Program-made: the position numbers and the translations under genes
Notes under the pieces: generated by a model
Databases searched by the model: none
What the model was told of the DNA's origin: nothing
What the model saw: only the letters and a program-made list of their open reading frames with translations
Source: an uncultured Gammaproteobacteria bacterium
GTDB lineage: Bacteria; Patescibacteriota; Patescibacteriia; Magasanikbacterales; GWA2-37-8
DNA: 64,000 nucleotides
Direction: 5' to 3'
Assembly (NCBI GenBank): GCA_964619625.1
Contig: CAZUFD010000003.1
Location: 30,282 to 94,281 of the forward strand
Shown here: piece by piece, positions 1 to 64,000 of the stretch
How the letters are laid out: the number at the start of each line of letters is the position of its first letter
Position numbering within the stretch: the stretch's first letter is position 1

Positions 1-1
1 T

Positions 2-352
2 TATCCGTTTAGAAATGTATTTGAGCATAGCGCCATAGATATCCGCGCTTCGCAAGGTACGCCGGTAAGAGCCGCCGCATCGGGGTATGTGGCCCGTGCC
101 AAAACTTGTACCGCCTCTACTTGTTATGCGTATGTTTTAATCGTTCATACAGGCAATTTATCCACCTTGTATGGTCACCTCAGCCGTATAGATGTCGCTG
201 GAGATCAGTTTGTAAATAAAGGTGATATTATCGGCTATTCCGGCGGTAAGCCCGGAACTGTAGGCGCCGGGCCATTTGTAACCGGTCCTCATTTGCATTT
301 TGAAGTGCGTTTAAACGGAATCCCGGTTGATCCGCTGGGGTATTTGGAATAA
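2..352 (+). CDS. M23/LytM family metallopeptidase, C-terminal fragment (gene starts upstream of window)
   Basis: Frame-2 ORF open from window edge; motifs [18 protein letters not shown] and GPHLHFEV typical of M23 peptidase domain. Confidence 0.75.
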
Positions 353-457
353 TAAATTATCTGTCATTCCGAACCTTGTGTGAGGAATCTCTGTCTATTT
401 GCTGTTGCAGAGATCCCTCGTCGCTACGGCTCGCTCGGGATGACAATTGAAAATAAT

Positions 458-1429
458 ATGAAGAAATTAAAAGTTGGTGTTTTGATGGGAGGGCCGTCAT
501 CGGAAAGAGAAGTATCGCTCGTAACCGGTAAAGCCGTATTTGATAATTTAGACAGAAAAAAATACGCGCCAACAGTGGTAGAAATGAAAAAAGACGGCAG
601 TTTTTGGTTGGGGAAGAAGAGAAAACTTGATTTGCAAAATAAAGACAGGAAGTTATTTGATATTATTTTTATTGCCATGCATGGCTCGCCCGGAGAAGAT
701 GGGGGAGTGCAAGGCATGTTTGAAACCCTCGGAATTAAATATACAGGTTCGGGAGTTCTTTCTAGCGCTCTAGCGATGAATAAAGTTTTTTCAGCACAGA
801 TTTATCATGCTAACGGTTTACCATATCCGGAATTTATTCATTTTAAAAGAGACGGATGGAAAAACCACCAAGAAAAAGTTTTGCAGGATATAGAAAACAA
901 AGTTGGTTTTCCGTGCGTAGTAAAGCCAGTTGATCAAGGGTCAGCTGTGGGTGTGCATATTGTAAAATCAAAAGATGAAATTAAAAAAGTAATTGACAAG
1001 GCCATTAAAAAATTTTCGTGGCTGATGGTACAGAAATTTATTAGCGGACAAGAAGCAACCTGTGGGGTTTTGGAAAAAAATGGTACAATAATGGCGCTGC
1101 CGCCTACGCATATTCTGCCAAAGATGGGAGAATTTTATGATTATAAATCAAAATATAAAACTGGGGGCTCCACTCATATTTGTCCGGCGGATTTTGATGA
1201 ACAAGTAAATTTGGAAATACAAAAATTAGCCGTGCAAGCGCACAAAGCCTTGGGTTGCCGCAGCATGTCTAGAACCGATATTTTTGTGGGGGATGACAAA
1301 AAATTATATATATTGGAAACCAACACCATTCCGGGTATGACACCAACCAGTTTGTTTCCCGAAGCCGCGGCTAAAGCAGGTATCAGTTTTCCACAAATGC
1401 TTGATTATATTATTAAGACAAATTTATAG
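458..1429 (+). CDS. ddl: D-alanine--D-alanine ligase
   Basis: MKKLKVGVLMGGPSSEREVSLVTGKAV N-terminus and ATP-grasp C-terminus typical of Ddl; start chosen at internal ATG 458 rather than ORF-track 380. Confidence 0.9.
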   Translation: MKKLKVGVLMGGPSSEREVSLVTGKAVFDNLDRKKYAPTVVEMKKDGSFWLGKKRKLDLQNKDRKLFDIIFIAMHGSPGEDGGVQGMFETLGIKYTGSGVLSSALAMNKVFSAQIYHANGLPYPEFIHFKRDGWKNHQEKVLQDIENKVGFPCVVKPVDQGSAVGVHIVKSKDEIKKVIDKAIKKFSWLMVQKFISGQEATCGVLEKNGTIMALPPTHILPKMGEFYDYKSKYKTGGSTHICPADFDEQVNLEIQKLAVQAHKALGCRSMSRTDIFVGDDKKLYILETNTIPGMTPTSLFPEAAAKAGISFPQMLDYIIKTNL

Positions 1430-1431
1430 AT

Positions 1432-3579
1432 ATGGCAAAGTCAGCCGTGCGTAATTTGTATAAACTTTTTAACCCAGGCTCTATTGCTATTTTGGGAGCT
1501 TCGCGCGATGAAAAAAAAATCGGCAATATAGTGCTTAGAAATATTGTTAATTCCGGTTTTAGAGGCAAGATTTTTCCGGTCAATCCAAATTCCGAAGATA
1601 TAAACGGATTAACATGTTATGGCAGTTACGCGAAATTGCCGGAGATTCCGGATTTGGCAATTTTGTCATTGCCTTCGGATTTAGCTTTAGAACTTTTAGA
1701 ACCGATTGCCAAAAAAGGCACAAAAAACATTATCATATTCAGCGCCGGTTTTAAGGAGATCGGTCCTGAAGGAGAAAAAAAAGAAGAGAGCTTGCGTGCG
1801 GCCGCACAGAAATTTGGCCTAAATATTCTGGGTCCGAACTGCCTTGGCTTTGCCAGCACTGTAAGCAGTCTAAATGCCACATTTAGCAGAGTCGGCGGAG
1901 CCAGAGGAAACCTAAGATTTATGTCTCAGTCCGGAGCCTTGGCTTCCGGAATTTTTGATTGGGCTAGACAAAATGCTGTTGGTTTTAGCGAGTTTATTAC
2001 ACTCGGCAATAAAGCAGTTTTAAATGAAAACGATATTTTGCAATATTGGCTCAGTAAACCAAAAACCAAAAAACAAGAAACGGGCTTGTCTAATTGCCAG
2101 CCTATAGGTTTATATTTGGAATCAATAGACGCCGGACAAAAATTTTTAGAATTAGCAGCCAAAACTTCTCTTGCAGATCCTATTTTTATTTTAAAACCCG
2201 GTAAATCAAAGCAAGCGCAACAAGCCATTCGTTCTCATACGGGATCTATGGCCGGAGATGATGCCGTGCAAGACGCAGCTTTTGCCGAAGCCGGAGTAAT
2301 ACGCTGTGAAGGAGTAGAAGACATGTTTGATTTAGCCAAAGCTTTTTCTTGGGAAAACGCGCCGCGCGGGCCAAGAGTGGCTATAGTATCCAATGCAGGC
2401 GGTCCGGCGGTAATTAGCACCGATGCTTTAGAAAAAGAAGGTTTGGAATTGGCGGTTTTAAGTAAAAAAACATTAGCTAAACTAACAAAAAATCTTCCGC
2501 GCGCGTCTAATGTTTTAAATCCGGTGGATGTTTTGGGCGACGCGCTTTCGGATCGTTATCATGAAGCCATAAACGACGTGTTGGCTGAATCTGGCGTAGA
2601 TGCGCTGGTAATCATACTCACTCCGCAGGTGATGACGGAAGTGGAAACAACGGCCGAATTGATAGGAAAATTATCCGCCAAATATGGCAAGCCTGTAGTT
2701 TGTTCGTTTATGGGAGCCGACCTTATTCATACGGCTGAAGAAATTTTAAATAAATATAAGATTCCGTCGTTTAGATTCCCGGAACGGGCTATAAAGGCTT
2801 TGGCAAAAATGTGGCAATGGCGATCGGCAGCTGAAAAACAAAAAGCGCGCGTGAAACAGAAAAAACAAAAGTTGGTTTCTAAACATAGCACAGAAAAAAT
2901 CAATGCCATAATTCAATCTTTGGAAAAAAATAACAAAGTACTCTCGGCAACTCAAGCCGACGAGGTATTACATACTTGTGGCATTAAAACACCAAAGTCC
3001 GCAACGATTAATAATGTAGAAGAAGCGCGTAATTTCGCGCAAAAAAATAAATGGCCGGTAGTGCTTAAAATTTCTTCGCCATTTTTGATGCATAAAACCG
3101 AAGCGGGAGCCGTAATTAAAAATATAAATAATAATGAACAATTAGAAAACGCATGGACAAAAATTACGGCCATAGTAAAAAAATTACCGAATAAATCAAA
3201 CTGCTTTATACAAATTCAACAGCAAATCGGCGCGGGCGTTGAAGTTATTGCCGGCATAAAACATGACAACAGTTTTGGCAATGTGCTTATGTTTGGCGCG
3301 GGTGGAATACTGGCCGAACTAATAGGGGATAGTAATTTAAAAATGCTGCCAATAGACGAAGCTGGCGCAAAACAATTAATATTAAAATCCAAAGTCAGCA
3401 AACTACTTACCGGATTTAGAAATCAAAAATCTTTTGCCTTAAACAAACTGGCAACTTTGCTTGTAAAACTTGGAAATCTGGCGCAAACAACAAATCAGTT
3501 TAGTGAAATTACGATCAATCCGATTATAGTTACTGAAACTGATGCCTGGGCCGTAGACCCAAGAATCATAGTCAGATAA
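1432..3579 (+). CDS. acetate--CoA ligase (ADP-forming), fused alpha/beta (CoA-binding + ATP-grasp domains)
   Basis: 715 aa; N-terminal CoA-binding/succinyl-CoA-synthetase-like domain (SIAILGASRDEKKIGN...FPVNP) plus C-terminal ATP-grasp; 2 nt after ddl stop. Confidence 0.8.
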   Translation: MAKSAVRNLYKLFNPGSIAILGASRDEKKIGNIVLRNIVNSGFRGKIFPVNPNSEDINGLTCYGSYAKLPEIPDLAILSLPSDLALELLEPIAKKGTKNIIIFSAGFKEIGPEGEKKEESLRAAAQKFGLNILGPNCLGFASTVSSLNATFSRVGGARGNLRFMSQSGALASGIFDWARQNAVGFSEFITLGNKAVLNENDILQYWLSKPKTKKQETGLSNCQPIGLYLESIDAGQKFLELAAKTSLADPIFILKPGKSKQAQQAIRSHTGSMAGDDAVQDAAFAEAGVIRCEGVEDMFDLAKAFSWENAPRGPRVAIVSNAGGPAVISTDALEKEGLELAVLSKKTLAKLTKNLPRASNVLNPVDVLGDALSDRYHEAINDVLAESGVDALVIILTPQVMTEVETTAELIGKLSAKYGKPVVCSFMGADLIHTAEEILNKYKIPSFRFPERAIKALAKMWQWRSAAEKQKARVKQKKQKLVSKHSTEKINAIIQSLEKNNKVLSATQADEVLHTCGIKTPKSATINNVEEARNFAQKNKWPVVLKISSPFLMHKTEAGAVIKNINNNEQLENAWTKITAIVKKLPNKSNCFIQIQQQIGAGVEVIAGIKHDNSFGNVLMFGAGGILAELIGDSNLKMLPIDEAGAKQLILKSKVSKLLTGFRNQKSFALNKLATLLVKLGNLAQTTNQFSEITINPIIVTETDAWAVDPRIIVR

Positions 3580-3588
3580 TATTAAGAT

Positions 3589-5298
3589 ATGCAACCATTT
3601 AGCGTAAAAATTGGCGGAGAAGCGGGGTTTGGCATCATGTCCTCTGGTTTGATTTTTTCTAAAGTTGCGACTCGTTCCGGCTACCATGTATTTAATTATA
3701 TGGAGTACCCTTCCATCATTAGAGGCGGGCATAATGTAATGCAGATAATGGTATCGGAAAATCCGATTGCGGCTTCATATGAACATACGGATTTTTTAGT
3801 TGCCTTAAATCAGCAAACCATAGACCTACATGTTTCAGAGCTTTCACTAAACGCCGGTTTGATGTATGACTCGGTAACGTGCGTGCTGCCAAAACTCCCT
3901 AAAGGAGTAACTGCTTTTGACATTCCGATTGATAAAATAGTCAGAGAAATTGGCGGGTCGTTTATTTTTAGAAATACTATAGCGATCGGCGCGGCCGTGG
4001 CGCTCGTTGGAGGCGATATAAAAATTTTGAAAGATTTGTTAGCTGAAGGGTTTGCCGGTAAATCAAAAGAACTCATAGAGAAAAATTTTCGCGTTGCCGA
4101 AGCCGGATATAACTACGCGCGCCAGCGGTATGCCAATAAAATTAAGCCAATATTTGCGATAAAAAAGAAAAAACAAAAACAAATGGTAATAGCCGGCAAC
4201 GAAGCGATCGCTCTGGGTTCAATTGCCGCAGGTATGCAATTTGCCGCTATTTACCCTATGACGCCGATTAGCAATATTTTACATACCTTGGCGCCACTAC
4301 AGGAAAAATATAATTTTATTTATAAGCAGCCCGAGGATGAAATCTCGGCCATTAATATGGCTATTGGCGCTTCGTTTGCGGGAGCTAGGGCCATGACCGC
4401 GTCTGCGGGCGGGGGATTTTGTTTGATGAGTGAGGGCTATGGCTTGGCGGCTATGACCGAAACTCCGCTGGTTATTATAGAAGGTATGCGAGGCGGTCCG
4501 GCTACGGGCTTGCCAACATGGACCGAACAGGGTGATTTGCGATTTGTTTTGCATGCGCATCAAGGCGAGTTCGCAAGAATTGTTTTGGCAGCCGGTGATG
4601 CGACCGAAGCATTTCACCTCACCATGCAGGCGTTTAATTTGGCAGATAAATATCAAACCCCGGTAATAGTTATTGTTGACAAACAAGTGTGTGAAAGTCA
4701 TTTTAGCGTTAGTCCGTTTGAGTATAATAAATATATAGCAGACAGAGGAAAATTTACGGCTAAAAAACAAGCAAACTATAAACGGTATGCTCTCAGCAAA
4801 GATGGTATATCATTACGCAGCATCCCGGGTGTAGGCAACCATGTTGTCGCCAATTCCGATGAACATAATGAGCTGGGATATTCTAATGAAGAGGCTAAAA
4901 ATAGATTAGATCAAATGAGTAAGCGTATGCAAAAATTGGCTACCTGTGCCAAAGAAGATTTGCCTAAGCCGGAACTAGTCGGGCCAAAAGATGCGGATGT
5001 AACCATAGTATCCTGGGGCAGCAATAAAGGCGCAATTTTAGAAGCCATGAATTATTTTGATAATGTAAATTTTTTACATCTGACTTGGATCAGTCCGTTT
5101 CCAACCGAGGCCGTAAAAAATATTTTGCATAAAGCAAATAGAATTCTAAATATAGAATGTAATTCTACGGCGCAGATGGCCGGACTTATTAAAGAAAAAA
5201 CCGGCATTGGCATAAAAGATAATTTATTAAAATACGATGGCCGGCCGTTTTTCCCGGAAGAAATCATCGCGAAAATTATATCGATTTTACGTCGGTAA
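3589..5298 (+). CDS. 2-oxoacid:ferredoxin oxidoreductase, fused gamma-alpha subunit
   Basis: 569 aa; N-terminal gamma-domain (GGEAGFGIMSSG) followed by alpha (pyrimidine-binding/transketolase-like) domain. Confidence 0.85.
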   Translation: MQPFSVKIGGEAGFGIMSSGLIFSKVATRSGYHVFNYMEYPSIIRGGHNVMQIMVSENPIAASYEHTDFLVALNQQTIDLHVSELSLNAGLMYDSVTCVLPKLPKGVTAFDIPIDKIVREIGGSFIFRNTIAIGAAVALVGGDIKILKDLLAEGFAGKSKELIEKNFRVAEAGYNYARQRYANKIKPIFAIKKKKQKQMVIAGNEAIALGSIAAGMQFAAIYPMTPISNILHTLAPLQEKYNFIYKQPEDEISAINMAIGASFAGARAMTASAGGGFCLMSEGYGLAAMTETPLVIIEGMRGGPATGLPTWTEQGDLRFVLHAHQGEFARIVLAAGDATEAFHLTMQAFNLADKYQTPVIVIVDKQVCESHFSVSPFEYNKYIADRGKFTAKKQANYKRYALSKDGISLRSIPGVGNHVVANSDEHNELGYSNEEAKNRLDQMSKRMQKLATCAKEDLPKPELVGPKDADVTIVSWGSNKGAILEAMNYFDNVNFLHLTWISPFPTEAVKNILHKANRILNIECNSTAQMAGLIKEKTGIGIKDNLLKYDGRPFFPEEIIAKIISILRR

Positions 5299-5360
5299 AA
5301 TCGTGTATCCTTGATTTCTCGCCAAAGAGAAATCAAGGGAAAAATACCTAAATTATTGCT

Positions 5361-6218
5361 ATGACTACTGTACAAAATTTAAAAACTCCTAATGCGTGCA
5401 ATTGGTGTCCGGGATGCGGCAATTTTGGCATTTGGACAGCCGTTAAGGAAGCCGCGGCTAAGGAACGCTGGAATAATACCAACAGCGTGATTGTGGCCGG
5501 CATCGGCTGCCATGGTCATATTAATAATTTCATTGAACTGAGCAGTTTTGAAGGGTTGCATGGCCGGGCTATACCGGTGGCTTCGGCTATAAAAATGGTG
5601 AACCACAGGCTGAATGTAATGGTTTTTACCGGCGACGGAGATTGTTTGGCCGAAGGGGGTAATCATTTCATGCATGCGGCTCGCCGTAATCAAAATTTAA
5701 CGGTTATTTTGCATGATAATGCCATTTATGGCCTTACCACCGGACAAACCTCGCCACGTTCTCCGCACGGCTTTAAATCAAAATCAACCCCTATGGGGAA
5801 TTTGGATGAACCGATTAACCCGCTTACGCTGGCCATATCTGCCGGAGCCACGTTTGTCGCCAGAGCATATTCAGGCGATATTCCTCGTCTCACCGATTTA
5901 ATTATTCAAGCAAATAACCATAACGGTTTTTCGGTATTGCAGATTTTACAGCCATGCGTAACATTTAATAAAATCTATTCACATACTTTTTTCCAGGAAA
6001 ATACGTATCATTTGCCCGCAAGTTATAATCCGCAAGATAAAACTGCGGCCTTTGCTAAAACCTTGGAGTGGGGAGAAAAACAAATCCCGGTCGGCGTAAT
6101 TTATAAAGAAGATAGGCCGTCGTACGAAGATCAAGTGCCGCAAATTAAAGCTGCGCCTCTTATTTCGGTAGCCGCGAAAAAAAGAAATATTAATGAAACA
6201 CTGGAAACATTTCTATGA
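5361..6218 (+). CDS. 2-oxoacid:ferredoxin oxidoreductase beta subunit (TPP-binding)
   Basis: CNWCPGCGNFGI motif and GDGD TPP-binding signature; TGA stop overlaps next ATG (ATGA). Confidence 0.85.
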   Translation: MTTVQNLKTPNACNWCPGCGNFGIWTAVKEAAAKERWNNTNSVIVAGIGCHGHINNFIELSSFEGLHGRAIPVASAIKMVNHRLNVMVFTGDGDCLAEGGNHFMHAARRNQNLTVILHDNAIYGLTTGQTSPRSPHGFKSKSTPMGNLDEPINPLTLAISAGATFVARAYSGDIPRLTDLIIQANNHNGFSVLQILQPCVTFNKIYSHTFFQENTYHLPASYNPQDKTAAFAKTLEWGEKQIPVGVIYKEDRPSYEDQVPQIKAAPLISVAAKKRNINETLETFL

Positions 6219-6682
6219 AGAAGATTCTGTTAATATACGCTACGCATTCCGGCAGTACCTTTGTAGCCGCGCAAATCATCAAGGAAATTTTGTCAACCAA
6301 TTTTGAGGTGGTAATGCAAAATGCCTTGGAGTCAAAACCAACAGATATAAAAAATTATGATACGGTTATTTTAGGTTCCCCAAGCTGGTTTAGCAGGGGA
6401 GAAGAAGGAATGCCATCCGAAACCATGCTGAAATTAACGGATGTTTGGGGTAAACAGAATTTATCCAATAAGCATTTCGCGGTATATGGCTGCGGTGATG
6501 ATAGTTATATGACTTTTTGTGGCGCGGTAAATCATCTGGAAAATTTTGTAAAAAACGTAAAAGGCAACTTTATGTTGCCATCCCTTCGTCTCAATGGTTT
6601 CTTTTTTGACGTAGATAAAAACGTAGAACAGGTAAAAAAATGGGCCGCTGATTTAAAAGTTAAAGCCGGCACGATCTGGTAA
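6215..6682 (+). CDS. flavodoxin
   Basis: MKKILLIYATHSGSTFVAAQ flavodoxin-like N-terminus; translationally coupled to OFOR beta. Confidence 0.8.
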   Translation: MKKILLIYATHSGSTFVAAQIIKEILSTNFEVVMQNALESKPTDIKNYDTVILGSPSWFSRGEEGMPSETMLKLTDVWGKQNLSNKHFAVYGCGDDSYMTFCGAVNHLENFVKNVKGNFMLPSLRLNGFFFDVDKNVEQVKKWAADLKVKAGTIW

Positions 6683-6685
6683 AGA

Positions 6686-7651
6686 TTACTTTTTACCGCT
6701 GTGAAATTTTTTGTGGATATCGCGCAAGCGCGGATTGGTGACGTGCGTGTAGATTTGAGTTGTAACAATATTTTTATGGCCCAGAAGTTCTTGCACGGAA
6801 CGCATATCTGCGCCTTGTTGCAGTAGATCCGTGGCAAAGCTGTGGCGCAATGTATGCGGCGTGGCATCTATGGGCAATCCGGCCATGGATCTGTATTTGC
6901 TTACCATCCGCTCTATGGAACGAGCGGTTAAACGGTTGTCATTTTCTTCATCGCCACCTTTTTTATAGTTTATAAATAGCGGTTGGTGCATGTCTTTTCT
7001 AGTTTTAAGATACTCTCCCAACCATTTTAAGGCTCGATCGGAGAAATAAATTGTACGGGTTGAACCGCCTTTTCCAGAAATGGTTAGTTCTTCATCGGAA
7101 TATTTTCCCTTTTTTAAGTTTTCCACGTTAAAGCTTCTTACATTGAGTGAAGTTAATTCGGAGACACGCATGCCGGTAGAGAACAGGATTTCTAAAATTG
7201 CCCGATCACGCAAGCCGTCCGGCTTGGAAAGGTCGGGCATGTTCATTAATTTTTCTACTTGTTCAAATTTAAGAAATTTAATTGCCTTATCTTTATCCGT
7301 AAGTTTTGGCAGCTTTATTTTTTCCGATGGCAGGGAAATGATATCTTTTTCAGCAAAATAGGCGAGGAGATTTCGTAAAGCGATCAGATAATAATTTTGC
7401 GTTGTTTTTTTATTAAAATTGCCCCGCTTATCCTTTTTTCGGGATAAAGATACGCGATAATTCCAGATATGTTCCGGGGTAAGTTCATGGGGTTTTAATG
7501 AGCCTAAATTTGATTCTTGGAGCCATTTGGTAAAGGTTTTGAGAAAGTTGTGGTAATTGCGGGTAGAAATAGGGGAGAGGCCCTTTTCAATTTCGCAGTA
7601 TTCCAAAAAAGTGGGGATGTGGAAGGTGATGGGTTGATTGGATTTGTGCAT
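6686..7651 (-). CDS. tyrosine site-specific recombinase (XerC/XerD-family integrase)
   Basis: C-terminal catalytic motifs HTLRHSFATDLLQQGADMRSVQELLGHKNIVTTQIYTHV; N-terminal SAM-like core-binding domain. Confidence 0.85.
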   Translation of the reverse strand: MHKSNQPITFHIPTFLEYCEIEKGLSPISTRNYHNFLKTFTKWLQESNLGSLKPHELTPEHIWNYRVSLSRKKDKRGNFNKKTTQNYYLIALRNLLAYFAEKDIISLPSEKIKLPKLTDKDKAIKFLKFEQVEKLMNMPDLSKPDGLRDRAILEILFSTGMRVSELTSLNVRSFNVENLKKGKYSDEELTISGKGGSTRTIYFSDRALKWLGEYLKTRKDMHQPLFINYKKGGDEENDNRLTARSIERMVSKYRSMAGLPIDATPHTLRHSFATDLLQQGADMRSVQELLGHKNIVTTQIYTHVTNPRLRDIHKKFHSGKK

Positions 7652-7690
7652 AAGCTTGTATTAACCGTATTTTTATTATATCATAAAATA

Positions 7691-7699
7691 TTATACGAC
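7691..7699. repeat. candidate att core TTATACGAC (left copy), followed by CGTATCTTAAT arm-like motif
   Basis: Exact 9-mer recurs at 11634-11642 next to a near-identical CGTCTCTTAAT motif; the two copies bracket the compositionally foreign segment. Confidence 0.3.
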
Positions 7700-7712
7700 G
7701 TATCTTAATTGT

Positions 7713-7862
7713 ATGAGTAGTTTCGTAAAAACCCGTGCGGCCACATTATTTTGGGGATTTGCGGTAACGTATTTTTTTACCGGTCATATCGTTACTTCCC
7801 TTAAGATTTTTGCCGTTATGGCAATTGGCAACACACTTATCATGTGGAAGCTAGTAAAATAA
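7713..7862 (+). CDS. hypothetical small membrane protein (49 aa)
   Basis: ATG-initiated ORF MSSFVKTRAATLFWGFAVTYFFTGHIVTSLKIFAVMAIGNTLIMWKLVK, hydrophobic; not in ORF track (below 60 aa). Confidence 0.3.
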   Translation: MSSFVKTRAATLFWGFAVTYFFTGHIVTSLKIFAVMAIGNTLIMWKLVK

Positions 7863-7872
7863 GGAGCTATAT

Positions 7873-7900
7873 TTGACATAATTATTTTATATGTTAATCT
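7873..7900 (+). promoter_or_regulatory. sigma70-like promoter (TTGACA -35, 16-nt spacer, TAATCT -10)
   Basis: Perfect -35 hexamer 7873-7878 upstream of GC-rich ORF X1. Confidence 0.45.
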
Positions 7901-7939
7901 TTGTATTTAAGACAAAAAAACACCACCAGGGAGGCATCC

Positions 7940-8317
7940 ATGAATTGGCGCGAAGTTGCAAGCCGTGATGATGTGGTGGGCGGGGAGATTGAGACCCAAG
8001 AAGGGGAGTTCATCTTCCGCGGCCCGATCACATCTGTAGAAGTTCGTGATGACGGCCTGGTCTATTTCCAGGTTGCCTGGGCAGCCCAGAAGCCCATCAG
8101 CATGGAAGGCGGATGGGTGAAGCATGAGGCCACAAGCTTCGTGGTGAGCGCACGTGTTTCGATAGAAGATATCGGTGAAGGCAAACTTCACTTCCGAACT
8201 TCGTTTGCGGAGTCCGCAACCATCTTCCTAAAGGGGAGTGGTAACAAACTGAGTCCACGCAATGTTCGTGGTCTGCGGGTTTGTAGAAGTCACAGAAGAC
8301 ATGCCAAGGCTTCTTGA
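7940..8317 (+). CDS. GC-rich small protein, family X copy 1 (hypothetical, 125 aa)
   Basis: GGGAGG SD 5 nt before ATG 7940; about 60% GC versus AT-rich surroundings; weak similarity to 9744-10097 (MNWREV/MKWKKV N-termini; W.K...S...ED motif). Confidence 0.6.
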   Translation: MNWREVASRDDVVGGEIETQEGEFIFRGPITSVEVRDDGLVYFQVAWAAQKPISMEGGWVKHEATSFVVSARVSIEDIGEGKLHFRTSFAESATIFLKGSGNKLSPRNVRGLRVCRSHRRHAKAS

Positions 8318-8391
8318 GAGGGGGAAATCAGTAAGGCCGTCCAAATTGCTTTGATTATAAAAGTTATAGTTAAAGCAATGACGGTCTTAAT

Positions 8392-8419
8392 AAAATACAC
8401 CTTTAATGAGGTGTATTTT
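8392..8419. terminator. bidirectional intrinsic terminator hairpin (AAAATACACCT...AGGTGTATTTT)
   Basis: 11-bp perfect stem between convergent X1 and Y1 genes, flanked by T/A runs. Confidence 0.5.
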
Positions 8420-8564
8420 ATTATTTAAAATTGCAAAACCACCGCCCCGAACTCATCTTTGCAGATAAAATCGGAAACGGTGGTTGAAAGAATCCTTGAT
8501 CGGCATCACTTGTTCCATAGATCAAATGTCCGAATAACTAAGACTCTAGTTGGTTACTCTGGTG

Positions 8565-8873
8565 CTACTCCTCGGCCTGGATAGCGTCCAGCGAACCGAA
8601 AAGTCTGGCGATGAAGAGATCTTCGGCAGCTCCACTGAAGTGCTGAGAAAGTTGGATCGTGATGGTGCAATCGGCGCGTCCCCGCCAGTCTCCGTGGTTG
8701 GCCACGGAGGTGAGCAGTTCGTGGTCCTCAATCGAGGCCGGCGCCAGGTAGTTCTCGGTCATCCGAAGCAGTTCTCTGACAGCGCCGGTTGCGCCGTATT
8801 TGAACTGCAGTCTCAACCTACGACTGCCGTTGCGCGCCTTCTTCAGTTCGACAGACATTTGCTCTCTCATCAT
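8565..8873 (-). CDS. GC-rich small protein, family Y copy 1 (hypothetical, 102 aa)
   Basis: GGAGG SD 5 nt before ATGATG start at 8873; TTGACC-17-TACCAT promoter on minus strand about 8928-8956; paralog of 9424-9732 and 47997-48308. Confidence 0.65.
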   Translation of the reverse strand: MMREQMSVELKKARNGSRRLRLQFKYGATGAVRELLRMTENYLAPASIEDHELLTSVANHGDWRGRADCTITIQLSQHFSGAAEDLFIARLFGSLDAIQAEE

Positions 8874-9027
8874 ACACACCTCCGAGGTGGGATGGAATTG
8901 TTTGTGCCGTGAACAAAGTAGCATGGTACCCTACTTTTAGCCCCAGGTCAATTAAATATATCAAATCTTTAGTTTATTTTTAGGAAAAATTTATTATAGT
9001 TAGTGTATAGTAAATCTTAACTATAAT

Positions 9028-9306
9028 ATGAAAATAAAGTTTTATTTAGTATTTTTCTGTCTGTTAATTTTGTTAGGCGCTGGCTGTAAAAAAGAAGAAT
9101 GGCAAGGATTTTATTATCCAAACGGCTGTCTTTCGTGCATGGAAGATTATATCTATAGCCCAACGCTTTCTTCAGTGGAAGAATGCCATAACTGGGCACA
9201 GGAAATAAAGAAAGAGCGGGGGGATAACCCAACCGATCAATATGAATGTGGTTTAAATTGTAGGGCCAAAGGTATTTTGCATGTTTGCAAGGAAACGGTA
9301 GATTAA
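9028..9306 (+). CDS. small Cys-rich lipoprotein (92 aa)
   Basis: Signal peptide with lipobox LLGAGC; AT-rich codon usage (host-like); TATAAT at about 9021. Confidence 0.55.
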   Translation: MKIKFYLVFFCLLILLGAGCKKEEWQGFYYPNGCLSCMEDYIYSPTLSSVEECHNWAQEIKKERGDNPTDQYECGLNCRAKGILHVCKETVD

Positions 9307-9373
9307 GTAAAAATTTTACTATCCGCCTGCTCTAGCAAGTCGTTTTTTAGTACTCAAATAGCGGAATAGATAA

Positions 9374-9401
9374 TTGACAATAATAATTAATGTGTTAGTC
9401 T
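9374..9401 (+). promoter_or_regulatory. sigma70-like promoter (TTGACA -35, 16-nt spacer, TAGTCT -10)
   Basis: Perfect -35 at 9374-9379; same architecture as promoter at 7873. Confidence 0.4.
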
Positions 9402-9423
9402 TATGTACCAGGAGGAAGATTCC

Positions 9424-9732
9424 ATGAAAGAGAAAGCTGCCGAAGTCCTTGGACAGGCTCTGGTGGGTACGCGGACGCTCAAGCTGACGTTCAAGCGAAC
9501 AGCTCCAGCAATTGTCTTCAGGCATCTGGATTCAATGTGGGGCAGAGGACTGTTGTTCCTCTCCAGCGGTAATCGAGTGCGACTCAAGATGCTTCTGGCC
9601 AAGGGTGCCGATTGGGGAGGGGATGAGAAGCGAGTTCTGGAGCTTACCCTTACCGTGGAATTCACGGAACAAAGCCGGGGTTGGTTTATTCGCCAGGTTT
9701 CCGATGGCCTGGACGATATCCAGGCTGTGTGA
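9424..9732 (+). CDS. GC-rich small protein, family Y copy 2 (hypothetical, 102 aa)
   Basis: AGGAGG SD 9410-9415; conserved blocks GTRTLKLTFKRTAPAIV, ADWGGDE, LTLTVEF, LDDIQA shared with Y1 and Y3. Confidence 0.7.
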   Translation: MKEKAAEVLGQALVGTRTLKLTFKRTAPAIVFRHLDSMWGRGLLFLSSGNRVRLKMLLAKGADWGGDEKRVLELTLTVEFTEQSRGWFIRQVSDGLDDIQAV

Positions 9733-9743
9733 GAGGAGTTCTT

Positions 9744-10097
9744 ATGAAATGGAAAAAGGTTGATCGGGTAAATAAAGGGATTACCATAACCGGAAATCAT
9801 GGTGTCCCGCCAACAAGATGGTGGAACCACTGGTGGCTTGCACTCTTCGGCTGGAAGACAATTGTCACGTTCCGTCTTCCTGACGAGGTAGTAGCAAGCG
9901 GGTACCATGTGGGCTTCACGGCCAAAGACGGCAAGTCATGGTGCAAGCGCGCAGTCGCGCACGATAAGTTCTTTAGCATGAAAATCGGGTACGAGGATTG
10001 CAAGTTCTGGGTCAAAACAGCCCGCAATCCCGAACAGCCCGATACGGGTGGCGCAGTGATTTTGCCCGAGCTCATCAGCAGAGGGCCTCTTCACTAA
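9744..10097 (+). CDS. GC-rich small protein, family X copy 2 (hypothetical, 117 aa, Trp-rich N-terminus)
   Basis: GAGGAG SD; ATG 11 nt after Y2 stop (operon); WWNHWWLALFGW segment. Confidence 0.65.
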   Translation: MKWKKVDRVNKGITITGNHGVPPTRWWNHWWLALFGWKTIVTFRLPDEVVASGYHVGFTAKDGKSWCKRAVAHDKFFSMKIGYEDCKFWVKTARNPEQPDTGGAVILPELISRGPLH

Positions 10098-10169
10098 GAT
10101 GCGGCCATCTTTTCCAAGACGTACCCGCCGCAAGGCGTTTTGGAAATAAAAAACTTGCGGTTTGAACAA

Positions 10170-10202
10170 AAATAACCTTCTCATGAAGGTTATTTTTGTT
10201 TT
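10170..10202 (+). terminator. intrinsic terminator (AAATAACCTTC-TCAT-GAAGGTTATTT + TTGTTTT)
   Basis: 11-bp stem plus T-run downstream of X2. Confidence 0.55.
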
Positions 10203-10261
10203 CCACCACACTATTCATTTTAGTTCTTATACTTAAACATAGATTGTGGTATAATAAATTT

Positions 10262-10438
10262 ATGTCAAAGCTAATTAGACGAAAAAGAGGAGATACAAAA
10301 ATAGGCACCATTGAAAAGATATATGGAAGGGATTTTGGTACGCGTTCAGATGCTAAGTTAGGAAATTTCTTAGAAAAAAATGGCTATGATTCATTAAGCG
10401 AGCTTTTAAGAAAAGATGACAAAAAAAGATCTAGATAA
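10262..10438 (+). CDS. hypothetical small basic protein (58 aa)
   Basis: Internal ATG of ORF 10196-10438; MSKLIRRKRGDTKIGTIEKIYGRDF; AT-rich. Confidence 0.35.
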   Translation: MSKLIRRKRGDTKIGTIEKIYGRDFGTRSDAKLGNFLEKNGYDSLSELLRKDDKKRSR

Positions 10439-11042
10439 TTTAATAAATGACGTACCAGCCCTCGAACATCTCGCTGGGCGTTTTTTATTTATAAAGGATG
10501 AAGAATTAAGACAGAATATTACCATTGCATTCCAATATATTATATTTTTAATTGCTGTTGAGGGTCAAATTACGTGGCCAGGACCAATTATATATTCTAT
10601 TTTTAAGGATATTATGGTTTACACCGGAAGCATTGTTGAGTCTTGTTTGAGGTATTGCATTAAAGAATATTTTAAGGCAGGTAAGATAGATCCTAAGGAT
10701 GTGATGATTGCAGAATGGAAAATAAATAAACACTTTCAAATTTATAAAATAGACGATAACACAGAGGTGTGTTCTTTGGTGAGGCATAAAAAATTTGAAG
10801 ATTTTGGTGATGAAACACGCTTTAAAGATATAAATAAAATTGCACAAAAAGTTGGAATTTTAACAAAAGAATTATTTGAAAAAGCTGACAGGATTAGAAT
10901 TGATAGGAATAAAGTGCATGTAGTTGCTACTGGAGAAACCCATGATTATTTTACAAAAGAAAATACACAAGCGACTTTTAAATCTGCAAAAGAGATAATA
11001 CAAAGAGTAGAGGAAAAATTATTAGAACTTAATAATAAATAA
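10416..11042 (+). CDS. hypothetical protein (208 aa)
   Basis: Long AT-rich ORF, no recognisable motifs; weak hairpin plus T5 at about 11090-11115. Confidence 0.55.
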   Translation: MTKKDLDNLINDVPALEHLAGRFLFIKDEELRQNITIAFQYIIFLIAVEGQITWPGPIIYSIFKDIMVYTGSIVESCLRYCIKEYFKAGKIDPKDVMIAEWKINKHFQIYKIDDNTEVCSLVRHKKFEDFGDETRFKDINKIAQKVGILTKELFEKADRIRIDRNKVHVVATGETHDYFTKENTQATFKSAKEIIQRVEEKLLELNNK

Positions 11043-11695
11043 AAATTTTTAGTATCTAAAGTAGGGAAGTAGTAACGCTTTGACCGCTGTGGCACCCACC
11101 AGGTGCTTTTTAGTTTATTTAATTTGGCTAACCTAAGCCAAACCTACCCTTTTTGGCTAAGATTAGCCTAATTTATGAGGGTAGGGAAGTTCATTACAAT
11201 TCACTTAGTGCACAGCCCCGTTGCTTGTCTATCACTATGACCTATGTTTCGTCTTATCGACTACTTTATAACTCATATGTGGTTGAGGTGTCGGAGGAAG
11301 AGGTTTGCCTTTGACAGCAGTGACCTCAATTCCTGTTCTACCACCGCGGACTCCAATCAACTCAAGTTGAGCTGAGACAGGAGCCTTTTGGCCGGGTTTG
11401 AGAGCTTTCATATAACTATTATGAAATGCGTGAAACAGGCCGACTAATCCTGCAGCTGCTTAATGCAGCAAGTGGTCAACTGCGAACAGCTGAGGAAAGG
11501 TCAAGTCGGGGCCGTGTATTAAATGAACTGTAGAAGTAATTATACCATTAAATGCCTAAAAGGTTTTATAAGACTGAACGGAGGCAGATTAAAGGATCGT
11601 TAAATACCGTATATATACGTCTCTTAATCTATGTTATACGACATTAAGCACAGAGGGCCCAGGGAGATAAAACCAGCCAAATAAGGCTCTCCCCC
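11040..11695. other. 650-nt ORF-free, highly structured region (candidate ncRNA or att/arm region)
   Basis: No ORF of 60 aa or more on either strand; nested inverted repeats (TTGGCTAACCTAAGCCAA; CCTACCC...GGGTAGG; GGCTAAGATTAGCC; GGGAGA...TCTCCC); repeated GTAGGGAAGT; lies between convergent gene ends. Confidence 0.4.
11634..11642. repeat. candidate att core TTATACGAC (right copy), preceded by CGTCTCTTAAT
   Basis: Matches 7691-7710 motifs. Confidence 0.3.
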
Positions 11696-12715
11696 CTATT
11701 TCCAATATACCTTTTCGCCAAAACGAAGATCTATATATTCCTTTGGTTTTATGGTTGGTAGAATCTGCTTAAAGGTATCTATTTGCGCGTCCAGATTATT
11801 TTTTGGTTGGAAAATAATACTCCAGGATTCTTTGGTATCAATTACCATTCCGGCATTTACATCGTCTAAAACGAAGAATTTAGGCGCTGTCCTCCCCTGC
11901 TCGGCCAACTCTCGCTGCCAGGTAATGGCCGAGGTAATAAATTCAGTTGGTAAGATACCGGATTTCTTTAATTCAATTTCAAGATTTCGTCTGTCATATA
12001 TTAAGGGATATCTGCCAAATAGTTTTCGGATTTTTTCATAATTTGGCGCATGTTTAACCGAGGATGTTGTAATAATTGGTGTGGAAGTGGTGCTGGAAGT
12101 AAACGAAATGCTTAAACTAGTGGTTACAGTTTCCTTTAAAAATTCCCCGGCCTCAACATCCGTTAAATATTTGATTGCGGTTCCTTCGCTATCCAATAAG
12201 AAATATTTCTTACCATTATCATAAATAATAGAGGAAATTTTTTCCTTAACTTCTATATTTAATTCATTAGGAAATACCTTTGTAACCCGAACGCTTTCCA
12301 ATGATAATATATTATATAAATCCTTTGAAATGCTGCCTTCATCAACAAAGAAGTAGTTATTTAAAGGAAGTCTGCTTTTCTTGTTTAAATAATTTTGAAA
12401 TACGACTTGATCCAATTCTGCTCTGGTATTATTTTCCAGTCCAAAATAATTAACTTTATTAATTCTAAAGTATGGTAAATATGCCAAGCAGGCCGCCCAG
12501 GATATAAGTAAAATAAGAAGTATAATCAACTTTAGCTTGGGACTTCTCTGTTTCTGTCTTCGCTCCGCTTTAAATGGATTTGATTTATAATGTAATGACT
12601 GGTTTGGAGCGGCAACAGAGTATTGTTTTTTTCTAAAAAGGCGTAAAATTTTTTTACGCCAGCTTACGTGGGGTTTATATTTTTCAAAAGCGTGTTCAGA
12701 ACGGAAATGCTTCAT
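11696..12715 (-). CDS. cell division protein FtsQ/DivIB-like (POTRA-containing membrane protein)
   Basis: Basic cytoplasmic N-terminus, single TM (LILLILLISWAACLAYL), periplasmic domain; follows mre/PBP2 region on the same strand. Confidence 0.5.
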   Translation of the reverse strand: MKHFRSEHAFEKYKPHVSWRKKILRLFRKKQYSVAAPNQSLHYKSNPFKAERRQKQRSPKLKLIILLILLISWAACLAYLPYFRINKVNYFGLENNTRAELDQVVFQNYLNKKSRLPLNNYFFVDEGSISKDLYNILSLESVRVTKVFPNELNIEVKEKISSIIYDNGKKYFLLDSEGTAIKYLTDVEAGEFLKETVTTSLSISFTSSTTSTPIITTSSVKHAPNYEKIRKLFGRYPLIYDRRNLEIELKKSGILPTEFITSAITWQRELAEQGRTAPKFFVLDDVNAGMVIDTKESWSIIFQPKNNLDAQIDTFKQILPTIKPKEYIDLRFGEKVYWK

Positions 12716-12726
12716 GTGTGGATAAG

Positions 12727-13962
12727 TTAAAGTTTTTTGAATCCGGTATATTTACGCAAAGCCCTTGGTATGAGCACGCTACCATCCCTTTGTTGATGAT
12801 TTTCTATAAGCGCCAGAGGGAATCTGCTGGACACAATGGCCGTGCCATTTAGGGTATGCACAAATTCATTTGAACCATCTTCTTTTTTGTATTTTATATT
12901 TAATCTGCGCGCCTGGTAGTCGGTACAGTTACTAGTACTAGTAATTTCTCCGTAATCATTTTTCATGGTCATCCAGGCTTCAATATCGTACTTTCTGTAT
13001 GCCGGTCCGCCCAAATCACCGCTGGCAACATCTATCACTCTGTACGGCAAATCTAAGCCGTCAGCTATCTTTTGCTCTAGTTTTAAAAGCTCCTGGTGCA
13101 TTTTCTCGCTATCTTCCGGTTTGCAATAAATAAACATCTCTAATTTGGTGAATTGGTGTACACGGTATAAGCCTTTACTGGTTTTACCGTAAGCGCCGGC
13201 TTCGGTACGGAAACAATGAGAAATAGCCGCGTATTTTTTTGGTCCTTTGCTTAAATCAAGCACCTCGTCGGCATGGTAGCCTCCCATGGTAATTTCGGCG
13301 GTGCCGATAAGGCTAAGGTCGGTATTTTCTACGGAATATACCTGGGTTTCGGTGCCCCGTGGATTGAAACCAACACCCGAAAGTATTTCGTTTTTAGCTA
13401 AATCAGGGGTTTCTACGAGAGTAAAGCCATTTTTTTCTAATACATCCATCCCATAGTTAAGCATTGCCTGGTTTAAGCGCACCAGATTATTTTTTGCAAA
13501 ATAAAATTTGGAAGCAGCTACTTTAGCGCCTCTTTCAAAGTCTATTAAGTCTAAGCTGAGCATTAACTCATCATGGTCTTTTGGCTGGAAAGAAAATTTG
13601 GGAGGATTTCCTTCTTTGGCCACTATCCTGTAATCATCCTCCCCGCCTATCGGACTTTCCGGATGAGTAAGATTTGGAACTCGTAGTAAAAGTTCTTTGT
13701 ATTTATTTTCTGCCTCTTCGGCATTTTTTTCTAAAATTGCAATATCATCCCCCATCTTGCGCAGTCTGATAATATCATCTTCGCTTGGTTTGCCTTTTGA
13801 TTGGCTTTTTCTTTGGGACCGCAGTTCCTCTACCCCCTTTTGCGTTTCCCGCCTCTCCTCGTCTAATTTAAGCAAGGCATCTACATCTATAGACACATGA
13901 CGATTTTTACAGTTCTCTTTTATTAATTCTTTGTTTTCACGGATGAATTTTATGTCTAGCAT
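12727..13962 (-). CDS. serS: serine--tRNA ligase
   Basis: N-terminal coiled-coil arm (MLDIKFIRENKELIKEN) plus class II core motifs. Confidence 0.95.
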   Translation of the reverse strand: MLDIKFIRENKELIKENCKNRHVSIDVDALLKLDEERRETQKGVEELRSQRKSQSKGKPSEDDIIRLRKMGDDIAILEKNAEEAENKYKELLLRVPNLTHPESPIGGEDDYRIVAKEGNPPKFSFQPKDHDELMLSLDLIDFERGAKVAASKFYFAKNNLVRLNQAMLNYGMDVLEKNGFTLVETPDLAKNEILSGVGFNPRGTETQVYSVENTDLSLIGTAEITMGGYHADEVLDLSKGPKKYAAISHCFRTEAGAYGKTSKGLYRVHQFTKLEMFIYCKPEDSEKMHQELLKLEQKIADGLDLPYRVIDVASGDLGGPAYRKYDIEAWMTMKNDYGEITSTSNCTDYQARRLNIKYKKEDGSNEFVHTLNGTAIVSSRFPLALIENHQQRDGSVLIPRALRKYTGFKKL

Positions 13963-13972
13963 ACAAGTACTT

Positions 13973-15004
13973 TTACTTTAATTTGATATATTTTAATAGA
14001 ACTTTTTTGTTGCTTTTTGATTGAATAAGTTTTTTATTCAATGGCAACATGTCTGCTTTTAAAGCTTCTGTATAAGTAAACCACCCATAATCTGAACTTT
14101 CTGAAGGCGCAAGTTTTAGCTTGCCGGATTTTATCGTACAAACACACATAAAAAGATGGACCTGATAGGCATCCTCTTTGACCAAGGTAGTAACAATATC
14201 GGGCATCTGCTGTTGTATCTGTACTTTAAAACCGGTTTCTTCCAATACTTCATTGTGCAGTGTTTGGATAAATGTTTCTCCGCCCTCTACGCCTCCGCCG
14301 GGAAATTCCCATTTATCATTAAATTCCGGACGAAAATCTCGGCGTTTAGTCATAAGCATTTTACCATCTTTCACAATAATTCCGGCGGCGCAGATAAGCT
14401 GATACGGCTGATAATTTTTCATTAAAAAATATTTTAACTGAATGGTCATCTTTCCTCTCTGACTTACGGTATTTTTTTCAAGCACCGGCATTTCCGCAAA
14501 TAATTTTTTCATTGGCGGGTAATAAAAGATAGAGGCATAGCCCATATTTTCTTGCACATGCGGAAGCATTTTTTTAGCTATAACCCCATCGGTTCTGCCT
14601 TTAAAAATAGTGAAACTATTAGTCGTTGGATTATATAAACAACCGGAAGTTTCAAAATAAGCCGCGCGCTTTTTATCTGGAACCCCCTCTAATTTTTTTA
14701 ACACCGCATTGTTTCGTTCTATGGCCGTAGCCCCTAATCGTTTTGCCTTTACTCCCGGTTCTCCGTTTAAATAATCAATAAATAATCCGGTATCTTCGGC
14801 AACGGTAAGTAAACCTGTTTTTTTAGCAAAAAACCGTGCTTTTTCCAAAGCATTTTCCCAGGTAGTAGCGTGGGGTTCATCCACCTCTATTCCATTCAGT
14901 TTAAGATCTGTAAGATTGACAAACTTAAAATGCAGGTCCGCAAGCTCAGCCGTTATTTCTTCAAACTTAGCTTTGTTCGTTGTGGCAATAAGGATTTTTT
15001 TCAT
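13973..15004 (-). CDS. fusion protein: non-canonical purine NTP pyrophosphatase (RdgB/Ham1) + Nudix hydrolase
   Basis: N-terminal Ham1 motifs (KILIATTNKAKFEE, TGLLTVAEDTGLFID); C-terminal Nudix box GGGVEGGETFIQTLHNEVLEETG. Confidence 0.8.
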   Translation of the reverse strand: MKKILIATTNKAKFEEITAELADLHFKFVNLTDLKLNGIEVDEPHATTWENALEKARFFAKKTGLLTVAEDTGLFIDYLNGEPGVKAKRLGATAIERNNAVLKKLEGVPDKKRAAYFETSGCLYNPTTNSFTIFKGRTDGVIAKKMLPHVQENMGYASIFYYPPMKKLFAEMPVLEKNTVSQRGKMTIQLKYFLMKNYQPYQLICAAGIIVKDGKMLMTKRRDFRPEFNDKWEFPGGGVEGGETFIQTLHNEVLEETGFKVQIQQQMPDIVTTLVKEDAYQVHLFMCVCTIKSGKLKLAPSESSDYGWFTYTEALKADMLPLNKKLIQSKSNKKVLLKYIKLK

Positions 15005-15408
15005 ACTTCCAGTAAGGCTGCGCGTAGTTTAGAACTCTTATATATTTCCGGTTTAAATGCTTCCAGACGCACGATTTGTACGTGTTTTTTTACAATATCT
15101 TGCAGCTTGTCGGTAAAAAATTTTTGATCGTATCCGAGTACGATAATATCAGGATCTTCATCAATAATCACCTGATATTTATCTCCGGTATTTCCTAACC
15201 GTATTTTATCGGCAATGTGCAATTTTTCCAGGTTCTTTAAACGCTGTTGTTCATTAAATAGCGGTTGTTGGCCTTTTACGTGCTGCACAGTAGCGTCTCT
15301 GGCCACAATTACCGTAAGATGATCGCCTTGTTTTTTTGCTTCAGTAAGAATATAGGTGTGACCCGGGTGCAGTATATCAAATGTACCGAATGCCAAAACT
15401 TTGCGCAT
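15001..15408 (-). CDS. cytidylyltransferase-fold FAD synthase (RibL-like FMN adenylyltransferase)
   Basis: FGTFDILHPGH nucleotidyltransferase motif; overall similarity to archaeal RibL; overlaps upstream gene by 4 nt. Confidence 0.6.
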   Translation of the reverse strand: MRKVLAFGTFDILHPGHTYILTEAKKQGDHLTVIVARDATVQHVKGQQPLFNEQQRLKNLEKLHIADKIRLGNTGDKYQVIIDEDPDIIVLGYDQKFFTDKLQDIVKKHVQIVRLEAFKPEIYKSSKLRAALLEV

Positions 15409-15411
15409 ACA

Positions 15412-16872
15412 TTATTTTTCCGGTTTTAAAGTTGGAAACAGGATTACCTCTTTTAGGTTTTGTACGTCCATGAGAAGTTTTATAAGCCTGTCTATACCCA
15501 TGCCAAGACCAGCCGTAGGCGGCATGCCGTGCTTAAGGGCCGTAACAAAATCCTCATCATACGGCATACTCTCCTCATCCCCCGCTTCGTGCAATCTCTC
15601 TTGTTCTTTAAATCTGGATTCTTGATCTATAGGATCATTAAGTTCTGAAAAGCCGTTACAAAGTTCATTTCCACCTACGCAAACCAATTGTAGACGTTCC
15701 ACATATCTAGGATCATCGGCTTTACGTTTAGCCAGTGGTGACAACTCCACCGGATGGTCTATCATGAAAATTGGATTAATAATTTTTGGCCGCGCAAACG
15801 TTTTATATATTTCATCCACCATTTTTCCATAACCTGTATGTGCGTCTACGCCGTCTATATTTAATTTTTTAATCTTTTTATACAAAGACGCTTGATCCGG
15901 AAATTCTTCAATATCTATATCCGCGTACTGCTTAATAAGCTCACGCATAGTTTTGCGCGGATAGGGCGGAGTAAAATCAACTTCCGTATCCTGGACCTTA
16001 AATTTAAGAGGCAAGCCGGCAGTAGTAATTACCTTTGGTAATAATTCTTCAACTAAATCCATTAAATCTTCGTAATTTGCGTAAGCCCAGTAAAACTCAA
16101 CTTGGGTAAATTCCGGATTGTGGTTGTTGTCTATGCCTTCATTTCTAAAACACTTGGCAATTTCATAGACTTTTTCAAACCCGCCAACAATCAAGCGTTT
16201 TAGATATAATTCCGGCGCAATTCGCAGATACAAAGGAATATCCAGCGCGTTGTGATGCGTGCTAAACGGCTTGGCCAGCGCCCCGCCGTATAAAGTCTGT
16301 AACACGGGGGTCTCAACTTCAAAAAATCCTTTACTGTCAAAATAATTTCTGATTTCACGAACAATAACGCTTCTTACCTTGGCAATTTTCATTGACTCTT
16401 CACTGGCAATAAGATCCAAGTATCTCTGGCGATATCTGGTTTCAATATTTTGCAAGCCGTGGAATTTTTCCGGAAGCGGTAAAAGCGTTTTGCTAAGCAG
16501 GGTATATTTTTTTACTAAAACCGTAAGCTCGCCTTTGTGGGTGATAAAAAGATCGCCTTCTATGTGTAAAAAATCTCCTACATCAAAATGCTTGATAAAA
16601 AATTTATAGGTTTCCTTGCCCAGTTCTTTTTCAGAAAAAGCAAGCTGTATGTTGCCGCTCTCATCTTTTATATGAGAAAAAGTAATTTTCCCCATTTCTC
16701 TTTTGGAAATAAGTCGGCCCGCAACTTTTACCGGGGTATTTTCCGGTTTTTGCAAAGCATCTTTTACGGAGATTCGCTCTTCGGTATGGCTGGGATATGG
16801 ATTGACGCCAAGAGCGCGAAGATGCTCCAATCGTTCCAGTCTTACTTTATCCTCCCTGATTTCGTCTGACAT
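15412..16872 (-). CDS. lysS: lysine--tRNA ligase (class II)
   Basis: OB-fold N-terminus; motif 2 LYLRIAPELYLKRLIVGGFEKVYEIAKCFRNEG. Confidence 0.95.
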   Translation of the reverse strand: MSDEIREDKVRLERLEHLRALGVNPYPSHTEERISVKDALQKPENTPVKVAGRLISKREMGKITFSHIKDESGNIQLAFSEKELGKETYKFFIKHFDVGDFLHIEGDLFITHKGELTVLVKKYTLLSKTLLPLPEKFHGLQNIETRYRQRYLDLIASEESMKIAKVRSVIVREIRNYFDSKGFFEVETPVLQTLYGGALAKPFSTHHNALDIPLYLRIAPELYLKRLIVGGFEKVYEIAKCFRNEGIDNNHNPEFTQVEFYWAYANYEDLMDLVEELLPKVITTAGLPLKFKVQDTEVDFTPPYPRKTMRELIKQYADIDIEEFPDQASLYKKIKKLNIDGVDAHTGYGKMVDEIYKTFARPKIINPIFMIDHPVELSPLAKRKADDPRYVERLQLVCVGGNELCNGFSELNDPIDQESRFKEQERLHEAGDEESMPYDEDFVTALKHGMPPTAGLGMGIDRLIKLLMDVQNLKEVILFPTLKPEK

Positions 16873-16879
16873 AACGGCA

Positions 16880-17353
16880 TTACTTAATTTCTAAAATTTC
16901 GTATATTTGTTTCCCGGCTGGGGTTACCACCGATACTTCATCCCCTACCGCACGGCCAATAAATGTCCCGCCAAGCGGAGATTCGTTAGAAATTTTTCCC
17001 TGTAACGGATCTGCCTCTTGCGGGCCAACAATTGTGTATGATTTTGTCCTATCGCCTGTTTTCACGGTAATATTGCTGCCCATTTGCACTTTTCCCCCCT
17101 GGTCTTGGCCAGCAGATTCTACAATCTCGGCATTATCTAAAATATGCTGCACATCCTGCTTTCTGCCCTGTGCCCAAGCCATTTCTTCCTTGGCTTGGTG
17201 GTATTCGGCGTTTTCCGACAAGTCGCCATGTTGTTTAGCTTCATCTATACGTACGGCAATCTCGGGGATCTTCGTATTTTTTAAATATTCAAGTTCGTTT
17301 TGCAAGTCTGCCAAGCCTTTGGGGGTAAGATACTGGGTTTTTTGATTTAACAT
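16880..17353 (-). CDS. greA: transcription elongation factor GreA
   Basis: YLTPKGLADLQNELEYL...HGDLSENAEYHQAKEE. Confidence 0.9.
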   Translation of the reverse strand: MLNQKTQYLTPKGLADLQNELEYLKNTKIPEIAVRIDEAKQHGDLSENAEYHQAKEEMAWAQGRKQDVQHILDNAEIVESAGQDQGGKVQMGSNITVKTGDRTKSYTIVGPQEADPLQGKISNESPLGGTFIGRAVGDEVSVVTPAGKQIYEILEIK

Positions 17354-17505
17354 ATTTTTGCTAATTTTATAGCTTTTATCTTTAATTTAGATAGAAAAAT
17401 TATAAGCAGAGCTTGAAATTGTGTGGAGTTTCAGAGATAAAAATCAATTTTTATCTCACTGACCTCTAGCGATTATAGCACAGAAGCTTGGGTTTGGTAA
17501 AGAAA

Positions 17506-19476
17506 TTAATTTAAGTATTTTTTCCCCCACCAGAGCAAGAAATCACGGGCAATTGGCTGGGAAGCGGTACTCCCTTCTTCACCCTCTTCTACAAGCACAG
17601 TCACTACAATTTGAGGGTCGTTTGCTGGAGCAAATGAAGTGAACCAGGCATGGTTATCTTTATTTGAATTCCACTGCGCCGTACCTGTTTTTCCGCCGCT
17701 TGCAAACGGCAGTACCCGCATAAGTCCGCAACTGCCGTATGCTACACAATCTTTCATCCCCTGGCGAACGATGCTTAAGTTCTCGGTAGAAACGGGTACG
17801 TCGTATTTTTTGAAATCTAAAGAGCTTTTAGTATGGGTTACGGGTTCTTCCAGTTGCAGACCCAAATGAGGTTGTATTACTTTACCGCCGTTTGCCACGG
17901 CCGCAGTCCATACGGCTACTTGGAGCGGCGTTACGAGTAAATCTCCCTGGCCAATGGAGATATTGTAGGTATCACCGACAAACCACTGCTCGCCCTTAGT
18001 TTTAAGTTTCCATTCTTTGCTTGGCAGAAAACCGGCAGCTTCTCCGGTTAAATCTATTTCAGTTTTTTTAGAAATTCCAAACGCAGTCATATACTTGGCA
18101 ATTCTATCAATCCCTAAGCCTACGAAATTTTTATATCCGCCGCCTACGTAGTAAAAAAAAGTATTTACTGACCAAGCTATGCCCTTATATACATTGGTAG
18201 TGCCATGACCGCCGGCTTTCCAATCTCTGAATATTCTATCTCCCAATTGTAATCCGCCCGTGCTTAAAAAGGCCGTGGTAGGAGTGATTATTTTTTCCTG
18301 CAAAGCCGCGGCGGCCACAACCAGCTTTATCGTAGAGCCGGATGGATACGTACCTCCGATAGCCCGATTAAACAGCGGATGATCGGTATTTTGAGTGTAC
18401 TGGCTATATTTTTTTTGAGTTATGCCTCCGGAAAAATCATTATTATCAAAGGCCGGCAGACTGACCATGGCCAAAATTGAACCGTCTCGTGGGTCCATAG
18501 CCATCGCCGCCGCGCGTTTCTTGCCTGTTTTTGCCAGCATGTTTTTTGTGAGCTCTTCCAATTTTTTTTGCGCTTCCAAATCAAGCGTTAAGATTAGATT
18601 TTTTCCCGGATGCGGCGGATCTTCGGCGAGCACGCTTTGTTCCCGGCCAATAGCGTTTACTTCCACCTTTTTAAGCCCGTATTTGCCGCGCAACGCGGAT
18701 TCGTAGCTTTTTTCGAGTCCAACTTTGCCGATATTATCAAATGGCAAGTATTCTTCCGTATCTTTTAGACCCTCTACTTCCTGATCATTTAATTTGCCTA
18801 AGTACCCAAGAAGGTGGGAAATACTTAGGTTGTGTTCCACAGTGCTTGTGGAAGAAATATATTGGCGTTTGCTGCCTTTTTCAATGGAAATACCGGGAAG
18901 TTGCGAGCTTTGGATGTATAACTTTAACGCGGATTCGTAGTCCAAGTTTTCTTTAATAACCAAAGAAGCGTAGCTGTAGGAACTGTATTTCTTTAACATT
19001 TCCGTAATTTGTTCTTCGGGTACGCCGCTTAAACTGACTACTTTCTCAATAACAGTTTTGCGTTTGCCGGCATTTCTAGGCAGATCTTGAGGGATCAAAG
19101 CTAGAGAAAAATTAGGCACATTTTCTACAAGCTCCGTATGGAATCTATCATAGATAATCCCCCGTTCCGAAAGAATTGGCCGCAACCTAATTCTATTCCC
19201 TTCGGCTAGATCGCGATAATAATCGCCTTTTACCGTTTGCAGATAAAACGTTTTGCCAAAAAGCATGCCAAGCCCGGCAACAACGACAAGCATCATAATA
19301 AAAATATTCTTTCGAGGAATGCTCGTGCCTAAGTATGTTTTGGTATGTGATAAGGAAATTTGTTTGCCGGTCTGGCGTTCAAAATTAAAAGACTCCTCAA
19401 CCCAGTTGTGGCTATACTTTCCATCCAAATCTCCACGTTGAATTTTTTCTTCGGAAATATCAAATATTTTTGCCAT
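17506..19476 (-). CDS. mrdA: penicillin-binding protein 2 (peptidoglycan D,D-transpeptidase)
   Basis: N-terminal TM, RGIIYDR dimerisation-domain motif, SGSTIK active site; adjacent to mreBCD. Confidence 0.85.
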   Translation of the reverse strand: MAKIFDISEEKIQRGDLDGKYSHNWVEESFNFERQTGKQISLSHTKTYLGTSIPRKNIFIMMLVVVAGLGMLFGKTFYLQTVKGDYYRDLAEGNRIRLRPILSERGIIYDRFHTELVENVPNFSLALIPQDLPRNAGKRKTVIEKVVSLSGVPEEQITEMLKKYSSYSYASLVIKENLDYESALKLYIQSSQLPGISIEKGSKRQYISSTSTVEHNLSISHLLGYLGKLNDQEVEGLKDTEEYLPFDNIGKVGLEKSYESALRGKYGLKKVEVNAIGREQSVLAEDPPHPGKNLILTLDLEAQKKLEELTKNMLAKTGKKRAAAMAMDPRDGSILAMVSLPAFDNNDFSGGITQKKYSQYTQNTDHPLFNRAIGGTYPSGSTIKLVVAAAALQEKIITPTTAFLSTGGLQLGDRIFRDWKAGGHGTTNVYKGIAWSVNTFFYYVGGGYKNFVGLGIDRIAKYMTAFGISKKTEIDLTGEAAGFLPSKEWKLKTKGEQWFVGDTYNISIGQGDLLVTPLQVAVWTAAVANGGKVIQPHLGLQLEEPVTHTKSSLDFKKYDVPVSTENLSIVRQGMKDCVAYGSCGLMRVLPFASGGKTGTAQWNSNKDNHAWFTSFAPANDPQIVVTVLVEEGEEGSTASQPIARDFLLWWGKKYLN

Positions 19477-20008
19477 ACATGCGCGCGTTTCTGGCCGAGG
19501 AGTGTAAATATTTTAAGAATTTTAAATCAAAAAGATACATCAAAAATAATAGAATTGAGGAAAGCAGCACCTCCCAGCCTGTATCTGCCAAAATTTCTTT
19601 ATATGGTAATCCGGGGAGATTGTAAAAGTAGTTATAGATCGTTAGGAGGAGTACAAATAATATGCGGTATAAGGTAATGCCCAAGATAGCGGACAGCAGT
19701 ATCATATATACCGAACGGTTGGTAAGGATATGAAGCTGAAACCAGTTAATTGTCAAAAGGCTAGCCAGGAGCGCGGAAGTGCCAATGCCGAACGGAATAC
19801 TGCTTAGTAGTTCCGAAAAGTATGATATAACGAGGCCTAGCCAAAAAATTTTCTTACTGGGGGCAACAATGAGTAATAACAACAAGACGACAAAAATAAT
19901 GTTGGTGTGGTTAAAAGGGTATGGCAAAAAATTAACGATAAATATATGCGTTGTCAGAATCAGGGTTACATATATACAAAGCATGATTGCTTTCCATACT
20001 ATCTTCAT
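19460..20008 (-). CDS. mreD: rod shape-determining protein MreD (polytopic membrane protein)
   Basis: Small hydrophobic protein between mreC and PBP2. Confidence 0.5.
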   Translation of the reverse strand: MKIVWKAIMLCIYVTLILTTHIFIVNFLPYPFNHTNIIFVVLLLLLIVAPSKKIFWLGLVISYFSELLSSIPFGIGTSALLASLLTINWFQLHILTNRSVYMILLSAILGITLYRILFVLLLTIYNYFYNLPGLPYKEILADTGWEVLLSSILLFLMYLFDLKFLKYLHSSARNARMYGKNI

Positions 20009-20020
20009 AGATGGGGAATA

Positions 20021-20821
20021 TTAGTTGGGTATCAGGATACTAACAATGGAGAGTTTGGAAAGATCGGTGCTGGGCGTAAGTACGGCTTGTTGAAACGGCT
20101 GGTAGGCTTCGTTCTCGGCTACAGCGACCTCGCCAATGAGCAAACCTCGGGGGATGTTTTGTTCCATTCCCGAAGTAATGATTTGGTCGCCAATAAGCAC
20201 GGTTTCGTTTCGAGGGATAAAATTCATGCGTATACTGAGTCCGTAACCGCCTTCTACAACTCCCAAACTGCCATCCTTATTTAAAATTGTGGCGGCAATC
20301 TTGCTTTGATTATCGTTAATCAGCCGCACCATGGAAATATGTTTTTCAACTTTGGCAATAGTGCCCACCAAAATCCCCTCTCCGGCAATGACAGGTTGGC
20401 CAATTTTTACCCCGGCCTCTTCGCCGGCAGTAATAATTATCATTTTTTCCACGCTGTCCGTGTTTCTTCCCACCACTTCCGCCATGACATGAGCAAAACT
20501 ACGTTCACTGAGAAAGTTTAATTGTTTTTTTAATTCGGCATTTTCTTGCTCCAGCACCTTTAATGTTGCTTTATCCACCTCGGAATTCTGATTTTTTTCT
20601 AAACATGTATTGTAATTATCCATGACAGTCTGTTTGTCGGCAACATATTTAAATGAATCTTGAAAAGCAAAACGCCAGCTGGTGATTTTGCTGGAGATGG
20701 GAATGATTACGGCTTGTACGCCGCGCTCTAAAAATTTTAACCACCCCAAATAATGGAAACCAATGAGCAGAGCTAAGATAAAACCTAAAAAAAAATAGTT
20801 TCTAACCTTAAAACGAAGCAT
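20021..20821 (-). CDS. mreC: rod shape-determining protein MreC
   Basis: N-terminal TM, coiled coil, beta-rich C-terminal domain; downstream of mreB. Confidence 0.75.
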   Translation of the reverse strand: MLRFKVRNYFFLGFILALLIGFHYLGWLKFLERGVQAVIIPISSKITSWRFAFQDSFKYVADKQTVMDNYNTCLEKNQNSEVDKATLKVLEQENAELKKQLNFLSERSFAHVMAEVVGRNTDSVEKMIIITAGEEAGVKIGQPVIAGEGILVGTIAKVEKHISMVRLINDNQSKIAATILNKDGSLGVVEGGYGLSIRMNFIPRNETVLIGDQIITSGMEQNIPRGLLIGEVAVAENEAYQPFQQAVLTPSTDLSKLSIVSILIPN

Positions 20822-20834
20822 ACGTTATGTTGAT

Positions 20835-21890
20835 TTATAGCGGTGACTGCCTTTGATTCTGATTTTTTATGGAGATTTCATTAAGCAACTCTTCTTCGTC
20901 AAGGAGTATGCCCGCGCCTCGCACCACCGAAGTAAGCGGATCATCAGCGATACGGACGGGAATTTCTACGGCTCTGGCAATAAGCTGGTCAAAACCTCGC
21001 AAGAGCGCGCCGCCGCCTGAAAGCACAATGCCCCGCTCATGAATATCGGCAACCAGTTCTGGCGGCGTAGTTTCCAAAACGCCTTTTATATTTTCAATAA
21101 TTGTTCTGAGAGATTTAGCGATCGCTTCACGAACTTGCGAATCATTGATCATCACTTCTTTTGGCAAACCGGAAACAAGATCGCGGCCGCGCATTGGGAA
21201 ATGCATTGGCTCATTTAATTCTATAGCTGAGCCAATTTTTATTTTTATTTCCTCGGCTTGTTTCTCGCCCAAGAGTAAATTAAAGTGATCGCGGGCATAC
21301 TGAATAATATTTCGGTTTAATTCATCTCCGGCTACGGGAATAGAGCGCCAGGTAACAATGCCGCTGAGTGAAATAACTGCGATCTCGGCCGTACCGCCGC
21401 CAATTTCTACGATAAAATTACCAATCGGTTCTCGGATTGGCATACGCGCGCCAATCGCCGCGGCCATAGGTTCCTGGATTACTATTACTTCCCTGGCACC
21501 GGCATTAGTGGCCGCGTCGGTAATGGCTTTTAATTCTACCTCGGTAATTTCCAGAGGCGCTCCAACCACGACGCGCGGGCGGGTCATAAAATTCATGTTG
21601 TCCTCGTATACTTTGTCAATAAAATACTTAAGCATTTTTTCCGTAACTTCAAAGTCGGAAATAATGCCGTTGATGAGCGGTCTGGTAGTGAGAATATGCG
21701 GCGGGGTTTTGCCTAACATTTCTTTAGCTTCGTTTCCCACAGCTAAAATTTGTTCGGTTTTAGTATTGACAGCCACGACACTCGGCTCGTTTATCACCAC
21801 TCCCCGGCCCTTAACATACACCAGCGTATTTGCGGTACCTAAATCAATGCCAATATCCTTTCTTAATTTTCCGAGCAAGCCTTCAAACAT
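20835..21890 (-). CDS. mreB: rod shape-determining protein MreB
   Basis: IGIDLGTANTLVYVKGRGVVINEPSVVAV actin-fold signature. Confidence 0.95.
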   Translation of the reverse strand: MFEGLLGKLRKDIGIDLGTANTLVYVKGRGVVINEPSVVAVNTKTEQILAVGNEAKEMLGKTPPHILTTRPLINGIISDFEVTEKMLKYFIDKVYEDNMNFMTRPRVVVGAPLEITEVELKAITDAATNAGAREVIVIQEPMAAAIGARMPIREPIGNFIVEIGGGTAEIAVISLSGIVTWRSIPVAGDELNRNIIQYARDHFNLLLGEKQAEEIKIKIGSAIELNEPMHFPMRGRDLVSGLPKEVMINDSQVREAIAKSLRTIIENIKGVLETTPPELVADIHERGIVLSGGGALLRGFDQLIARAVEIPVRIADDPLTSVVRGAGILLDEEELLNEISIKNQNQRQSPL

Positions 21891-21904
21891 ACGTTGTTGT
21901 AATT

Positions 21905-22294
21905 CTATCTATTAGTATATTTTCGGTTGGTAAAAATTATTCCTTCTATAGCGATAAAAATTAGAATTAGCAAAATCGCGCTCCACCAGGCAAATAAATC
22001 TATTTGTAGTAAAAATAACCCGGCCACGATGATTCCGGCCACAAGCATTCCCTGTCTGAATGTGGACTTCACATGGTGAAAAACAACCTGGTCATCCTTA
22101 AGGATTATTTTTTTGATAAGGAACCCCATGACGGAAAATGTGCCGGCCAGAGCCAGGAAAAGACTGCAATAAAAAAATAAAAAACCAAAAAATCCGGCTT
22201 GGGTGGGGTCTGTGCTGTTTAAGACAAAGAACCAAGCCAACCAACAGATAAACGCCCCAATAGACATTAAAATTAGGTAATATCGCAGGGTCAT
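21905..22294 (-). CDS. hypothetical 4-TM membrane protein
   Basis: Four hydrophobic helices, no known motif. Confidence 0.5.
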   Translation of the reverse strand: MTLRYYLILMSIGAFICWLAWFFVLNSTDPTQAGFFGFLFFYCSLFLALAGTFSVMGFLIKKIILKDDQVVFHHVKSTFRQGMLVAGIIVAGLFLLQIDLFAWWSAILLILIFIAIEGIIFTNRKYTNR

Positions 22295-22388
22295 AGTGTG
22301 TTACGGGTCGGGCTTGAGTAGACACTACCCGACCTGATTCTGATGAATCAATTTTAGCTGTGTTTTGCCGGTTTGGCAAGTCGCCTAG

Positions 22389-22682
22389 TTAAAATAGATA
22401 CCGCACCTTTTCTATGCTTTGCACGCCCAATTTATTGTTTGCGAGGGCTACGATTTTTTTCTCATGTAAGCGTATTTCCTGGGCCATTACCGAGCTGAGG
22501 CAAGTTATGGCAATGGTTTTATCTTTAAAATAAACAGCCTGAGCGAATTTCTTCGCGTTAACCCCGAATAATTCCCGTATGACTTCGTTTGCTTTTTCTA
22601 CAACAAATGTCGCAGCCACTTGTTTGCCGACCGGTGTTTGTCCCATGTGTTTTTTTAAAATTTCTCCCAAAGATTTCATGGC
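22389..22682 (-). CDS. DUF721/DciA-like small protein
   Basis: MKSLGEILKKHMG...VGKQ motif family; internal start chosen to avoid overlap with helicase gene. Confidence 0.6.
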   Translation of the reverse strand, partial: AMKSLGEILKKHMGQTPVGKQVAATFVVEKANEVIRELFGVNAKKFAQAVYFKDKTIAITCLSSVMAQEIRLHEKKIVALANNKLGVQSIEKVRYLF

Positions 22683-22710
22683 CATACAAAATCGTATAAA
22701 TAATTTTAAT

Positions 22711-25680
22711 TTAAGCTCTAAATTGACAAATATCTCTAAAATCACAGCGTTTGCAAACATGAGGGCTCGGCGTGGCGGTGAAATCCTGCGAATTTATCTG
22801 ATCAATGGCCGTAACAACTTTTTCTTTTAGTTTTTCTATGTCTTTTTCATTTCCTAAAAAGGAAACTTTTAAATTATCGTTGAGATAAAAATACGTGAGA
22901 CGTTCCGGCGCGCCGATGTTTTTATATTCCGGCAGTTCATTCACTGCTATTTGGTAAAGCAATAATTGGTCCTTATCTTCGCTCTCAAGTTTTTCTTTGC
23001 CATTTCCAGTCTTGTAATCTATAATTTCCAGCTGTCCGTTTGGAAGTTGGTCTATCCTGTCAATGCGGCCATTTACCAAATAATTTCCGATTTTTATTTT
23101 AAACCATCCTTCCAGAGAAATTGGAATGGTCCAATTATCCTTTTCGGTATTATAAAAGGTCTGTAGAATTTCTTTGCCCAGTTTATAATATTCCTCTCGT
23201 TGCGCTTTGCTTTTATACCAATCATCAATCCAAGCCGCTTCATAAAAATTTAACAACTCCTGCAAACTTGGCGCTTTTACACCATTGCTTGATGGCTCCA
23301 CTTTTTCCGGCAGAGCAAATAATGATGTTTGTGTAGCCCTATTTAAGTCTTTTAATCGTTCATAAAATTTTTGTAAGGCAGAGTGGATGCTTTGGCCAAA
23401 ACTGAAGCTGGCGTTGCCTTTGGTGGGGATTTTCAAAACATGCGCCAATTTATATTGATACGGACACGTGCGATAGGATTTTATTTGGGAAAAAGAAAAA
23501 ACTTTTGGTAGTTCGTAAATAAATTCGCCCTTTTCATTATTTTTAATGGGGGCCGATAGGCTTAGGCTTTCTTCGTTTCCGCCCGAGGCGGATCGGCCTT
23601 GGGCCGAAAATCCTAATTCAGGCAGAAAACGGGAAATTTTTTTTGTTCTTACGCCGCCATAATCATCGGCGCTGGTTAGATATAATCGTTCTTTGGCTCT
23701 GGTCATGGCCACATAAAACAACCTACGCTCTTCTTGATAATGACCATCGCCGCTTGGCAGCTGTTCTTTAATAAGCGCGGCCGGAATTTCTATCGGTTCG
23801 CCGCGGCGGCGTCCGGGAAACCTGTCTTCTACCAAGTTCACGACAAAAACATATTTAAATTCCAACCCTTTGGATTTATGCACCGTAATGATATTTACCG
23901 AATCGGGAGTTTCGGTTGGTTGATACATGGCGCCTAAATCACCGGATTCCATGATGTAGTTTAAGTGCTCTAAGAAACCCGCGACATGCGCTCCGGGCGT
24001 GGAATTTTCAAAGCCGCTCATATATTCAAAAAATTCTTTCAGCTGGTAAATTTGCCGAATGACTTCCCTGTTTTGATCTACTTCCTCTTTGGCTAAATAT
24101 TCCAGCAGGCCGCTATCCTGAAGAAAATGAAAAAGTACGGTAGTGGGTTTCTCATTTTTGGCATTCTGCATTCCCGCATGGATAACAGTTAATAATTTGT
24201 CTGCGGCGGCGATGCCATTTGGCGACAAACCAAACTCTACCGCTCGTTTTAAGGCTTCATAGAAAGAAATACTTTTCCTTTTCGCGTTAAAAGTTATTTT
24301 TTGAATATCGTGGTCATCTAATTTCCAGATCGGCATCAGCAGCAATCGGAAAATCGCGCTTGATTCCCGATAATTATCCAGCAGTTTAAAAAAATTGAGG
24401 CAGTCCAGCACCAGTGGTTGGCGATACAAGCCTGACGCCGCCAGAAATTCGTATGGTATCCCCGCCTTTTCCAGCGCCGAAATAAATGGTTCGCTATGGT
24501 TATTGGCACGCACCAGGATTGCAAAATCATCCCAGGTCGCTTCTGTATCCGTATCTTTTATTTTTTTTATTTCTTCAATGACCGAATGTACTTCTTGATC
24601 GAGTGTGGCAGCGTGCAGATGGACAACTTTTTCCTTGTTGTATAAGGGATCCTTCGGCGCCAGCTCAGGATGACTAGCGCGGCTAGTCAGTTTTTTATTT
24701 ACTTGCAATTTTATTTCCAGCCTGTCCGGATTATTATTTTGTATTAATTTATACGCGCTATTCAAAATTTCCTGGCGGGAACGATAATTTTCATTAAGTA
24801 CAATCTCTTGGGCTTTGGGAAAATCATCTTTGAACCGTAAAATATTAGACACCGAAGCGCCTCTAAACGCATAGATACTCTGATCATCGTCGCCTACTAC
24901 CGTAAGCTGTGAATTTGAACCCGTAAGAAGCCGTACCAATTGATACTGCGCCCAATTTACATCCTGAAATTCATCCACCAAAATATATTTGAATCTATTT
25001 TGAAGCAGTTTCAAAATTGCCGGACGTTCTTTTAATAATTTAATGGTATAGAAAATAAGATCGGCAAAATCCAGATAATTATTGTCCAAAAGTAGTTGAT
25101 TGTAAACATGATAGGCGTTTGCAAGTTCAGCCAAGCGATTTTTTTCTTCAATTTCCGCGTTGTCCGTATCGGCTTGCAACTCTTGAACATAACGCAAATA
25201 ATCGGCCGGTGTAATTAATTCGTCCTTGCATTTTTGAAAATGAGAAATGAGGGCATGGATATGACTCGTCGGATTTCCAAGCGAACGATAATAATCCAAG
25301 TTAAATGTATCCAAATTTTGCCGTACCAGCAGCCAGGCATCTACTTCGGTAAGCAGCTTAAATTTATTGCTGATACCGATATCTAACCCATATTCCTCTA
25401 AAATTTTCTGACAAAAGGAGTGAAACGTGGAGATTTGCAAATCTACATAACCAATCCCTACCTCCGCGTCCACCCTATCAAACATCTCTGCCGCGGCTTT
25501 TTCGGTAAACGTGAGCGCCAAAATTTCACTGGTCTTGGCCAGCTTATTTTGTAGAATATGCAACATTTTTTGAGTAATTACCGTGGTTTTACCGGTACCT
25601 GCGCCCGCGACAATAATAAGTGGTCCAGATACGTATTCTACCGCCTGTTTCTGCGAAGGGTTTAGTTTATAATTAGCCAT
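22711..25680 (-). CDS. UvrD/PcrA-family helicase fused to C-terminal RecB/Cas4-like Fe-S PD-(D/E)XK nuclease
   Basis: Walker A GAGTGKT; helicase motifs; C-terminal EIIDYKTG nuclease motif with Cys quartet (CPYQY...CKRCDFRDIC). Confidence 0.85.
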   Translation of the reverse strand: MANYKLNPSQKQAVEYVSGPLIIVAGAGTGKTTVITQKMLHILQNKLAKTSEILALTFTEKAAAEMFDRVDAEVGIGYVDLQISTFHSFCQKILEEYGLDIGISNKFKLLTEVDAWLLVRQNLDTFNLDYYRSLGNPTSHIHALISHFQKCKDELITPADYLRYVQELQADTDNAEIEEKNRLAELANAYHVYNQLLLDNNYLDFADLIFYTIKLLKERPAILKLLQNRFKYILVDEFQDVNWAQYQLVRLLTGSNSQLTVVGDDDQSIYAFRGASVSNILRFKDDFPKAQEIVLNENYRSRQEILNSAYKLIQNNNPDRLEIKLQVNKKLTSRASHPELAPKDPLYNKEKVVHLHAATLDQEVHSVIEEIKKIKDTDTEATWDDFAILVRANNHSEPFISALEKAGIPYEFLAASGLYRQPLVLDCLNFFKLLDNYRESSAIFRLLLMPIWKLDDHDIQKITFNAKRKSISFYEALKRAVEFGLSPNGIAAADKLLTVIHAGMQNAKNEKPTTVLFHFLQDSGLLEYLAKEEVDQNREVIRQIYQLKEFFEYMSGFENSTPGAHVAGFLEHLNYIMESGDLGAMYQPTETPDSVNIITVHKSKGLEFKYVFVVNLVEDRFPGRRRGEPIEIPAALIKEQLPSGDGHYQEERRLFYVAMTRAKERLYLTSADDYGGVRTKKISRFLPELGFSAQGRSASGGNEESLSLSAPIKNNEKGEFIYELPKVFSFSQIKSYRTCPYQYKLAHVLKIPTKGNASFSFGQSIHSALQKFYERLKDLNRATQTSLFALPEKVEPSSNGVKAPSLQELLNFYEAAWIDDWYKSKAQREEYYKLGKEILQTFYNTEKDNWTIPISLEGWFKIKIGNYLVNGRIDRIDQLPNGQLEIIDYKTGNGKEKLESEDKDQLLLYQIAVNELPEYKNIGAPERLTYFYLNDNLKVSFLGNEKDIEKLKEKVVTAIDQINSQDFTATPSPHVCKRCDFRDICQFRA

Positions 25681-25759
25681 ATCTTCTATCTGTTTAGCAC
25701 AATAAAAACAGCCTTTTGGCTGTGTTTATTATAATTTAACTACGTTTTTTTGACAATCT

Positions 25760-25894
25760 TTACCCCCGTTTATCAATACATTCACAACCGCAGCTTTCAT
25801 CACAACCGCAACAACGCACGCATACACTTTCGTTACACAAGCAAGCATCATTCATTTCCTCCAGCATAGTCCTACATTGTTGGCATTTTTCCAT
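25760..25894 (-). CDS. candidate Cys-rich peptide (44 aa, 11 Cys)
   Basis: MEKCQQCRTMLEEMNDACLCNESVCVRCCGCDESCGCECIDKRG; same strand as flanking genes; no obvious SD; hairpin at about 25705-25730. Confidence 0.3.
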   Translation of the reverse strand: MEKCQQCRTMLEEMNDACLCNESVCVRCCGCDESCGCECIDKRG

Positions 25895-25993
25895 AATTTT
25901 TAATGTTGAGCCAAGTATGAAAATGTGTTTTCATGCTTGCGAGACATTCTAAAATTAGCAAGCTCGGCTTCTAATTTTTAATATTAAGTTTGT

Positions 25994-26542
25994 TTATAGT
26001 TTTATTTTTGCTTTATCATTTTTAATAAAAATATCGCCTACGTCATAATTCATTTTTTGTGGTTGTTGTTCCGGTCTGTATAAAACAACCCGCACATCCA
26101 TTTTTGATAGTTTTATTTCTGAATTATATTGACTTGTTTTCTGTAATGATAAATCCTGCATAGCATGATAATAAGCGATCTGTTCTTTGTCAAGGTTTTG
26201 CAATGGCATCCCTGAAGCTCCAAATATCACTACCCCGCCTTCTTTCTCATACATACGCTGCAGTGTTTTTAAGGTAGGTAATAAATTTGGCTCTATAAAA
26301 CCGCTTGTATCATTTGTAATGATGGTAGGAATTTTTTCCAAAAAAAGTCCTTGGGCAAGCTGCGCGCTAAAATATGATTTTCCCACATTTGCATCGTCAA
26401 GATCCAGTCCCCCCACCGCCACGGCAACATACTTTTGAGATTCAAGCAGATCTTTAATACGACGCGCAGTTTCTTTCAAAGCATCCTCAAAAGAGAACTC
26501 TTTTACCTCTTTGAATTTCTCATGGGAATTGCCTGTTTCCAT
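25994..26542 (-). CDS. hypothetical protein (possible degenerate P-loop-like fold)
   Basis: VAVAVGGLDLDDANVGKS motif; immediately downstream of atpC; internal start chosen to avoid overlap. Confidence 0.5.
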   Translation of the reverse strand: METGNSHEKFKEVKEFSFEDALKETARRIKDLLESQKYVAVAVGGLDLDDANVGKSYFSAQLAQGLFLEKIPTIITNDTSGFIEPNLLPTLKTLQRMYEKEGGVVIFGASGMPLQNLDKEQIAYYHAMQDLSLQKTSQYNSEIKLSKMDVRVVLYRPEQQPQKMNYDVGDIFIKNDKAKIKL

Positions 26543-26543
26543 A

Positions 26544-26966
26544 TTATGGTAATTTACGATATTTTCTAGCAACTTTCATTTTATTTAATTCCCTATTTAT
26601 TACCGCTTGTAATTTTGCGTAATCAACATCCTGGGCATTCTTTAGATTTGCCATTTGTTCTTCGGCCCTTACGCGCGCTTCCTCGGCTTTATCTATATCT
26701 ATTTCGGCCACTCTCTGCGCGTGGTCGGCTAAAATTACAATTTCATTTTTGCCTCTTACTTCCAAAAATCCTCCGGAAACTGCCATTTGCTGCTCACCTT
26801 CTTTATCTTTGAATTTTAATTCACCGGCTTTAAGGACGGAAATAAGCGGAATGTGGTTTGGAAGAACTGTAATTTCACCCTCCATGGTAGGAATGGTAAC
26901 TTGATAAATTTCATTCTCGTAAATTGTTTTTTCCGGCGTTACGATTTTGAACTTGAGCATAATCAA
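26544..26966 (-). CDS. atpC: F-type ATP synthase epsilon subunit
   Basis: Beta-sandwich plus helical hairpin sequence, position after atpD. Confidence 0.9.
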   Translation of the reverse strand: MIMLKFKIVTPEKTIYENEIYQVTIPTMEGEITVLPNHIPLISVLKAGELKFKDKEGEQQMAVSGGFLEVRGKNEIVILADHAQRVAEIDIDKAEEARVRAEEQMANLKNAQDVDYAKLQAVINRELNKMKVARKYRKLP

Positions 26967-26971
26967 TTATT

Positions 26972-28369
<1,398 letters not shown>

Positions 28370-28392
28370 TTAATGGATTAATAAGCGAGAAT

Positions 28393-29349
28393 TTATTCCA
28401 GTGCCGCCGCACCACCCGCAATTTCTGCGATTTCTTGGGTGATGCCGGCTTGTCTGGCTTTGTTATAGGTTAAGCTTAGTTCGTGAATCATATCTTTGGC
28501 TGCTTCGCTGGCGTTTTTCATGGCCACCATGCGGCTGCTATGTTCACTGGCCGAAGATTCTAGCATGGTTTGATAAATTTGTGTTTCTACGAGTCGCGGC
28601 AGAATTATTTTTAAAACATCTAATTTGTTTGGTTCAAATAAATAATCGTTTAAATTTGTCCCGATTTCGCTTTGGCGCGAAATCGAGGATGCTCGACTTT
28701 GTTGCGACAAAGTCGGCATTTTCTCAGCTCCTTCTTCTGTGTCAAATAAAGTTTTTTCCAAATCGGTTTCAGAAATTGGCAGAACTTGTCGTAGTTTTGC
28801 TGTTTGCACGAGCGCCGATTTAAAATCCGTATAAGCGACAATTACTTTGTCGTAAGATTTATTTTCATAGGCATCTATTATCATTTTGGCAATGGGTAGC
28901 GCGTCATCAAAATTTGGCGTGTCAGTCATGTTAGTAAAAGCGGCGGTAAGGTTATAACCCATTTTTTTGGCAAAGTCCGCGCCTTTTTTGCCGATGCCAA
29001 TAACATCCACCCCTGCTTTTTCCCTCGTCATTTGCAAAGCTGTTTTTTTAATTATATTGGCATTAAAACTGCCGCACAATCCCCTGTTAGAGGTGATTAT
29101 AATCATCAGAATTTTTTCTACTGGTCTGGTGGCTAACAGTGGCATTTGCTCTTTCTGAGTTTTGGACAAATTAACCAAAAGTTCCCAAGCCAAAGTAGCA
29201 TAGGCGCGAGTGTCCAGAGCGGCATTTACAGCCTTTCGCATTTTGGCCGCCGCGATCATTTCCATAGCCTTAGTGATCTTTTTGGTACTGGCAATGGATT
29301 TTAAGCGGCGTTTAATTACTTTTGTGTTAATGGCCATACGTATAAACAA
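28393..29349 (-). CDS. atpG: F-type ATP synthase gamma subunit
   Basis: IKRRLKSIASTKKITKAMEMIAAAKMRKA N-terminus. Confidence 0.9.
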   Translation of the reverse strand: MFIRMAINTKVIKRRLKSIASTKKITKAMEMIAAAKMRKAVNAALDTRAYATLAWELLVNLSKTQKEQMPLLATRPVEKILMIIITSNRGLCGSFNANIIKKTALQMTREKAGVDVIGIGKKGADFAKKMGYNLTAAFTNMTDTPNFDDALPIAKMIIDAYENKSYDKVIVAYTDFKSALVQTAKLRQVLPISETDLEKTLFDTEEGAEKMPTLSQQSRASSISRQSEIGTNLNDYLFEPNKLDVLKIILPRLVETQIYQTMLESSASEHSSRMVAMKNASEAAKDMIHELSLTYNKARQAGITQEIAEIAGGAAALE

Positions 29350-29350
29350 T

Positions 29351-29764
29351 TTATCTTGTTTTTTTTACAAATTCTTCAAATGCTTCTCTGTATTTTTTTA
29401 CTGATTCATTTCTAGATTGTGCTAGCAGCAAAGCCATTTCTTCCTTTACATCAAATTTTTGTTTTTGCGCCCTGTTCAAAGCAAGTGTTACTTGAAAAAC
29501 TAATTTAAACAATTCTGTGTCCGCTTCGGAAAATGTGTAACTGATAATCCCTTTCTCGCTTGTAACACGATGATCAGAAGAAAATTCTTGTTCAAGTTTA
29601 AGGAGCGAACTTACAAAAATTATACGATCTTCTTTGCTAAACTCCATTAAATCATCATGTTCTTCAAAACGGATCTTTAGTTCCTCAATTGCAATTACGT
29701 CAGCCTTACTTTTGGCTTCTTTTTTACCCAACCAGCTTATTTTTCCCTCTATATCACTGGGCAT
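29351..29764 (-). CDS. hypothetical protein inserted between atpA and atpG
   Basis: 137 aa from internal ATG, helical/charged, no known motif; tightly packed between alpha and gamma genes. Confidence 0.5.
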   Translation of the reverse strand: MPSDIEGKISWLGKKEAKSKADVIAIEELKIRFEEHDDLMEFSKEDRIIFVSSLLKLEQEFSSDHRVTSEKGIISYTFSEADTELFKLVFQVTLALNRAQKQKFDVKEEMALLLAQSRNESVKKYREAFEEFVKKTR

Positions 29765-29768
29765 ACAA

Positions 29769-31268
29769 TTATTTTTTTGCAAATTCCCCGCAAGCATCTT
29801 TTAACTCATTTTCAATTTCATTATCCCATTCACCTGCTTCCAATCTGGCCAAGAGCCCGCTCTTTGATTGTTCCATAAATGTATGGAACGCGCCTTCCCA
29901 GCTTCGCATATCTTTTACCGCGACAGCACTCGCAAAGCCATTACTTACCGCGTAGATGGCGGCTACTTGTTGAGACACGGCCATTGGTTCGTATTGCGGC
30001 TGCTTTAAAATTTCCACCATTCTCTGGCCAAGATCAATTTGATTTTTTGTTTCCGCGTCCAAATCCGAAGAGAATTGCGCAAACGCTTCCATTTCACGGA
30101 ACTGCGCCAAAGACAATTTTAATTTTCCGGCAACTTTTTTCATTGGTTTGATTTGAGCCGCGCCGCCAACACGCGATACGGAAATGCCCACGTTAAGCGC
30201 CGGGCGGATGCCTTTGAAGAACAGATCTGTTTCCAAGAAAATTTGACCATCAGTAATGGAAATCACGTTGGTTGGGATATAGGCCGTCACATCGCCGGCC
30301 TGAGTTTCAATAATCGGCAGTGCTGTAATAGAGCCTCCGCCGGATTCCTTGTTGCGGCGGCAAGCGCGTTCCAAAAGTCTGGAATGAATATAGAATACAT
30401 CGCCAGGGTAAGCTTCGCGGCCTGGTGGACGGCGAAGAAGCAGCGAAATTTCACGATACGCCCAAGCTTGTTTGGATAAGTCATCGTATACGCATAAGAC
30501 ATCTTTGCCTTTATCCATAAAGTATTCGGCCATAGCTACGCCAGCGTACGGAGCAATATATGACAAGGCCGCAGGTTGAGATGCGCCAGCTACCACCACA
30601 ATCGTATAATCCATAGCTCCTGCTTCTTTTAATTTTGCCACGATACGAGCGATTTTTGATTCTTTCTGGCCAATGGCAACATATACGCAAATAATGTCTT
30701 TACCTTTCTGATTGATAATAGTATCAATGGCTACGGCGGTTTTACCGGTCTGGCGGTCGCCGATAATAAGTTCGCGCTGGCCGCGTCCAACCGGAATAAG
30801 GGCATCAATAGCTTTGATACCGGTCTGTAAAGGCTGTGTTACCGGTTCTCTGGTCATTACGCCCGGAGCGATTTTTTCAACAGGGTAAAATTTGCTGGTT
30901 TTTATTTCTTTACCGCCATCAATAGCTTGTCCTAAAGGGTTTACAACTCGCCCTACAAGCTCCTCTCCAACCGGCACAGATAAAATGCGGTTTGTTCTTT
31001 TTACCGTATCCCCTTCTTTAATATATCTATATTCGCCAAGCAATACACACCCAACGGTTTCTTCTTCTAAATTTAAGGCTAGACCATACGTTATCTGGTC
31101 TCCGGAACCAAACTCCAACATTTCACTGGCCTGGCATTTGGACAAGCCGCTGATGCGGGCAATGCCGTCTCCCACTTCAATAACTTTGCCGGTTTCTTCT
31201 TGCTGGGCCTCTTTTTGAAAGAGAGATATATTTTTTTTGATTTCTTCAACAATATTATTTGTAGCCAT
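29769..31268 (-). CDS. atpA: F-type ATP synthase alpha subunit
   Basis: GDRQTGKT P-loop. Confidence 0.95.
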
Positions 31269-31277
31269 ATTCGGTTT

Positions 31278-31667
31278 TTATTTTATTAAAGCTTGTTTTA
31301 ATTTATGCAATTGAGTTTTTAAACTGGCGTCGTATACTACATCGTCTATCTTTATTTTTACTCCGCCGACTAAATCTTTATTTATTTTCTGCGTTATTTC
31401 CGATGTTGCTCCAAATACTTTTTGAATATTTTCTTTAGCTTTATTATTTATTTCGTGAACGCTTTCCATCTCAATTGTTTTGATTCCGGATTGTTTTTTT
31501 GCGTATGCTTCAAATTCTTTTATAATATATTCTATTTTTTTAACTTTATTATATTTTTGCAGGGTGACAAAAAATTGTTTTACAATTTGCGGCAAACTTT
31601 CCGCCGGTACATTTTTCGTAACTTCGTACAGGGCTTTGGCAAATTGTAAATTACTCTGCTTTCGCAT
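31278..31667 (-). CDS. atpH: F-type ATP synthase delta (OSCP) subunit, short form
   Basis: Position between atpF and atpA; C-terminal GGVKIKIDDVVYDASLKTQL. Confidence 0.75.
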   Translation of the reverse strand: MRKQSNLQFAKALYEVTKNVPAESLPQIVKQFFVTLQKYNKVKKIEYIIKEFEAYAKKQSGIKTIEMESVHEINNKAKENIQKVFGATSEITQKINKDLVGGVKIKIDDVVYDASLKTQLHKLKQALIK

Positions 31668-31668
31668 A

Positions 31669-32226
31669 TTATTTTAGACTTTTTACGGCCTCTTCAATTA
31701 TTTTACTATCCTTTTCCACATCAATTTTGGCACCTAAAATCTTTTCGGCAGCGGCCACGATCAAATTGGCGGTTTGTTCTTTTATCTCCTGTACCGATTG
31801 ATCACGTTCGGATTTAATATTTTTTCTGGCCTGCTCTACAAGCTGTTCAATCTCTTTTCTAGTTTTTTCTTTTAATAGCTCGGCGTTACGCACAGCTTCA
31901 ACTTGAGCTTTTTCCAAAACTTTATTCGCGTCTACTTTGGCCTGATCTATTTTTTCCTGATATTTCTTTTCGCTCATGCCTAAATTAGTTTCAATTTTTC
32001 TCGCATTTTCAATACTGTCATCAATCATCTTTTGTCTCTCGGACATTTTTTTGGTCAGTGGTTTTAGAATTAAAAACCATAAAATTAACGCTACTAAAGC
32101 AAAGTTAATAAGCTGAAAGATAAATAGAGTGCTATTTATGCCAAGCGAGGCAAGCACTCCGGTTTCAGCTGCAGCTTCGGCAGTTTTTTTGGTTATTTCT
32201 GAGGCGTGAGCAATATCTATAAACAT
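31669..32226 (-). CDS. atpF: F-type ATP synthase subunit b
   Basis: Single TM followed by long charged helix. Confidence 0.8.
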   Translation of the reverse strand: MFIDIAHASEITKKTAEAAAETGVLASLGINSTLFIFQLINFALVALILWFLILKPLTKKMSERQKMIDDSIENARKIETNLGMSEKKYQEKIDQAKVDANKVLEKAQVEAVRNAELLKEKTRKEIEQLVEQARKNIKSERDQSVQEIKEQTANLIVAAAEKILGAKIDVEKDSKIIEEAVKSLK

Positions 32227-32306
32227 AGGACTACTAAGTATTTATTGGTTGAAAATTATCTCGTCAAGCTCGGCCTTGCGTTTAACAAGCCCGAACCGAT
32301 ACGAAA

Positions 32307-32528
32307 TTATTTTAAAGTAAAAACTACCACCAAAGCGTAAATAGCGATAGCTTCCGCAAAAGCGGCACCCAAGAGCATCGGTACGAATAATTTATCAGAA
32401 GCTTCCGGATTGCGGCCGATAGCTTCCATGGCTTTTGCCACTAGTAAACCGATAGCTATAGCTGGACCAAATCCGCCGATAGCCATTGTTAAACCCTTTG
32501 CCAGAGCTAACACTGATTCGTGTTCCAT
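32307..32528 (-). CDS. atpE: F-type ATP synthase subunit c
   Basis: Two-helix hairpin proteolipid, GAAFAEAIAIYALVV. Confidence 0.85.
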   Translation of the reverse strand: MEHESVLALAKGLTMAIGGFGPAIAIGLLVAKAMEAIGRNPEASDKLFVPMLLGAAFAEAIAIYALVVVFTLK

Positions 32529-32652
32529 ATTTGACCTTTCCGATATCAGAGCCGGACGAGGAGGCTTGAATTTTAACCTCGCGGGTAATATCTTATTTTA
32601 ATTAATTGCCTCAAATTAAGAAACTTCGTTTTAATTTCTTAGTTTGAAATAA

Positions 32653-33429
32653 TTAATGTTCTTGTCCGTGTGGTTTTGTAGTCATGACCGTTAGATACAC
32701 GAGCGTAAGCATCGTGAAAACACTAGCTTGGATTAAACCAACCAAAAGTTCCAAAAGCATAAACGGAGCCGGCACCAAAGCGGCGGCAATACTGCTAATA
32801 ACGGAGATCAAAACTTCACCGGCAAAGATATTGCCGAACAATCTTAAGGACAAAGATAAGACCTTGGCCATTTCGCTGATTATCTCTATAACTCCCACGA
32901 CCAGCTCTACGACAGCTGTAAAAATTGCAACCGGCCCTTTAGTTAGGCTTTTTACAAAGGTTCCAATTTGGATGAATTTGTTTAAGTGAGTGAAGATGCC
33001 AACCGTAAACAACCCAAATAAGTGCGAAGAAACTACTGAAACAAGAGCCATGGCCACAGTTAAGTTTAGATCCGTATTGGCAGGTCGCAATAATGGCGAT
33101 TCCCCTACCGTAATACTTCCAGTACCCGGCAATAATCCCAGCCAATTTGATAATAAAATAAAGAAGAAGATTGAGCCGGTAATAGGCAAAAATCTCATGG
33201 TTTTTTTGCGGTCACCGGTGACTTGGTCAAAATAAACAAAAAGTTTTTCTAAAAAATATTCTAAGAAGTTTTGTGTTTTACCCGGTTTAAGTTTTATATT
33301 GCTGCGGATGATAAAACCCAAGATTAGAAAAAAGACAATAGCCAACCATGTATTTATAATTGTGTTAGTAACGGGAAGCTTTCCAATGTGGAATAAAACT
33401 TCCGGAGCTAGGGTTGGGATATGTAATTC
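32653..33429 (-). CDS. atpB: F-type ATP synthase subunit a
   Basis: LSLSLRLFGNIFAGE conserved Arg motif; internal start chosen. Confidence 0.85.
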   Translation of the reverse strand, partial: ELHIPTLAPEVLFHIGKLPVTNTIINTWLAIVFFLILGFIIRSNIKLKPGKTQNFLEYFLEKLFVYFDQVTGDRKKTMRFLPITGSIFFFILLSNWLGLLPGTGSITVGESPLLRPANTDLNLTVAMALVSVVSSHLFGLFTVGIFTHLNKFIQIGTFVKSLTKGPVAIFTAVVELVVGVIEIISEMAKVLSLSLRLFGNIFAGEVLISVISSIAAALVPAPFMLLELLVGLIQASVFTMLTLVYLTVMTTKPHGQEH

Positions 33430-33448
33430 CATAACTAAAGTAGGTTTT

Positions 33449-33796
33449 CTATAATCGCTCTTCCGGCTTCTTTTCTTTCTTGCCGGCATCGTTTAATCTC
33501 TTGTACTGCGCGCCGTAATTTTTTGCTTTTTTGTGAATGATTTTGGCGGAAATTAGGGCTGCAAGGACAAATGCCAAAATGGTAAAAAGAGGTGCGGTGT
33601 TGTATTTTTTATCAATATACTGGCCAATCAGCACTAGGATTACAACCGGTACGGCTATGGAGGCGCCAAAATCACCTATAATTCGCAGAGCCAATATATA
33701 GTAATCTCGACTCGCTGGTTTCGGTAAATTTTCTTCGGGCATATAAAATGCACTTAAGAACGCGACTATTTTACATATATTTTTTTCTAAAGTCAA
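33449..33796 (-). CDS. AtpZ/AtpI-like small membrane protein at head of atp operon
   Basis: Two TM helices, basic C-terminus; operon position. Confidence 0.5.
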   Translation of the reverse strand: MTLEKNICKIVAFLSAFYMPEENLPKPASRDYYILALRIIGDFGASIAVPVVILVLIGQYIDKKYNTAPLFTILAFVLAALISAKIIHKKAKNYGAQYKRLNDAGKKEKKPEERL

Positions 33797-33930
33797 GCAT
33801 TTTTACAGGTGGATTGTTGTTGATAAAACTGCAGCTACAGAACCCAGCGGCCACACTCTCTAGATTTATGGCTGTTTTTGTTTATTTTGGCTAATTTTAA
33901 ACTAAAAATAGATAAAATTTTGATAAAGTA

Positions 33931-33959
33931 TTGACAAAACACGAACTTATTGTTACTAT
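33931..33959 (+). promoter_or_regulatory. sigma70 promoter TTGACA-17-TACTAT
   Basis: Perfect -35, 17-nt spacer, 5/6 -10; about 80-nt leader with RBS in hairpin loop (AACGGC GAAAGGA GCCGTT). Confidence 0.55.
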
Positions 33960-34041
33960 TGCTCGTTATGTAGAAGCGGCACGCAGGGGGTGTGCAACTT
34001 CTCATAATAGACCCTAAACGGCGAAAGGAGCCGTTTTCCCG

Positions 34042-34392
34042 ATGACCGACTACCAGAACCCTGATCCCGAACTTTTTGGTCTGGAGATCGCAGTCCATTT
34101 GGGCTGGCTCGCCGGTACCGAAGCCCCTCCACTAGAAGACGAGGGGGCAGAGATCACGATCAGCGAGTTTTCCGACGCTGATCTGTTCAACTTGGAGGTC
34201 GAACACGCAGTCGACACTGCCGTTGTCGTGCCAGAGCCCGCTGGGCTGAAGGCGGCAACTGCGGAACCGACCAGCGTGGATGATGGTTGGGAGATGGAAA
34301 ACACGGGTGACAGCCAGGAGAATACCCAGGTTGATCGCCCGCGTCACATGATCATTACGGCAGAAGGTCCCCGTCTGGTCCACCACGAGTAG
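34042..34392 (+). CDS. GC-rich highly acidic protein (116 aa, hypothetical)
   Basis: AAAGGAG SD; Asp/Glu/Pro-rich; about 60% GC. Confidence 0.6.
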   Translation: MTDYQNPDPELFGLEIAVHLGWLAGTEAPPLEDEGAEITISEFSDADLFNLEVEHAVDTAVVVPEPAGLKAATAEPTSVDDGWEMENTGDSQENTQVDRPRHMIITAEGPRLVHHE

Positions 34393-34417
34393 TTGGGTGT
34401 GCCGGCGCGAAGCATCT

Positions 34418-34481
34418 GTTCGCCGCCGCACTACCGCTTTCAAGATAAAAAAATTTGTCTTGTAAAGCGGTGGCGGCGAAC
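34418..34481. repeat. 64-nt imperfect inverted repeat (GTTCGCCGCC...ACCGCTTT / AAAGCGGT...GGCGGCGAAC) around an A-rich loop
   Basis: 10 + 8 bp stems with 5-nt bulge; directly after stop of 34042 gene; no T-run. Confidence 0.5.
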
Positions 34482-34508
34482 TTCAAAAAAACAGATATAA
34501 CAAAAAAT

Positions 34509-34530
34509 CCGCACGTGAGCGGGTTTTTTG
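34509..34530 (+). terminator. intrinsic terminator CCGCACGTGAGCGG + GTTTTTTG
   Basis: 4-bp GC stem, 6-nt loop, T6. Confidence 0.6.
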
Positions 34531-34583
34531 TTATATTGACCATTTACTTAAAATATGGTACGAATTATTTAGGAGGGATCAAC

Positions 34584-34700
34584 ATGAATCTTGCCGAGGA
34601 ATTGATTGGATCTGCCCTGGAAATCTTCCTGAACTGGATGGCGATCATGTACCGTATCCGGGAACTCTTCCGGGTTGACCTCTTCCCCTTGTCCTCCTAG
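34584..34700 (+). CDS. candidate 38-aa peptide
   Basis: AGGAGGG SD 6 nt before ATG; MNLAEELIGSALEIFLNWMAIMYRIRELFRVDLFPLSS; TTGACC at 34536. Confidence 0.4.
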   Translation: MNLAEELIGSALEIFLNWMAIMYRIRELFRVDLFPLSS

Positions 34701-34792
34701 TTAGTACCTTGTATCGGGCTTCACGCCCAGTACGTCGTCCTAGAGAGGGCAGCAACCAGCGGTGTCACACACTGTTGTGACGCCGCAACACA

Positions 34793-34825
34793 AAAACAGC
34801 TTTCAACGTAAGGCTGTTTTTGTTT
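34793..34825 (+). terminator. intrinsic terminator (AAACAGC...GCTGTTT + TTGTTTT)
   Basis: 7-bp stem plus T-run. Confidence 0.6.
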
Positions 34826-34882
34826 TCAACAATTGACCCATTTTATATAAGTATGCTAGTTTACATACAAGGAGGTAGTGGT

Positions 34883-35143
34883 ATGAAGAAGGATGCAAAT
34901 TTCTTTGAGAACTTGGTGGATTGGATCAAGGAGTCGCTGCGTACGTTGCAGCTAGACGAGGTGTTGGAAGATCTTGCTTACTGGGTGGGAAAGTTCGTTA
35001 TTGAGGTGAGCAAAGAGCTTACTCCTGAAGGTTTGCAGAAGTTCTTCAGCGGTTTGAGCGGCGGGTATATCAATACGATGGACCTAGACATCGATCTGGA
35101 TGGAGTGCAACCCGATGAACTTCTCTGCAAGAAAAGCAGGTAG
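34883..35143 (+). CDS. GC-moderate small protein (86 aa, hypothetical)
   Basis: AAGGAGG SD; TATAAG -10 at 34845-34850. Confidence 0.55.
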   Translation: MKKDANFFENLVDWIKESLRTLQLDEVLEDLAYWVGKFVIEVSKELTPEGLQKFFSGLSGGYINTMDLDIDLDGVQPDELLCKKSR

Positions 35144-35164
35144 CGCCTCTACTGCGCAAGGTCT

Positions 35165-35205
35165 TCGCCTCGCCCGAAAATTCGGAGCGAGGCAATGTAT
35201 TTTTA
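35165..35205 (+). terminator. intrinsic terminator hairpin (GCCTCGCCCGAA..TTCGGAGCGAGGC) + T-rich tail
   Basis: Long GC stem after stop of 34883 gene. Confidence 0.5.
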
Positions 35206-35251
35206 TAGGAAAAATGGATTACGTTTAATTTTTAAATATTGCTAGCACCCC

Positions 35252-35280
35252 TTGACAAAAGGGGTGTTTTGGTGTATAAT
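35252..35280 (+). promoter_or_regulatory. perfect consensus sigma70 promoter TTGACA-17-TATAAT
   Basis: Exact consensus hexamers with 17-nt spacer; -35 embedded in palindrome CACCCCTTGACAAAAGGGGTG. Confidence 0.7.
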
Positions 35281-35409
35281 GTCGGGTTGCTCTTTTAATA
35301 GACAGTCTTATTTGCCCCGGGGCAAGAATGCGTCAAATTAGCGCTTTCTCGCCCCTCGGCAACCAAGATTTCGCCGAGACAACCATTTTCCGTGAGAGGA
35401 TCGAAACAA

Positions 35410-35820
35410 ATGAAGAACTTCCGCACCCAGTTCACCTCCATCGCCAGCAACCTGATCATCCTGATCATCGCGCTCGCCTTCGTCCTCACGGGCGGGACGA
35501 CCACGGTCAACTCGGCCTACGCCGACGGCTCCGCGATCACCGTCCGCAAGAACGGCAAGAGTTTCCCGCTCACGCAGAAGCACCGCAACGCGATCAGCGA
35601 GATCGAGCACATCATGCGCCGGTCGGGCGACAACCAGAAGCAGCCGACGAAGTTCTTGTACTCCTGCAACCAGGGGAACGAGAAGATCCGGCAGATCGTC
35701 GCCACCTTCCCCGCGGATGAGCAGTTCATCATGTCGGACGAGTGGGACGGCGAGTGCTTCTTCTACATCCCGCCGACCCGGAAGGTCAACAAGACGCCGG
35801 TGATGGTCGCCAAGAAGTAG
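35410..35820 (+). CDS. secreted small protein with signal peptide (136 aa), extreme GC3 codon usage
   Basis: GAGAGGA SD; signal peptide ...LIIALAFVLTGGTTTVNSAYA; about 68% GC with GC3-saturated codons unlike host. Confidence 0.65.
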   Translation: MKNFRTQFTSIASNLIILIIALAFVLTGGTTTVNSAYADGSAITVRKNGKSFPLTQKHRNAISEIEHIMRRSGDNQKQPTKFLYSCNQGNEKIRQIVATFPADEQFIMSDEWDGECFFYIPPTRKVNKTPVMVAKK

Positions 35821-35873
35821 CAACACCCTGGTCGTGTTCGCGCCCCAAGCGCGGCCACGGCCTACGGCCCAAC

Positions 35874-35910
35874 GAACCCCGCACGCAAGTGTCGGGGTTC
35901 AGTATTTTTA
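35874..35910 (+). terminator. intrinsic terminator GAACCCCG...CGGGGTTC + T-run
   Basis: 8-bp GC stem followed by AGTATTTTTA. Confidence 0.65.
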
Positions 35911-36762
35911 AAGAGAAATATTAAATAACTTTTTAGCGTTTTCGGTCGTCGCAGCCTCGGCTTCGGCAAAAGATATTTGTTTTACTTCGGCAATTTTTTT
36001 AATTGTTTCTCGCACCATCGGCGGTTCGCATCTTTGGCCCCTATACGGAATCGGCGCCAAGTATGGCGCATCGGTTTCCACGACAATTTTTTCTAAAGGA
36101 CAATTTTTTACCACTTCAAGCAAATCAAATTGAAGTTGCGGAGAATTTTTCTTTGGCGGAAATGTTATAACACCGGTAAAACCAATATGCAGCCCCAATT
36201 CCAAATACTGCTGGGCAAAATGCCAGTTGCTGGTATAACAATGAACCGTGCCGCGAATTATTTGCTGCCCGTACTGGGCCATAAGCTGCTTTAACAGTTC
36301 TATCATCTCGGCATGCGCTTCGCGTACATGAAGAACCAAAGCCACGTTTAATTCTTGCGCTAATTTATATTGCAAAGCAAACATCTGTTTTTGTTTTTCC
36401 AACACCTCTTCCCTGGTTTTGTTTTCGGGCAATCTGTACAAATCCAAACCGCACTCCCCTACGGCAATCACTTTTTTACTTTGCCCCAAATTTTTATAAT
36501 ACTCATAATCAAACTCTTCTTCGCGCGACAAAAATTTACTTTCCTCTTCGTCAATATGAGTGGAAAACAAATGTATGGGATGAAGTCCGATGCTCGCATA
36601 CGTAAACGGAAACTTTTCAGCCATTTCCACTCCGGCCCGACTGGTATCTTTTTGCGTGCCAACCAAATTTAAAATCATATTCTCCTGGCCGCATTTTTTT
36701 ACGACTGCTTCGGCGTCATTTCTAAAACCATTAAACTGCACATGGCAATGGGTATCAAACAT
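35908..36762 (-). CDS. tatD: TatD-family metal-dependent DNase/hydrolase
   Basis: MFDTHCH N-terminal motif and TIM-barrel His/Asp/Glu residues. Confidence 0.8.
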   Translation of the reverse strand: MFDTHCHVQFNGFRNDAEAVVKKCGQENMILNLVGTQKDTSRAGVEMAEKFPFTYASIGLHPIHLFSTHIDEEESKFLSREEEFDYEYYKNLGQSKKVIAVGECGLDLYRLPENKTREEVLEKQKQMFALQYKLAQELNVALVLHVREAHAEMIELLKQLMAQYGQQIIRGTVHCYTSNWHFAQQYLELGLHIGFTGVITFPPKKNSPQLQFDLLEVVKNCPLEKIVVETDAPYLAPIPYRGQRCEPPMVRETIKKIAEVKQISFAEAEAATTENAKKLFNISL

Positions 36763-36770
36763 AAGACGGA

Positions 36771-37295
36771 TTACATCAAATTATCTACGGTACTGCGCAA
36801 AATTCGCAATGCTTCAGGAAGCAGAGGGATAAGAATAGAGGCCAGGCGCACCAGCGGTGGCGCAACTTGCGAACTCGCAAGGCCATTCATAAACATTAGA
36901 TTTATGGGGAAGCGAGCGATAAAAAATAGTGAAATTCCTACTACCGCTATGCCTTCTACGGCCCCTAGTATAAACCCCAAGATTCTATCAATACTTCGCA
37001 AAAACGGCAGTTTGGTAAAGATAGATAAGAATTTTTCCATGATCCAAAAGACAAATCCAACCAATCGGGTAATAAGCAAAAACGCAACCACAAACACGAT
37101 AACTTTTACATGATTTTGGCTCCAGCCCGTAAAATTGATGATCCAGTTGGCGAGCGGTTCGTAGTAACGACCAGCCAGATAAATACCGACAACTGTGCCG
37201 ATAAGCGACCCAAGCGTCCGCACCAACCCAAACCACAAACCAAACAGGGCAAAACCTGTGATAATAACGAGAAGCGATATGTCAAAAAGAGACAT
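36771..37295 (-). CDS. cvpA: CvpA-family membrane protein
   Basis: MSLFDISLLVIITGFALFGLWFG... typical CvpA topology. Confidence 0.75.
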   Translation of the reverse strand: MSLFDISLLVIITGFALFGLWFGLVRTLGSLIGTVVGIYLAGRYYEPLANWIINFTGWSQNHVKVIVFVVAFLLITRLVGFVFWIMEKFLSIFTKLPFLRSIDRILGFILGAVEGIAVVGISLFFIARFPINLMFMNGLASSQVAPPLVRLASILIPLLPEALRILRSTVDNLM

Positions 37296-37298
37296 ACA

Positions 37299-38831
37299 TT
37301 ATTGATTTAATCGGGGAAATAATTGTTCTGGTTTAGAAATTTTGTTCCCTACAATTAATTGTACCCAATTTTGCAATTCTGATAAAGGTTTGGCGAGTTC
37401 CGCCCCAAATTCAAGTCCAAGCTGGTTTAGTATTTTTTCGGAAGTTTCCGGCATGATTGGCCAAATCATAACCGCGATATGGCGCAGGCCTTCGGCTAAA
37501 TGATGCAACATATTTTTTACTTCTTGCTCTTTGCCGACTTTCATCATTGCCCAGGGCTGCTTATCCGAAATCATTTGGTCGCAATAAGAAATAAACTTCC
37601 AAACTGATTCTAAAGCACGGTCAAATCTCCATAAATCCATGGAGTTTTTATAATCAACATAAACACTACCAAGATAATCAATTATCTCTTGATTTACTTC
37701 GTTTGTTTCCGGAACCACGCTATCGCAATATTTTTCAACCATTACGAGTATTCGGTTGGTAAGGTTTCCCAAGCCATTTGCCAGGTCCGCGCCATAACGT
37801 TCTTCAAATTTTGAGTAAGAAAAATCACCATCATTATCAAATTGAATTTCTCGCATCAAAAAATATCGCACGGCTTCCAAAGGATACTTTTGCACGAGCT
37901 CCAGCGGATCAATCACATTTCCCACGCTTTTACTCATTTTTTGGCCATCTACGGTAATCCAGCCATGCACGGCAATTTGTTTGGGTAAATCTACACCGGC
38001 AGACATAAGCATGGCTGGCCATAAAAGGGAGTGAAAACGATTTATTTCTTTACCAATTACGTGCGCGTCTGCTGGCCAATAGGTTTTAAATAAATTTTCG
38101 TTATCACTTCCCCACCCCAAAGCGGTAATATAGTTGGTGAGCGCGTCAAACCAGACATACATAACCTGAGCGCCATCGTCTGGTACTGGTATACCCCAAG
38201 GCAGTTTTTCTTTTACTCTAGAAATGCTTACATCTTCCAAACCATTTTTTAAGATATTTTTCATTTCTTTAAAACGATGTTCGGGGTAAACAAAGTCCGG
38301 ATTTTTTTCAAAGAAAAACTCAAGCGGTTCTTGATACTTTGATAATTTAAAAAAATAATTTTCTTCGGATAGAGTTTCGGGGACACGGTTATGATCCGGG
38401 CATTTGCCATCCACCAAATCGGTTTCCAGCTTAAAAGATTCACACCCTATACAATACAATCCGGTATAACTTTTTTTATAGATATCTCCGCTCTCCAAAG
38501 ATTTTTTCCAAAATTCTTGAGCAGATTTCATATGCCGACTTTCTGTGGTGCGGATAAAATCATTATTGGAAATATTCCATTCATCTGCCAGCTTTAAAAA
38601 CCGAGCGGATTTTTCGGCAGAAAATTCTTCCACAGTTCGGTTTAATTCCTTGGCCGTTTTAAGCATTTTTTGGCCATGCTCGTCTGTGCCGGTTAAAAAA
38701 TATACGTCTTTGCCAAGCAGTCTTTGGTAACGAGCCATGACGTCGGTATATAAAATTTCCAAAGCAAAACCAATGTGCGGATCGGCATTGGCATATGGAA
38801 TCGCAGTCGTAAGATAATATTTGTCTTGCAT
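37299..38831 (-). CDS. metG: methionine--tRNA ligase
   Basis: HIGH-type motif AIPYANADPHIGFALE, KMSKS. Confidence 0.95.
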   Translation of the reverse strand: MQDKYYLTTAIPYANADPHIGFALEILYTDVMARYQRLLGKDVYFLTGTDEHGQKMLKTAKELNRTVEEFSAEKSARFLKLADEWNISNNDFIRTTESRHMKSAQEFWKKSLESGDIYKKSYTGLYCIGCESFKLETDLVDGKCPDHNRVPETLSEENYFFKLSKYQEPLEFFFEKNPDFVYPEHRFKEMKNILKNGLEDVSISRVKEKLPWGIPVPDDGAQVMYVWFDALTNYITALGWGSDNENLFKTYWPADAHVIGKEINRFHSLLWPAMLMSAGVDLPKQIAVHGWITVDGQKMSKSVGNVIDPLELVQKYPLEAVRYFLMREIQFDNDGDFSYSKFEERYGADLANGLGNLTNRILVMVEKYCDSVVPETNEVNQEIIDYLGSVYVDYKNSMDLWRFDRALESVWKFISYCDQMISDKQPWAMMKVGKEQEVKNMLHHLAEGLRHIAVMIWPIMPETSEKILNQLGLEFGAELAKPLSELQNWVQLIVGNKISKPEQLFPRLNQ

Positions 38832-38840
38832 AAATAAATT

Positions 38841-39041
38841 TTATTTTTGTTCTGGCTTTTTTGGAGTAAAAAACCAATACCAAATTAAGCCGACTAATAC
38901 CCAAGAAATAATAAAAATTGCCATTTCAATCAGCCAGCTCGGTTCATGGCCTGCAAATTCTAAATACCCAAAATACAAAGGCAATGCTATAAATCCCCAC
39001 ATTATACCAAAAATTATTCGGTCATATATATCTAGCATCAT
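38841..39041 (-). CDS. hypothetical small membrane protein (66 aa)
   Basis: Two hydrophobic helices; between metG and rsmI on the same strand. Confidence 0.4.
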   Translation of the reverse strand: MMLDIYDRIIFGIMWGFIALPLYFGYLEFAGHEPSWLIEMAIFIISWVLVGLIWYWFFTPKKPEQK

Positions 39042-39733
39042 ATTGTATTTACCACAATAACAAACTCCCCTCGTTCATCTTGCATTTTTTCTGTTACTTG
39101 TTCAATCGTACCTCTATATATGGTCTCAAATTTTTTAGTTATTTCTCTACAAACCATAACTTGTCTTTTTACATCTAAGACTTCTTTCAACTCAGTCAGG
39201 CATTTTTTGATTCTATGCCCTGATTCGTAAAACACGACGGTAAATTCGCAGGCCGCTATTTCTTTAAAATATTTTTGGCGTTTATTTTTGTGCGGCGGAA
39301 ACCCCATAAACACAAATTTATCCGTGGGAAAGCCGGAAATAGACAAAGCGGCGATGACGGCTGATGGGCCGGGAATCGGTACAACTTCGGCAACTCCCCC
39401 TGCCCCCTCTTGGAAAGAGGAGGATGACACGAGCTGAGCGATTAATAGCCCGCCCGGATCGCTAATGCCAGGCGTACCGGCATCGGTAACTAAGGCTAGA
39501 TTTTTTCCTTCTCCTAGCAAACCAATAATTTCTTTAATTTTTCTTTGTTCCGTATGTTGGTGATAACTTATGAGCGGCTTGGAAATTTGATAATGTTCTA
39601 ACAAATTTTTGCTCACGCGTGTATCTTCACATAGCACAACGTCAACACTTTTAAGTGTTTCTAGGGCGCGGAGCGTAATATCCGCCAAATTACCAATGGG
39701 CGTGGCGACAATATATAGTTTTCCTGGCTGCAT
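39038..39733 (-). CDS. rsmI: 16S rRNA (cytidine1402-2'-O)-methyltransferase RsmI, with in-frame 35-nt repeat insertion
   Basis: LYIVATPIGNLADITLRALETL...VLCEDTR...VPIPGPSAVIAALS; extra SSSSFQEGAGGVAEV segment encoded by the repeat at 39389-39423. Confidence 0.85.
   Translation of the reverse strand: MQPGKLYIVATPIGNLADITLRALETLKSVDVVLCEDTRVSKNLLEHYQISKPLISYHQHTEQRKIKEIIGLLGEGKNLALVTDAGTPGISDPGGLLIAQLVSSSSFQEGAGGVAEVVPIPGPSAVIAALSISGFPTDKFVFMGFPPHKNKRQKYFKEIAACEFTVVFYESGHRIKKCLTELKEVLDVKRQVMVCREITKKFETIYRGTIEQVTEKMQDERGEFVIVVNTI
39389..39423 (+). repeat. 35-nt palindromic mini-repeat copy A (GGCAACTCCCCCTGCCCCCTCTTGGAAAGAGGAGG)
   Basis: Near-identical to 63455-63489 and to reverse complement of 63044-63079; internal hairpin CCTCTT-GGAAAG-AGGAGG. 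Confidence 0.55.
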
Positions 39734-39774
39734 ATTTTCTCTAGCTTATCAATAAATCCAGGAAAAATCAATTA

Positions 39775-40209
39775 TTACAGAACTGCTTTTTTGGGTTTGA
39801 AAAGATACGAAACAGCCCAGCCAACCCCAAAAGATATTGCCCCAAGCATCCCCATAAACATATCTTTCATCGTGTCAGCCACGCTCGGCTGAGCACTCGT
39901 GAACAAATATTTATCAGATAAAAATTCGTAGAACTCCCAAAAAACCGTTATAGACATTACAAAAAAAAGAATCAGAAAAAAATCCGCCAACTTAGTATTG
40001 GTTTTAATTACATTATAGTTTTTTATTTTTTGCAATATAAAATAGGCCGTAACCGCTATACTTAAACCTCCCAAAAAATGCACGATTCTATTTGGCCAAA
40101 ATATGACTTTGTAATCTGCCCAGCCAGCTTCTAAAGCATAGCCAAGCATATATACAAAAAATGGAAAAGCCAACAAGTTAAATAAATCTCTGAATTTTAA
40201 ATCTTTCAT
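39775..40209 (-). CDS. hypothetical polytopic membrane protein
   Basis: 4-5 TM helices, no motif. Confidence 0.5.
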   Translation of the reverse strand: MKDLKFRDLFNLLAFPFFVYMLGYALEAGWADYKVIFWPNRIVHFLGGLSIAVTAYFILQKIKNYNVIKTNTKLADFFLILFFVMSITVFWEFYEFLSDKYLFTSAQPSVADTMKDMFMGMLGAISFGVGWAVSYLFKPKKAVL

Positions 40210-40221
40210 ACAACCTAAATT

Positions 40222-40539
40222 TTACAATTCTTCATTTAAAAATTTATCCAGATTCGCTTCTTTTTCCTGTTGTGTTAAAGGCTTTATTTCGGCAGCTTTC
40301 TCTATTTGCTCCATGACTGTATCCGGCTGCGCGCCCATGACAAAGTTGCCATTTACAAGCATGTTTGGCCCAAAATCACAGCCGCCCAAACATACGCTAT
40401 AATCCAGATCGTACTGCTTATTTTTCTCTCCCAGCGTTAAACCTGTTTCATCCTCAATTTTTTTCACTACGGCTTCGGCTCCATTCTCTATACAGGAACA
40501 ATCTTGGCAAACTCGCACAATTGTTGGTTTTTTACCCAT
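40222..40539 (-). CDS. thioredoxin-like [2Fe-2S] ferredoxin (NuoE-like)
   Basis: Cys pattern VCQDCSC ... CLGGCDFGPNMLVNG. Confidence 0.7.
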   Translation of the reverse strand: MGKKPTIVRVCQDCSCIENGAEAVVKKIEDETGLTLGEKNKQYDLDYSVCLGGCDFGPNMLVNGNFVMGAQPDTVMEQIEKAAEIKPLTQQEKEANLDKFLNEEL

Positions 40540-40545
40540 ATACAG

Positions 40546-41748
40546 TTATTTCATTTTAGCAATTTGACGTAGCTGCTCTACAATTGCCGGTAAATACTTC
40601 ATTAGATAATCAATATCTTTTTTAGTATTTTCGTGCCCCAAGGAAAATCGTATCGCTCCCCTGGCTTCCTGCGGCTGCATACCCAAAGCCTTCAGTACAT
40701 GGGAAGGTTCTAAAGACTTGGCAGCGCAAGCCGACCCCGTGGAACACATAATACCGTATTCATCCAAATATAGAAGCAAGGCCTCTCCCTCTACGCCTCT
40801 AAAAGTAACATTTAAATTGTTGGGCAATCTTTGCGGCCCGATTTCCGGCCCGTTTAATTTTATATCGGGAATTTGTTTTTGCAATTTTTCCCATAAATAT
40901 TTCGTTAATTCGGCCAATCTTTTTGTTTCTTTGTCTTTATTGTTTGCCGCCAGTTCCAACGCTTTGGCAAGTCCGGCAATACCGGCGGTATTTTCAGTAC
41001 CCGCTCGAAGATGCCGTTCTTGTTCACCGCCAAAAATTATAGGTTGTATCTTCACTCCGCGACGCACATACAACGCGCCCACCCCCTTTGGCCCATATAT
41101 TTTACTGCCGCTTACTGCCATTAAATCTACATGGAGTTTTTCTACGTCCAAATCCAAATAACCTATGACCTGACAAGCATCGGTATGAAACAAAGGATAG
41201 TTTGTTTTATTATTTTTTCTATATTGTAAAATTTGGCGGCCAATATCGGCAATCGGATTTATACTGCCAATTTCATTGTTGGCATACATAATTGAAACAA
41301 GAACTGTATCCGGGCGTATCGCGCTTATAACATCTTCGGCTTTAATTATGCCCCTAGCATCGGGTTTTATATATGTAATGTCCCACCCCCATTTTTTTAA
41401 TTCTTCCAAAGAATTTAATACCGCATGATGTTCAGTGGGGCTGGAAATAATATGTTTGCCGTGCTGCGCATGCGCCTTGGCAACACCAAAAATAGCCAGA
41501 TTATCGGATTCGGTGCCGCCGCTGGTAAAAATTATATTTTCAGGCATTGCTCCCATTAACTTAGAAATTTCACCCCTGCTTTTATTCATTTCCACTTCTG
41601 CTTTTTTCCCTTCTTGGTGCAGTGAGGACGGATTGCCGAATCGGGTATTAAAAAACGGCAGCATGGCTGAAATTACCCGCTTATCCATAGGAGTGGTAGA
41701 CGCGTAGTCTAAATAGATACGCTGTATTTTTTTCGGTTTTGGAAGCAT
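40546..41748 (-). CDS. iscS: cysteine desulfurase (IscS/NifS family)
   Basis: PLP-lysine region SGSKIYGPKGVGALYVR; active-site Cys CSTGSACA. Confidence 0.9.
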   Translation of the reverse strand: MLPKPKKIQRIYLDYASTTPMDKRVISAMLPFFNTRFGNPSSLHQEGKKAEVEMNKSRGEISKLMGAMPENIIFTSGGTESDNLAIFGVAKAHAQHGKHIISSPTEHHAVLNSLEELKKWGWDITYIKPDARGIIKAEDVISAIRPDTVLVSIMYANNEIGSINPIADIGRQILQYRKNNKTNYPLFHTDACQVIGYLDLDVEKLHVDLMAVSGSKIYGPKGVGALYVRRGVKIQPIIFGGEQERHLRAGTENTAGIAGLAKALELAANNKDKETKRLAELTKYLWEKLQKQIPDIKLNGPEIGPQRLPNNLNVTFRGVEGEALLLYLDEYGIMCSTGSACAAKSLEPSHVLKALGMQPQEARGAIRFSLGHENTKKDIDYLMKYLPAIVEQLRQIAKMK

Positions 41749-41749
41749 T

Positions 41750-42331
41750 TTAAAAAGGCAATGTTAGATTTATATTTTTGGCGGCGCCAGTTGCGGCTTT
41801 ACCTGTGGCATGATTATCAAAATTTACGGCAAACGGCAACACTTCTCCGGTTAAGGATTTATAAAATAATTGTTTATTGTTTTTTCCAAATTCATAGACT
41901 TCTTTGGTTACTTTCACGTCTTGTTCACAATATTTTTTAATTTCATCAATTTTGCCTTCCTTCCACCATTTCATGGCCTGTAAGCCATCGGCGCTTTTGG
42001 TAATGTCCAGTGTCGCTTCGGCCACATCGTTTAATTTTAATCTGCGGCCAATTGATTCTTTGATTTTTACAAGCAAATCTAACTGTGGAAATGCCATTAG
42101 ATCCCCGGGGTAATAGCGGTTTAGAATTGGCAAATCAAAATGTTCGCTGTTGTAACCAATGAGTCGCGATGATTTTTCTAAGATCGGCCACAATTTACCA
42201 AGTTCATGACGTTCAAAAGAAGAATATGTATCGTGTTCATACTCATAAATGGAGACAACTGTAACTTCCATGGTATCCAAGTTGGTAATATCGCCTATAG
42301 TTTCTATATCAAAAATAATTTCATTGGACAT
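41750..42331 (-). CDS. DEDD-family 3'-5' exonuclease (RNase H-like fold)
   Basis: Exo I IIFDIETIG, Exo II YNSEHFDLPIL, Exo III YCEQDVKVT. Confidence 0.65.
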   Translation of the reverse strand: MSNEIIFDIETIGDITNLDTMEVTVVSIYEYEHDTYSSFERHELGKLWPILEKSSRLIGYNSEHFDLPILNRYYPGDLMAFPQLDLLVKIKESIGRRLKLNDVAEATLDITKSADGLQAMKWWKEGKIDEIKKYCEQDVKVTKEVYEFGKNNKQLFYKSLTGEVLPFAVNFDNHATGKAATGAAKNINLTLPF

Positions 42332-42337
42332 ACAAAA

Positions 42338-43468
42338 TTAACTTGCGGTAATGGTAAATAAATCTGCTTTGGCATTTTCAATTAAAGAGCTATCTATATT
42401 TGCTTCCAAACGCAATACATTTTCAAGTTTGGCCTTAATTTGTGGATGTTTGGCTACAAATAAACTGCAGCAATCCTCGTATGGCCGGATAGAAATATCA
42501 AACGTGCCGATAGTTCGAGCGGTCTCTATTATATCTTTTTTATTGGTTCCTATCAATGGAGATAATTGCAATAATTCCGACGATTTGGAAATGACTGACA
42601 TATTCTCTAAGGTCTGCGAAGCTACTTGCCCCAGGCTATTACCGGACACCAGAGCCAAATAGTTATACTCTTGCGCGATCTTTTCGGCAATTTTATTAAA
42701 AATTCTACGAGTAACAATCATGCGGTACTCGGCCGGGATTTTCATAATCACCTCTTTTTGAATAGCCGCAAACGGTACGATAAATAATTTTATTTCCGGC
42801 TGATAGCGAGCCAAAACATGCGCCAAATCAAATATTTTTGCGCTCACTTCTTCGGTTACGCTTGTTTGGTTTTGAAAATGCAGCAGGTGCGCCTGCGCGC
42901 CTCTCGTCATCATTTTATAAGCGGCTACGGGGCTATCCAAACCGCCGGAAAGTAAAACCAAAACCTTGCCGCAGCTGGATGTCGGCAATCCTCCGACTGC
43001 ACTGTGCGTATTGCCAAAAATATAAGCGCTGTCTTTACCAATATTGATATGAATATTTAAATCTGGATTTTTCAAGGAGACCTGCCAGTTATACTTTATT
43101 CGTACATACTCTCCTATTTGTTTTTCTATTTCCGTTGAAGGAATGGGAAATTTTTTAAACGAACGCTCAGCAGAGATGCGAAAGGTTTTAGTACTCGCGT
43201 TATTCTTTACCAGTTTATCAATGGTCTTTTTAATATCCTCCGTGGCATGGCTGGCTTTGAACGCTATGGCAAAATTAGCAAAACCGGGAATTAGAGCCAG
43301 CTGTTTGATTTGCTCAGGCAAAATATTTTCAACCCACAAACCGCTTTCTATTCTTTTTACCTTTATTTTCGGCAATAAATGTTCCAAATTATTTTTAAGA
43401 TGTCCATAAAAAACAGGCTGATTGGAGCCTTTGAGAAAAATTTCATCTATATGGATTATTGCATTCAT
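42338..43468 (-). CDS. thiI: tRNA 4-thiouridine synthase ThiI
   Basis: THUMP region plus PP-loop LLSGGLDSPVAAY. Confidence 0.85.
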   Translation of the reverse strand: MNAIIHIDEIFLKGSNQPVFYGHLKNNLEHLLPKIKVKRIESGLWVENILPEQIKQLALIPGFANFAIAFKASHATEDIKKTIDKLVKNNASTKTFRISAERSFKKFPIPSTEIEKQIGEYVRIKYNWQVSLKNPDLNIHINIGKDSAYIFGNTHSAVGGLPTSSCGKVLVLLSGGLDSPVAAYKMMTRGAQAHLLHFQNQTSVTEEVSAKIFDLAHVLARYQPEIKLFIVPFAAIQKEVIMKIPAEYRMIVTRRIFNKIAEKIAQEYNYLALVSGNSLGQVASQTLENMSVISKSSELLQLSPLIGTNKKDIIETARTIGTFDISIRPYEDCCSLFVAKHPQIKAKLENVLRLEANIDSSLIENAKADLFTITAS

Positions 43469-43589
43469 ACCACACTATGGGGATTTAAGCCTTATTCTAC
43501 AGTCTTTTCTGAAACTGTAAACCCCTCTATAAATTGACTCTTTATTCTACTAATGATAGCGTACTAATACACCCTAGAAGGAGTAAAGG

Positions 43590-43925
43590 ATGACCAGAAA
43601 CCCATCTGTGGGTGTCTTTAGAAGAATGTGGTGGTGCATTCGGTGCCGGAGAGCGTTGCCTAACGGCGGCCCATGCTCCCGCTGCAGAGGGATGCAGTGC
43701 ATTGGGTGCAAGGGGGCGCCTGACGGTCAATGCTCTCGCTGTAGAGGAAACTTCTGCATTTCTTGCTTTGAAGCGCATGCGCAAGTGAACCATGCGCCAA
43801 ACATGGTGATGACAGGGGTCAGTTGTGTGGAATGCGGAAATGAACCGGATGGCCAGTGTGCCCACTGCCCGGCAATCCTGTGCGAAGGCGAGGAATGCCG
43901 AAAAACCCACGAAGGCAGGCATTAG
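43590..43925 (+). CDS. GC-rich Cys-rich protein with three tandem CxxC-x(8-10)-CxxC zinc-ribbon units (111 aa)
   Basis: GAAGGAG SD 6 nt before ATG; repeats CIRCRRALPNGGPCSRCRG / CIGCKGAPDGQCSRCRG / CVECGNEPDGQCAHC; TTGACT at 43534. Confidence 0.6.
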   Translation: MTRNPSVGVFRRMWWCIRCRRALPNGGPCSRCRGMQCIGCKGAPDGQCSRCRGNFCISCFEAHAQVNHAPNMVMTGVSCVECGNEPDGQCAHCPAILCEGEECRKTHEGRH

Positions 43926-43974
43926 TCGTAACAGTGAAGACGGCTATGGAAGTATTTGCCCGATCGGGCAACCA

Positions 43975-44010
43975 GGACATCTGCAAGCCCAGCTCTGTCC
44001 TTGTTTTTTT
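43975..44010 (+). terminator. intrinsic terminator (GGACA...TGTCC + T9), preceded by hairpin TTGCCCGATCGGGCAA at 43956-43971
   Basis: Stem-loops followed by TTGTTTTTTT. Confidence 0.6.
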
Positions 44011-44033
44011 AAAACATAATTAAATTTTTTATT

Positions 44034-44438
44034 ATGACAAAAAATATTGCAATTATCCTGGGCGAATTTCACAAAAAAGAAGTAGTGGAAATGCTAAATG
44101 AAGCGCGCAAGGTGGCAGCCGAAAATAATTTAACTATTGCCGAAGAAATTTGGGTAAATGGTTCTTATGAAAAACCGCTGGCTTTGAAGCGAGTGCTGAT
44201 GAAAGAAAATATAGACGGAGCTATTGCGCTTGGAATAATTGAACGCGGAGAAACCAAGCACGGATTGGTAATGGGTCACACTGTGATGCAAAGTATTTTA
44301 AACTTGGAATTAGAATATATGAAGCCGGTTGGTATTGGAATTCTTGGTCCGGAAATTTTGCCGAGTCAAATTCCTTCTCGTTTGCTTCCTACCGCACAAA
44401 AAGCGGTACTGGCTGTGGCACGGATGTTAGAAAAATAA
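44034..44438 (+). CDS. ribH: 6,7-dimethyl-8-ribityllumazine synthase (short/archaeal-type)
   Basis: NIAIILGEFHKKEVVEM...GAIALGIIERGETKHGLVMGHTV pattern. Confidence 0.7.
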   Translation: MTKNIAIILGEFHKKEVVEMLNEARKVAAENNLTIAEEIWVNGSYEKPLALKRVLMKENIDGAIALGIIERGETKHGLVMGHTVMQSILNLELEYMKPVGIGILGPEILPSQIPSRLLPTAQKAVLAVARMLEK

Positions 44439-44440
44439 AT

Positions 44441-44893
44441 ATGGAATTCCAATTTTTGACACCAGATAAATTTATAGACGGCGATCTTGAACTGGTTTTG
44501 GTAAAAACAGTGCCAGCAAATGATAAAAAGGGTTACGTGCCAGCGTACCAATTTGCAATGATAAATACCTTTACCAGAGAAAAAATGGGAGATGTTACTT
44601 TGCGAATTGGTAACAACGAAAATATAAGGTATGGTGGCCATATTGGTTACGGTGTTGAAGAAGAGTTTAGAGGAAACCACTATAGCGCCCGTAGTATAAA
44701 ACTACTCCTACCTTTTGCGAAGAAGCATGGACTAAAAGAAGTAAGTATAACTTGCGACCCAGAAAATGCCGCTTCAAGAAAAACCTGCGAACTGGCTGGA
44801 GGAAATTTAGTAGATACAGTTGATTTGCCAGAACACAACGATCAATATAAACTTGGAGAAAGACAAAAATGTATTTATAAATTTGATTTATAA
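44441..44893 (+). CDS. GNAT-family N-acetyltransferase
   Basis: RIGNNENIRYGGHIGYGVEEEFRGNHYSARS ... CDPENAASRKTCELAGG acetyl-CoA-binding motifs. Confidence 0.7.
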   Translation: MEFQFLTPDKFIDGDLELVLVKTVPANDKKGYVPAYQFAMINTFTREKMGDVTLRIGNNENIRYGGHIGYGVEEEFRGNHYSARSIKLLLPFAKKHGLKEVSITCDPENAASRKTCELAGGNLVDTVDLPEHNDQYKLGERQKCIYKFDL

Positions 44894-47095
44894 ATACTTC
44901 TCTATTGCCTTCAAAATCTTTTCTTTAATATCTGCCGGAGACATTTTGGCAAGTTCGTATAACTCTTCTACATTACCTGATTTTAAATATTGGGTTATGC
45001 CAATTGCTTTTTTGTCGTAATCGGCCGGAAGCATAAACGGATACAAGAAACCTGGCCAACCGTTGTGAAGTGTGACGACTAATCCCCTTTCTTCATCGGA
45101 CAAAATACTTTGCGCTTTGGTTGGATTATTTTTTCGCAAATCTTCAAATAATTCTGGCGATGTTACGGCAATAATTTTTACATCCATTCCTTGCGCTTCT
45201 AATTCTGGTAAAATTTCCAAAGTATTTTTTAATATTTGCATACCGCTGATTGCCAAAACAATCCTACTACCCTTTCCTATAAAGTTTTTATAAACATAAG
45301 CGCCGTTGTTGGCCTCTATTGCCTCCGGCACATTTGCGCGATTTATTACCGGTTGCTCTGGTCTGTATACGGACAAAACAATCGGTTCGCCTTTTTCTAG
45401 CGCGCCAAACAGCATCTCTATAGTTTCGTTGGCGTCTAGCGGTTTATACACCTTTATACCTGGCAAAGCGCCATAAAGCGACATCCAATACATTCCCTGA
45501 TGTGTAGGGCCATCCTCGCCTGTTTCTGGGCCATCGTGGGCCGCTAGACAGATAAAGAAGCCTTTGGTTGGCGGGTTTAGTTGGTTACCTATAATAGCCA
45601 AACGAATAGAATTGGCCATCATATTGGTAAATACGGCAAAGGTGCCAAACACCGAAACGGGTTTATATCCACCAGGCAAAATATCTTGGGTCATAGCCGC
45701 ACCCATCATAGCCATATTTTGTTCGGCAATTCCATAGCGTATACCGCGCCCAAATGGATTATCTTTACTTATTAGTCCATAAACCTCTTCGGCGCTATTT
45801 GTATAAACAGATTTTGCCAAATCCCCCGCTCCGGCATAAAAAAATGCAGTCTGCTTCATATACCAGGCAAACCAAGCTTGTACCGCTTTGCGGGTAGAAA
45901 CTTTTTCTCCGGCTTTAAAAGTTAATTCAGGAGGTAAAACTTTTGGACGTTTAATACTCAGCGGCTGAACAAACGGTCGGTCTGCCAAAGCTTCTTTCAT
46001 TTGATTTACTTGTATGTGTTCGGGTACAATTTTCTGCGCGCCGATTTCTAATCTTTCCAAAATATATTTTTCATCCTCTGGGGTAATGTGAACCAAAACT
46101 TCCTGAATATCTTCCATAACTTTGCCTGGCTCTCCCAAAATATTAAACCCTAATTTTTTCATTATACTTACATATTCGTCGTGCTTTACCGGAGACCCAT
46201 GCGATGCGGCTGTGTTTTCTTTGCTGCCATAGCCTTTGCCTTTTAAGGTATGACAAATAATTACAGTTGGTTGTCCGTTTTCAAATCCTTTGGCGGCGAG
46301 TCTATATGCATACACCATTTCCAAAACATTATGGCCGTCCGTTTCTATAACATTCCAACCTAACCCTAGCCAATGATTTATGTAGGGCGAAGATACAACT
46401 TGTTCTATTTCAGCATCAATTCCAAAATGATTATAATCCAAACTTACAATCATGTTTTTTAGGCCGTTCGTAGCAATAATATTCCGCGCTTCGTAGGTCA
46501 TACCCTCTTCACTTTCGGCATCACCCATAAATACCCAGGTTTTGGTGTCTAACCCGCAAGAAGAATGCGCTAGTGCAATGCCGCCTGCAGCCGAAAATCC
46601 GTGGCCAGATGGGCCGGTTGTAAAATCAGAATATGGATATTGCGCTTCGGCGTGTCCTTGTGGGCCATCGGTATGGCGGAAACGAAGTAAATCTTCAGGC
46701 ATTACGGCTTTTATTACAGCTTCGGAAAATTGTCTGCCGGTACGTTTTAAAACTTCGTAATATAATGCTTGTCCGGCAAAAAGAAGCGGCGTGCAGTGCC
46801 CCGCGCTCCAAACTACTCTATCTCGGCCGGGATTTTTGGGGTTTATTGGATCAAACGCCATTACACCACCAAGGGTCATAGCCAAAAACTGCTCCACTTT
46901 GCCGCTACTTCCCGGATGACCGGATTGCCCGGCTTCAACGGCCGCAAAAATAAGACCTCGCAAAACTTTGGCTAGTTTCTCTAGGCGTTCTATATCTATG
47001 CCTTTTATTGAAGATATTTTTTTGTTTTGAAGATTTATATATTCTGGAGAATTTGTTTTCGATTTTTTGGGCATATTAAAAATTGAGTTGATCAA
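44888..47095 (-). CDS. tkt: transketolase
   Basis: 735 aa; TPP-binding GHPGSSGKVEQF... and transketolase pyrimidine/C-terminal domains. Confidence 0.9.
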   Translation of the reverse strand: MINSIFNMPKKSKTNSPEYINLQNKKISSIKGIDIERLEKLAKVLRGLIFAAVEAGQSGHPGSSGKVEQFLAMTLGGVMAFDPINPKNPGRDRVVWSAGHCTPLLFAGQALYYEVLKRTGRQFSEAVIKAVMPEDLLRFRHTDGPQGHAEAQYPYSDFTTGPSGHGFSAAGGIALAHSSCGLDTKTWVFMGDAESEEGMTYEARNIIATNGLKNMIVSLDYNHFGIDAEIEQVVSSPYINHWLGLGWNVIETDGHNVLEMVYAYRLAAKGFENGQPTVIICHTLKGKGYGSKENTAASHGSPVKHDEYVSIMKKLGFNILGEPGKVMEDIQEVLVHITPEDEKYILERLEIGAQKIVPEHIQVNQMKEALADRPFVQPLSIKRPKVLPPELTFKAGEKVSTRKAVQAWFAWYMKQTAFFYAGAGDLAKSVYTNSAEEVYGLISKDNPFGRGIRYGIAEQNMAMMGAAMTQDILPGGYKPVSVFGTFAVFTNMMANSIRLAIIGNQLNPPTKGFFICLAAHDGPETGEDGPTHQGMYWMSLYGALPGIKVYKPLDANETIEMLFGALEKGEPIVLSVYRPEQPVINRANVPEAIEANNGAYVYKNFIGKGSRIVLAISGMQILKNTLEILPELEAQGMDVKIIAVTSPELFEDLRKNNPTKAQSILSDEERGLVVTLHNGWPGFLYPFMLPADYDKKAIGITQYLKSGNVEELYELAKMSPADIKEKILKAIEKYL

Positions 47096-47107
47096 CTATA
47101 TACGCTA

Positions 47108-47329
47108 TTATTTTAATCCAGACCACATTAAACAATCTACATATAAATTATTCTGTATTTCCTCAACGGATTTATTAGACGCTACTTCTTCGGCAGCAGA
47201 AACATAAAAATTCTGTGCTCTTTTATAACAGTCTTTTCGAATTTTCTGTGGCCTGTATTCATACCAGTAAAAGGCTAGGCCTAAAATAACCACAAATAAA
47301 GAGATAATTACGTAATACTGTTTTTTCAT
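47108..47329 (-). CDS. hypothetical small membrane-anchored protein (73 aa)
   Basis: N-terminal TM helix; same strand as flanking genes. Confidence 0.4.
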   Translation of the reverse strand: MKKQYYVIISLFVVILGLAFYWYEYRPQKIRKDCYKRAQNFYVSAAEEVASNKSVEEIQNNLYVDCLMWSGLK

Positions 47330-47350
47330 AGCACTGCTTTAAAAATAATT

Positions 47351-47923
47351 TTAATTTTCTTCCTCTAAAATTGTTTGTATCTCACTAATCATGCCTTGAG
47401 CTGTTAGACTTTTAGGATCGTCTAAAATGGCTCCTATACCACCGTATATAGTGGAATAAGTTTCAGAGTTTTTCTTATCCTCTTTTTTATTACTTTTTGC
47501 TATTGCGAGACTTCCTTCATAATTAAGTATTGCTGCACGGGCATTAAGTTTCGCTGTTTTGGATAACGCTTTTTCTGATTTTTCTTGCGCTTCGGCAGAT
47601 TTTTTTAATTCTCTCCTAGTCATCTCAAGCTCACTTCTCTGAAGTTTTAGCTCTTCCCTCTGTAATACAATAGCATAAATAACACCCAGAAAAGCTAAGC
47701 CAGAAAAAAGTGCGTTAATACCTCCAAACATATCTCCAAATAACCCTCTATCGGTCATTTTTGAAAAAAACTTACTTACAATCAAAAAATAAACGATAAG
47801 TACCAATAAGGTTGCTATAATTGAAAAAACTATTTTTTTCATAGAATTAATAATACCGCACTGTTTAAGAGATTCTTCCGCTTCGGACAGAATGACACTA
47901 ATATTGTACCTGATTTTGGCCAT
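47351..47923 (-). CDS. hypothetical membrane protein with coiled-coil
   Basis: Two TM helices plus charged helical region. Confidence 0.5.
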   Translation of the reverse strand: MAKIRYNISVILSEAEESLKQCGIINSMKKIVFSIIATLLVLIVYFLIVSKFFSKMTDRGLFGDMFGGINALFSGLAFLGVIYAIVLQREELKLQRSELEMTRRELKKSAEAQEKSEKALSKTAKLNARAAILNYEGSLAIAKSNKKEDKKNSETYSTIYGGIGAILDDPKSLTAQGMISEIQTILEEEN

Positions 47924-47948
47924 TTTAAACAGGCCGGCAGTATTTTTA

Positions 47949-47977
47949 TTGACAGCAAAAAATCAATAAGGGATAAT
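47949..47977 (+). promoter_or_regulatory. sigma70 promoter TTGACA-17-GATAAT
   Basis: Perfect -35, 17-nt spacer, 5/6 -10, 20 nt upstream of SD AAGGGGG. Confidence 0.6.
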
Positions 47978-47996
47978 ATCCGCCAAGGGGGAAACC

Positions 47997-48308
47997 ATGC
48001 AGAACAAGCTTTCGTTGGCCTTGGAGCAGGCGCTCCAGGGATCATGTCAGGTTCAAATCACTTTCAAACGGGATGCGGCTAACAGTGTCCGCTCTCTGCT
48101 GAGAATGATCAAGACCGGGCACATCTTGATGCCGGACGATGAGGAGAAGGCTCTCAAGAAGACCGCTCAGTCCGGTGGGTGGGGTGAAGATCGTCATCGT
48201 ACGACAAATGTCACGTTCACGAGCATTTTCGTCAAGGCCGATATGAAGGATACGTTTGCCAGAATGATGCGTCTAGCCATCGAACAGATCGAGGTCGTGC
48301 CATCCTAA
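47997..48308 (+). CDS. GC-rich small protein, family Y copy 3 (orphan, 103 aa)
   Basis: Blocks GSCQVQITFKRDAANSVRSLLRM, SGGWGEDRHRTTNVTFTSIF, LAIEQIEVV align with Y1/Y2. Confidence 0.7.
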   Translation: MQNKLSLALEQALQGSCQVQITFKRDAANSVRSLLRMIKTGHILMPDDEEKALKKTAQSGGWGEDRHRTTNVTFTSIFVKADMKDTFARMMRLAIEQIEVVPS

Positions 48309-48330
48309 GCAGCAAGCCTGCCAAAACAAA

Positions 48331-48368
48331 GAGCGCCAGGATAATCATCCCGGCGCTCAAATTATTTT
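48331..48368 (+). terminator. intrinsic terminator (GAGCGCCAGG...CCCGGCGCTC + A/T tail)
   Basis: 9-bp GC-rich stem after Y3 stop. Confidence 0.55.
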
Positions 48369-48404
48369 AGAATAATTATTTCAATTTTTCATTTTTTAAA
48401 TTAA

Positions 48405-48866
48405 TTAACGAATAGACCCCCAATTATTTAGATATTCTTGTGCACCGGGATTTACTTCTCCGCTTTTATTCAGAGACACTATAAATTTATATAATTTATT
48501 GTTATTTGATCTGGTTTCTTTTAATTTTAAAGTCGGGACAATAAAAAACATGTTATGCTCAAACCACAGACCTATTAAGTAATCGGCTTCGGTTTTTTCT
48601 ACTTCAGTCAACGTAAAATGTGTAACGCTATTGTGGTTACTCGACGAGCTAACCAATCTTTGCCGCGTCTTAACTTCCAGTTTAATTTTTCTACCATTTG
48701 AATGGTTAAACAAAAGTATATCATACCCCTTTTCATCATAGTTTCTATATACAGACCAACCTTTGGCATTAAAATAATAATATAAGTAAAACATCACAGA
48801 AAGTTCTCCGATCTCTTTCAAAGAGTCACTTATATTTTGTGCGGTTTTTTTATTGATAAATTCCAT
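48405..48866 (-). CDS. PD-(D/E)XK-like nuclease-fold protein (hypothetical)
   Basis: GYDILLFNHSNGRKIKLEVKTRQ resembles D...E.K catalytic motif. Confidence 0.5.
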   Translation of the reverse strand: MEFINKKTAQNISDSLKEIGELSVMFYLYYYFNAKGWSVYRNYDEKGYDILLFNHSNGRKIKLEVKTRQRLVSSSSNHNSVTHFTLTEVEKTEADYLIGLWFEHNMFFIVPTLKLKETRSNNNKLYKFIVSLNKSGEVNPGAQEYLNNWGSIR

Positions 48867-48876
48867 AGCTTAACTC

Positions 48877-51144
48877 TTACTTCTTCCAAAATCGTCCTTC
48901 TTCAAACATTTGGCGCTTCCATCTGTAAAAATCCAAATATTCACACAGGGTAAGCGGTGTGCTGGTAGCTACACTCTCTTCTTCACCGCATCGCAATTCA
49001 CTGGGAATTTCATAGCGAACATCTCTCTTATCTCCGGTTTCTTGGTTTATATACAATCCATACTCGTGCATACCCAAAATATTTTGGTATTTCTGTCTAT
49101 CCTCCAAAATGGAATGGCCTTCAAAACCATTGGCGGTATTGATATTTAAAATTTGCAAAATTGTTGGTGAAATATCTATGCCGGAGGCATACAGGTTAAC
49201 TTCTTTTGGCAAACTGCCTCCGGGCGCGTACATCATCAACATATTTTCATCGTAGAAACTAAGATTTTTAGCCTCGGCTGGAAACAAATCCTTTATATCC
49301 CGTCCTGGGAACACCGCATGATCCGCTACCGCCACCACTATCGTATTATCGTAGTACGGGCTTTGTTTAAACTCTTGCCAAAATTTGCCAAAAGCATCAT
49401 CGGCCGTATGGTATGAATTTAACACATCGTTTTTTCCATCTTTATACAAAACCATATCCTTGGCCAAATTAAACGGCGCGTGCGTATCTACCGTGGAAAG
49501 CATCATCAAAAACGGGACGTCTGTTTTATAGCTATCAACTTCGTGTATGCGCTGCCACATGGCCGGATACAGCTGATGATCGGAATAGCCCCAAGATAGC
49601 GGCTCGCCTTCTATAATATTTTTTAATTCTTCTTGGCCATAAATTCCATCCGTATCCATGCTTTTAAAAATGGCATTTTTGTTTTCAAATTCTTTGGGCA
49701 CGGCCGTAATATAGGTAGCTGATTTATAGCCGTTATTTTTCAAAATAGTTGGCAAACAAAGCAAGCGCAGTCTTTGCAAATTTTTATTATCCTCTACTTC
49801 CGTATAACCAGTCGGCGGCAAGAACGAACATAACTGGGCAATAATGCCGTTTATCGTGGGTGTGGAGGCGTTATAGAAATTTTTAAATATAGTAGTGTGA
49901 GAATCGCCGGCCATTTGTTCCAGACCCGGGGTTAAACCATCTAACTGTTTGTTATAAACGCTCGTAAGACGGCTGGAAAAAGATTCAAAAAAAATAATTA
50001 TGACATTCGGTTTGTTGGTATTAAACTTTTCCGGCAAAAATGTTTTGTCAGTCGTAAAAACTTTGTCTTTATGAGCAAGATAGAACTCGCTTGTATTGTA
50101 AAACAATCCAAATCTTTCCAATTTTTCTTTTACGGCCGGGCTTAGTGTAACTTCGGTTTTATCACCTAAAAAATAATTATAAAAATTTCTGGCAATAGTA
50201 TATTCGGGTGTATTTTGAAAAGAGCTTAAACCAAATAAAGAAAACAGGGCTACGGCTATAAGTGCCAGGCTATAATAAACCCACTGGCGAAAGACGCTCA
50301 TTTGAAAAGATTTGATAATTTGGTAAAAAATCAAGCTAAATATAATCAAGGCTGATACATTTCCCGCTACAACTATGATTGTTATCCAGTTAAAAGCAAG
50401 GCCAGGAGCTCCGTCAGCCACAGCGAGCATTAAAGGGCTAATATATAGCCCGGTAAAATACATGATCCCAATATTTATACTCCAAAAAACCAATAAAAAT
50501 ATAAAACATATCACCCACAAACCCAAGGCAATATAACGCAAGAACGGGGTTTTTATTTTCCAATAAATAAGCACCGAAACCGCAAATCCGAGCACCCAAA
50601 ACATAGTCATAGCCCAGGCGCGAAACAAAACAATGTTATGAAACTTTAAATACGAATCAAAGTTGGCAAAGCTAAACGCCAAAAATTGAAATACGGAAAA
50701 TAAAATAAGCAGGAAAAAAACTACGGTAAAAATGTTTCTATTTACAAGTTTCCACTTATGGGCGCCGGGATGATGCGATAAGTAGGTTTGAGTTTTATAA
50801 AAAAATAAACTCATTAAAAATAAAAATGAGAATATGCTTAACAACTGATGGCGGCTAAAAAATATTAAGAAAAAAAGAGAAAATAGAAAAAACAAGCTAT
50901 CCAAAAACTTGCCGAATTCTTTCTGCCAAAAAATATGGCGATTGAATTTGGCTGTAAAAAAATGATACAGCCATTTGAATACCTGATAGCCGATACATAC
51001 CGCCGCCCAAGTGGCGATGGAAATAAAAACAAAGCGGCTATGCGGACGATATGGCGTATGGTACCAGTTCCAGCCGGCGGAAATTATGAAGGCCGCGACA
51101 AACGTTTGAATTTTACCCCACCATGTTTTGAGCCTTATAAACAT
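48877..51144 (-). CDS. LtaS/MdoB-like sulfatase-family membrane protein (alkaline-phosphatase superfamily)
   Basis: About 10 N-terminal TM helices plus C-terminal sulfatase domain (PNVIIIFFESFSS). Confidence 0.8.
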   Translation of the reverse strand: MFIRLKTWWGKIQTFVAAFIISAGWNWYHTPYRPHSRFVFISIATWAAVCIGYQVFKWLYHFFTAKFNRHIFWQKEFGKFLDSLFFLFSLFFLIFFSRHQLLSIFSFLFLMSLFFYKTQTYLSHHPGAHKWKLVNRNIFTVVFFLLILFSVFQFLAFSFANFDSYLKFHNIVLFRAWAMTMFWVLGFAVSVLIYWKIKTPFLRYIALGLWVICFIFLLVFWSINIGIMYFTGLYISPLMLAVADGAPGLAFNWITIIVVAGNVSALIIFSLIFYQIIKSFQMSVFRQWVYYSLALIAVALFSLFGLSSFQNTPEYTIARNFYNYFLGDKTEVTLSPAVKEKLERFGLFYNTSEFYLAHKDKVFTTDKTFLPEKFNTNKPNVIIIFFESFSSRLTSVYNKQLDGLTPGLEQMAGDSHTTIFKNFYNASTPTINGIIAQLCSFLPPTGYTEVEDNKNLQRLRLLCLPTILKNNGYKSATYITAVPKEFENKNAIFKSMDTDGIYGQEELKNIIEGEPLSWGYSDHQLYPAMWQRIHEVDSYKTDVPFLMMLSTVDTHAPFNLAKDMVLYKDGKNDVLNSYHTADDAFGKFWQEFKQSPYYDNTIVVAVADHAVFPGRDIKDLFPAEAKNLSFYDENMLMMYAPGGSLPKEVNLYASGIDISPTILQILNINTANGFEGHSILEDRQKYQNILGMHEYGLYINQETGDKRDVRYEIPSELRCGEEESVATSTPLTLCEYLDFYRWKRQMFEEGRFWKK

Positions 51145-51385
51145 AATTCCCCTAGTACAATTTTAAAAATTATAAAAAGGTACGCAATTTTTTGTATTGT
51201 TATACCTCTTAGTTCGGCAAAATTTCTTTTCTTTTGTTCCATCTTCCACCAAACAGCCTCTAAATGAATTCCGTTTGGCGCAGGTTGCCGATAAAGATGA
51301 ATTTATGAAATGATAAACTATGAGCAACAAAAAAGCCAACGAGAAAAATATAGAGTATTTAACATTTCTTGACACAGGTTTTTAC

Positions 51386-51745
51386 TTAGAGCTCAACGTG
51401 GTATTCCTTGTTTTTCCTGGAAATTTTTTTGTCTTTTTCAGTTACGCGATGTTTGAGTTTGTATTTTTTGAGCTCCGTTTCCAAATAATCCCGAACCGCG
51501 TCTATAGCTTTATATAAATTTTCTTCCTGTTTGGCGGCAAACAAATTTTTACCGGGCACATCCAGTTTAAATTCCGCGAAAAACATGTCGCCTTTACGAT
51601 GATGGCGGCTATTAAGGCCTAGGATTATTTCGGTTCTAATGATGCGGTCATTATAAAATTTATTTAAAGCCTCTGCTTTTTTGGATGCGTAATCCTTTAT
51701 GGCTGATGTTAGCTCAATACCCCTGCCTGTGATTTGTATTTTCAT
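51386..51745 (-). CDS. hpf: ribosome hibernation promoting factor (RaiA/HPF family)
   Basis: MKIQITGRGIELTSAIKDYASKKAEALNKFYNDRI typical HPF. Confidence 0.85.
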   Translation of the reverse strand: MKIQITGRGIELTSAIKDYASKKAEALNKFYNDRIIRTEIILGLNSRHHRKGDMFFAEFKLDVPGKNLFAAKQEENLYKAIDAVRDYLETELKKYKLKHRVTEKDKKISRKNKEYHVEL

Positions 51746-51747
51746 AT

Positions 51748-51800
51748 GCGAAATGAGTGAGTTAAATAATGAGTGAGAAAATAATGAGCTTGCTCAATTA
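51748..51800. repeat. three to four direct repeats with 16-bp period (AATGAGTGAG..)
   Basis: AATGAG at 51751, 51767, 51783 (plus degenerate copies) immediately upstream of hpf start. Confidence 0.4.
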
Positions 51801-51867
51801 TTTTCTAATGAAATTATTTATGAGCGAATGAGTATATATGGGCTTTATCCCATATAATGTAAATTAA

Positions 51868-52815
51868 TTATTTAACAATTTGCACTTCAGGCTCTAGCTC
51901 CACGCCATATCTATCATACACTTTTTGCTTTATCTGTTCAACCAAATCAAGCACATCAGATTGCGTGGCTTTGTTAAAATTTATCAGATAATTGCCGTGC
52001 TCATCGGAAATCTTGGCGCCTCCGACAGAAAGGCCGCGCAACGCCATTTGTTCAGTTATCCATCCGACCGGCACCGTACCGCGCTGCAAAAACAATTCAG
52101 GTAAATTTTTTGTATCCTGCACCCACTGGGCCAGCTTTATATTTTTGAAAAAACTGCCTGCTGACGGGTATGGCGTATGCTTGCGTTGTTGCAAATATTT
52201 TTGCATCCGCTCCAAAATTTCTTGTTTGTCTCCGGGTTCCAAGTAAATTGCGCCGCCTAGCACAATATCCTTATTATGCTTAAAACTGCTATTGCGATAA
52301 CTAAAACCGCACTCTTCGGGCTTGAGCCGCACCACTTCCCCATTTCGCCAAACCTCCACCCATTTAAGCACTCGGGCAATTTCTTTTCCCATGGCGCCGG
52401 CATTGCCCCGAATCGCACCGCCAAACGTACCCGGAATACCTATTCCCCAATCTATGCCGGTTAAACCGTTCTTTGCGCCCAAGTTTACTACCGCGCTCAG
52501 CATTACCCCAGCTTCCACCTCTATTTCAAAACCAAAACCATCCACAGTTATTTTTGGCGGCGTCGTGGTAGCAATTTTTATTACAATTCCCTCAAAACCT
52601 TCGTCGCTGAGAAGTAAATTTGAACCCCCGGCCAAAATAAAATAATCAAGCCCTTCGGCATTTAAGTAATTTAACAATCCAACTAATTTATCCGTTTTGC
52701 TTACAACTACAAAAAGCTTGGCCGGACCCCCGATCTTAAAGGTTACATGTTTAGCCAAGGATTCATTGATTTTTACCTCACCAAATTCCTTAAGTTTATT
52801 ATATAATTCATCCAT
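51868..52815 (-). CDS. murB: UDP-N-acetylenolpyruvoylglucosamine reductase
   Basis: FAD-binding LAKHVTFKIGGPAKLFV ... ILAGGSNLL. Confidence 0.9.
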   Translation of the reverse strand: MDELYNKLKEFGEVKINESLAKHVTFKIGGPAKLFVVVSKTDKLVGLLNYLNAEGLDYFILAGGSNLLLSDEGFEGIVIKIATTTPPKITVDGFGFEIEVEAGVMLSAVVNLGAKNGLTGIDWGIGIPGTFGGAIRGNAGAMGKEIARVLKWVEVWRNGEVVRLKPEECGFSYRNSSFKHNKDIVLGGAIYLEPGDKQEILERMQKYLQQRKHTPYPSAGSFFKNIKLAQWVQDTKNLPELFLQRGTVPVGWITEQMALRGLSVGGAKISDEHGNYLINFNKATQSDVLDLVEQIKQKVYDRYGVELEPEVQIVK

Positions 52816-52936
52816 ATAGAACAGCTTGCTTTTTACGCCTTTCTCAGGTATAGTATTAGCGTAAAATAAACGAAATTAAGGCTTATTTTAGCCTCCGGAC
52901 AGCGCCGCGCAGGTCACTTAAGTATATAGCAAAAGT

Positions 52937-54226
52937 ATGGCAAATTCAAGTGAGTTAAGCAAGTCCTTGGCCAAACGATTATCCAACCGCCGTTTGTTTT
53001 ATGTTTGCCGCGATATAGAACGCGCTATGGGCAGTGAACAAGGCTTGAAAAATTATTATATTATTACCAACTACAGCAGTCTTGCCAGCCGTATGGCCAG
53101 CCAGTACCAAAATATAATAATTATAAAAGATAAATCCACCCTGGATACCGCCGAGTTATTAAACCACCACCAAACTATAAAAATCATCAAACCAAAAGAT
53201 TTTGTTTTAGTGTTTAAAAATAATGCTATTATTGAAAACATTTGCCGTACTCATAAATGGAAGCTGCTCAACCCTTCTTCTCAATTGGCGGACAAAGTGG
53301 AAAGCAAGGTATCGCAAGTAGAATGGCTTGGCAATCTGGCTGCATTTCTACCGCCGCACCACATTAGCACCTGCGCTCAGATACAATGGCAGCACAAAAA
53401 ATTTATTTTACAATTTAACCATTCTCATACCGGTAGCGGCACTTTTTTAATTGATTCTCAAAAAAAATTAAAGGAATTACAAAAAAAATTTTCCAACCGG
53501 CCAGTGCGAATAATGGGTTTTATCAGCGGACCTGTATTTACTAACAATAATGTAGTTTGGGGAACCAAAACGCTTGTCGGTAATATCAGCTATCAGATTA
53601 CCGGTTTAACGCCGTTTACCGATAACAAATTTTCTACAATTGGCAACGACTTTGCGCTGCCAAATATATTATTAAATAAGAAAAATCCCAAAGGGATCCC
53701 TTCGGGACAAGTAAAACAGTATGCTAAAATCGTAATGAGTATCGGCAAGAGGCTGCATAAACAGGGTTGGAAAGGGCTGTTTGGCGTAGATATAATTATG
53801 GATGCAAAAACTAAACGGCTTTATTTATTAGAAATAAACGCGCGCCAACCCGCTTCTACCGGTTTTGAATCACAGTTACAAAACGTACATACAAAACAAC
53901 AAAAAGGCAGCTATATAACCACGTTCCAAGCTCATTTTGCAGCCTTGCTTGGTATAAAATTCCAAAATTATCAGTTAACCGCTATCCAAACCGGATCTCA
54001 GATAGTGCAGCGGGTTACCACAGACAAACAGTATAAAAATATAAATGAATATTGGAAAAAATTAAAAAAATTAGCGTCTACAAACCCTGCTGTAATTAAT
54101 ATATTGCCCTATAACAATACTGCTCCCGGTTCAGACTTAGCTCGCATTCAACTAAGCGAAGGGGTTATGGCTAAACATGGGTACTTTAATAAGCTCGGCA
54201 AAGAAATCCAAGCGTCTATATGCTAA
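52937..54226 (+). CDS. ATP-grasp family ligase (unknown substrate)
   Basis: C-terminal GLFGVDIIMDAKTKRLYLLEINARQPAS (ATP-grasp E-x-N motif). Confidence 0.6.
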   Translation: MANSSELSKSLAKRLSNRRLFYVCRDIERAMGSEQGLKNYYIITNYSSLASRMASQYQNIIIIKDKSTLDTAELLNHHQTIKIIKPKDFVLVFKNNAIIENICRTHKWKLLNPSSQLADKVESKVSQVEWLGNLAAFLPPHHISTCAQIQWQHKKFILQFNHSHTGSGTFLIDSQKKLKELQKKFSNRPVRIMGFISGPVFTNNNVVWGTKTLVGNISYQITGLTPFTDNKFSTIGNDFALPNILLNKKNPKGIPSGQVKQYAKIVMSIGKRLHKQGWKGLFGVDIIMDAKTKRLYLLEINARQPASTGFESQLQNVHTKQQKGSYITTFQAHFAALLGIKFQNYQLTAIQTGSQIVQRVTTDKQYKNINEYWKKLKKLASTNPAVINILPYNNTAPGSDLARIQLSEGVMAKHGYFNKLGKEIQASIC

Positions 54227-54987
54227 ATCAAACTAAACTATCTCCTCAAGCGGAAAAAGTTATTACGGATTACCTTAATCTGCCTTTTCCAACCCAAGGC
54301 GTACGATGTCCGTATTTTAATAATGCCAGAGTTCGCCAGCGAGGCCAGTTAAAAGTTTTAATTGGCAAAGGCACGCCGCAGGAAATCTTGGAAGAAGCCC
54401 GTATTATTGCCACTCAATATAAGCAAGATATTTTTACGTTTACCGATCCGGAACAAATCCGTAAATTTTTAATAGAACACCGCTTGGGCATAGATTGCTC
54501 CGGATTTATTACGGGTGTTTTAAAAGAAGAATACGCGGCAAAAGGCGCGGACTTAACCAAACGAATTTTTATTACACCCAAGACAAATGTGCTGCGCTGG
54601 TTAATTAGCCGTTTGCGACCCGTTGAACAGATCAGCGTAAACGTCTACGCTAACGATAAAAATACTGAAATAATTTATAATCTGTCCGAAATTAAGGCCG
54701 GCGATTTGATTGTCATGCTTAAAACCGGCCCCAATAAAAATCACGATCATATACTGCTGGTTACCGAAACAAATGGAAATGTTATACAATATGCTCATGC
54801 TCGCGCCTGGTCTAGCGAAGGCAGATACGGCCATGGTGTTGCCGCTGGAACTATTACGCTTACCGAACCAGACAAATCAATTCTCTATCAAACTTGGGAA
54901 GAAAAAAATAAAACCAACGAGGATAGCGAAACTTTTATAGAAGCCAAACAAGCTACGATTCTACAAATTAAACGCTTGAGATTTTAA
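54220..54987 (+). CDS. putative papain-like (NlpC/P60/CHAP-type) cysteine hydrolase
   Basis: GIDCSGFITGV candidate nucleophile, downstream NHDHILLV; overlaps ATP-grasp gene by 7 nt. Confidence 0.4.
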   Translation: MLNQTKLSPQAEKVITDYLNLPFPTQGVRCPYFNNARVRQRGQLKVLIGKGTPQEILEEARIIATQYKQDIFTFTDPEQIRKFLIEHRLGIDCSGFITGVLKEEYAAKGADLTKRIFITPKTNVLRWLISRLRPVEQISVNVYANDKNTEIIYNLSEIKAGDLIVMLKTGPNKNHDHILLVTETNGNVIQYAHARAWSSEGRYGHGVAAGTITLTEPDKSILYQTWEEKNKTNEDSETFIEAKQATILQIKRLRF

Positions 54988-55025
54988 ATATATAGGCTAA
55001 AGCCGCATATACTCTCATTTCAAAT

Positions 55026-56141
55026 ATGAACGTAAATATAATTCAACACGCCCTGGTCTACTTATTATTTTCAGCCATTGGCGCTTTTATTTGGGCGCCG
55101 CTGCTGACGAAATTTTTGTATAAATACAAAATTACCCGCCGCAGCGAGTTTGATTTTACCCTTAAAGGGGAACGGGATTATAAAACCGGCACGCCGATTA
55201 TGGGCGGACTTCTGGTGGTTGTAACCGTAACCGTAATCACAATACTGTTCAACTGGAACCGAGAAAATACCTATGTGCCGATTGGTGTCATGGGTATCGC
55301 GGCCTTACTGGGCGGCGCCGATGACTTGCTTAATATTTTTGGCAAAAAAAGACGCGAGCGCCATATTTCACATATTTTAAACCTGATTGTCGTACACAAA
55401 CTGTGGTATATGAAACTGTGGTATATGCTTATTTTGCCATGGGAAGTATTTAGAAAAACCGTTTCTATTTTTGGCTCTCATCCGGGCCGAGGTATTCAAG
55501 TGCATGAAAAACTAATTTTTCAATTTGTGGCCGGCGCGATTACCGCTTGGTGGATTTATTATAAATTGGGCGTGCAATGGCATTCATTATGGATACCTTT
55601 TGACGGGCAGCCATATATTGGCTGGTGGATAATTCCAATTGTGATCTTTTTTGTGATGTTTACCGCCAACGCCGTAAATTTTGCCGATGGTTTGGATGGA
55701 CTGGTGGGCGGATCTCTGATAATTACCTTTTTGGGGCTTATGATAATCAGCTGGACCGAAGGCCGCATTTCTTTTACCTATCTTAACGCCACGGTTGTGG
55801 GTGCGCTTATTGCTTATACATATTTTAACGTTAAACCGGCCCGGTTTCAGATGGGAGACGTGGGTTCTTTGGGGCTTGGATCGCTGCTGGCCATTAACGC
55901 TATTGCTATAAACCGCACCATGCTAATTCCTTTCCTCGGTTTTATTTTTTATGTAGAAATTATCTCGGTGATTATCCAGGTATTCTGTCGCAGATTATTA
56001 GGAAGAAGATTTTTTAAAATGGCGCCGCTGCACCACCATTTTGAATTTCGCGGCTGGAGCGAAGAAAAAATTGTAATGAGATTTTGGTTAATCCATGGAT
56101 TTTTTGTGATTGTGGCTGTATGGATGAGTTTGTATAAGTAA
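55026..56141 (+). CDS. mraY: phospho-N-acetylmuramoyl-pentapeptide transferase
   Basis: Polytopic; DDLLNIFG, NAVNFADGLDGL motifs; contains 15-nt in-frame tandem duplication (KLWYMKLWYM). Confidence 0.9.
   Translation: MNVNIIQHALVYLLFSAIGAFIWAPLLTKFLYKYKITRRSEFDFTLKGERDYKTGTPIMGGLLVVVTVTVITILFNWNRENTYVPIGVMGIAALLGGADDLLNIFGKKRRERHISHILNLIVVHKLWYMKLWYMLILPWEVFRKTVSIFGSHPGRGIQVHEKLIFQFVAGAITAWWIYYKLGVQWHSLWIPFDGQPYIGWWIIPIVIFFVMFTANAVNFADGLDGLVGGSLIITFLGLMIISWTEGRISFTYLNATVVGALIAYTYFNVKPARFQMGDVGSLGLGSLLAINAIAINRTMLIPFLGFIFYVEIISVIIQVFCRRLLGRRFFKMAPLHHHFEFRGWSEEKIVMRFWLIHGFFVIVAVWMSLYK
55398..55427 (+). repeat. perfect 15-nt tandem duplication AAACTGTGGTATATG x2 inside mraY
   Basis: Exact adjacent copies; in-frame (5 codons). 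Confidence 0.8.
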
Positions 56142-56224
56142 ACTTGAAATTACGTCGGGTCTCACAAATTAGAAATCTATTTCTAATTTGATTCAACCCT
56201 AGAAATTATAAGTAATAATTAAGT

Positions 56225-56905
56225 ATGTACCTATCCTGGAACGAAAAAACTATAACTGATTTTTCTGATAAAAATATTGAAGCCATATATAATGACGGCT
56301 ATGTTTTTACGCGTCTGGGCAAGGGTATGATGAACCAAACCAGAATTTTACGAATTGATTTAAATCAATTCAAATTATCCTCGGAAAATAAAAGAATTTT
56401 AAAAAAAACAGAAGACTTGAGCTTGTTTGTCGCGCCTATCCCCTACGACAACTATGATTGGGCTATTCATAAAATGGGAAAAGATTTTTATGAACATAAA
56501 TTCGGCGTCAAAACTTTTAGCGCTCAAAAAATAAAAGAGTTGATTACCGATAGAAATAAAAGCAATTTTAATAAGTTGTTTATTTATTATAAAAGCGGAG
56601 AAAATTTGGGATACTGCATATCCTTGGAAACAGCCAGTATTTTGCATTATTGCTACCCTTTTTATAATTTAGAATCAAACTACCCCAATTTGGGTATGGG
56701 CATGATGCTCAAAGCCGTTATGTGGGCCAAAGAAAATAATAAAAAATATATTTATCTGGGCTCAGCTCAGCGCCCCGCCGATACGTATAAATTGCAATTT
56801 TCCGGACTGGAATGGTTTGATGGCAAAAAATGGAGTGAAGACTTAATAAAATTAAAGAAATTACTAACTGTCATTCCCACCGCAAGCGGGAATCCAGACA
56901 ATTAA
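56225..56905 (+). CDS. aminoacyl-tRNA:protein/peptide transferase-like (ATE/Bpt - FemXAB-like GNAT fold)
   Basis: C-terminal ...YIYLGSAQRPADTYKLQFSGLEWFDGKKW resembles ATE_C YK..F...E motif; located in cell-wall gene cluster. Confidence 0.5.
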   Translation: MYLSWNEKTITDFSDKNIEAIYNDGYVFTRLGKGMMNQTRILRIDLNQFKLSSENKRILKKTEDLSLFVAPIPYDNYDWAIHKMGKDFYEHKFGVKTFSAQKIKELITDRNKSNFNKLFIYYKSGENLGYCISLETASILHYCYPFYNLESNYPNLGMGMMLKAVMWAKENNKKYIYLGSAQRPADTYKLQFSGLEWFDGKKWSEDLIKLKKLLTVIPTASGNPDN

Positions 56906-56948
56906 ATTGGGATACTAGATTCCCCCGACCCAGTCGGGGGAATGACAA

Positions 56949-58385
56949 ATGTCGTTTATGCAAAATATTATGAAGATCCATTTTATCGGCATCTGCGGCG
57001 TAGCCATGAGCGCGCTGGCAACCGCCTTTCACCAGATCGGCTGGGAAGTAACCGGCAGTGACGTGGGATTTTTCCCGCCGATTTCGGATTACTTAAAAAA
57101 TAATAATATAAATTTTTATCCGGGCTGGCACGTAGAAAAAATGATGGCTAGCGGCGCGCCGGATATTGTTGTGGTTGGCAACGTGGCCGGTTCCACCAAT
57201 CCGGAATTTATTTATGCCCAGGAACATAATTTGCATTATCTATCGTATCCGGAACTGATTGCCCAATATATTGTCGGAACTAATTCAGTGGTTTGCGCCG
57301 GTACCTATGGCAAAACTTCCAGCGCGGCTTTGCTCGCTTTAATTTTTACAAAAGCTGGTTTAAATCCAAACTATATGTTTGGCGGCTTAAGTTTAAATTT
57401 ACCCGTCAGCGCTAAACTGGCAAAAGAAAAGGCGTTGTGGAGTATTTTGGAAGGAGATGAATATAAAACCGCTCGCTGGGATAACCGGCCAAAATTCGCC
57501 CACTACTTGCCTACTCATTTACTTCTCACCTCTGTTTCTTGGGACCATGCCGATATTTACCCCACGCAAGAATCCTACTTTCAGGCGTTTAGAGATTTAA
57601 TCGCTAGCGTTCCCGCAAATGGTCTTATTGCCGCCTGCAGTGATTCGGCAACCGTAAGAGAAACTATACATAATAACCCAAGCACAACAAAAGTCGTAAC
57701 ATACGGAAAAAATACAGACGCGGATTACGTATATTCTAACCCTATACAAACAAAAAATGGCGCGACATTTAGTATTAAAAATAAAGAAAATCAGTATAGT
57801 ATAACCACTTCCGTGCTAGGCCAGCATATGGCCGAAAATATTTGCGGCGCGTTTGCTATGGCCAAAGAAATTGGTATTAATACAAATATTGTTCTGGAAG
57901 CTATAGCTGAATTTAAAGGTATAAAAAGACGTCTGGAAAAAAGATACGAAGGCAGTATTACCGTATATGATGATCTAGCTCATTCTCCGGCCAAAGCTGC
58001 CGCAACTTTGGCAACCTTGCGGGATATTTTCCCAACGAGCAAAGTTGTGGCTATATTTGAACCCAATACCGGCAATCGCAAATCTGCATCCGCGGCCGGT
58101 TATGCCAACGCTTTTGCAAACGCAAATGAAGTAATCATTCCCATGCTTAGCAAAGTAAAAATAGCCAAAGATGATACGGATCCGCCATTTGACGCGGCAA
58201 CCCTGCAAGGCATTATTTCGCAAACACATCCTAACGCTCTATTTATTCCTGATGACAAACATGTGATTGAAGAAATTAAAAAAACCACTCAGCATGGAGA
58301 CGTTGTGGTCTTTTTGGGGTCGCATGGGTTTAGAGGCATGATTGAAGGTTTAATTACTTCCCTTCATCAACCACTTCGGCCGTAA
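56949..58385 (+). CDS. Mur ligase family protein (Mpl/MurC-like UDP-N-acetylmuramate--peptide ligase)
   Basis: IHFIGICGVAMSALA N-terminus, GTYGKTSS P-loop; hairpin ATTCCCCCGAC-CCA-GTCGGGGGAAT at 56919-56944 overlaps its RBS. Confidence 0.8.
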   Translation: MSFMQNIMKIHFIGICGVAMSALATAFHQIGWEVTGSDVGFFPPISDYLKNNNINFYPGWHVEKMMASGAPDIVVVGNVAGSTNPEFIYAQEHNLHYLSYPELIAQYIVGTNSVVCAGTYGKTSSAALLALIFTKAGLNPNYMFGGLSLNLPVSAKLAKEKALWSILEGDEYKTARWDNRPKFAHYLPTHLLLTSVSWDHADIYPTQESYFQAFRDLIASVPANGLIAACSDSATVRETIHNNPSTTKVVTYGKNTDADYVYSNPIQTKNGATFSIKNKENQYSITTSVLGQHMAENICGAFAMAKEIGINTNIVLEAIAEFKGIKRRLEKRYEGSITVYDDLAHSPAKAAATLATLRDIFPTSKVVAIFEPNTGNRKSASAAGYANAFANANEVIIPMLSKVKIAKDDTDPPFDAATLQGIISQTHPNALFIPDDKHVIEEIKKTTQHGDVVVFLGSHGFRGMIEGLITSLHQPLRP

Positions 58386-58518
58386 CTGTTTCGCCATTGA
58401 TTGCATTTATAAGCAAAGTAATTCCGCAGACATCGCATTCAACCACGTTTCCCACGGCTAAATTTACATACGGAGACAAATTAACTTGATTTTGGCATTC
58501 TGGACAAGTAAGCTGCAT
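58354..58518 (-). CDS. candidate zinc-ribbon small protein (54 aa, LysW-like architecture)
   Basis: MQLTCPECQNQVNL...VECDVCGITLL...VVDEGK; two CxxC pairs and acidic tail; overlaps mpl 3' end by 32 nt; no SD. Confidence 0.35.
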   Translation of the reverse strand: MQLTCPECQNQVNLSPYVNLAVGNVVECDVCGITLLINAINGETVTAEVVDEGK

Positions 58519-58594
58519 ACAAAAAATATAAAATTAAGTTAAACAGTAGATAGATTGTATAATAAATTAAAACGTAAGGCAAGAGTTAAAAATT

Positions 58595-59470
58595 ATGATT
58601 ACTCCCCAACCCAAAGCTGATACTTTAGCCAAAATTATAGGTCTGCATGCCGACCTATATTTAAAGCGCGAAGATATGCACCCGCACGGTTCGCACAAAG
58701 GCCGGTCTATCCCGCTGATGATTGATAATTATGCCACCAGCGGCCAGACATATTTTTGTATTTCCTCATCCGGTAACGCCGCGCTCTCTGCCATTTACGC
58801 GATTCAAGAATTAAATAATAAAAAACCTTCGCATTTTTTTACCCTGCATATTTTCGTCGGCAAACGTATTGATCAAGAAAAATTAAAACGACTGCGGGAA
58901 GCGATTACTAACCCAGCCCATATTACCATTGAGCAGGTGGATTCCCCAAAACGAGCTGCCTTTCAAATGGATAAAGAAGGCAAGGCAAAAAACTTGCGCC
59001 AATCAACGGACGATACTGCTCTATCCGGCTATGAAGCCTTGGCCGATGAGCTGGCAGAAATTAAAAACCTCTCCGCTGTTTTTATCCCCACATCCAGCGG
59101 CACCACCGCGCAAGGATTATATAACGGATTTAAAAAACATGGCATTAATCCGCAAATTCATATCATACAAACACCGGCCTGCCATCCGTTTGTAAATTCT
59201 GATTTGCAAACTAAAACATCGTTGGCAAACGCCATTGTGGACAATGTTGGCTACCGCAAAGAAGCCATACAAAAAATAGTTTCAGAAAGCGGCGGACACG
59301 GATGGATAACGAGTGACAAAGAAATTGAAAAAGCTATAACACAAGTAAAAGAAACAGAAAATATAGATATTTCCCCAAATAGCGCTCTATCAGTCGCGGG
59401 CCTACAACTTGCCATAAAAAATAACTGGCAATTTAACGGACCAGTGGTTTGTTTGATTACGGGAAAATAA
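58595..59470 (+). CDS. PLP-dependent enzyme, fold-type II (Trp-synthase-beta/cysteine-synthase/threonine-synthase superfamily)
   Basis: HGSHKGRS candidate PLP-lysine motif; Gly-rich PTSSGTTAQG loop. Confidence 0.6.
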   Translation: MITPQPKADTLAKIIGLHADLYLKREDMHPHGSHKGRSIPLMIDNYATSGQTYFCISSSGNAALSAIYAIQELNNKKPSHFFTLHIFVGKRIDQEKLKRLREAITNPAHITIEQVDSPKRAAFQMDKEGKAKNLRQSTDDTALSGYEALADELAEIKNLSAVFIPTSSGTTAQGLYNGFKKHGINPQIHIIQTPACHPFVNSDLQTKTSLANAIVDNVGYRKEAIQKIVSESGGHGWITSDKEIEKAITQVKETENIDISPNSALSVAGLQLAIKNNWQFNGPVVCLITGK

Positions 59471-59472
59471 TT

Positions 59473-61527
59473 TTATTTGTTCATCAGCACCACTTCATCT
59501 TTGCCGTCAAAATCCACATCGGCCGCCCCAACACTTACCGAACCGGCGGTAAAGCTATTTGAAACTTTAAATTGAGAAAGTAACTTGCCGGCCAAATCAT
59601 AGATTTTAACCTGCTTGCCGCTGCCCAAATCAAATGCCGCGATTATTTCTTTCTTCTTGTCGCCGTTAAGATCGCCCACCGCCACGCTTAATCCTGTTCG
59701 CAATGTCTTGGTGTCAACAAAAAACCTTTTATTTATTTTGGAAAAATTATTATTATAAATAATAATTTCCGGACGACGGCCATTGCCTACCCCAACTACG
59801 ACCTGCCCATTTTTGTTCGCAGCCGGCGTGTTATCCGCGGCTATAGCTACGGATAATCCGGCCTTAAATGTTTTGCCAAGCGGAAAAATGTTTTCTTTTA
59901 CAATTGCTCCGTGATAATTATAGAGTACTGCTTGCCCGCCTTTGCTTTGTGAAACAATAATGGAATTAGTATTGTTGCCAGCCAATCTGCCCACAGCAAT
60001 ATTTAGTTCTCCTTTGTAATTTCCGCCAAACGGAATGCCTTCAAACCATAGCTGGCCAAGACTGTTAAATATTTGCAATTTTTGGCCGCTGGCCACAATT
60101 TTTTCTTCCGCGCCATCGCCATCTAAATCGCCATAGTATATTTTGGCGCCGCTTGAGTACCCTTCTTCATAAATAAAAAAACCATTGCGCGAACGATTGC
60201 CTTTCATATCAAAAAATCGGATAAAATTTCCATTGCCAAATACCACGTTTTTGACGGTTTGAAACGTACGCAACATGATAAGCCCGTCTTTGGCCGGAAC
60301 ATTTACCTGGTTTACAATCGCACCATTATTGGTAACTTTATCCTGCAGACCGGTTATTTTTTCATATTCTCCGCCTAAATCAACGCTTTGCGATTGAGCC
60401 GTAGCATTAACCAGCGCAATACCATTTTCGTATTCCCTGCGCCAAACATCTTCGGTAAATTGTGAAGCATTTGAAAGAGATAAAGCATTGCCGAGCGGCT
60501 GGCCCAATTCTATATCATACTCATCATACCACCAGGTCTGGCCATGATCTTGATCGCCGTAATCAAAGGAATAATACCCGTCCAGCAGCAAAGCACTCGC
60601 AAGTCCCAATCTAAATTTTTTAAGATTACTGGTTTGCGTGCCCTTGTTTGCGGTATTTGCATTTATCACCATAAACCGAGGCAAAATACTGCCTTTCTGG
60701 TTAGACGCATACACTTGCATGGTGCCGCCCCAACCACCATTGATAGAAGGAAAACTCTCAAGCATTACGCCGTTTAAATCGTCTTTATAGGCATCGCTGG
60801 TCGCATTTCCCACGATAATATACCGATCACTTGTAAGCCGCCTGGTTTCTTGAAAAAGAAAACGCATCCCTTCGCGCCAATGCAGATCAACACTGCTATC
60901 GGGCTGGCCATCTTTATCTAAATCAGTATTAGGGCCGGATTTCCACTGCACATCTCTCCAGGCATTATCATAAAACACACCATCCCAAACTCCGGTGGAT
61001 AAAATTTCTTTGGTAACAAACTGAGCCAGGTACTGATTGAAACGCACGCTGTTTATTTGAGGAGCGTTGTCGGCGACGTTTAACATCCAAGTCCCGGGCC
61101 AAAAACTAATTTTGTTGTTACTAGTATCGGTAAGATACCAATTCGGATTGATGCCCGAAACTAATTTTCGGCGCATGATGCTATAGCTCGTAGCCGCATC
61201 GGCTTTTATTTCTTGCGGCGTAATATACGCCAAAATTTTTATATCCGGATTAATTTCCTTGATTTTTTTTAAAGCAGCCAGGCTATTTACCTGTGTTTCC
61301 ATGTCCAGTATAAGCAAATCCCATTTGGCCAGTTCAGTTATTTTATTTGCCGGTATATCCCAATTTAAAAAATAATTGGCGCGGCGCGGAGCTACGCGTA
61401 CGGCATCTGAAGCACTAGGGTATAATAAACCAATGTATGTCGCGATCACCAACGCCAAAGCCGCCCCTATAAAATATAGGCGTTTGATTTTGTACTTTTT
61501 CGTTTTTTTTCTAGCTTTTGCAGCCAT
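59473..61527 (-). CDS. exported membrane-anchored protein with putative glycoside-hydrolase-like TIM barrel and FG-GAP/beta-propeller repeats
   Basis: N-terminal TM; C-terminal repeats DLDGDGAEE, VGDLNGDKKKE, ADVDFDGKDE. Confidence 0.6.
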   Translation of the reverse strand: MAAKARKKTKKYKIKRLYFIGAALALVIATYIGLLYPSASDAVRVAPRRANYFLNWDIPANKITELAKWDLLILDMETQVNSLAALKKIKEINPDIKILAYITPQEIKADAATSYSIMRRKLVSGINPNWYLTDTSNNKISFWPGTWMLNVADNAPQINSVRFNQYLAQFVTKEILSTGVWDGVFYDNAWRDVQWKSGPNTDLDKDGQPDSSVDLHWREGMRFLFQETRRLTSDRYIIVGNATSDAYKDDLNGVMLESFPSINGGWGGTMQVYASNQKGSILPRFMVINANTANKGTQTSNLKKFRLGLASALLLDGYYSFDYGDQDHGQTWWYDEYDIELGQPLGNALSLSNASQFTEDVWRREYENGIALVNATAQSQSVDLGGEYEKITGLQDKVTNNGAIVNQVNVPAKDGLIMLRTFQTVKNVVFGNGNFIRFFDMKGNRSRNGFFIYEEGYSSGAKIYYGDLDGDGAEEKIVASGQKLQIFNSLGQLWFEGIPFGGNYKGELNIAVGRLAGNNTNSIIVSQSKGGQAVLYNYHGAIVKENIFPLGKTFKAGLSVAIAADNTPAANKNGQVVVGVGNGRRPEIIIYNNNFSKINKRFFVDTKTLRTGLSVAVGDLNGDKKKEIIAAFDLGSGKQVKIYDLAGKLLSQFKVSNSFTAGSVSVGAADVDFDGKDEVVLMNK

Positions 61528-61617
61528 TGTACTGGGCTGTTCCCCTACTAAAAAATAGGAACTAATGGCTGTATTTTATCATAAATTCATGTTATACTCA
61601 AGGAAATAATATCTATC

Positions 61618-63009
61618 ATGAACTACCTGAAACATTTTTCCCTCAGCGCGCTTTCAGTAATCGCTTTGCTTGTTTTTATCATTATAAATCCCGGTACCGG
61701 CTTTGACCTTTTGGCTTTTTTACTGATAGTTTTTATTATCCTGCAAAAAATCTTTGGCGAATACTTTATTCTTATTCTTTTGGCAATGCGTCCGGCCCTG
61801 GATTACTGGCGTGATCTGAACCTTTTTTCCTTTAATCTTTTTGATTTTAATATCAACGCCGCTCTTTCAGTCTTTTTGCTTGCTTGGTCTATTATTTTCT
61901 TTCTTAAAAATCACGAGTATTTTGCGGACATTCCATTAAAGGCGCCGTTTCTGGCGCTTATTCTTTGGTGCGGGATTTCAGCTTTTTATACGTATAATCT
62001 ATCCTCCACCATTACCGAAACTATAAAGCTCGCAAATTTATTCGCTCTGTTTGGCATTTGTTATATTATGGCGAAAAAAGACGGTGCTAAATTTAAAGAT
62101 TTTTTCTTAAAATCAGCGATTTTGGCCGCAACCATTCCTATTACGGTCGGCATATATCAATTCATCAGTAAAACCGGCGCGGATATTGATGAATTATCCA
62201 ATAGAATTTATGGTACTTTTGCTCACCCAAACGTGCTTGCCACGTTCGCGCTGGTGTTACTTTTTATAGTCATAAATGAAATTGCATCCAGACATAAAAA
62301 AACAGAAAACATTTTTGATTTTAATAATGATGCTCCCCTAAAAATTTCCGCTCTGTTTTTATCTTTTATAATACTGCTCACCTACACTCGCATCGCCTGG
62401 GTTGGAACGGCAATGTTATTTGCCATAGTGGGCCTCATATATTATCGCAAAATTATTATATACGCTCTTGCCGGTATTGCTTTGTTTTACGCGCTTTTTT
62501 ACCCGGTGAATAATTACTTAATAAATAATCATAATGTTAATTTACAGGCTTCTCATTTTATCTTTAGATTAACTGCCCGCAATCAAGATTCGGACTCCAT
62601 ACGATGGCGCACCAATTTGATAACAAAAGTACTGCCTCTCTTTAAAGAAAAATATTTATACGGCTATGGATACGGCACGTTTGCGCGTGTTTGGGATGAT
62701 AATAAAGATATAGAAAATCTTTGGGATAATACCTCCGAAGCGCACAATGATTATATAAAAGTCGCGTTTGAATCCGGCATTATTGGTTTGGTATTATTTT
62801 TACTGATTTTTGTTTCTTTGCTATACAGACAAATACTGCTGGGCGTAAAAAATCATTGGGCAAACATTGTGTTCATTGCCAGTATTTTTGCGTATTTGGT
62901 TATGAGTATGAGCGATAATATGCTGCACCATACGCCGGTGATTTGGTGGCTTTGGGCCGTGTGGGGTTGGTGGACGGCAGGCACTAAGCCCTTAAATTCT
63001 AGATCCTAA
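61618..63009 (+). CDS. O-antigen ligase/polymerase (Wzy_C)-family membrane protein
   Basis: About 10 TM helices, periplasmic loop WDNTSEAHNDYIKVAFESG. Confidence 0.7.
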   Translation: MNYLKHFSLSALSVIALLVFIIINPGTGFDLLAFLLIVFIILQKIFGEYFILILLAMRPALDYWRDLNLFSFNLFDFNINAALSVFLLAWSIIFFLKNHEYFADIPLKAPFLALILWCGISAFYTYNLSSTITETIKLANLFALFGICYIMAKKDGAKFKDFFLKSAILAATIPITVGIYQFISKTGADIDELSNRIYGTFAHPNVLATFALVLLFIVINEIASRHKKTENIFDFNNDAPLKISALFLSFIILLTYTRIAWVGTAMLFAIVGLIYYRKIIIYALAGIALFYALFYPVNNYLINNHNVNLQASHFIFRLTARNQDSDSIRWRTNLITKVLPLFKEKYLYGYGYGTFARVWDDNKDIENLWDNTSEAHNDYIKVAFESGIIGLVLFLLIFVSLLYRQILLGVKNHWANIVFIASIFAYLVMSMSDNMLHHTPVIWWLWAVWGWWTAGTKPLNSRS

Positions 63010-63043
63010 GATTGAGATGGAAGAAGTTGCCGAAATTTTAGTT

Positions 63044-63079
63044 CCTCCTCTTACCAAGAGGAGGTTAGGAGGAGTTGCC
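63044..63079 (-). repeat. 35-nt palindromic mini-repeat copy B (reverse orientation)
   Basis: Reverse complement GGCAACTCCTCCTAACCTCCTCTTGGTAAGAGGAGG matches copies A and C. Confidence 0.5.
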
Positions 63080-63086
63080 GGTGTCT

Positions 63087-63521
63087 ATGGCTAAAATATT
63101 CAACAGAAAAAAATTTCTCAGCTTCAGATCAGAGCTTCGTAATAAAATGACTAAAAGTGAAATTTTACTCTGAAAATATCTAAAAAATGATCGGGTGGGT
63201 TTTAGATTTAGAAGACAGTACGGGATTGGAAATTATATAGTTGATTTTTACTGCCCTAAGTTAAAACTTGCCATAGAAATAGATGGGTTTACACATGCCG
63301 AAGAGAAAGTATTTATAAAAGATCAAAATAAAGAAGCTTTTTTAAAAAAGAATAATATAATCCTGAAAAGATATAATAGCGCTCAAATATTTAATGACTT
63401 AGATAACGTACTCTTGGATATTGAACATGGTTGTACAGAAATAGCCGAAGCTTCGGCAACTCCCCCTACCCCCTCTTGGAAAGAGGGGGAAACAAAAAAC
63501 CACCCGGAGAGAGTTACCTAA
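63087..63521 (+). pseudogene. DUF559 (Vsr-like endonuclease-fold) gene with in-frame TGA at conserved Trp and mini-repeat-derived 3' end
   Basis: ATG 63087 ...ELRNKMTKSEILL*KYLKNDRVGFRFRRQYGIGNYIVDFYCPKLKLAIEIDGFTH; stop replaces W of conserved LLW motif; C-terminus SATPPTPSWKEGE encoded by repeat copy C. Confidence 0.65.
63455..63489 (+). repeat. 35-nt palindromic mini-repeat copy C
   Basis: GGCAACTCCCCCTACCCCCTCTTGGAAAGAGGGGG; 33/35 identical to copy A. Confidence 0.55.
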
Positions 63522-63774
63522 ATAAGTAATAAATTATTTATTCGGGTAATCGGGTGAAAATTTTGCTAGGCAGATAAATCTGTCTATTTTTATTCATTAT
63601 TTACTAATGAACAGTGTAGATAGATTTTTATTTAATTTTTGTATCTTCTCATTTATTTTTCCACTATTTTTATATAATGGAAAAAATGCATGAGAGGAGA
63701 AGGGCTGCAGCTGCAGACAAAAGTCTCTGCCGCTTCTCCTTGCCTTGAGGGTTTCTCAAGGACTTGCTTGCCAA

Positions 63775-64000
63775 CTAGGGTGGGGTCACCGTGATCCGGA
63801 TACGGGCGATGTGATCTACACCATTGACCGGACAACGGAAAGTGTGATCACCGCTCTCGTTCGGCGAGAAGTTGTTGAATGTACCATTAGACGGATACTG
63901 TCCTCCTTGCTGAGGCATTCCGCCGTTCATGGGACCTCCACTAAGGTCTTGGCTCCTTCCGTCACAATCTGCGGTACCGGGAGATTGCCAATGCAGACTG
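63775..64000 (-). CDS. 3' end of GC-rich ORF continuing beyond window (Gly/Gln/Asn/Pro-rich)
   Basis: Open frame from window edge to TAG at 63775-63777: ...GGPMNGGMPQQGGQYPSNGTFNNFSPNESGDHTFRCPVNGVDHIARIRITVTPP. Confidence 0.3.
   Translation of the reverse strand, partial: SLHWQSPGTADCDGRSQDLSGGPMNGGMPQQGGQYPSNGTFNNFSPNESGDHTFRCPVNGVDHIARIRITVTPP

Follow-up and report, generated by a model that had tools for sequence, protein, structure and literature searches.

The locus considered here raises the question of whether a tyrosine recombinase gene and about 3.9 kb of small genes beside it form an integrated element with its own integrase, or whether the recombinase belongs to the chromosome and the small genes are accessory DNA lodged next to its site. 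The sequence-only reading had favoured the former and had allowed an IMEX-like (Xer-exploiting) element as an alternative. In our opinion, the best explanation, with a probability of about 0.6, is that the window (the whole 64-kb stretch analysed) contains the replication terminus of a chromosome from Candidatus Magasanikbacteria (CPR/Patescibacteria) and carries a patchwork, IMEX-like accessory island between the chromosomal dif site and a housekeeping xer gene.

The 9-mer TTATACGAC is present exactly twice in the 64-kb window, at 7691-7699 and 11634-11642, where it had been reported, and a search for further copies in the window gave only these two. By chance 0.33 matches are expected, and two or more were obtained in 3 of 100 shuffles of the window. 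The second motif, CGTMTCTTAAT, also occurs twice in the window (7699-7709 and 11618-11628), with 0.04 matches expected and two matches in none of 100 shuffles. Extended by one base each, its copies are 12-mers of 11/12 identity, as stated in the sequence-only reading. This CGT(A/C)TCTTAAT motif does stand beside both 9-mers in swapped order, with 6 bp between the two motifs at the right end and an overlap at the left end of one base in the coordinates of the sequence-only reading, or of 4 bp when they are taken as 11-bp arms. Together the motifs make up the 11-bp arms of a single 28-bp dif, ACGTCGTATAA-CATAGA-TTAAGCGACGT, in which the arms are inverted repeats (9/11) around a 6-bp spacer (11-6-11 architecture). 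The features of this framework are as follows.

6686-7651, minus strand: xer1, a XerC/D-like tyrosine recombinase of 321 aa (Pfam Phage_integrase, 1.2e-41, and an N-terminal SAM-like domain).
7674-7708, minus strand: xer-proximal pseudo-dif, a relic with a perfect L arm and a partial second arm, reading on this strand TTAAGAT (7702-7708, R-arm remnant), ACGTCGTATAA (7691-7701, perfect L arm), TATTTT (7685-7690) and ATGATATAATA (7674-7684).
11617-11644, minus strand: dif1, the full 28-bp Xer site ATGTCGTATAA-CATAGA-TTAAGAGACGT, with the L arm at 11634-11644, the spacer at 11628-11633 and the R arm at 11617-11627.
11696-12715, minus strand: ftsQ-like gene, right-hand neighbour of dif (Pfam POTRA_1, 1.9e-5), syntenic in all relatives.

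At 6 mismatches or fewer from the clade consensus, dif1 is the sole site in the 64 kb, and the independent assembly L165 confirms positions 10073-11738 at 100% identity. Among about 29 Candidatus Magasanikbacteria loci (all comparator loci are metagenome assemblies), dif is nearly invariant, with Xer proteins just 69-87% identical and unalignable flanks; each 12-21 kb locus has it exactly once, in every case directly behind ftsQ. It lies at the terminus: cumulative GC skew in the window peaks at 12-13 kb, a change of skew sign coincides with dif in the window and in 14 of 17 loci, the other three having a clear drop across dif, and gene orientation in the window switches there. A related 11-6-11 site was found at most 250 bp upstream of xer, mostly at 5-50 bp, in 55 of 115 more distant CPR loci, compared with 0 of 115 control regions. 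Xer probably binds the dif arms, and crossover would, by analogy with other Xer systems, fall within the 6-bp spacer that separates these arms.

In NCBIfam, xer1 matches XerD (227 bits) and XerC (222 bits) best, in each case under the equivalog cut-off, and among PDB structures it matches E. coli XerD (1a0p) best; the catalytic residues R, K, HxxR, H and Y are readable in MRVSEL, GKGG, HTLRH, LGH and IYTH. Syntenic orthologues with 66-87% identity were found in more than 30 loci, and some CPR loci have a second XerC/D-like gene within the same operon. Judged by gene order, xer1 is a conserved housekeeping gene and not the integrase of an element, because the same synteny is present in every relative examined, including about 19 insert-free loci. 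The proposal of an element with its own recombinase is therefore not borne out. In these 19 or so related loci, counterparts without the segment of the kind that the sequence-only reading had suggested seeking, ftsQ, dif and xer follow each other, with about 15-170 bp separating dif from the xer gene downstream of it.

In seven other assemblies (L001/L081, L004, L005, L006, L008 and L092) the gap between dif and xer is filled by unrelated inserts of 1.3-3.8 kb, and no cargo common to these inserts and the window was found. On the ftsQ side of the inserts stands an intact dif in all cases, and on the opposite side a directly repeated partial copy; in every insert-bearing genome an extra arm in direct orientation stands at the xer-proximal junction. 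The pair L005 and L006 offers a direct case, being 89% identical on both sides and losing homology 4 bp after dif. The 1.95 kb specific to L005 terminates in CCGTTAAAGAA-CATAGA-TTAAGCAGAGT, and the flank past the insert end is homologous to the post-dif sequence of L006 (score 34; shuffles 16.2 +/- 2.7). L005 shows a clean, textbook Xer-type insertion at dif.

The island of the window occupies 7709-11616. Its content agrees with the earlier description (beside the recombinase, a 49-aa peptide, a lipoprotein, and GC-rich and AT-rich ORFs), as listed below.

7713-7862, plus strand: p49, an ORF for a 49-aa hydrophobic peptide, divergent from xer; weak DUF2061 match (E = 0.015); conserved in L166.
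7940-8317, plus strand: A1, GC-rich orphan of 125 aa (GC ~0.53) with promoter-like and terminator-like flanks of its own; no family in Pfam, PHROG or PADLOC; sole homologue found in L166, 90% identical.
8565-8873, minus strand: B1, GC-rich, 102 aa, paralogue of B2 and B3 (47997-48308; mutual identity of the three 31-34%); 156 representative clusters in a profile search; AF2 model with pLDDT 95 and without a PDB fold match.
9028-9306, plus strand: small lipoprotein gene, 92 aa, an ORF with a lipobox (LGAGC); single-gene cassette.
9424-9732, plus strand: B2, GC-rich, 102 aa, paralogue of B1 and B3; missing from L166; a 96%-identical copy on a 400-bp NCBI contig.
9744-10097, plus strand: A2, GC-rich ORF of 117 aa in an operon with B2; 91% identical in L166.
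10245-11042, plus strand: p58-p208, a self-contained AT-rich two-gene module of overlapping ORFs (10262-10438 and 10416-11042; 58 and 208 aa), with only a non-significant Csx1/HEPN-like match (E = 0.042).
11072-11196, strand unassigned: conserved non-coding element with hairpins GGCTAAnnTTAGCC and the motif CACTTCCCYAC.
11235-11411, minus strand: 58-aa ORF in the slot adjoining dif; phrog_3202 (function unknown), E = 3.6e-7; no match in Pfam or NCBIfam.

The small GC-rich ORFs have 52-57% GC, compared with 41% for the window. Stretches 76-89% identical to the non-coding element are present in the dif-xer islands of L001, L005, L006 and L092, and its motif is enriched (7 matches against 0.9 expected) and recurs in the dif-xer region of relatives. 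The interval from dif to this element has different content in the window, L001, L005 and L006/L003, and its L092 counterpart cannot be aligned to any of these. Inside the island there was neither a recombinase nor another mobility gene; the search gave no internal hybrid site with a CATAGA spacer in the island, and no tRNA or tmRNA gene or Rfam family in the 64-kb window.

The closest relative of the island is L166 (about 92% nucleotide identity). It shares p49, A1, B1 and A2 with the window at about 92%, the same level as core genes, and therefore most of the island is old and vertically inherited, the cassette order being common by descent. The lipoprotein cassette (8957-9369) has no counterpart in L166, and the B2 indel runs exactly from the B2 ribosome-binding site to that of A2. 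Differences of this kind are cassette-level indels at microhomologies, for example GGTAAAGnTT and AGGAG ribosome-binding sites, and are unrelated to dif. The island is an old mosaic and not one discrete element. It bears no sign of current mobility, and neither a circular form, nor an attP-bearing donor, nor a Magasanikbacteria dif mimic was found among viral contigs.

The partial site beside xer deserves separate consideration. Its L arm is the only exact one in 64 kb, the xer -10 box TATAAT (7675-7680) lies within ATGATATAATA, and a promoter scan gave a divergent pair of promoter-like sites there. At the homologous position L002, L003, L005, L006 and L092 all carry the same ACGTCGCATAA-TATTAT-ATGGTATAAT, with unalignable flanks; in L001 an intact R' arm, then a 4-bp gap and the L arm stand there; L166 keeps the pseudo-dif although xer1 is deleted there. 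Since the spacer differs (TATTTT) and a right arm is lacking, this L arm, which overlaps the xer promoter, is most likely a Xer-binding operator and promoter rather than a recombination partner, by which xer may regulate itself. There being no usable partner site by xer, the island would now be fixed.

According to the best explanation, ftsQ, promoter, dif and xer follow in this order in the basal arrangement of the clade, the distance from dif to the downstream xer being about 15-170 bp. The island most likely originated in at least one ancestral Xer-mediated (IMEX-type) integration of DNA carrying a dif mimic, which would regenerate an intact dif at the ftsQ side and push the old right arm toward xer, where it may survive as the TTAAGAT remnant. 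One- or two-gene cassettes would later have been turned over by ordinary insertions and deletions. The entry of the window's own island by Xer recombination, its dependence on Xer and its mobility are inferred. Besides dif itself, its terminus position and the empty and filled loci, this explanation is favoured by the variable slot next to dif, by the density of GC-rich segments in these islands and by the lack of mobility genes inside the island. Against this explanation counts the xer-proximal L arm, which a single integration into a promoter-dif-xer ancestor cannot yield and which requires a pre-existing extra half-site or an additional rearrangement; the order R', 4 bp, L, recurring in L001, L008 and L010, is left unexplained by it. 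Further points against it are the missing internal CATAGA hybrid site, the common descent of p49, A1, B1 and A2 with L166, the indels unrelated to dif, the p58-p208 module and GC-rich orphan genes that lie elsewhere without dif arms or far from dif, the L004 duplication, which exceeds what pure Xer exchange predicts, and the negative outcome for a circular form, a donor or a dif mimic.

Known IMEX elements, namely the gonococcal genetic island (difA/difGGI), TLC-phi of Vibrio cholerae and LME-1 of Legionella (single recombinase XerL), are similar in lacking an integrase and occupying the chromosomal dif of the terminus, where an intact dif at one end is paired with a partial, directly oriented copy at the other end. 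That arrangement has been tied to stable integration (PMC5357621; PMC9765430). Unlike these elements, the island lacks genes for phage, plasmid, transfer or replication functions, has no known free form or second host, and has a partial site that keeps one arm without the spacer and the other arm; it consists of independent cassettes in a mosaic that a sister genome shares by descent, and the clean integration signature is found solely in the relative L005. The earlier IMEX-like alternative comes much nearer than the main reading and holds as regards the empty sites, the unrelated inserts elsewhere, the intact and partial dif in direct orientation and the clean Xer-type insertion in L005, but not as regards one discrete element, the island being a mosaic partly shared by descent.

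A rather unlikely alternative is a Xer-independent hot spot, in which the dif-xer region of the terminus tolerates insertions that enter by illegitimate recombination or, after DNA uptake, by homologous recombination through ftsQ and xer. The extra arms would then be selected Xer operator half-sites and not recombination scars, selection preserving for xer the control exerted by dif where the arrangement is compact. This agrees with the indels between the window and L166 at microhomologies instead of dif arms, with the AAAYAAAAAACC repeats, not dif, that border the GC-rich cassette of L006, and with the p58-p208 pair, which occurs without dif arms in unrelated contexts in L161 and L163 (76% and 65% nucleotide identity). 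The strong conservation of the pseudo-dif where it overlaps the xer -10 box, and the extra inverted half-site between dif and xer in the 'empty' L011, L082, L083 and L085, point the same way, as does the duplicated segment of L004, which seems to take in the promoter -10 plus dif. Such a hot spot would not account for the L005 insert, which starts 4 bp after dif and ends in a AACATAGATTAAGC copy followed by the displaced flank, boundaries that are the specific signature of recombination at dif; moreover, the most variable slot is the one touching dif, and the intact dif is always at the ftsQ side.

It is improbable that the locus is an active integron-like gene-capture platform, with xer beside its own site as intI is beside attI, repeatedly taking up small promoter-bearing cassettes, many of them GC-rich orphans, in a process ongoing in Magasanikbacteria. 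As in integrons, small orphan genes, here of foreign composition, are arrayed divergently from a tyrosine recombinase gene, and in the dif-xer islands of ten genomes GC-rich segments of foreign appearance reach six times their density in flanking DNA. The same GC-rich cassette adjoins dif in L003 and L006, unlike their differing xer-proximal genes, and the start of the L003 contig inside the dif spacer could reflect population heterogeneity. In contrast to integrons, no repeated attC-like or dif-like sites were found between the cassettes, which bring promoters of their own; the recombinase, a Xer orthologue whose site serves chromosome maintenance, scores 100 bits against the integron-integrase model, far below the cut-off of 265. 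GC-rich orphan genes, a B paralogue included, also occur far from dif in the window, and the cassette order is shared with L166 by descent. Acinetobacter pdif modules are described as small accessory genes with Xer-binding sites thought to be shuffled by the host Xer (PMC12907356; PMC11705084). They resemble the island in having small accessory genes beside Xer-type sites. Complete pdif sites, alternating in inverted orientation, delimit the pdif modules, which are mostly plasmid-borne, whereas the island is chromosomal, with one complete site, one direct-orientation relic and no sites between cassettes.

A classical integrative element, with the recombinase as integrase, TTATACGAC as the attL/attR core and CGTMTCTTAAT as arm-type sites, is hardly credible and was rejected: a tyrosine recombinase at one end and short direct repeats at both would fit it, but the recombinase lies outside the repeats and in identical synteny in insert-free genomes, both motifs make up one conserved 28-bp dif with a 6-bp spacer, the window has no tRNA target, and the cargo is a mosaic. 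Coincidental AT-rich matches without any island, for which only the two chance copies of the 9-mer in 3 of 100 shuffles speak, are contradicted by the 11-mer pair (0 of 100), by the position of both motifs kept across dozens of genomes and by the absence of the intervening genes from relatives.

In streptococci and lactococci, xerS adjoins difSL (PMC5357621). The recombinase gene of the CPR group is likewise immediately beside its recombination site. XerH/difH of Helicobacter is another single-module Xer system with xer beside its site. Unlike the 31-bp difSL, the site of the window has the canonical 11-6-11, 28-bp layout, and unlike XerS or XerH its protein is XerC/D-like by length and best matches. 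As in the case of LME-1, junctions of mobile DNA reveal here the dif of a lineage without a previously described one, and the product of xer1 would act on this site at 11617-11644, resolving chromosome dimers.

The segment in question is an accessory island next to dif, at the chromosome terminus of a CPR bacterium (Candidatus Magasanikbacteria), and the main parts of the locus are as follows.

Parts of the locus in the window
6686-7651, minus strand: xer1, the gene of Xer1, a 321-aa XerC/D-like tyrosine recombinase
7674-7708, same strand as dif: relic of a dif-like site near xer1
7691-7701, in the relic: exact left (L) arm of dif, the single one in 64 kb
10245-11042: p58-p208, an overlapping gene pair
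11072-11196: conserved non-coding element
11617-11644, minus strand: dif, ATGTCGTATAA-CATAGA-TTAAGAGACGT

The canonical layout of a dif site was taken as about 28 bp with two imperfectly inverted 11-bp arms and a central region of 6–8 bp. The site in the window has two mismatches to the clade consensus ACGTCGTATAA-CATAGA-TTAAGCGACGT, in which two 11-bp arms, inverted repeats at 9 of 11 positions, enclose a 6-bp spacer. This 28-mer is nearly invariant, while the surrounding sequence does not align, and it was found with 0–5 mismatches in about 29 loci with Xer identities of 69–87%. There is one copy in the 64-kb window and one per related locus, always directly after ftsQ. The cumulative GC skew has its maximum at 12–13 kb, coinciding with dif, and gene orientation turns there from plus to minus; of 17 related loci, 14 show a reversal of the skew sign at dif, and the remaining three a clear drop across it. 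Judged by these properties, the 28-bp sequence can be regarded as the dif site at the replication terminus. Relatives with an unoccupied site, which the sequence-only reading had proposed to look for, do exist: about 19 loci carry dif some 15–170 bp from xer and no insert. In the compact loci, namely seven from the genome collection (L007, L009, L011, L012, L013, L014 and L016) and further metagenome contigs, dif lies in a gap of about 100–170 bp between ftsQ and xer.

In more distant CPR genomes (Xer identity of 42–60%), a related site of the 11-6-11 type was found upstream of xer, at a distance of up to 250 bp and mostly of 5–50 bp, in 55 of 115 loci, against 0 of 115 control regions. Examples upstream of the xer1 orthologue in Parcubacteria and other CPR loci (L017-L160) are ACTTCGTATAA-TGTAGG-TTAATCCACGT and ACTTCGTTTTA-CATATA-TTGTGCGAATG. 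The literature searched holds no description of a dif site or cognate Xer for Magasanikbacteria or Parcubacteria (CPR).

Two other observations concern dif arms in relatives. In some "empty" genomes (L011:257-290; L082 and L083, e.g., L083:6355-6390; L085), the end of the dif spacer and the right arm are repeated in inverted orientation directly after dif; this copy forms with dif a perfect hairpin of 13–14 bp, AGATTAAACGACT-ATAC-AGTCGTTTAATCT, and could be a scar or an additional Xer-binding site. The sequence ACGTCGCTTAA, which is exactly the right arm of dif in reverse complement, is situated within the xer coding sequence (codons T-S-L-N) of eight genomes and is absent from xer of the window.

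Positions of ACGTCGCTTAA in xer
10499-10509: in each of L007, L009, L013, L014 and L016
846-856: in L011
659-669: in L012
6327-6337: in L015

In the window dif and xer are separated by about 3.9 kb. Inserts at the same place were found in seven other assemblies, of 3.0 kb (L001 and L081), 1.3 kb (L004), 2.7 kb (L005), 1.4 kb (L006), 3.8 kb (L008) and 1.3 kb (L092), and the same kind of xer-proximal junction is present in three contigs that end early (L002, L003 and L010). The window island and the inserts of these relatives have no proteins in common. The genes that could be named in the inserts are ordinary accessory ones (photolyase, SIMPL, NYN, phosphodiesterase, DUF4037), the others being orphans, and GC-rich segments are six times denser in the islands between dif and xer than in flanking DNA. 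The slot between dif and the non-coding element is variable as well: in the window it contains a phrog_3202 gene of 58 aa, in L001 a gene of 213 aa, in L005 an insert of 1.95 kb, and in both L006 and L003 a GC-rich cassette; the corresponding slot of L092 does not align with any of these. The cassette of L006 shares 77% nucleotide identity with that of L003 (L003:56-634), whose contig starts within the dif spacer, and is bracketed in L006 by a direct repeat AAAYAAAAAACC (8666-8680 and 9243-9257), which hints at a mechanism of insertion unrelated to dif.

Small acidic proteins of 117–152 aa are encoded beside xer in several relatives, the similarity between their types being marginal (E of about 0.06). 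The window has no counterpart of them, and p49 holds that position.

Genes of small acidic proteins beside xer
L005:9523-9921
L006:9522-9920
L003:703-1161
L092:7491-7907
L166:11684-12037

The clearest signature of integration comes from the pair L005 and L006, whose sequences to either side of the locus share 89% identity. The homology between the two stops 4 bp past dif and returns about 2 kb further on. The 1.95 kb specific to L005 terminates in CCGTTAAAGAA-CATAGA-TTAAGCAGAGT, i.e., a degenerate left arm, the exact spacer and a recognisable right arm, and the sequence past this hybrid site is homologous to the post-dif sequence of L006 (flank alignment score of 34 versus 16.2 ± 2.7 for shuffles). 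Such a layout is the one that would be predicted for an integrated circle with a dif mimic: dif stays intact at one end, and the other end carries a hybrid in which one arm is degenerate. It agrees with what has been described for the gonococcal island, TLC-phi and LME-1 of Legionella (PMC5357621, PMC9765430), and the combination of dif and a dif-like site in direct orientation, a feature of integrative mobile elements exploiting Xer (IMEX), was found cleanly in L005. Xer-type integration at dif is shown by the sequence of L005, and we infer it for the ancestor of the window.

Scans of viral contigs for dif mimics gave 0, 1 and 19 matches, about the number expected by chance, and no convincing mimic. 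The best full-length viral match (L172) falls inside a 1398-aa ORF. An intergenic site in a 41.5-kb viral contig, TATCAGCACAA-CATAGA-TTAAGCGACTG (L168:1054-1081, IMGVR_UViG_3300011422_000009), has a degenerate left arm, the exact spacer and 9 of 11 positions of the right arm, in the same layout as the hybrid of L005; a single match of this kind could be due to chance.

The intact dif is always on the ftsQ side, and on the xer side all genomes with an insert have one or two extra arms, which share the strand of dif. In L002, L003, L005, L006 and L092 this is an identical sequence, ACGTCGCATAA-TATTAT-ATGGTATAAT, composed of an L arm, TATTAT and then an extended -10 box. A right (R) arm is present on the xer side of L004, L008 and L010, and the duplicated segment of L004 seems to take in the promoter -10 besides dif. 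L001 and L008 have both arms, in the order R', 4 bp, L, and L010 has a decayed copy of this arrangement. An attempt to derive this order, present in three lineages, from a single integration into a promoter-dif-xer ancestor failed; it requires a pre-existing extra half-site.

The relic of the window consists of a perfect L arm and a truncated R arm; unlike the simple hybrid that would be expected, it misses the spacer and the right arm. In comparison with L001, the TTAAGAT preceding the L arm seems to be an R arm that has lost 8 bp by deletion, and the left-hand R arm appears full because the L arm contributes its last four bases. Since the pseudo-site has a different spacer (TATTTT) and lacks the right arm, it is unlikely to recombine with dif, which makes a fixed island probable. 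Within the xer promoter, the xer-proximal L arm lies between the -35-like box and the -10 box; it is conserved far better than its surroundings and is therefore taken as a putative operator by which Xer would control its own gene; in the compact arrangement, dif itself would fill this role.

Summarizing these data, we propose that dif and Xer1 would resolve chromosome dimers, as follows from the established role of the family, that the host Xer would integrate DNA with a dif mimic at dif, leaving dif intact on the ftsQ side, and that an arm retained in the xer promoter would serve as operator beside a now probably fixed island. We estimate the probability of this account as a whole at about 0.6. 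The operator-like position of the arms would also suit a hot spot that is independent of Xer and contains regulatory half-sites; with the hybrid site of L005 pointing to Xer, such a hot spot seems rather unlikely.

The closest relative is L166 (JACOYB010000009.1, 88–95% nucleotide identity to the window). This locus was found only via the cargo protein A1; the genome and metagenome searches seeded with Xer gave nothing above 87% identity and missed L166 because xer1 has been lost there, and exact look-ups of the Xer, A1 and A2 sequences gave no match. Common to L166 and the window are p49, A1, B1, the promoter of B2, and A2; their order is unchanged, and their identity equals that of core genes. 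The following parts of the island are absent from L166.

Segments of the window absent from L166
8957-9369: lipoprotein cassette
9415-9733: B2, an indel exactly from one ribosome-binding site to the next
10199-11691: everything from p58 to dif

The pair p58-p208 also occurs in unrelated contexts without dif arms, with 76% and 65% nucleotide identity, and is a portable two-gene module.

Occurrences of p58-p208 elsewhere
L161:2712-3494
L163:2933-3620

The layout of this pair resembles that of toxin-antitoxin genes, and its sole annotation hint is a non-significant Csx1/HEPN-like match (E = 0.042). A 10-mer from the search for internal dif-like half-sites, AACATAGATT, lies inverted at the edge of the module (10237-10246), its significance being unproven. 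B1 and B2 have a third paralogue far from dif, at 47997-48308; the B family comprises 156 representative clusters, and its AF2 model (pLDDT of 95) has no fold match in the PDB. Together, the comparison with L166 and the occurrence of p58-p208 and B elsewhere indicate that the island is an old mosaic changing cassette by cassette. GC-rich (55–62%) small orphan genes are also present away from dif in this AT-rich genome (33961-34470, 35281-35970, 43561-44010 and the third B paralogue), with promoter-like sequences upstream and terminator-like ones downstream.

Annotation of the cargo with Pfam, PHROGs, PADLOC and NCBIfam gave only the phrog_3202 match of the 58-aa ORF, other matches (DUF2061, DUF7256, AbiEii and Csx1) being non-significant. 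The island ORFs contain no recombinase domain, and no replication or transfer genes were found in the island. The search for internal dif-like half-sites splitting the island into modules gave background-level matches only, and no hybrid site with the CATAGA spacer remains inside it.

The conserved non-coding element is common to the islands of the window, L001, L005, L006 and L092. It contains the motif CACTTCCCYAC (seven matches in the window versus 0.9 expected), GGCTAAnnTTAGCC hairpins and one hairpin in which the window and L001 differ by compensatory changes. The motif also occurs in the xer promoter region of L008 and L010; in L082 and L083 it is present as the reverse complement GGGGAAGTGG, after the stop codon of ftsQ.

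The non-coding element in relatives
L001:7812-7923
L005:9366-9436
L006:9330-9400
L092:7377-7421

An active integron-like capture platform is quite improbable: the integron-integrase model gives 100 bits, its cut-off being 265, the cassettes are not separated by repeated sites, and they have promoter-like and terminator-like flanks. The dif modules of the Acinetobacter type differ in having complete inverted Xer sites, whereas the window has one complete site, a relic in direct orientation and no internal sites. The IMEX-like alternative of the sequence-only reading stands in part: like an IMEX, the island has no recombinase of its own, xer lies outside it, and dif is empty in relatives; unlike an IMEX, it is mosaic and partly vertical, is not one discrete element, and has no replication or transfer genes.

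The recombinase itself is conserved. Xer1 has Phage_integrase and SAM-like domains, the catalytic R-K-H-R-H-Y residues can be read from its sequence, and its nearest relative of solved structure is E. coli XerD. Its best NCBIfam matches, XerD (227 bits) and XerC (222 bits), are both under the equivalog cut-offs, which makes it a divergent member of the family. Relatives were searched among one genome per species and proved to be Candidatus Magasanikbacteria assemblies with proteins 66–87% identical, in which the synteny of xer is conserved, with porA-porB-flavodoxin on one side and ftsQ-like-serS on the other. Because xer occupies this position in all relatives, whether they carry an insert or not, it is a housekeeping Xer rather than an integrase of the element. 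The single-recombinase XerS/difSL system resembles the present locus in that its recombinase gene adjoins the site (PMC5357621); such a layout is not described for CPR bacteria in the literature searched.

These data also decide about the repeats. The ORFs are as first described: a 321-aa tyrosine recombinase on the minus strand, a 49-aa hydrophobic peptide, a 92-aa lipoprotein, two AT-rich ORFs and four GC-rich ones (52–57% GC versus 41% in the window). The 9-mer TTATACGAC does occur only twice in the window (7691-7699 and 11634-11642; 0.33 expected by chance), as does CGTMTCTTAAT (7699-7709 and 11618-11628; 0.04 expected, with two copies in 0 of 100 shuffles), and their order is reversed between the left and right sites, as had been noticed. 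The right-hand pair, read on the minus strand, is the 28-bp site, so that the supposed 9-bp attachment core is a piece of the dif left arm and the 11/12-matching motif is the right arm. The earlier interpretation of the repeats as attL and attR of a classical integrative element encoding its own integrase had to be rejected and is very improbable, since such an integrase should be absent where the element is absent and xer is kept in every insert-free relative. Scans for tRNA, tmRNA and Rfam families in the window and the island found nothing, and thus there is no tRNA-type attachment site and no known RNA. That the repeats arose by chance is hardly credible in view of their numbers.

A further change of the locus was found in L166. 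There xer1 has been deleted between two GGTAAAGnTT repeats, with its first 43 codons and the pseudo-dif left, and no dif1-like site is present in 20 kb. Beside ftsQ lies a different XerC/D-like gene of 314 aa, 30% identical to Xer1, and a 28-bp palindromic site ATTGAGTATAA-TATCTC-TTACACTCAAT, with arms inverted at 10 of 11 positions, is located about 26 bp upstream of its start.

Altered region in L166
L166:9586-13122, also in L167: corresponds to window 6688-7521 and 10199-11691

In L039, L040, L043, L105, L159 and L160, a short intervening stretch separates xer1 from a second XerC/D-like gene some 0.5 kb downstream, and homologues of the second recombinase of L166 occupy this position in some Parcubacteria loci. 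On the basis of one species (L166 and L167), a whole Xer/dif module may have been swapped between genomes about 8% apart. The broader idea that the compact xer-dif pair is both a recurrent entry point for small cassettes of foreign composition and a replaceable module is doubtful; if true, a chromosome-maintenance system would be exchanged between genomes of this divergence, and the accessory island would be a by-product of Xer-mediated capture.

The annotation of such loci calls for caution, as a tyrosine recombinase that has short repeats and orphan genes next to it need not indicate a mobile element. The results provide a concrete candidate dif site and cognate Xer for ultra-small uncultured bacteria, Magasanikbacteria and, in a related form, many Parcubacteria. 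The candidate dif marks the replication terminus in fragmented metagenome assemblies and accounts for a recurrent assembly breakpoint and variable spot. Accessory genes gained by these reduced genomes can enter beside dif, apparently by host-Xer integration, a route that needs no integrase encoded by the element.

Follow-up and report, generated by a model that had tools for sequence, protein, structure and literature searches.

How does a chromosome of 40% GC, rich in housekeeping genes, come to carry GC-rich patches that encode only small proteins? The window, by which we mean the whole 64,000-nt stretch analysed, belongs to a Candidatus Magasanikbacteria (Patescibacteria/CPR) chromosome, with ddl, PFOR, serS, lysS, PBP2, the atp operon, tatD, metG, thiI, ribH, tkt and murB among its core genes. 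The host is a tiny groundwater bacterium, and its nearest genome is the Ca. Magasanikbacteria MAG GCA_016182085.1, here called the sister. A sequence-only reading had proposed five patches of autonomous, foreign small-gene cassettes, explained by plasmid- or phage-borne mobile units, an engineered construct or a chimera. What stands of that proposal is a set of natural, autonomous, foreign and heterogeneous cassettes; the chimera and the construct are refuted, and the plasmid or phage vehicle lacks support.

Composition and expression signals of the patches

All five patches are present, and our cassette set comprises the 11 small ORFs (C1-C11) in these intergenic stretches (Table 1); the encoded proteins are indeed small (38-136 aa). 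Patch-wide GC is 0.466 (7870-10200), 0.517 (33900-35900), 0.525 (43500-44000), 0.463 (47900-48400) and 0.545 (63700-64000), against 0.399 in the window outside the patches (400-nt windows, sd 0.041, maximum 0.51). The 58-68% GC given previously applies to local 100-nt maxima only (0.58-0.69) and not to the coding sequences, which have 47-61% GC. The contrast with the host is sharpest at third codon positions, where GC3 of the 11 cassette ORFs spans 0.54 to 0.99 (z +2.9 to +10.8), as heterogeneous and foreign as had been supposed, and has no overlap with that of 55 core genes (mean 0.377, sd 0.056, maximum 0.464). Codon preferences are reversed, with AAG/(AAA+AAG) at 0.74 in cassettes versus 0.17 in core genes and TTC/(TTT+TTC) at 0.83 versus 0.14. 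After normalisation for base composition, the tetranucleotide signature of the pooled cassettes correlates with the host at r=0.47, compared with r=0.91+-0.02 (minimum 0.84) for host segments of equal size; the foreign k-mer signature is therefore upheld. Short peaks of 53-55% GC also occur within core genes, whose GC3 stays host-like, and patch 1 is not uniform, including an AT-rich lipoprotein gene (9028-9306).

The cassettes appear autonomous, as had been claimed, each unit having its own predicted promoter, SD and ORF, and terminator. Nine predicted promoters of the type TTGAC-N16-18-TAnnnT frame them. The motif TTGAC[ACT]-N16-18-TANNNT has 11 matches on both strands of the 64 kb (4.9+-2.1 expected), seven of which lie immediately upstream of cassette genes (binomial P ~2e-12), and the C6 and C10 promoters are near-variants of it. 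The description of these elements as E. coli-like consensus promoters fits the near-perfect -35 box but not the -10 boxes, which are mostly non-consensus, and several promoters were missed by a generic scanner for this reason. A predicted hairpin and T-run terminator closes every unit, with two in some. SD matches of at least 5 nt precede 8 of 10 cassette genes and 2 of 57 core genes (Fisher P=3e-7), host start codons being taken from ORF calls whose lengths mostly match the gene calls of the sister. That host genes show no such signals thus holds for the SD but not for promoters and terminators: the atp operon has a promoter of the same type (33796-33768, minus strand), and terminator-like sites are present at host genes too. 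Across five Magasanikbacteria loci, an SD is found at the first start of 0-3% of core ORFs, versus 33-40% in Firmicutes controls. These SD-less core genes are consistent with anti-SD loss or weak use in Parcubacteria, about half of which are reported to lack the anti-SD tail of 16S rRNA (PMC9297842). Since part of this group reportedly lacks an anti-SD, the cassette SD sites could be donor relics rather than functional signals.

Table 1. Coordinates and predicted signals of the cassette units in the window.
Unit	Strand	Extent	Promoter	SD	CDS	Terminator or hairpin	Product
C1	+	7873-8426	7873-7900 (TTGACA-N16-TAATCT, TG-extended)	AGGGAGG 7928-7934	7940-8317 (GC 0.53, GC3 0.54)	long hairpin 8335-8386; terminator 8392-8426	125 aa
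C2	-	8427-8951	8951-8923 (TTGACC-N17-TACCAT)	CGGAGGTG 8884-8877	8873-8565 (GC3 0.71)	8485-8427	102 aa, family member
C3+C4 (bicistronic)	+	9374-10202	9374-9401 (TTGACA-N16-TAGTCT)	C3 9408-9418; C4 9731-9743	C3 9424-9732 (GC3 0.58); C4 9744-10097 (GC3 0.61)	10168-10202	C3 102 aa, family member; C4 117 aa
C5	+	33931-34534	33931-33959 (TTGACA-N17-TACTAT)	34023-34032, in hairpin loop of 5'UTR	34042-34392 (GC 0.58, GC3 0.65)	tandem, 34418-34491 and 34497-34534	116 aa, acidic
C6	+	34536-34826	34536-34565 (TTGACC-N17-TACGAA)	TAGGAGGG 34570-34577	34584-34700 (GC3 0.74)	hairpins 34759-34786, 34792-34826	38-aa micro-protein
C7	+	34833-35204	34833-34862 (TTGACC-N18-TAGTTT)	AAGGAGGT 34868-34878	34883-35143 (GC3 0.63)	35167-35204	86 aa
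C8	+	35252-35909	35252-35280 (TTGACA-N17-TATAAT); 130-nt 5'UTR	35394-35403	35410-35820 (GC 0.61, GC3 0.985)	35874-35909, abuts tatD stop codon	136 aa, N-terminal signal/anchor
C9	+	43534-44010	43534-43562 (TTGACT-N17-TAGCGT)	GAAGGAG 43577-43589	43590-43925 (GC 0.57, GC3 0.61)	43974-44010	111 aa, Cys-rich, repeated CxxC motifs; between thiI and ribH
C10	+	47949-48368	47949-47977 (TTGACA-N17-GATAAT)	AAGGGGGA 47985-47996	47997-48308 (GC3 0.66)	48331-48368	103 aa, family member; transketolase-sulfatase slot
C11 (incomplete)	-	63681-64000	outside window	GGAGG 63941-63931	open from window end; candidate start 63930, stop 63775 (GC 0.54, GC3 0.60)	hairpin + T-run 63739-63681	at least 51 aa, cut by window end

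Recurrence, selection and turnover in related genomes

The same cassettes lie at the same junctions in the sister and in independent Logan/ENA/JGI assemblies; besides this different MAG, the evidence comes from two Logan assemblies of different runs and one further NCBI metagenome contig. Cassette genes differ from their orthologues by 8-15% of nucleotides, with indels in frame and a dS that matches the genes on either side. Related cassettes are found in Hainich groundwater and JGI metagenomes, and there are no matches among PLSDB plasmids. The shared junctions therefore exclude chimera and engineering. Promoter, strong RBS, GC-rich CDS and double terminator do look like synthetic parts, and the extreme GC3 of C8 on an AT-type amino-acid composition resembles codon optimisation, but with diverged orthologues and compensatory terminator changes the probability of an engineered construct, or of an assembly or binning chimera, is close to nil, and either artefact is effectively refuted.

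Relative to the sister, cassette promoters are identical and the C5 5'UTR is nearly so, promoter and UTR together showing two adjacent mismatches just 3' of the -10 box; terminator stems are maintained by compensatory changes or outright replacement. Cassette dS (0.10-0.22) equals the genomic background, and dN/dS is 0.18-0.76 versus 0.00-0.24 (about 0.1) in core genes (MWU P=4e-5), with values of 0.32 for C1, 0.62 for C2 (84% amino-acid identity), 0.76 for C5 (two in-frame 3-nt indels), 0.58 for C6, which is kept in the sister, and 0.73 for C8 (a 9-nt in-frame indel). Such indels and a dN/dS below 1 support, at the level of sequence, the coding status of the ORFs. Synonymous third-position differences amount to 0.078 in cassettes versus 0.098 in core genes, about 80% of the core-gene rate, and are nearly all S<->W transitions. 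We observed 43 S<->W changes against about 61 expected under neutrality (P=0.008), a deficit of some 30% that implies no more than a mild constraint on GC3.

Presence/absence and replacement of cassettes between related genomes are seen in the gain or loss of C3 and in variable slot filling. C3 is missing from the sister, where the same promoter would drive C4 directly, and is found at 97% identity in the independent contig L004; C10 is 100% identical in the independent Logan contig L003. Other Magasanikbacteria may have these intergenic slots occupied, may have them empty or may hold different genes there. The slot between tatD and atp holds C5-C8 in the window and the sister, is empty in L018 and, in the distant genome L093, is filled by four different small genes of high GC3. 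Among these is a homologue of C7 (30% identity, E=4e-10) at the equivalent tatD-adjacent position. For C1 and C8 the sister has the sole homologue, among 5.8e9 proteins in the case of C1 and with 78% identity and a replaced N-terminal region in that of C8; C9 has no match in Pfam, PHROG, PADLOC or phage searches.

C2 and its paralogues C3 and C10 belong to an unnamed family of about 100 aa, comprising 156 clusters at 50% identity, whose AlphaFold2 model (pLDDT 93) predicts an alpha/beta fold; family size and model both speak for natural coding genes. The promoter-SD-ORF-terminator layout is common to members everywhere. Family members fill the slot between tkt and the sulfatase gene in three lineages, with GC3 of 0.66 (C10), 0.62 (L005) and 0.93 (L096), and the family tree is incongruent with the slot: the L096 copy is 66% identical to the L099 copy, in a different slot, and 41-45% to same-slot copies. 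In this family, the one that could be traced widely, all members with an organism named in their source come from Patescibacteria; any donor pool therefore looks internal to Patescibacteria and not, for example, actinobacterial.

Origin of the cassettes

We consider it probable that the five patches are natural moron-like accessory units whose acquisition and replacement drew on a pool of SD-using genes with higher GC. Atypical codon use, SD-led starts and near-neutral synonymous drift together make acquisition and repeated replacement most likely, and the near-neutral synonymous evolution is better explained by import from a pool richer in GC than by selection that keeps GC3 high. The source would lie within Patescibacteria or be associated with them. 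Uhrbacteria loci have GC of 0.60-0.62, coding GC3 of 0.66-0.88 and more frequent SD use, and on these grounds are possible donors; a search for a donor sequence found none.

The C7-tatD and family-tkt pairings persist over deep divergence, which speaks against import: the genes may instead have resided there for long, their GC3 held up by selection or biased gene conversion. The cassettes would then be old, lineage-specific Magasanikbacteria genes. Their GC3 and SD would be maintained either by GC-biased gene conversion, at hot spots of recombination, or by selection, for instance for stable mRNA or for an SD-dependent translation regime of their own. Recombination is frequent, judging by a core-gene mosaic in which dS is ~1 for serS, metG and the atp genes; all family members with a named source are patescibacterial, expression signals are under purifying selection, and the S<->W deficit points weakly to long residence with GC3 maintained. 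Such a native class nevertheless seems to us unlikely, if deserving of attention, given the near-core pace of synonymous change, the empty L018 slot and a family tree at odds with the slot. GC3 is not raised in core genes that are probably well expressed, those of atp among them, and within the one family it runs from host-like to extreme (0.47 to 0.93) in hosts of about 41-43% GC, which looks like amelioration at different stages rather than an optimum under selection.

Delivery by temperate CPR phages, as morons or as prophage remnants whose phage backbone has since been lost, is a rather improbable alternative. HK97/HK022-type morons are independent units of extra DNA with their own promoter, a factor-independent terminator and atypical GC (PMC3594210), and the cassettes match this definition in their signals, in GC unlike that of their neighbours and in being extra DNA relative to relatives. 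A Xer-like tyrosine recombinase moreover adjoins patch 1, as it does cassette islands in L099 and in the sister (there a different paralogue, at the island's other end). However, the flanks hold housekeeping genes throughout and no phage genes, the cassettes have no significant PHROG match, C8, C9 and C10 have no tblastn match in 50,697 phage genomes, C4, C9 and C10 have no IMG/VR relatives, and the family fold has no match in BFVD. The recombinases score best as XerD/XerC, which also bears on the idea that patch 1, and patch 1 only, is an integron-like array captured by its adjacent recombinase. We regard this as very improbable, even though recombinases adjoin the islands of three genomes and cassette content differs between genomes: the match to the integron-integrase model is confined to the C-terminal catalytic part (100 bits versus a cut-off of 265), attC-like shared inverted repeats are absent, each cassette has its own promoter, C2 is oppositely oriented, and only one of the five patches has a recombinase close to it. 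Shared repeats, direct repeats, att/attC-like sites, transposases, tRNAs and a cassette-specific integrase were looked for at the cassettes and none was found. A prophage, integron, plasmid or transposon location was rejected, such machinery not being seen, and a plasmid or phage vehicle is not supported.

Relation to known systems and possible roles

As probably acquired accessory units, the cassettes are also like morons in carrying one or two small accessory genes, often conflict-related. They differ in lying on a CPR chromosome, between operons of housekeeping genes, instead of in a phage or prophage, in having no phage homologues in the searches run and in their SD-led starts within an SD-less genome, a difference in translation-initiation signal that the moron concept does not cover. 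Like integron cassettes they are small, mostly single-gene, heterogeneous in composition, not known in function and variable between close relatives, with one array beside a tyrosine recombinase; unlike them they lack an IntI-type integrase and attC sites, have a promoter and terminator each and are scattered over five loci in mixed orientation.

In the Lawrence-Ochman framework, horizontally acquired ORFans and genomic islets undergo amelioration. The cassettes share with these genes an atypical GC3 and oligonucleotide signature, a narrow distribution, raised dN/dS and presence/absence polymorphism, and their GC3 gradient is compatible with amelioration. Acquired ORFans tend to be richer in AT than the genome that hosts them, whereas the cassettes are GC-richer, with AT-rich, highly conserved regulatory parts and without mobility genes or tRNA/att landmarks. 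Bacteroidota are an SD-poor translation system, and core genes here and in other Magasanikbacteria loci similarly have no SD. The difference is a discrete minority of strong-SD small genes beside an SD-less majority, to which a limited full-text literature search found no parallel.

We propose a model where each unit consists of a sigma-70-type promoter, a 5'UTR, a strong SD, one small ORF (in one case two) and one or two intrinsic terminators. Lying at operon boundaries between core genes, such units could be transcribed and terminated independently, leaving their neighbours undisturbed. After arrival, purifying selection would hold the expression signals as the small proteins evolve fast. 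The predicted products are three members of the alpha/beta family, secreted or anchored, Cys-rich and acidic proteins, and a 38-aa peptide. Fast protein evolution under conserved signals is a pattern typical of conflict or host-interaction genes.

Small GC-rich genes on a Patescibacteria chromosome

The window has a GC content of 40.7% over its 64 kb. Its large ORFs encode D-Ala-D-Ala ligase, ADP-forming acetyl-CoA synthetase, pyruvate:ferredoxin oxidoreductase, flavodoxin, a XerC/D-like recombinase, FtsQ, SerRS, LysRS, GreA, PBP2, an AddA-like helicase-nuclease, the F-type ATP synthase operon, TatD, CvpA, MetRS, ThiI, RibH, transketolase, a sulfatase-family protein, S30AE and MurB. The nearest public genome is the Candidatus Magasanikbacteria MAG GCA_016182085.1 (hereafter the sister), whose contig JACOYB010000009.1 runs collinear with the window over 1-19.6 kb and 25.3-42.3 kb, the nucleotide identities there being 80-96%. 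Given these housekeeping ORFs and the collinear MAG, the window is Patescibacteria (CPR) chromosome, neither phage nor plasmid. Scans for tRNA and Rfam RNA found none in the 64 kb.

Five GC-rich patches encoding only small proteins, as the sequence-only reading had described, are indeed present. They hold eleven ORFs of 38-136 aa, C1-C4 in patch 1, C5-C8 in patch 2 and C9, C10 and C11 in one patch each; C3 and C4 form a bicistron, and C11, on the minus strand, is cut by the window end. Patch-wide GC is 0.46-0.55 against 0.399 elsewhere in the window. The earlier figure of 58-68% applies to local 100-nt maxima only, the CDSs having 47-61% GC, and patch 1 is GC-rich in its cassette ORFs rather than throughout, since an AT-rich lipoprotein gene lies inside it. 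GC3 separates cassettes from core genes much more cleanly than total GC does: it is 0.54-0.99 in C1-C11, and 55 core genes have a mean of 0.377 (sd 0.056, maximum 0.464). Codon preference is reversed: in the cassettes AAG accounts for 74% of Lys codons and TTC for 83% of Phe codons, whereas the core-gene figures are 17% and 14%. After normalization for base composition, the tetranucleotide signature of the pooled cassettes correlates with the host at r=0.47, compared with 0.91+-0.02 (minimum 0.84) for host segments of equal size, so that the comparison which the sequence-only reading had named as able to refute it supports foreignness instead.

The suggestions that the patches reflect an engineered construct or an assembly or binning chimera are excluded by their recurrence at matching junctions in independent assemblies. 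C1, C2, C4, C5, C6, C7 and C8 occupy these junctions in the sister as naturally divergent orthologues, the patch-1 arrangement is repeated in an independent Logan contig, C10 and its flanks are 100% identical in another, and C3 occurs at 97% identity in a further NCBI metagenome contig. A blastn search of patches 1 and 2 against PLSDB plasmids gave no match. Coding is supported by the extreme third-position signal of C8, by in-frame indels relative to the sister (two of 3 nt in C5, one of 9 nt in C8) and by dN/dS below 1 in all seven testable cassette genes; for C2, C3 and C10 it is also supported by their membership of a widespread protein family with a confident structural model, described below.

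Ten cassette proteins had no significant match in Pfam, PHROGs, PADLOC or NCBIfam; the best E-values were 0.0015, 0.0035, 0.014 and 0.096, respectively, and all scored matches fell far below the family cut-off. No known anti-phage defence or toxin-antitoxin component was recognized by the PADLOC, Pfam and NCBIfam scans. Exact-protein look-ups of C8, C9 and the XerC-like protein of the window returned no record, and no homologues of C1 or C8 were found outside the sister.

Variable DNA in the window is not all GC-rich. AT-rich accessory genes (the lipoprotein, a 208-aa ORF, a 190-aa ORF, and NOV_C/endonuclease-like and DUF559/Vsr-like genes) also occupy the variable slots of the cassettes; the first two are missing in the sister. 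Elsewhere, serS, the atpC-D-G-A-H genes, and metG with a 231-aa gene stand at dS ~0.7-1.3 relative to the sister, with neighbours at 0.11-0.3. Amino acid identity of the high-dS genes is still high, and such a mosaic is what homologous recombination with a more distant lineage typically leaves.

Positions of features discussed, in the window and in two comparison loci
Feature	Locus	Position	Strand
XerC/D-like tyrosine recombinase	window	6686-7651	
Example region for core-gene initiation	window	7652-7690	
C2	window	8565-8873	
Region with TATAAT-like box	window	9000-9030	
Lipoprotein gene (AT-rich accessory)	window	9028-9306	
C3 presence/absence junctions	window	9415-9733	
C3	window	9424-9732	
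AT-rich accessory	window	10199-11691	
serS (high dS)	window	12727-13962	
atpC-D-G-A-H (high dS)	window	26544-31667	
atp operon promoter	window	33796-33768	minus
C5 promoter, 5'UTR and first codons	window	33931-34055	
C8 terminator hairpin	window	35874-35909	
tatD stop codon	window	35908	
metG and 231-aa gene (high dS)	window	37299-39733	
AT-rich accessory	window	47351-47923	
C10	window	47997-48308	
AT-rich accessory	window	48405-48866	
AT-rich accessory	window	63195-63521	
Recombinase paralogue	L001 (sister locus)	7944-8888	
C3 presence/absence junctions	L001 (sister locus)	9850-9880	
Recombinase homologue	L099	4841-5767	

Expression signals and translation mode

The motif TTGAC[ACT]-N16-18-TANNNT has 11 matches on the two strands of the window, and seven lie directly upstream of cassette genes (P about 2e-12); the C6 and C10 promoters are near-variants. 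Altogether, nine promoters of the form TTGAC-N16-18-TAnnnT are predicted ahead of cassette units. In correction of the E. coli-like consensus elements proposed earlier, most cassette -10 boxes are non-consensus, and for this reason a generic promoter and terminator scanner missed most cassette promoters. As that scanner gave no overall enrichment, explicit motif counts and folding were used instead. Intrinsic terminators were correctly anticipated, with a GC-rich hairpin and T-run predicted after every unit, in some units two in tandem. The same is true of the strong Shine-Dalgarno (SD) sites: 5 nt or more of AAGGAGGTGAT are matched within the stretch 4-20 nt ahead of the start codon in 8 of 10 cassette genes and in 2 of 57 core genes (Fisher P=3e-7). 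The statement that host genes show none of these signals holds for SD sites and fails for promoters of the cassette type, one of which serves the atp operon, and for terminator-like sites.

Relative to the sister, cassette dS (0.10-0.22) equals that of low-divergence core genes, so the cassettes are older than the divergence between the strains. At 0.18-0.76, cassette dN/dS exceeds the 0.00-0.24 of core genes (P=4e-5), in the order C5 0.76, C8 0.73, C2 0.62, C6 0.58, C7 0.48, C1 0.32 and C4 0.18. The promoters of C5, C6 and C7 are identical in window and sister, and the terminator hairpins of C5 and C8 keep their structure by compensatory changes or wholesale stem replacement. With promoters, UTR and hairpins conserved and dN/dS high, purifying selection acts on the predicted expression signals around fast-changing proteins. 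The C5 promoter, 5'UTR and first codons are nearly identical to the sister, with two adjacent mismatches just past the -10 box, and form the best-conserved non-coding stretch seen. This UTR folds with its SD in a hairpin loop (aacggc-gaaagga-gccgtt), has no Rfam match and may be a regulatory leader. The stop codon of convergent tatD lies directly at the C8 terminator hairpin, which could end transcription from both directions.

Upstream of core genes the sequence is A/T-rich and lacks any purine-rich motif. At the first start codon of large ORFs, SD sites occur at 0-3% in five Magasanikbacteria loci and at 33-40% in two Firmicutes control loci; high-GC Uhrbacteria loci show 13-14%, or 31-33% when any early start is allowed. 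A published survey found the anti-SD motif absent from 16S rRNA in about half of Parcubacteria (PMC9297842), and no 16S rRNA 3' end was present among the comparison loci searched. With core genes lacking SD sites, the cassettes appear to be outliers in translation mode as well as in composition. In several core genes, the lipoprotein gene at 9028 among the examples, a TATAAT-like box stands immediately or a short way ahead of the ATG. This suggests that core initiation in this lineage is leaderless or independent of SD sites.

A protein family and turnover at intergenic slots

C2, C3 and C10 are paralogues (25-34% identity, pairwise E=4e-9) and belong to an unnamed family of ~100-aa proteins, for which a search of 1.8 billion representatives gave 156 clusters at 50% identity (E<=1e-3). 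Its consensus reads ...ALxGSRKVxITFK...W..D..RT..VTLT..FD..F..RM..ALEKIEVV, and a local hmmsearch with the family profile recovers C2 (E=5e-25), C3 (7e-21) and C10 (8e-31) at full length. The AlphaFold2 model is confident (pLDDT 93) and alpha/beta; Foldseek found no significant match to it in PDB or BFVD, and the family may represent an undescribed fold or domain family. Loci of other members were retrieved by a profile search with a four-sequence alignment. Family GC3 ranges between 0.47 and 0.93, the hosts having about 41-43% GC. Our impression, from a profile that included the test sequences, is that GC3 may vary with nearness to the consensus of the family.

Cassettes come and go at fixed slots. 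In the window, C3 separates a promoter from C4; in the sister it is missing, and C4 is driven directly by that same promoter. The junctions of this difference fall within two AGGAG SD motifs, which suggests gain or loss through SD microhomology. The two genomes also differ in the lipoprotein block and the adjoining recombinase. At the tatD|atp junction, the related genome L018 has about 70 nt, consisting of the tatD stop codon and the atp promoter and followed by atpI, whereas window and sister have 2.1 kb with C5-C8. The distant Magasanikbacteria genome GCA_001783215.1 carries four other small plus-strand genes there, the last a C7 homologue, with GC3 of 0.48-0.69 against a host range of 0.21-0.37. 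In the transketolase|sulfatase slot, a family member is present in three lineages (GC3 0.66 in the window, 0.62 in locus L005 and 0.93 in locus L096), each time with a TTGACA-N17 promoter, SD and terminator. Relationships in the family tree do not match slot occupancy: the L096 copy shares 66% identity with the copy in locus L099, located between a xer-like gene and rpsO, and only 41-45% with those in its own slot.

A genome-contig scan with a 400-aa core protein, which returned mostly distant taxa, supplied L018 and the high-GC Uhrbacteria loci. Several records titled 'uncultured Gammaproteobacteria bacterium' (L018, L013, L019, L021, L026 and L027) combine 53-59% identity to the window protein with the Magasanikbacteria-type gene order (400-aa gene, metG, cvpA, tatD, atp), and their titles appear to be taxonomic misassignments.

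None of the units comes with repeats, attC-like sites, transposases or cassette-specific integrases. Next to its patch-1 island the window has a XerC/D-like tyrosine recombinase, the sister has a 30%-identical paralogue at the other end of the island, and in L099 a 44%-identical homologue abuts the family cassette. All three score best as XerD/XerC, and the association may be coincidental or the mark of a recombination-prone region.

Origin and meaning of the cassettes

Strong selection for high GC3 is expected to leave synonymous sites constrained. At codons for identical amino acids, synonymous differences reach 7.8% in cassettes and 9.8% in core genes. Those in cassettes are almost all S<->W transitions, 43 observed against about 61 expected under an AT-biased neutral model (P=0.008), which suggests at most mild constraint or GC-favouring bias. 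Long residence, with GC3 held high by selection or biased gene conversion, would draw on this deficit, but we judge it unlikely given how mild the constraint is, the GC3 spread of the family, the incongruence of tree and slot, and the empty L018 site. Taken together, these same observations speak for recurrent import or replacement out of a pool richer in GC, with amelioration and fast divergence of the proteins afterwards. The donor pool is probably internal to Patescibacteria, because all family members with an organism-named source are Parcubacteria or Magasanikbacteria. Uhrbacteria, relatives that use SD sites more, have loci of 0.60-0.62 GC and coding GC3 of 0.66-0.88; no donor sequence for the cassettes was found. 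Mobile cassettes from a higher-GC donor, the first proposal of the sequence-only reading, are thus best supported in a modified form, as chromosomal, moron-like units with a donor pool probably in the CPR, and no phage or plasmid vehicle was seen. Cassette function, donor, insertion mechanism and actual expression are what we infer here.

The cassettes resemble acquired ORFans undergoing amelioration but are GC-richer than the host, and acquired ORFans are usually AT-richer. They have the atypical composition of a classical genomic island; no tRNA or repeats were found, and four of five loci have no integrase or transposase. Integron cassettes are promoterless, lie in one orientation and are driven from Pc; here the units have their own promoters and C2 is on the opposite strand. 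Nor is there an IntI-type integrase, a tyrosine recombinase with an integron-specific extra domain: the recombinase matches XerD (227 bits) and XerC best in NCBIfam and scores 100 bits against the integron integrase model TIGR02249, at its C-terminus only and below the cut-off of 265. Of attC sites, which integron cassettes carry at the 3' end, there is no sign either: cassette ends have no sequence in common, their only palindromes are the individual terminator hairpins, and inspection showed no RYYYAAC/GTTRRRY framing. We therefore reject integron cassettes. Phage morons are recognized by their own promoter and terminator, GC content unlike their neighbours and status as extra DNA relative to related genomes (PMC3594210). 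Likewise, the cassettes have their own predicted promoter and intrinsic terminator round one or few genes, differ from adjacent genes in GC3 (0.54-0.99 against at most 0.464) and are extra DNA in alignment (about 70 nt in L018 against 2.1 kb at tatD|atp, and C3 missing in the sister). Unlike morons, defined by residence in a phage or prophage, they lie outside any, flanked by the atp operon, tatD, thiI, ribH, tkt, the sulfatase gene and the xerC/D-like gene. No phage relatives were found in PHROGs, in INPHARED (tblastn with C8, C9 and C10) or in IMG/VR (C4, C9 and C10). General work on HGT in Patescibacteria exists (PMC12455944), and a limited full-text search turned up no account of small genes that form a GC3-rich, SD-led class in such genomes.

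It is tempting to speculate, though we regard it as doubtful, that two expression regimes share one genome in Magasanikbacteria, and perhaps in further SD-less Patescibacteria. An AT-rich core would be translated without Shine-Dalgarno pairing, alongside a lineage-wide class of GC3-rich small-protein genes with consensus -35 promoters, strong SD sites, insulating terminators and recurrent intergenic slots. Such units might circulate in the CPR gene pool as an unrecognized type of mobile cassette that needs neither recombinase nor repeats. Alternatively, GC3 and SD sites might be actively maintained by biased gene conversion or a specialized translation mode, because their products would have a role in symbiont-host or phage conflict.

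For genome scanning, these 'engineered-looking' cassettes, shown to be natural through independent assemblies, provide a worked example. The CPR constitutes a very large, uncultured share of bacterial diversity, and to our knowledge most of its lineage-specific small proteins are without known function. Such genes can be picked from sequence as a discrete class by the jump in GC3, an SD in an otherwise SD-less genome, the -35 consensus promoter and the intrinsic terminator. This class turns over at fixed slots and its proteins evolve several times faster than the core, which yields a shortlist of candidate symbiosis or conflict effectors. The main interest lies in the recurrent slots and in the dichotomy of SD use and codon usage, which raises the question, for organisms reported to be losing the anti-SD, of whether these SD sites are used, and by which ribosomes.

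Follow-up and report, generated by a model that had tools for sequence, protein, structure and literature searches.

A stretch of some 650 nt that lies between convergent genes, carries many palindromes, and shows no obvious gene raises the question of whether it encodes an RNA, serves as a target of recombination, or does neither. The interval considered here (11040-11695) belongs to a 64-kb window, by which the whole stretch of DNA analysed is meant, and an initial annotation had described it as free of open reading frames (ORFs) and as either an unclassified structured RNA or a recombinase att arm region. The interval is best read as a composite located at the replication terminus of a genome from the Magasanikbacteria (candidate phyla radiation): it combines a probable 28-bp Xer/dif recombination site, a gene for a conserved protein of 58 residues, and DNA made up of a terminator and palindromes, with no new RNA gene among them (Table 1). 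The flanking genes are indeed convergent, with a 208-aa ORF (plus strand) ending at 11042 and an ftsQ-like POTRA gene (minus strand) ending at 11696, and the repeats listed for the interval are all real to within 1-2 nt: the inverted repeats TTGGCTAACCTAAGCCAA (11124-11141) and GGCTAAGATTAGCC (11155-11168) were found, the 10-mer GTAGGGAAGT is present twice, at 11061 and 11181, and a GAGGAAAGG stretch stands near 11493. CCTACCC (11143-11149) and GGGTAGG (11179-11185) are both present with a spacer of 29 nt rather than 28, as are GGGAGA (11662-11667) and TCTCCC (11688-11693) with one of 20 nt rather than 21. The assertion that no ORF reaches 60 aa is literally correct, yet misleading, as the interval contains the conserved 58-aa minus-strand gene, which makes about 27% of the supposedly “ORF-free” sequence coding; the 60-aa cut-off had concealed a real gene. 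The protein-coding remnant that had been named as grounds against the proposal was found as an intact gene rather than a decayed one.

Table 1. Features of the terminus locus in window coordinates, with a point where no strand applies.
Feature	Position	Strand	Basis or remark
xer, tyrosine recombinase of the Xer family, 321 aa, presumed site partner	6686-7651	-	Pfam Phage_integrase E = 1e-41
Xer half-site followed by TGATATAAT	7675-7701 (-10 hexamer 7675-7680)	-	
Xer half-site ACGTCGTATAA, 11/11 match to left arm	7691-7701	-	sequence
208-aa gene, convergent with small gene	10416-11042	+	within 1.5-kb segment absent from closest relative
Conserved block TATCTAAAGTAGGGAAGTA with first GTAGGGAAGT copy	11054-11072	+	common to L061, L063
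Intrinsic terminator of 208-aa gene, GGCACC-CACCA-GGTGCT then TTTTT	11091-11112	+	terminator scan
Two tandem 14-18-bp palindromes TTGGCTAA-NN-TTAGCCAA	11124-11141, 11153-11170 (block 11121-11173)	.	29 bp apart
CCTACCC-N29-GGGTAGG stem around second palindrome	11143-11185	.	window-specific
Right arm of inverted repeat, then junction TTGTAATGAACTTCCCTACC (11178-11197)	11195-11220	.	junction common to L005
58-aa YjzC-like gene (MKALKPGQKAPVSAQLELIGVRGGRTGIEVTAVKGKPLPPTPQPHMSYKVVDKTKHRS)	11235-11411	-	31 homologues, phrog_3202
Left arm, 26-nt imperfect inverted repeat	11507-11532	.	pairs with 11195-11220, 81% complementary
Extended -10 box TGGTATAAT, putative small-gene promoter	11539-11547	-	sequence
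dif-like Xer core site ATGTCGTATAA CATAGA TTAAGAGACGT (uninterrupted, ATGTCGTATAACATAGATTAAGAGACGT)	11617-11644	-	11-6-11 architecture
GGGAGA-N20-TCTCCC hairpin, between ftsQ stop and dif	11662-11693	.	sequence
ftsQ-like (POTRA_1) gene	11696-12715	-	Pfam POTRA_1 E = 1.9e-5

The 58-aa protein has 31 homologues at 51-73% identity (down to E = 8e-19) and aligns at full length with members of the YjzC-like family (phrog_3202, E = 3.6e-7; PF14168, recognized in 7/31 homologues), although Pfam gives no match at E <= 0.1 for the protein of the window. The homologues occur in unrelated contexts, including beside a rolling-circle Rep gene, and genes of this type are carried by phages and small replicons as well. 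Its transcription may start near 11532, to judge from the extended -10 box, whose TGnTATAAT motif also precedes xer in L061, L063, and the window and to which L005 has a homologous promoter-like block. DNA-level conservation between this locus and the homologue loci is limited to the coding part; a conserved leader or riboswitch upstream of the gene was rejected, as the coding sequence is all that the six homologue loci have in common with the window. The 26-nt inverted repeat that brackets the gene forms a long-range stem in folds of both strands and would pair the ends of its mRNA.

Two rival readings give the interval a principal content other than the dif-like site. That the whole interval encodes a single unclassified structured non-coding RNA, transcribed from either strand, draws on numerous local hairpins and on a fold of the entire 656 nt far below that of shuffled sequences (z = -6.0 for the minus and -5.4 for the plus strand, from only 20 shuffles each). 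However, with similar values on both strands the fold excess is strand-symmetric, which points to DNA inverted repeats and not to an RNA; it stems largely from the 26-nt, 81% inverted repeat around the small ORF, with a further contribution from local palindromes, and none of the sub-regions stands out (z = -1.5, -0.6, and -2.0). Rfam (Rfam 15) gave no match at gathering thresholds across the whole window and only four chance-level matches in the region at E <= 10, the best of them (E = 0.4) unrelated and none of them RNase P, tmRNA, or SRP RNA, the identities weighed in the initial annotation; ARAGORN found neither tRNA nor tmRNA, and the relatives likewise gave no Rfam or ARAGORN match to known structured RNA families. 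A CRISPR-DR33 match at 11051-11087 (E = 0.95) was discarded, as the repeat array is absent. Further, 177 nt are a conserved protein gene, and outside the 28-mer, this ORF, and the palindrome block nothing recurs in ~40 related loci, where no other non-coding conservation or covariation was detected, the palindrome stems being invariant without compensatory support and the CCTACCC/GGGTAGG stem unconserved. An RNA gene spanning the interval is accordingly considered most improbable, and the density of palindromes at a terminus reflects DNA-level sites and terminators, not an RNA. The repeat-bracketed gene (11195-11532) might on the other hand be a self-contained cassette, resembling either a MITE or a type I toxin mRNA with 5′-3′ end pairing, and as such the noteworthy feature instead of dif. 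The inverted repeat does flank the ORF, and L005 carries a perfect 22-bp counterpart with the same outer bases, promoter-like block, and 3′ junction around a different cargo, in which no YjzC-like ORF was found. However, these are two examples only, the shared-junction motif gave only chance matches in viral contigs and no further copy in the window or loci, a target-site duplication is not evident in the window, and the protein is hydrophilic, widely conserved, and unlike type I toxins, all of which render a cassette unlikely. GTAATGAACTTCCCTAC was also tried as a mobile-element end and rejected, its six IMG/VR matches all being in unrelated coding DNA.

The reading that we favor centers on the 28-mer, which, outside the 58-aa ORF, is the only deeply conserved element of the region in ~40 related loci. 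It comprises two 11-bp imperfect inverted arms around a 6-bp center, within the size and geometry expected of a dif site (~28 bp; ~11-bp imperfect inverted arms; 6-8-bp center), and, with as many as 3 mismatches allowed, occurs once in the 64 kb against a chance expectation of none, and as one full copy in each related locus. The consensus over ~30 distinct loci is ACGTCGTATAA CATAGA TTAAGCGACGT, with conservation dropping at the 28-bp edges; arm symmetry amounts to 9/11 in this consensus and 7/11 in the window copy, and arms this close to symmetry point to one binding specificity. For 32 loci the central 19 nt of the site served as the search pattern, so invariance there is partly by construction, and the unbiased loci are only the 10 reached through FtsQ or Xer. 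Without use of the motif, the site was recovered via FtsQ in L003-L005 and via Xer orthologues in L061, L063, L064, and L066 (identical or nearly so) and in L065 and L067 (variant); 11 of 43 metagenome matches (one human-gut contig family, L040, L045) were dismissed as chance, their flanks being dissimilar. In 21 of the 28 informative loci, the site stands between a sigma-70 promoter and the start codon of a Xer-type tyrosine recombinase, an orthologue (phmmer E <= 5.5e-52) that begins 4-172 nt past the site. The ftsQ stop codon forms a conserved left anchor, with ftsQ orthologues preceding the site in most related loci. The window departs from this adjacency, as its xer lies 3.96 kb from the dif-like site, yet a cognate Xer-family tyrosine recombinase is present: the protein is best described by the TIGR XerD and XerC models (227 and 222 bits, both below equivalog cut-offs), its orthologues across Magasanikbacteria are 71-87% identical, and it is the one tyrosine recombinase among the window ORFs that were scanned, which are part of those in the 64 kb.

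The site also marks a switch in strand composition. GC skew flips from plus to minus at the site in 8/8 loci for which each flank extends to 2 kb or more, and the cumulative maximum falls ~50-230 nt from it in L061, L063, L064, and L065, a set that includes two loci with xer 3-6.7 kb away. The window maximum is at 12123, against 11617-11644 for the site, and gene orientation converges there; terminus position is thereby given by local skew only (64 kb), a measure partly confounded with gene orientation. With this sequence anatomy, conservation, linkage to xer, and position at the skew switch, we interpret the 28-mer as dif, the site at which chromosome dimers would be resolved, in a module with one recombinase comparable to difSL/xerS, with a probability of about 0.78; Xer binding, recombination, autoregulation, and promoter use are inferred. 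The initial annotation was therefore near the mark in suspecting recombination, as a tyrosine-recombinase target does lie at the edge of a variable segment, but neither an arm-type cluster nor an RNA integration target was found, and none of the repeats it listed is the single core-type Xer (dif) site. Among related candidates, an integrase arm-type cluster or phage att region was rejected because the only repeated 10-mer is GTAGGGAAGT, the first copy of which sits in a block conserved independently of an integrase, and because the recombinase is Xer-like and 4 kb off, with no phage genes present; an integron attC or cassette was rejected as the integron model scored 100 bits against a cut-off of 265 and a cassette array is absent.

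These observations allow a mechanism to be proposed by which the module may operate and may have come apart. By analogy with known Xer systems, each 11-bp arm would bind one monomer of the single Xer-type recombinase, and strand exchange at the arm/center borders would resolve chromosome dimers. In most Magasanikbacteria the order is ftsQ, sigma-70 promoter, dif, xer, which places the site at the predicted start of xer transcription or immediately behind it, where it probably serves as an operator as well. The window is a split derivative of this single-recombinase dif-xer module. Here and in the genomes nearest to this one, dif and xer have become separated by 0.4-7 kb of variable DNA, xer has retained a half-site at a new TGnTATAAT promoter, and the rest of the flagged interval (promoter, YjzC-like gene, palindromes, and terminator) is part of that variable DNA. 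The half-site stands 39 nt upstream of the xer start codon, and an equivalent layout of arm, N9-10, and TGnTATAAT precedes xer in L061, L063, and L002. The order of sites in the window, with the full site at ftsQ and the left-arm half-site at xer, is not the one predicted for a simple Xer-mediated insertion into a promoter-dif-xer module. The 410-nt dif-xer insert of L066 was tried as an RNA gene and rejected (no Rfam or ARAGORN match; z = -1.75).

The same loci bear on two further interpretations. It could be argued that the 28-mer is only an operator or leader of xer, or a phage-integrase attB, and not a dimer-resolution site, as in loci of the typical layout it overlaps the point where xer transcription is predicted to start, and half-sites at the xer promoter where the full site is distant make an operator role likely, at least in addition. 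However, the intact 28-mer lies 0.4-6.7 kb from xer in the window, L061, L063, and L066, where it cannot be an operator, and in split loci the GC-skew maximum coincides with the 28-mer rather than with xer; moreover, an 11-6-11 geometry characterizes recombination core sites and the hybrid junction in L063 is broken exactly at the arm/center border, while for an attB there is no associated phage integrase and the motif gave no match in viral contigs (IMG/VR). A role confined to operator or attB is therefore improbable. It is possible, although doubtful, that the DNA between dif and xer (7702-11616) consists of one or several integrated elements that exploit Xer (IMEX-like), with the palindromes and inverted repeats as element parts, for instance an origin of replication or accessory sites of an attP. 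Insertion of IMEXs at dif is well established in other systems, the segment is variable (different DNA in the window, L002, L061, L063, and L066), the palindrome block invariably occurs close to dif within inserted DNA of this sort, relatives of the small gene are found on phages and rolling-circle replicons, and window positions 7652-8956 are non-coding with a higher G+C content. The arrangement expected of such an element, with dif on one side and a direct-orientation dif/attP hybrid on the other, is found in L063, whose centre-plus-right-arm hybrid is of textbook form; however, no such hybrid exists in the window, whose second site is instead a left-arm half-site beside xer; its order is wrong for simple integration, and it resembles a conserved operator in the xer promoter. 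Nor was any replication or mobility gene found in the segment, and the absence of the dif motif from IMG/VR contigs weighs against this reading as well. A simple IMEX model was rejected for the window, as the site order does not fit.

Under the favored reading of a split dif-xer module, the relatives provide several informative variants. In L002, the closest relative (97% for FtsQ), in which the 1.5-kb segment at window positions 10199-11691 has no counterpart, dif is replaced by another 11-6-11 palindrome (ATTGAGTATAA TATCTC TTACACTCAAT, arms 10/11), which lies behind a TTGACC-17-TATAAT promoter and before a different Xer-like gene, and the old xer is truncated. Site and recombinase have been replaced together, a co-variation of site and enzyme; the replacement site can also be written ATTGAGTATAATATCTCTTACACTCAAT. 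In L063, the full site is at 1201 and the hybrid (GCGAAGTGTTC CATAGA TTAAGAGACGT) is at 3952, 2.7 kb away and in direct orientation, and its break at the arm/center border may be read as an indirect trace of recombination. A further, invariant half-site, ACGTCGCTTAAtat, lies ~540 bp downstream of dif inside the xer ORF, where it forms the codons T-S-L-N after GMRVSEL with all synonymous positions fixed; it is also given as ACGTCGCTTAATAT. This internal half-site co-varies with the dif arms (ACTTCG... in L065 and ATGTCG... in L067) and is decayed in 4/4 sampled lineages with dif-xer insertions (window, L061, L063, and L066), which represent at least two independent events. We tentatively suggest, as a possibility rather than an expectation, that Magasanikbacteria have a three-site Xer module and that the GCTAA-NN-TTAGC palindromes near dif are bound by a terminus-associated or IMEX-encoded protein. 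If true, the three-site module would imply that Xer and DNA form a looped complex, with autoregulation of xer or protection of the module as its function.

Single-recombinase systems have been described elsewhere. In streptococci and lactococci, difSL is located immediately upstream of the single recombinase gene xerS (Le Bourgeois et al., 2007, PMC1914069), and autoregulation was proposed in the same paper. In common with the Magasanikbacteria locus, this system has one Xer-type gene and an upstream site as a terminus module, the site probably being in or after the xer promoter. However, difSL is 31 bp with an 11-bp center, as opposed to 28 bp with a 6-bp center, XerS is ~356 aa and the NCBIfam XerS model gives only 119 bits (cut-off 267) on the window Xer, the site sequences are unrelated, and the window module is split by ~4 kb, an arrangement predicted to be selected against (PMC1914069). 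In the XerH system of Helicobacter and Campylobacter, dif is again near the recombinase gene, and the Legionella mobile element LME-1 carries a dif mimic, integrates at dif, and leaves a modified second site (PMC5357621, PMC9765430). XerH/difH and the XerL/dif of Legionellales are likewise single-recombinase systems, and the second site of LME-1 resembles the L063 hybrid, although the recombinase subfamily and site sequences differ and no mobile element carrying a dif mimic was identified in the present case. With XerCD/dif of E. coli and B. subtilis and archaeal XerA/dif, the locus shares the 11-6-11 structure, a skew-defined terminus, and inner arms of the form ...TATAA / TTA...; in contrast, XerCD comprises two paralogous recombinases encoded far from dif, whereas the present locus has one linked gene and near-symmetric arms (consensus 9/11). 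In a comparison with the E. coli dif sequence, ~15/28 positions match. This is similar to archaeal dif, reported to match the bacterial consensus at 14/28 (PMC2958812). No paper joining Xer/dif with Patescibacteria or the candidate phyla radiation was found in the full-text literature. A sequence-defined dif provides an exact terminus marker for the mostly fragmentary genomes of this radiation, and such a marker aids assembly checks, coverage-based estimates of replication rate, and the finding of dif-integrating elements. The locus further offers natural experiments on single-recombinase modules, namely a swap of site plus enzyme between near-identical genomes, several independent dif/xer splits, and a hybrid junction, and it bears on the old proposal that a dif inside the xer promoter protects against insertions (PMC1914069).

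The GGGAGA-N20-TCTCCC hairpin stands where most relatives have a TTGAC-N17-TATAAT promoter and is partly common to L004 and L005 as GGGAG-GGCTTATTTGG; it was rejected as an intrinsic terminator because it has no T-run. The 208-aa protein has no Pfam, NCBIfam, or PHROG match and no homology to the 214-aa neighbor of a YjzC homologue. At the place of its terminator, L061 also has a hairpin and T-run, with the different stem GCGCTC...GAGCGC. The two ORF-poor stretches of the window are unrelated. The palindrome block is kept in L061 (5826-5923), L063 (2117-2209), and L005 (3301-3357), with palindrome arms invariant and centers variable over four lineages; RNAalifold gives it no supporting covariation, and the pair is probably a protein-binding site, a putative assignment made from this pattern of invariance. 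The columns matching the CCTACCC/GGGTAGG stem differ in the same three loci. The second GTAGGGAAGT copy (11181-11190) overlaps the GGGTAGG arm of that stem (11179-11185) and extends to 11190, and several loci of the typical layout have a similar GTAGGGAAG after the stop codon of ftsQ.

The intergenic interval at window 11040-11695 is bounded by a 208-aa plus-strand ORF (ending at 11042) and an ftsQ-like POTRA gene (minus strand, ending at 11696), and it is probably, with a likelihood of a little under four in five, a composite terminus region in which the chromosomal dif of a single-Xer module is the main element; on this best explanation the composite also includes a small gene of the mobile type, terminators and a pair of conserved palindromes. 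The site matches dif in 11-6-11 architecture, terminus position and Xer linkage. A protein search with the FtsQ-like product retrieved Candidatus Magasanikbacteria (CPR/Patescibacteria) genomes, and comparison of these loci with the window revealed a single short block conserved far above expectation: GTCGTATAACATAGATTAAGMGAC (minus strand) is identical in the related loci L003, L004 and L005, whose adjacent FtsQ-like proteins are only 50-61% identical, and this 24-mer occurs once in the window, with 0 copies expected by chance. When metagenomes were scanned with a 19-nt stretch of the block, 43 loci were returned, 11 of them unrelated chance matches that were set aside; the ~30 distinct loci remaining stay conserved for a further 4 nt on the left of the 19-nt pattern and 4-6 nt on its right, beyond which conservation collapses. 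The consensus, ACGTCGTATAA CATAGA TTAAGCGACGT, consists of two 11-bp arms, which are 9/11 inverted repeats, and a 6-bp centre, and the window copy differs from it at two points, both variants occurring in other loci. The ascertainment bias of a motif scan was countered by fetching loci through Xer orthologues (71-87% identity): in L064 the full site stands 17 nt upstream of xer, the copies in L061 and L066 are perfect, that in L063 has 2 mismatches, and L065 (ACTTCGCATAA CAGAGG ATAAAAGAAGT) and L067 (ATGTCGTATAA GATAGA TTAAATGACCC) have diverged sites in the same place.

In the typical locus, the ftsQ-like stop is followed by TTGAC-N17-TATAAT, ~7 nt, the 28-mer, 4-172 nt and the start codon of a tyrosine recombinase, and the downstream ORF is an orthologue of the window recombinase (phmmer E <= 5.5e-52) in 21 of the 28 loci with sufficient downstream sequence. 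The window enzyme is Xer-like, scoring 227 bits against the XerD model and 222 bits against XerC, both below the equivalog cut-offs. GC skew, in part confounded by gene orientation and read here from local sequence, is positive to ~12 kb and negative beyond, with a cumulative maximum at 12123, and the window genes converge on the site region. The same switch from positive to negative falls at the site in each of the eight loci that extend 2 kb or more to both sides, and the cumulative maximum lies ~50-230 nt from the site in L061, L063, L064 and L065; since in L061 and L063 it lies this close to the site and 3-6.7 kb from xer, it is the site, not the gene, that the switch in skew follows.

Site and enzyme also appear to be exchanged together. 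L002 is the closest relative, with an FtsQ 97% identical to that of the window, yet window 10199-11691, with dif, the small gene and the 208-aa gene, is wholly absent; directly after ftsQ (L002 5050-6074) there is instead a promoter (TTGACC-17-TATAAT), a palindrome and a 314-aa Xer-like gene that differs from the window-type xer, the L002 copy of which is truncated after ~46 codons (8431-8571). The palindrome is a different 11-6-11 site, ATTGAGTATAA TATCTC TTACACTCAAT, with arms matching at 10/11; no other 11-6-11 TAA/TTA palindrome in the 9-kb locus reaches 9/11 arm matches, and none in the window's 64 kb does. If the recombinase has the palindrome as its own target, replacement of both partners at a single locus is what one would expect. 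A perfect 16-bp palindrome stands precisely where, on the right-hand side, the segment differing between window and L002 is bounded.

Features of the window and the decayed half-sites of its relatives
Feature	Position	Strand	Sequence	Remark
Recombinase gene (xer)	6686-7651	minus
Decayed half-site, window xer	7143-7153	minus	ACTTCACTCAA
Decayed half-site, L061			GTAGCGCTTAA
Decayed half-site, L063			ACATCGCTCAA
Decayed half-site, L066			ACGGGGCTCAA
Perfect left arm	7691-7701		ACGTCGTATAA, then TGATATAAT	39 nt before xer start
Palindrome	10165-10200		AACAAAAATAACCTTC-gaag-GAAGGTTATTTTTGTT
26-nt inverted repeat	11195-11220 / 11507-11532			81%
58-aa ORF	11235-11411	minus	MKALKPGQKAPVSAQLELIGVRGGRTGIEVTAVKGKPLPPTPQPHMSYKVVDKTKHRS
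Extended -10 box	11539-11547		TGGTATAAT	~7 nt before left arm of 26-nt repeat
28-mer (proposed dif)	11617-11644	minus	ATGTCGTATAA CATAGA TTAAGAGACGT
GGGAGA/TCTCCC hairpin	11662-11693			Replaces usual promoter

The initial annotation proposed a structured RNA or recombination arm sites in an ORF-free, palindromic region. Its repeats are all present on direct reading, although two have spacers of 29 and 20 nt and not the 28 and 21 nt claimed, and no ORF reaches 60 aa; "ORF-free" is nonetheless an artefact of that threshold, because a conserved 58-aa ORF lies there. Its 31 homologues (51-73% identity, E down to 8e-19) include seven carrying Pfam PF14168 (YjzC-like), and a phrog_3202 match spans its full length (E = 3.6e-7). 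The homologues occupy unrelated contexts, one next to a rolling-circle Rep gene, and their loci have no flanking sequence in common with the window. Against an RNA gene, Rfam 15 at gathering thresholds gave 0 matches and ARAGORN no tRNA or tmRNA across the 64-kb window, while permissive settings over 10800-11900 gave four chance-level matches (best E = 0.4), none to RNase P, tmRNA or SRP. The whole 656 nt does fold better than shuffles (z = -6.0 and -5.4 on the two strands, 20 shuffles each), but the excess is equal on both strands and is due largely to the long-range stem of the 26-nt inverted repeat bracketing the small ORF; three non-coding sub-regions fold no better (z = -1.5, -0.6 and -2.0). 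Strand-symmetric folding, the protein gene inside and absent conservation thus led us to reject the structured RNA. The observation itself holds in part; the recombination-site idea was right in spirit but was aimed at the wrong repeats, the proposed site being the 28-mer. L005 carries a promoter-like block homologous to the window's and an inverted repeat that is perfect over 22 bp; the outer bases of the repeat and its 3' junction (TTGTAATGAACTTCCCTACC) are those of the window, but the cargo is unrelated.

Among the annotated repeats, the CCTACCC/GGGTAGG stem is not conserved in the related loci compared, and the GGGAGA/TCTCCC hairpin is partly common to L004 and L005. The block at 11046-11175, which holds the 208-aa gene's terminator, is 80-92% conserved in L061 and L063, with partial conservation in L005, despite different flanking genes; the L061 terminator keeps the hairpin and T-run with a different stem sequence. 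Within the block, two palindromes (TTGGCTAA-NN-TTAGCCAA) lie at a distance of 29 bp; their centres vary and their arms do not, a pattern that fits protein-binding DNA better than RNA, and RNAalifold found no supporting covariation. Together with a half-site inside xer, this pair most deserves follow-up. Wherever dif directly precedes xer (L006-L048, L064, L065 and L067), the inverted right arm of dif, ACGTCGCTTAAtat, is invariant inside the xer ORF at ~+540 from dif, spanning codons T-S-L-N after GMRVSEL; every synonymous position is fixed while neighbouring codons vary, and the half-site co-varies with the dif arms (L065 ACTTCGCTTAA, L067 ATGTCGCTTAA). It is decayed in 4/4 lineages with dif and xer apart.

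XerS/difSL is characterised by a dif placed immediately upstream of its one xer gene, a layout that also occurs with XerH/difH (PMC1914069, PMC5357621, PMC9765430), and Legionella XerL/dif was revealed by a mobile element carrying a dif mimic (PMC5357621, PMC9765430). The present module differs from XerS/difSL in its 6-bp centre (11 bp in difSL), its unrelated site sequence, its shorter, XerC/D-like recombinase and, in the window genome, the splitting of dif from xer, which adjoin in XerS/difSL. Le Bourgeois et al. speculated that a dif-in-promoter layout would disfavour insertions (PMC1914069); however, insertions recur in Magasanikbacteria, with xer gaining its own promoter. Full-text searches returned no paper in which Xer/dif is linked to Patescibacteria or to the candidate phyla radiation.

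In the window, 3.96 kb separates xer from the site, and the intervening DNA differs in every lineage examined. Arm, N9-10 and TGnTATAAT follow one another likewise in L061, L063 and L002, so the left arm upstream of the window xer probably serves as operator for a replacement promoter. In L061, two dif arms stand tail-to-tail upstream of xer (7937-7962; TTAAGCGACGG gcca ACGTCGCATAA), directly before a TGGTATAAT -10 box; this looks like an operator assembled from arm sequences, whose geometry would not allow recombination. L063 has a full site (1201-1228) and, a further 2.7 kb downstream in direct orientation, a hybrid with an unrelated left arm (GCGAAGTGTTC|CATAGA|TTAAGAGACGT; 3952-3979), broken exactly at the arm/centre border as left by integration of an IMEX (integrative mobile element exploiting Xer). 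The bracketed segment, a candidate for an element that integrated by way of Xer, holds three unannotated ORFs, of which one is 321 aa long. No such centre-plus-right-arm hybrid occurs in the window, and a simple integration origin of its 4 kb does not fit the site order. In the more distant L066, a 410-nt non-coding insert (2590-3000) between a perfect dif and xer has a T-arm-like hairpin (ACTGG-TGCAAAT-CCAGT), with no ARAGORN or Rfam match and a fold z of only -1.75.

Two stretches of the window are ORF-poor, with overlapping ORFs on both strands. That at 33800-35900 (short ORFs, G+C 0.50-0.53) is not rRNA, because it has no Rfam match, and is similar neither to the other stretch nor to any fetched locus. 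The other, 2.7 kb at 7652-10416 (G+C 0.45-0.48 against ~0.40), has no Rfam, Pfam or PHROG matches and is ~91% identical to L002, with 1- and 22-nt indels; mismatches over 7652-8956 number 26/28/34 by codon position, against 30/5/4 in ftsQ, and this lack of periodicity, with the indels, points to non-coding or decayed terminus DNA.
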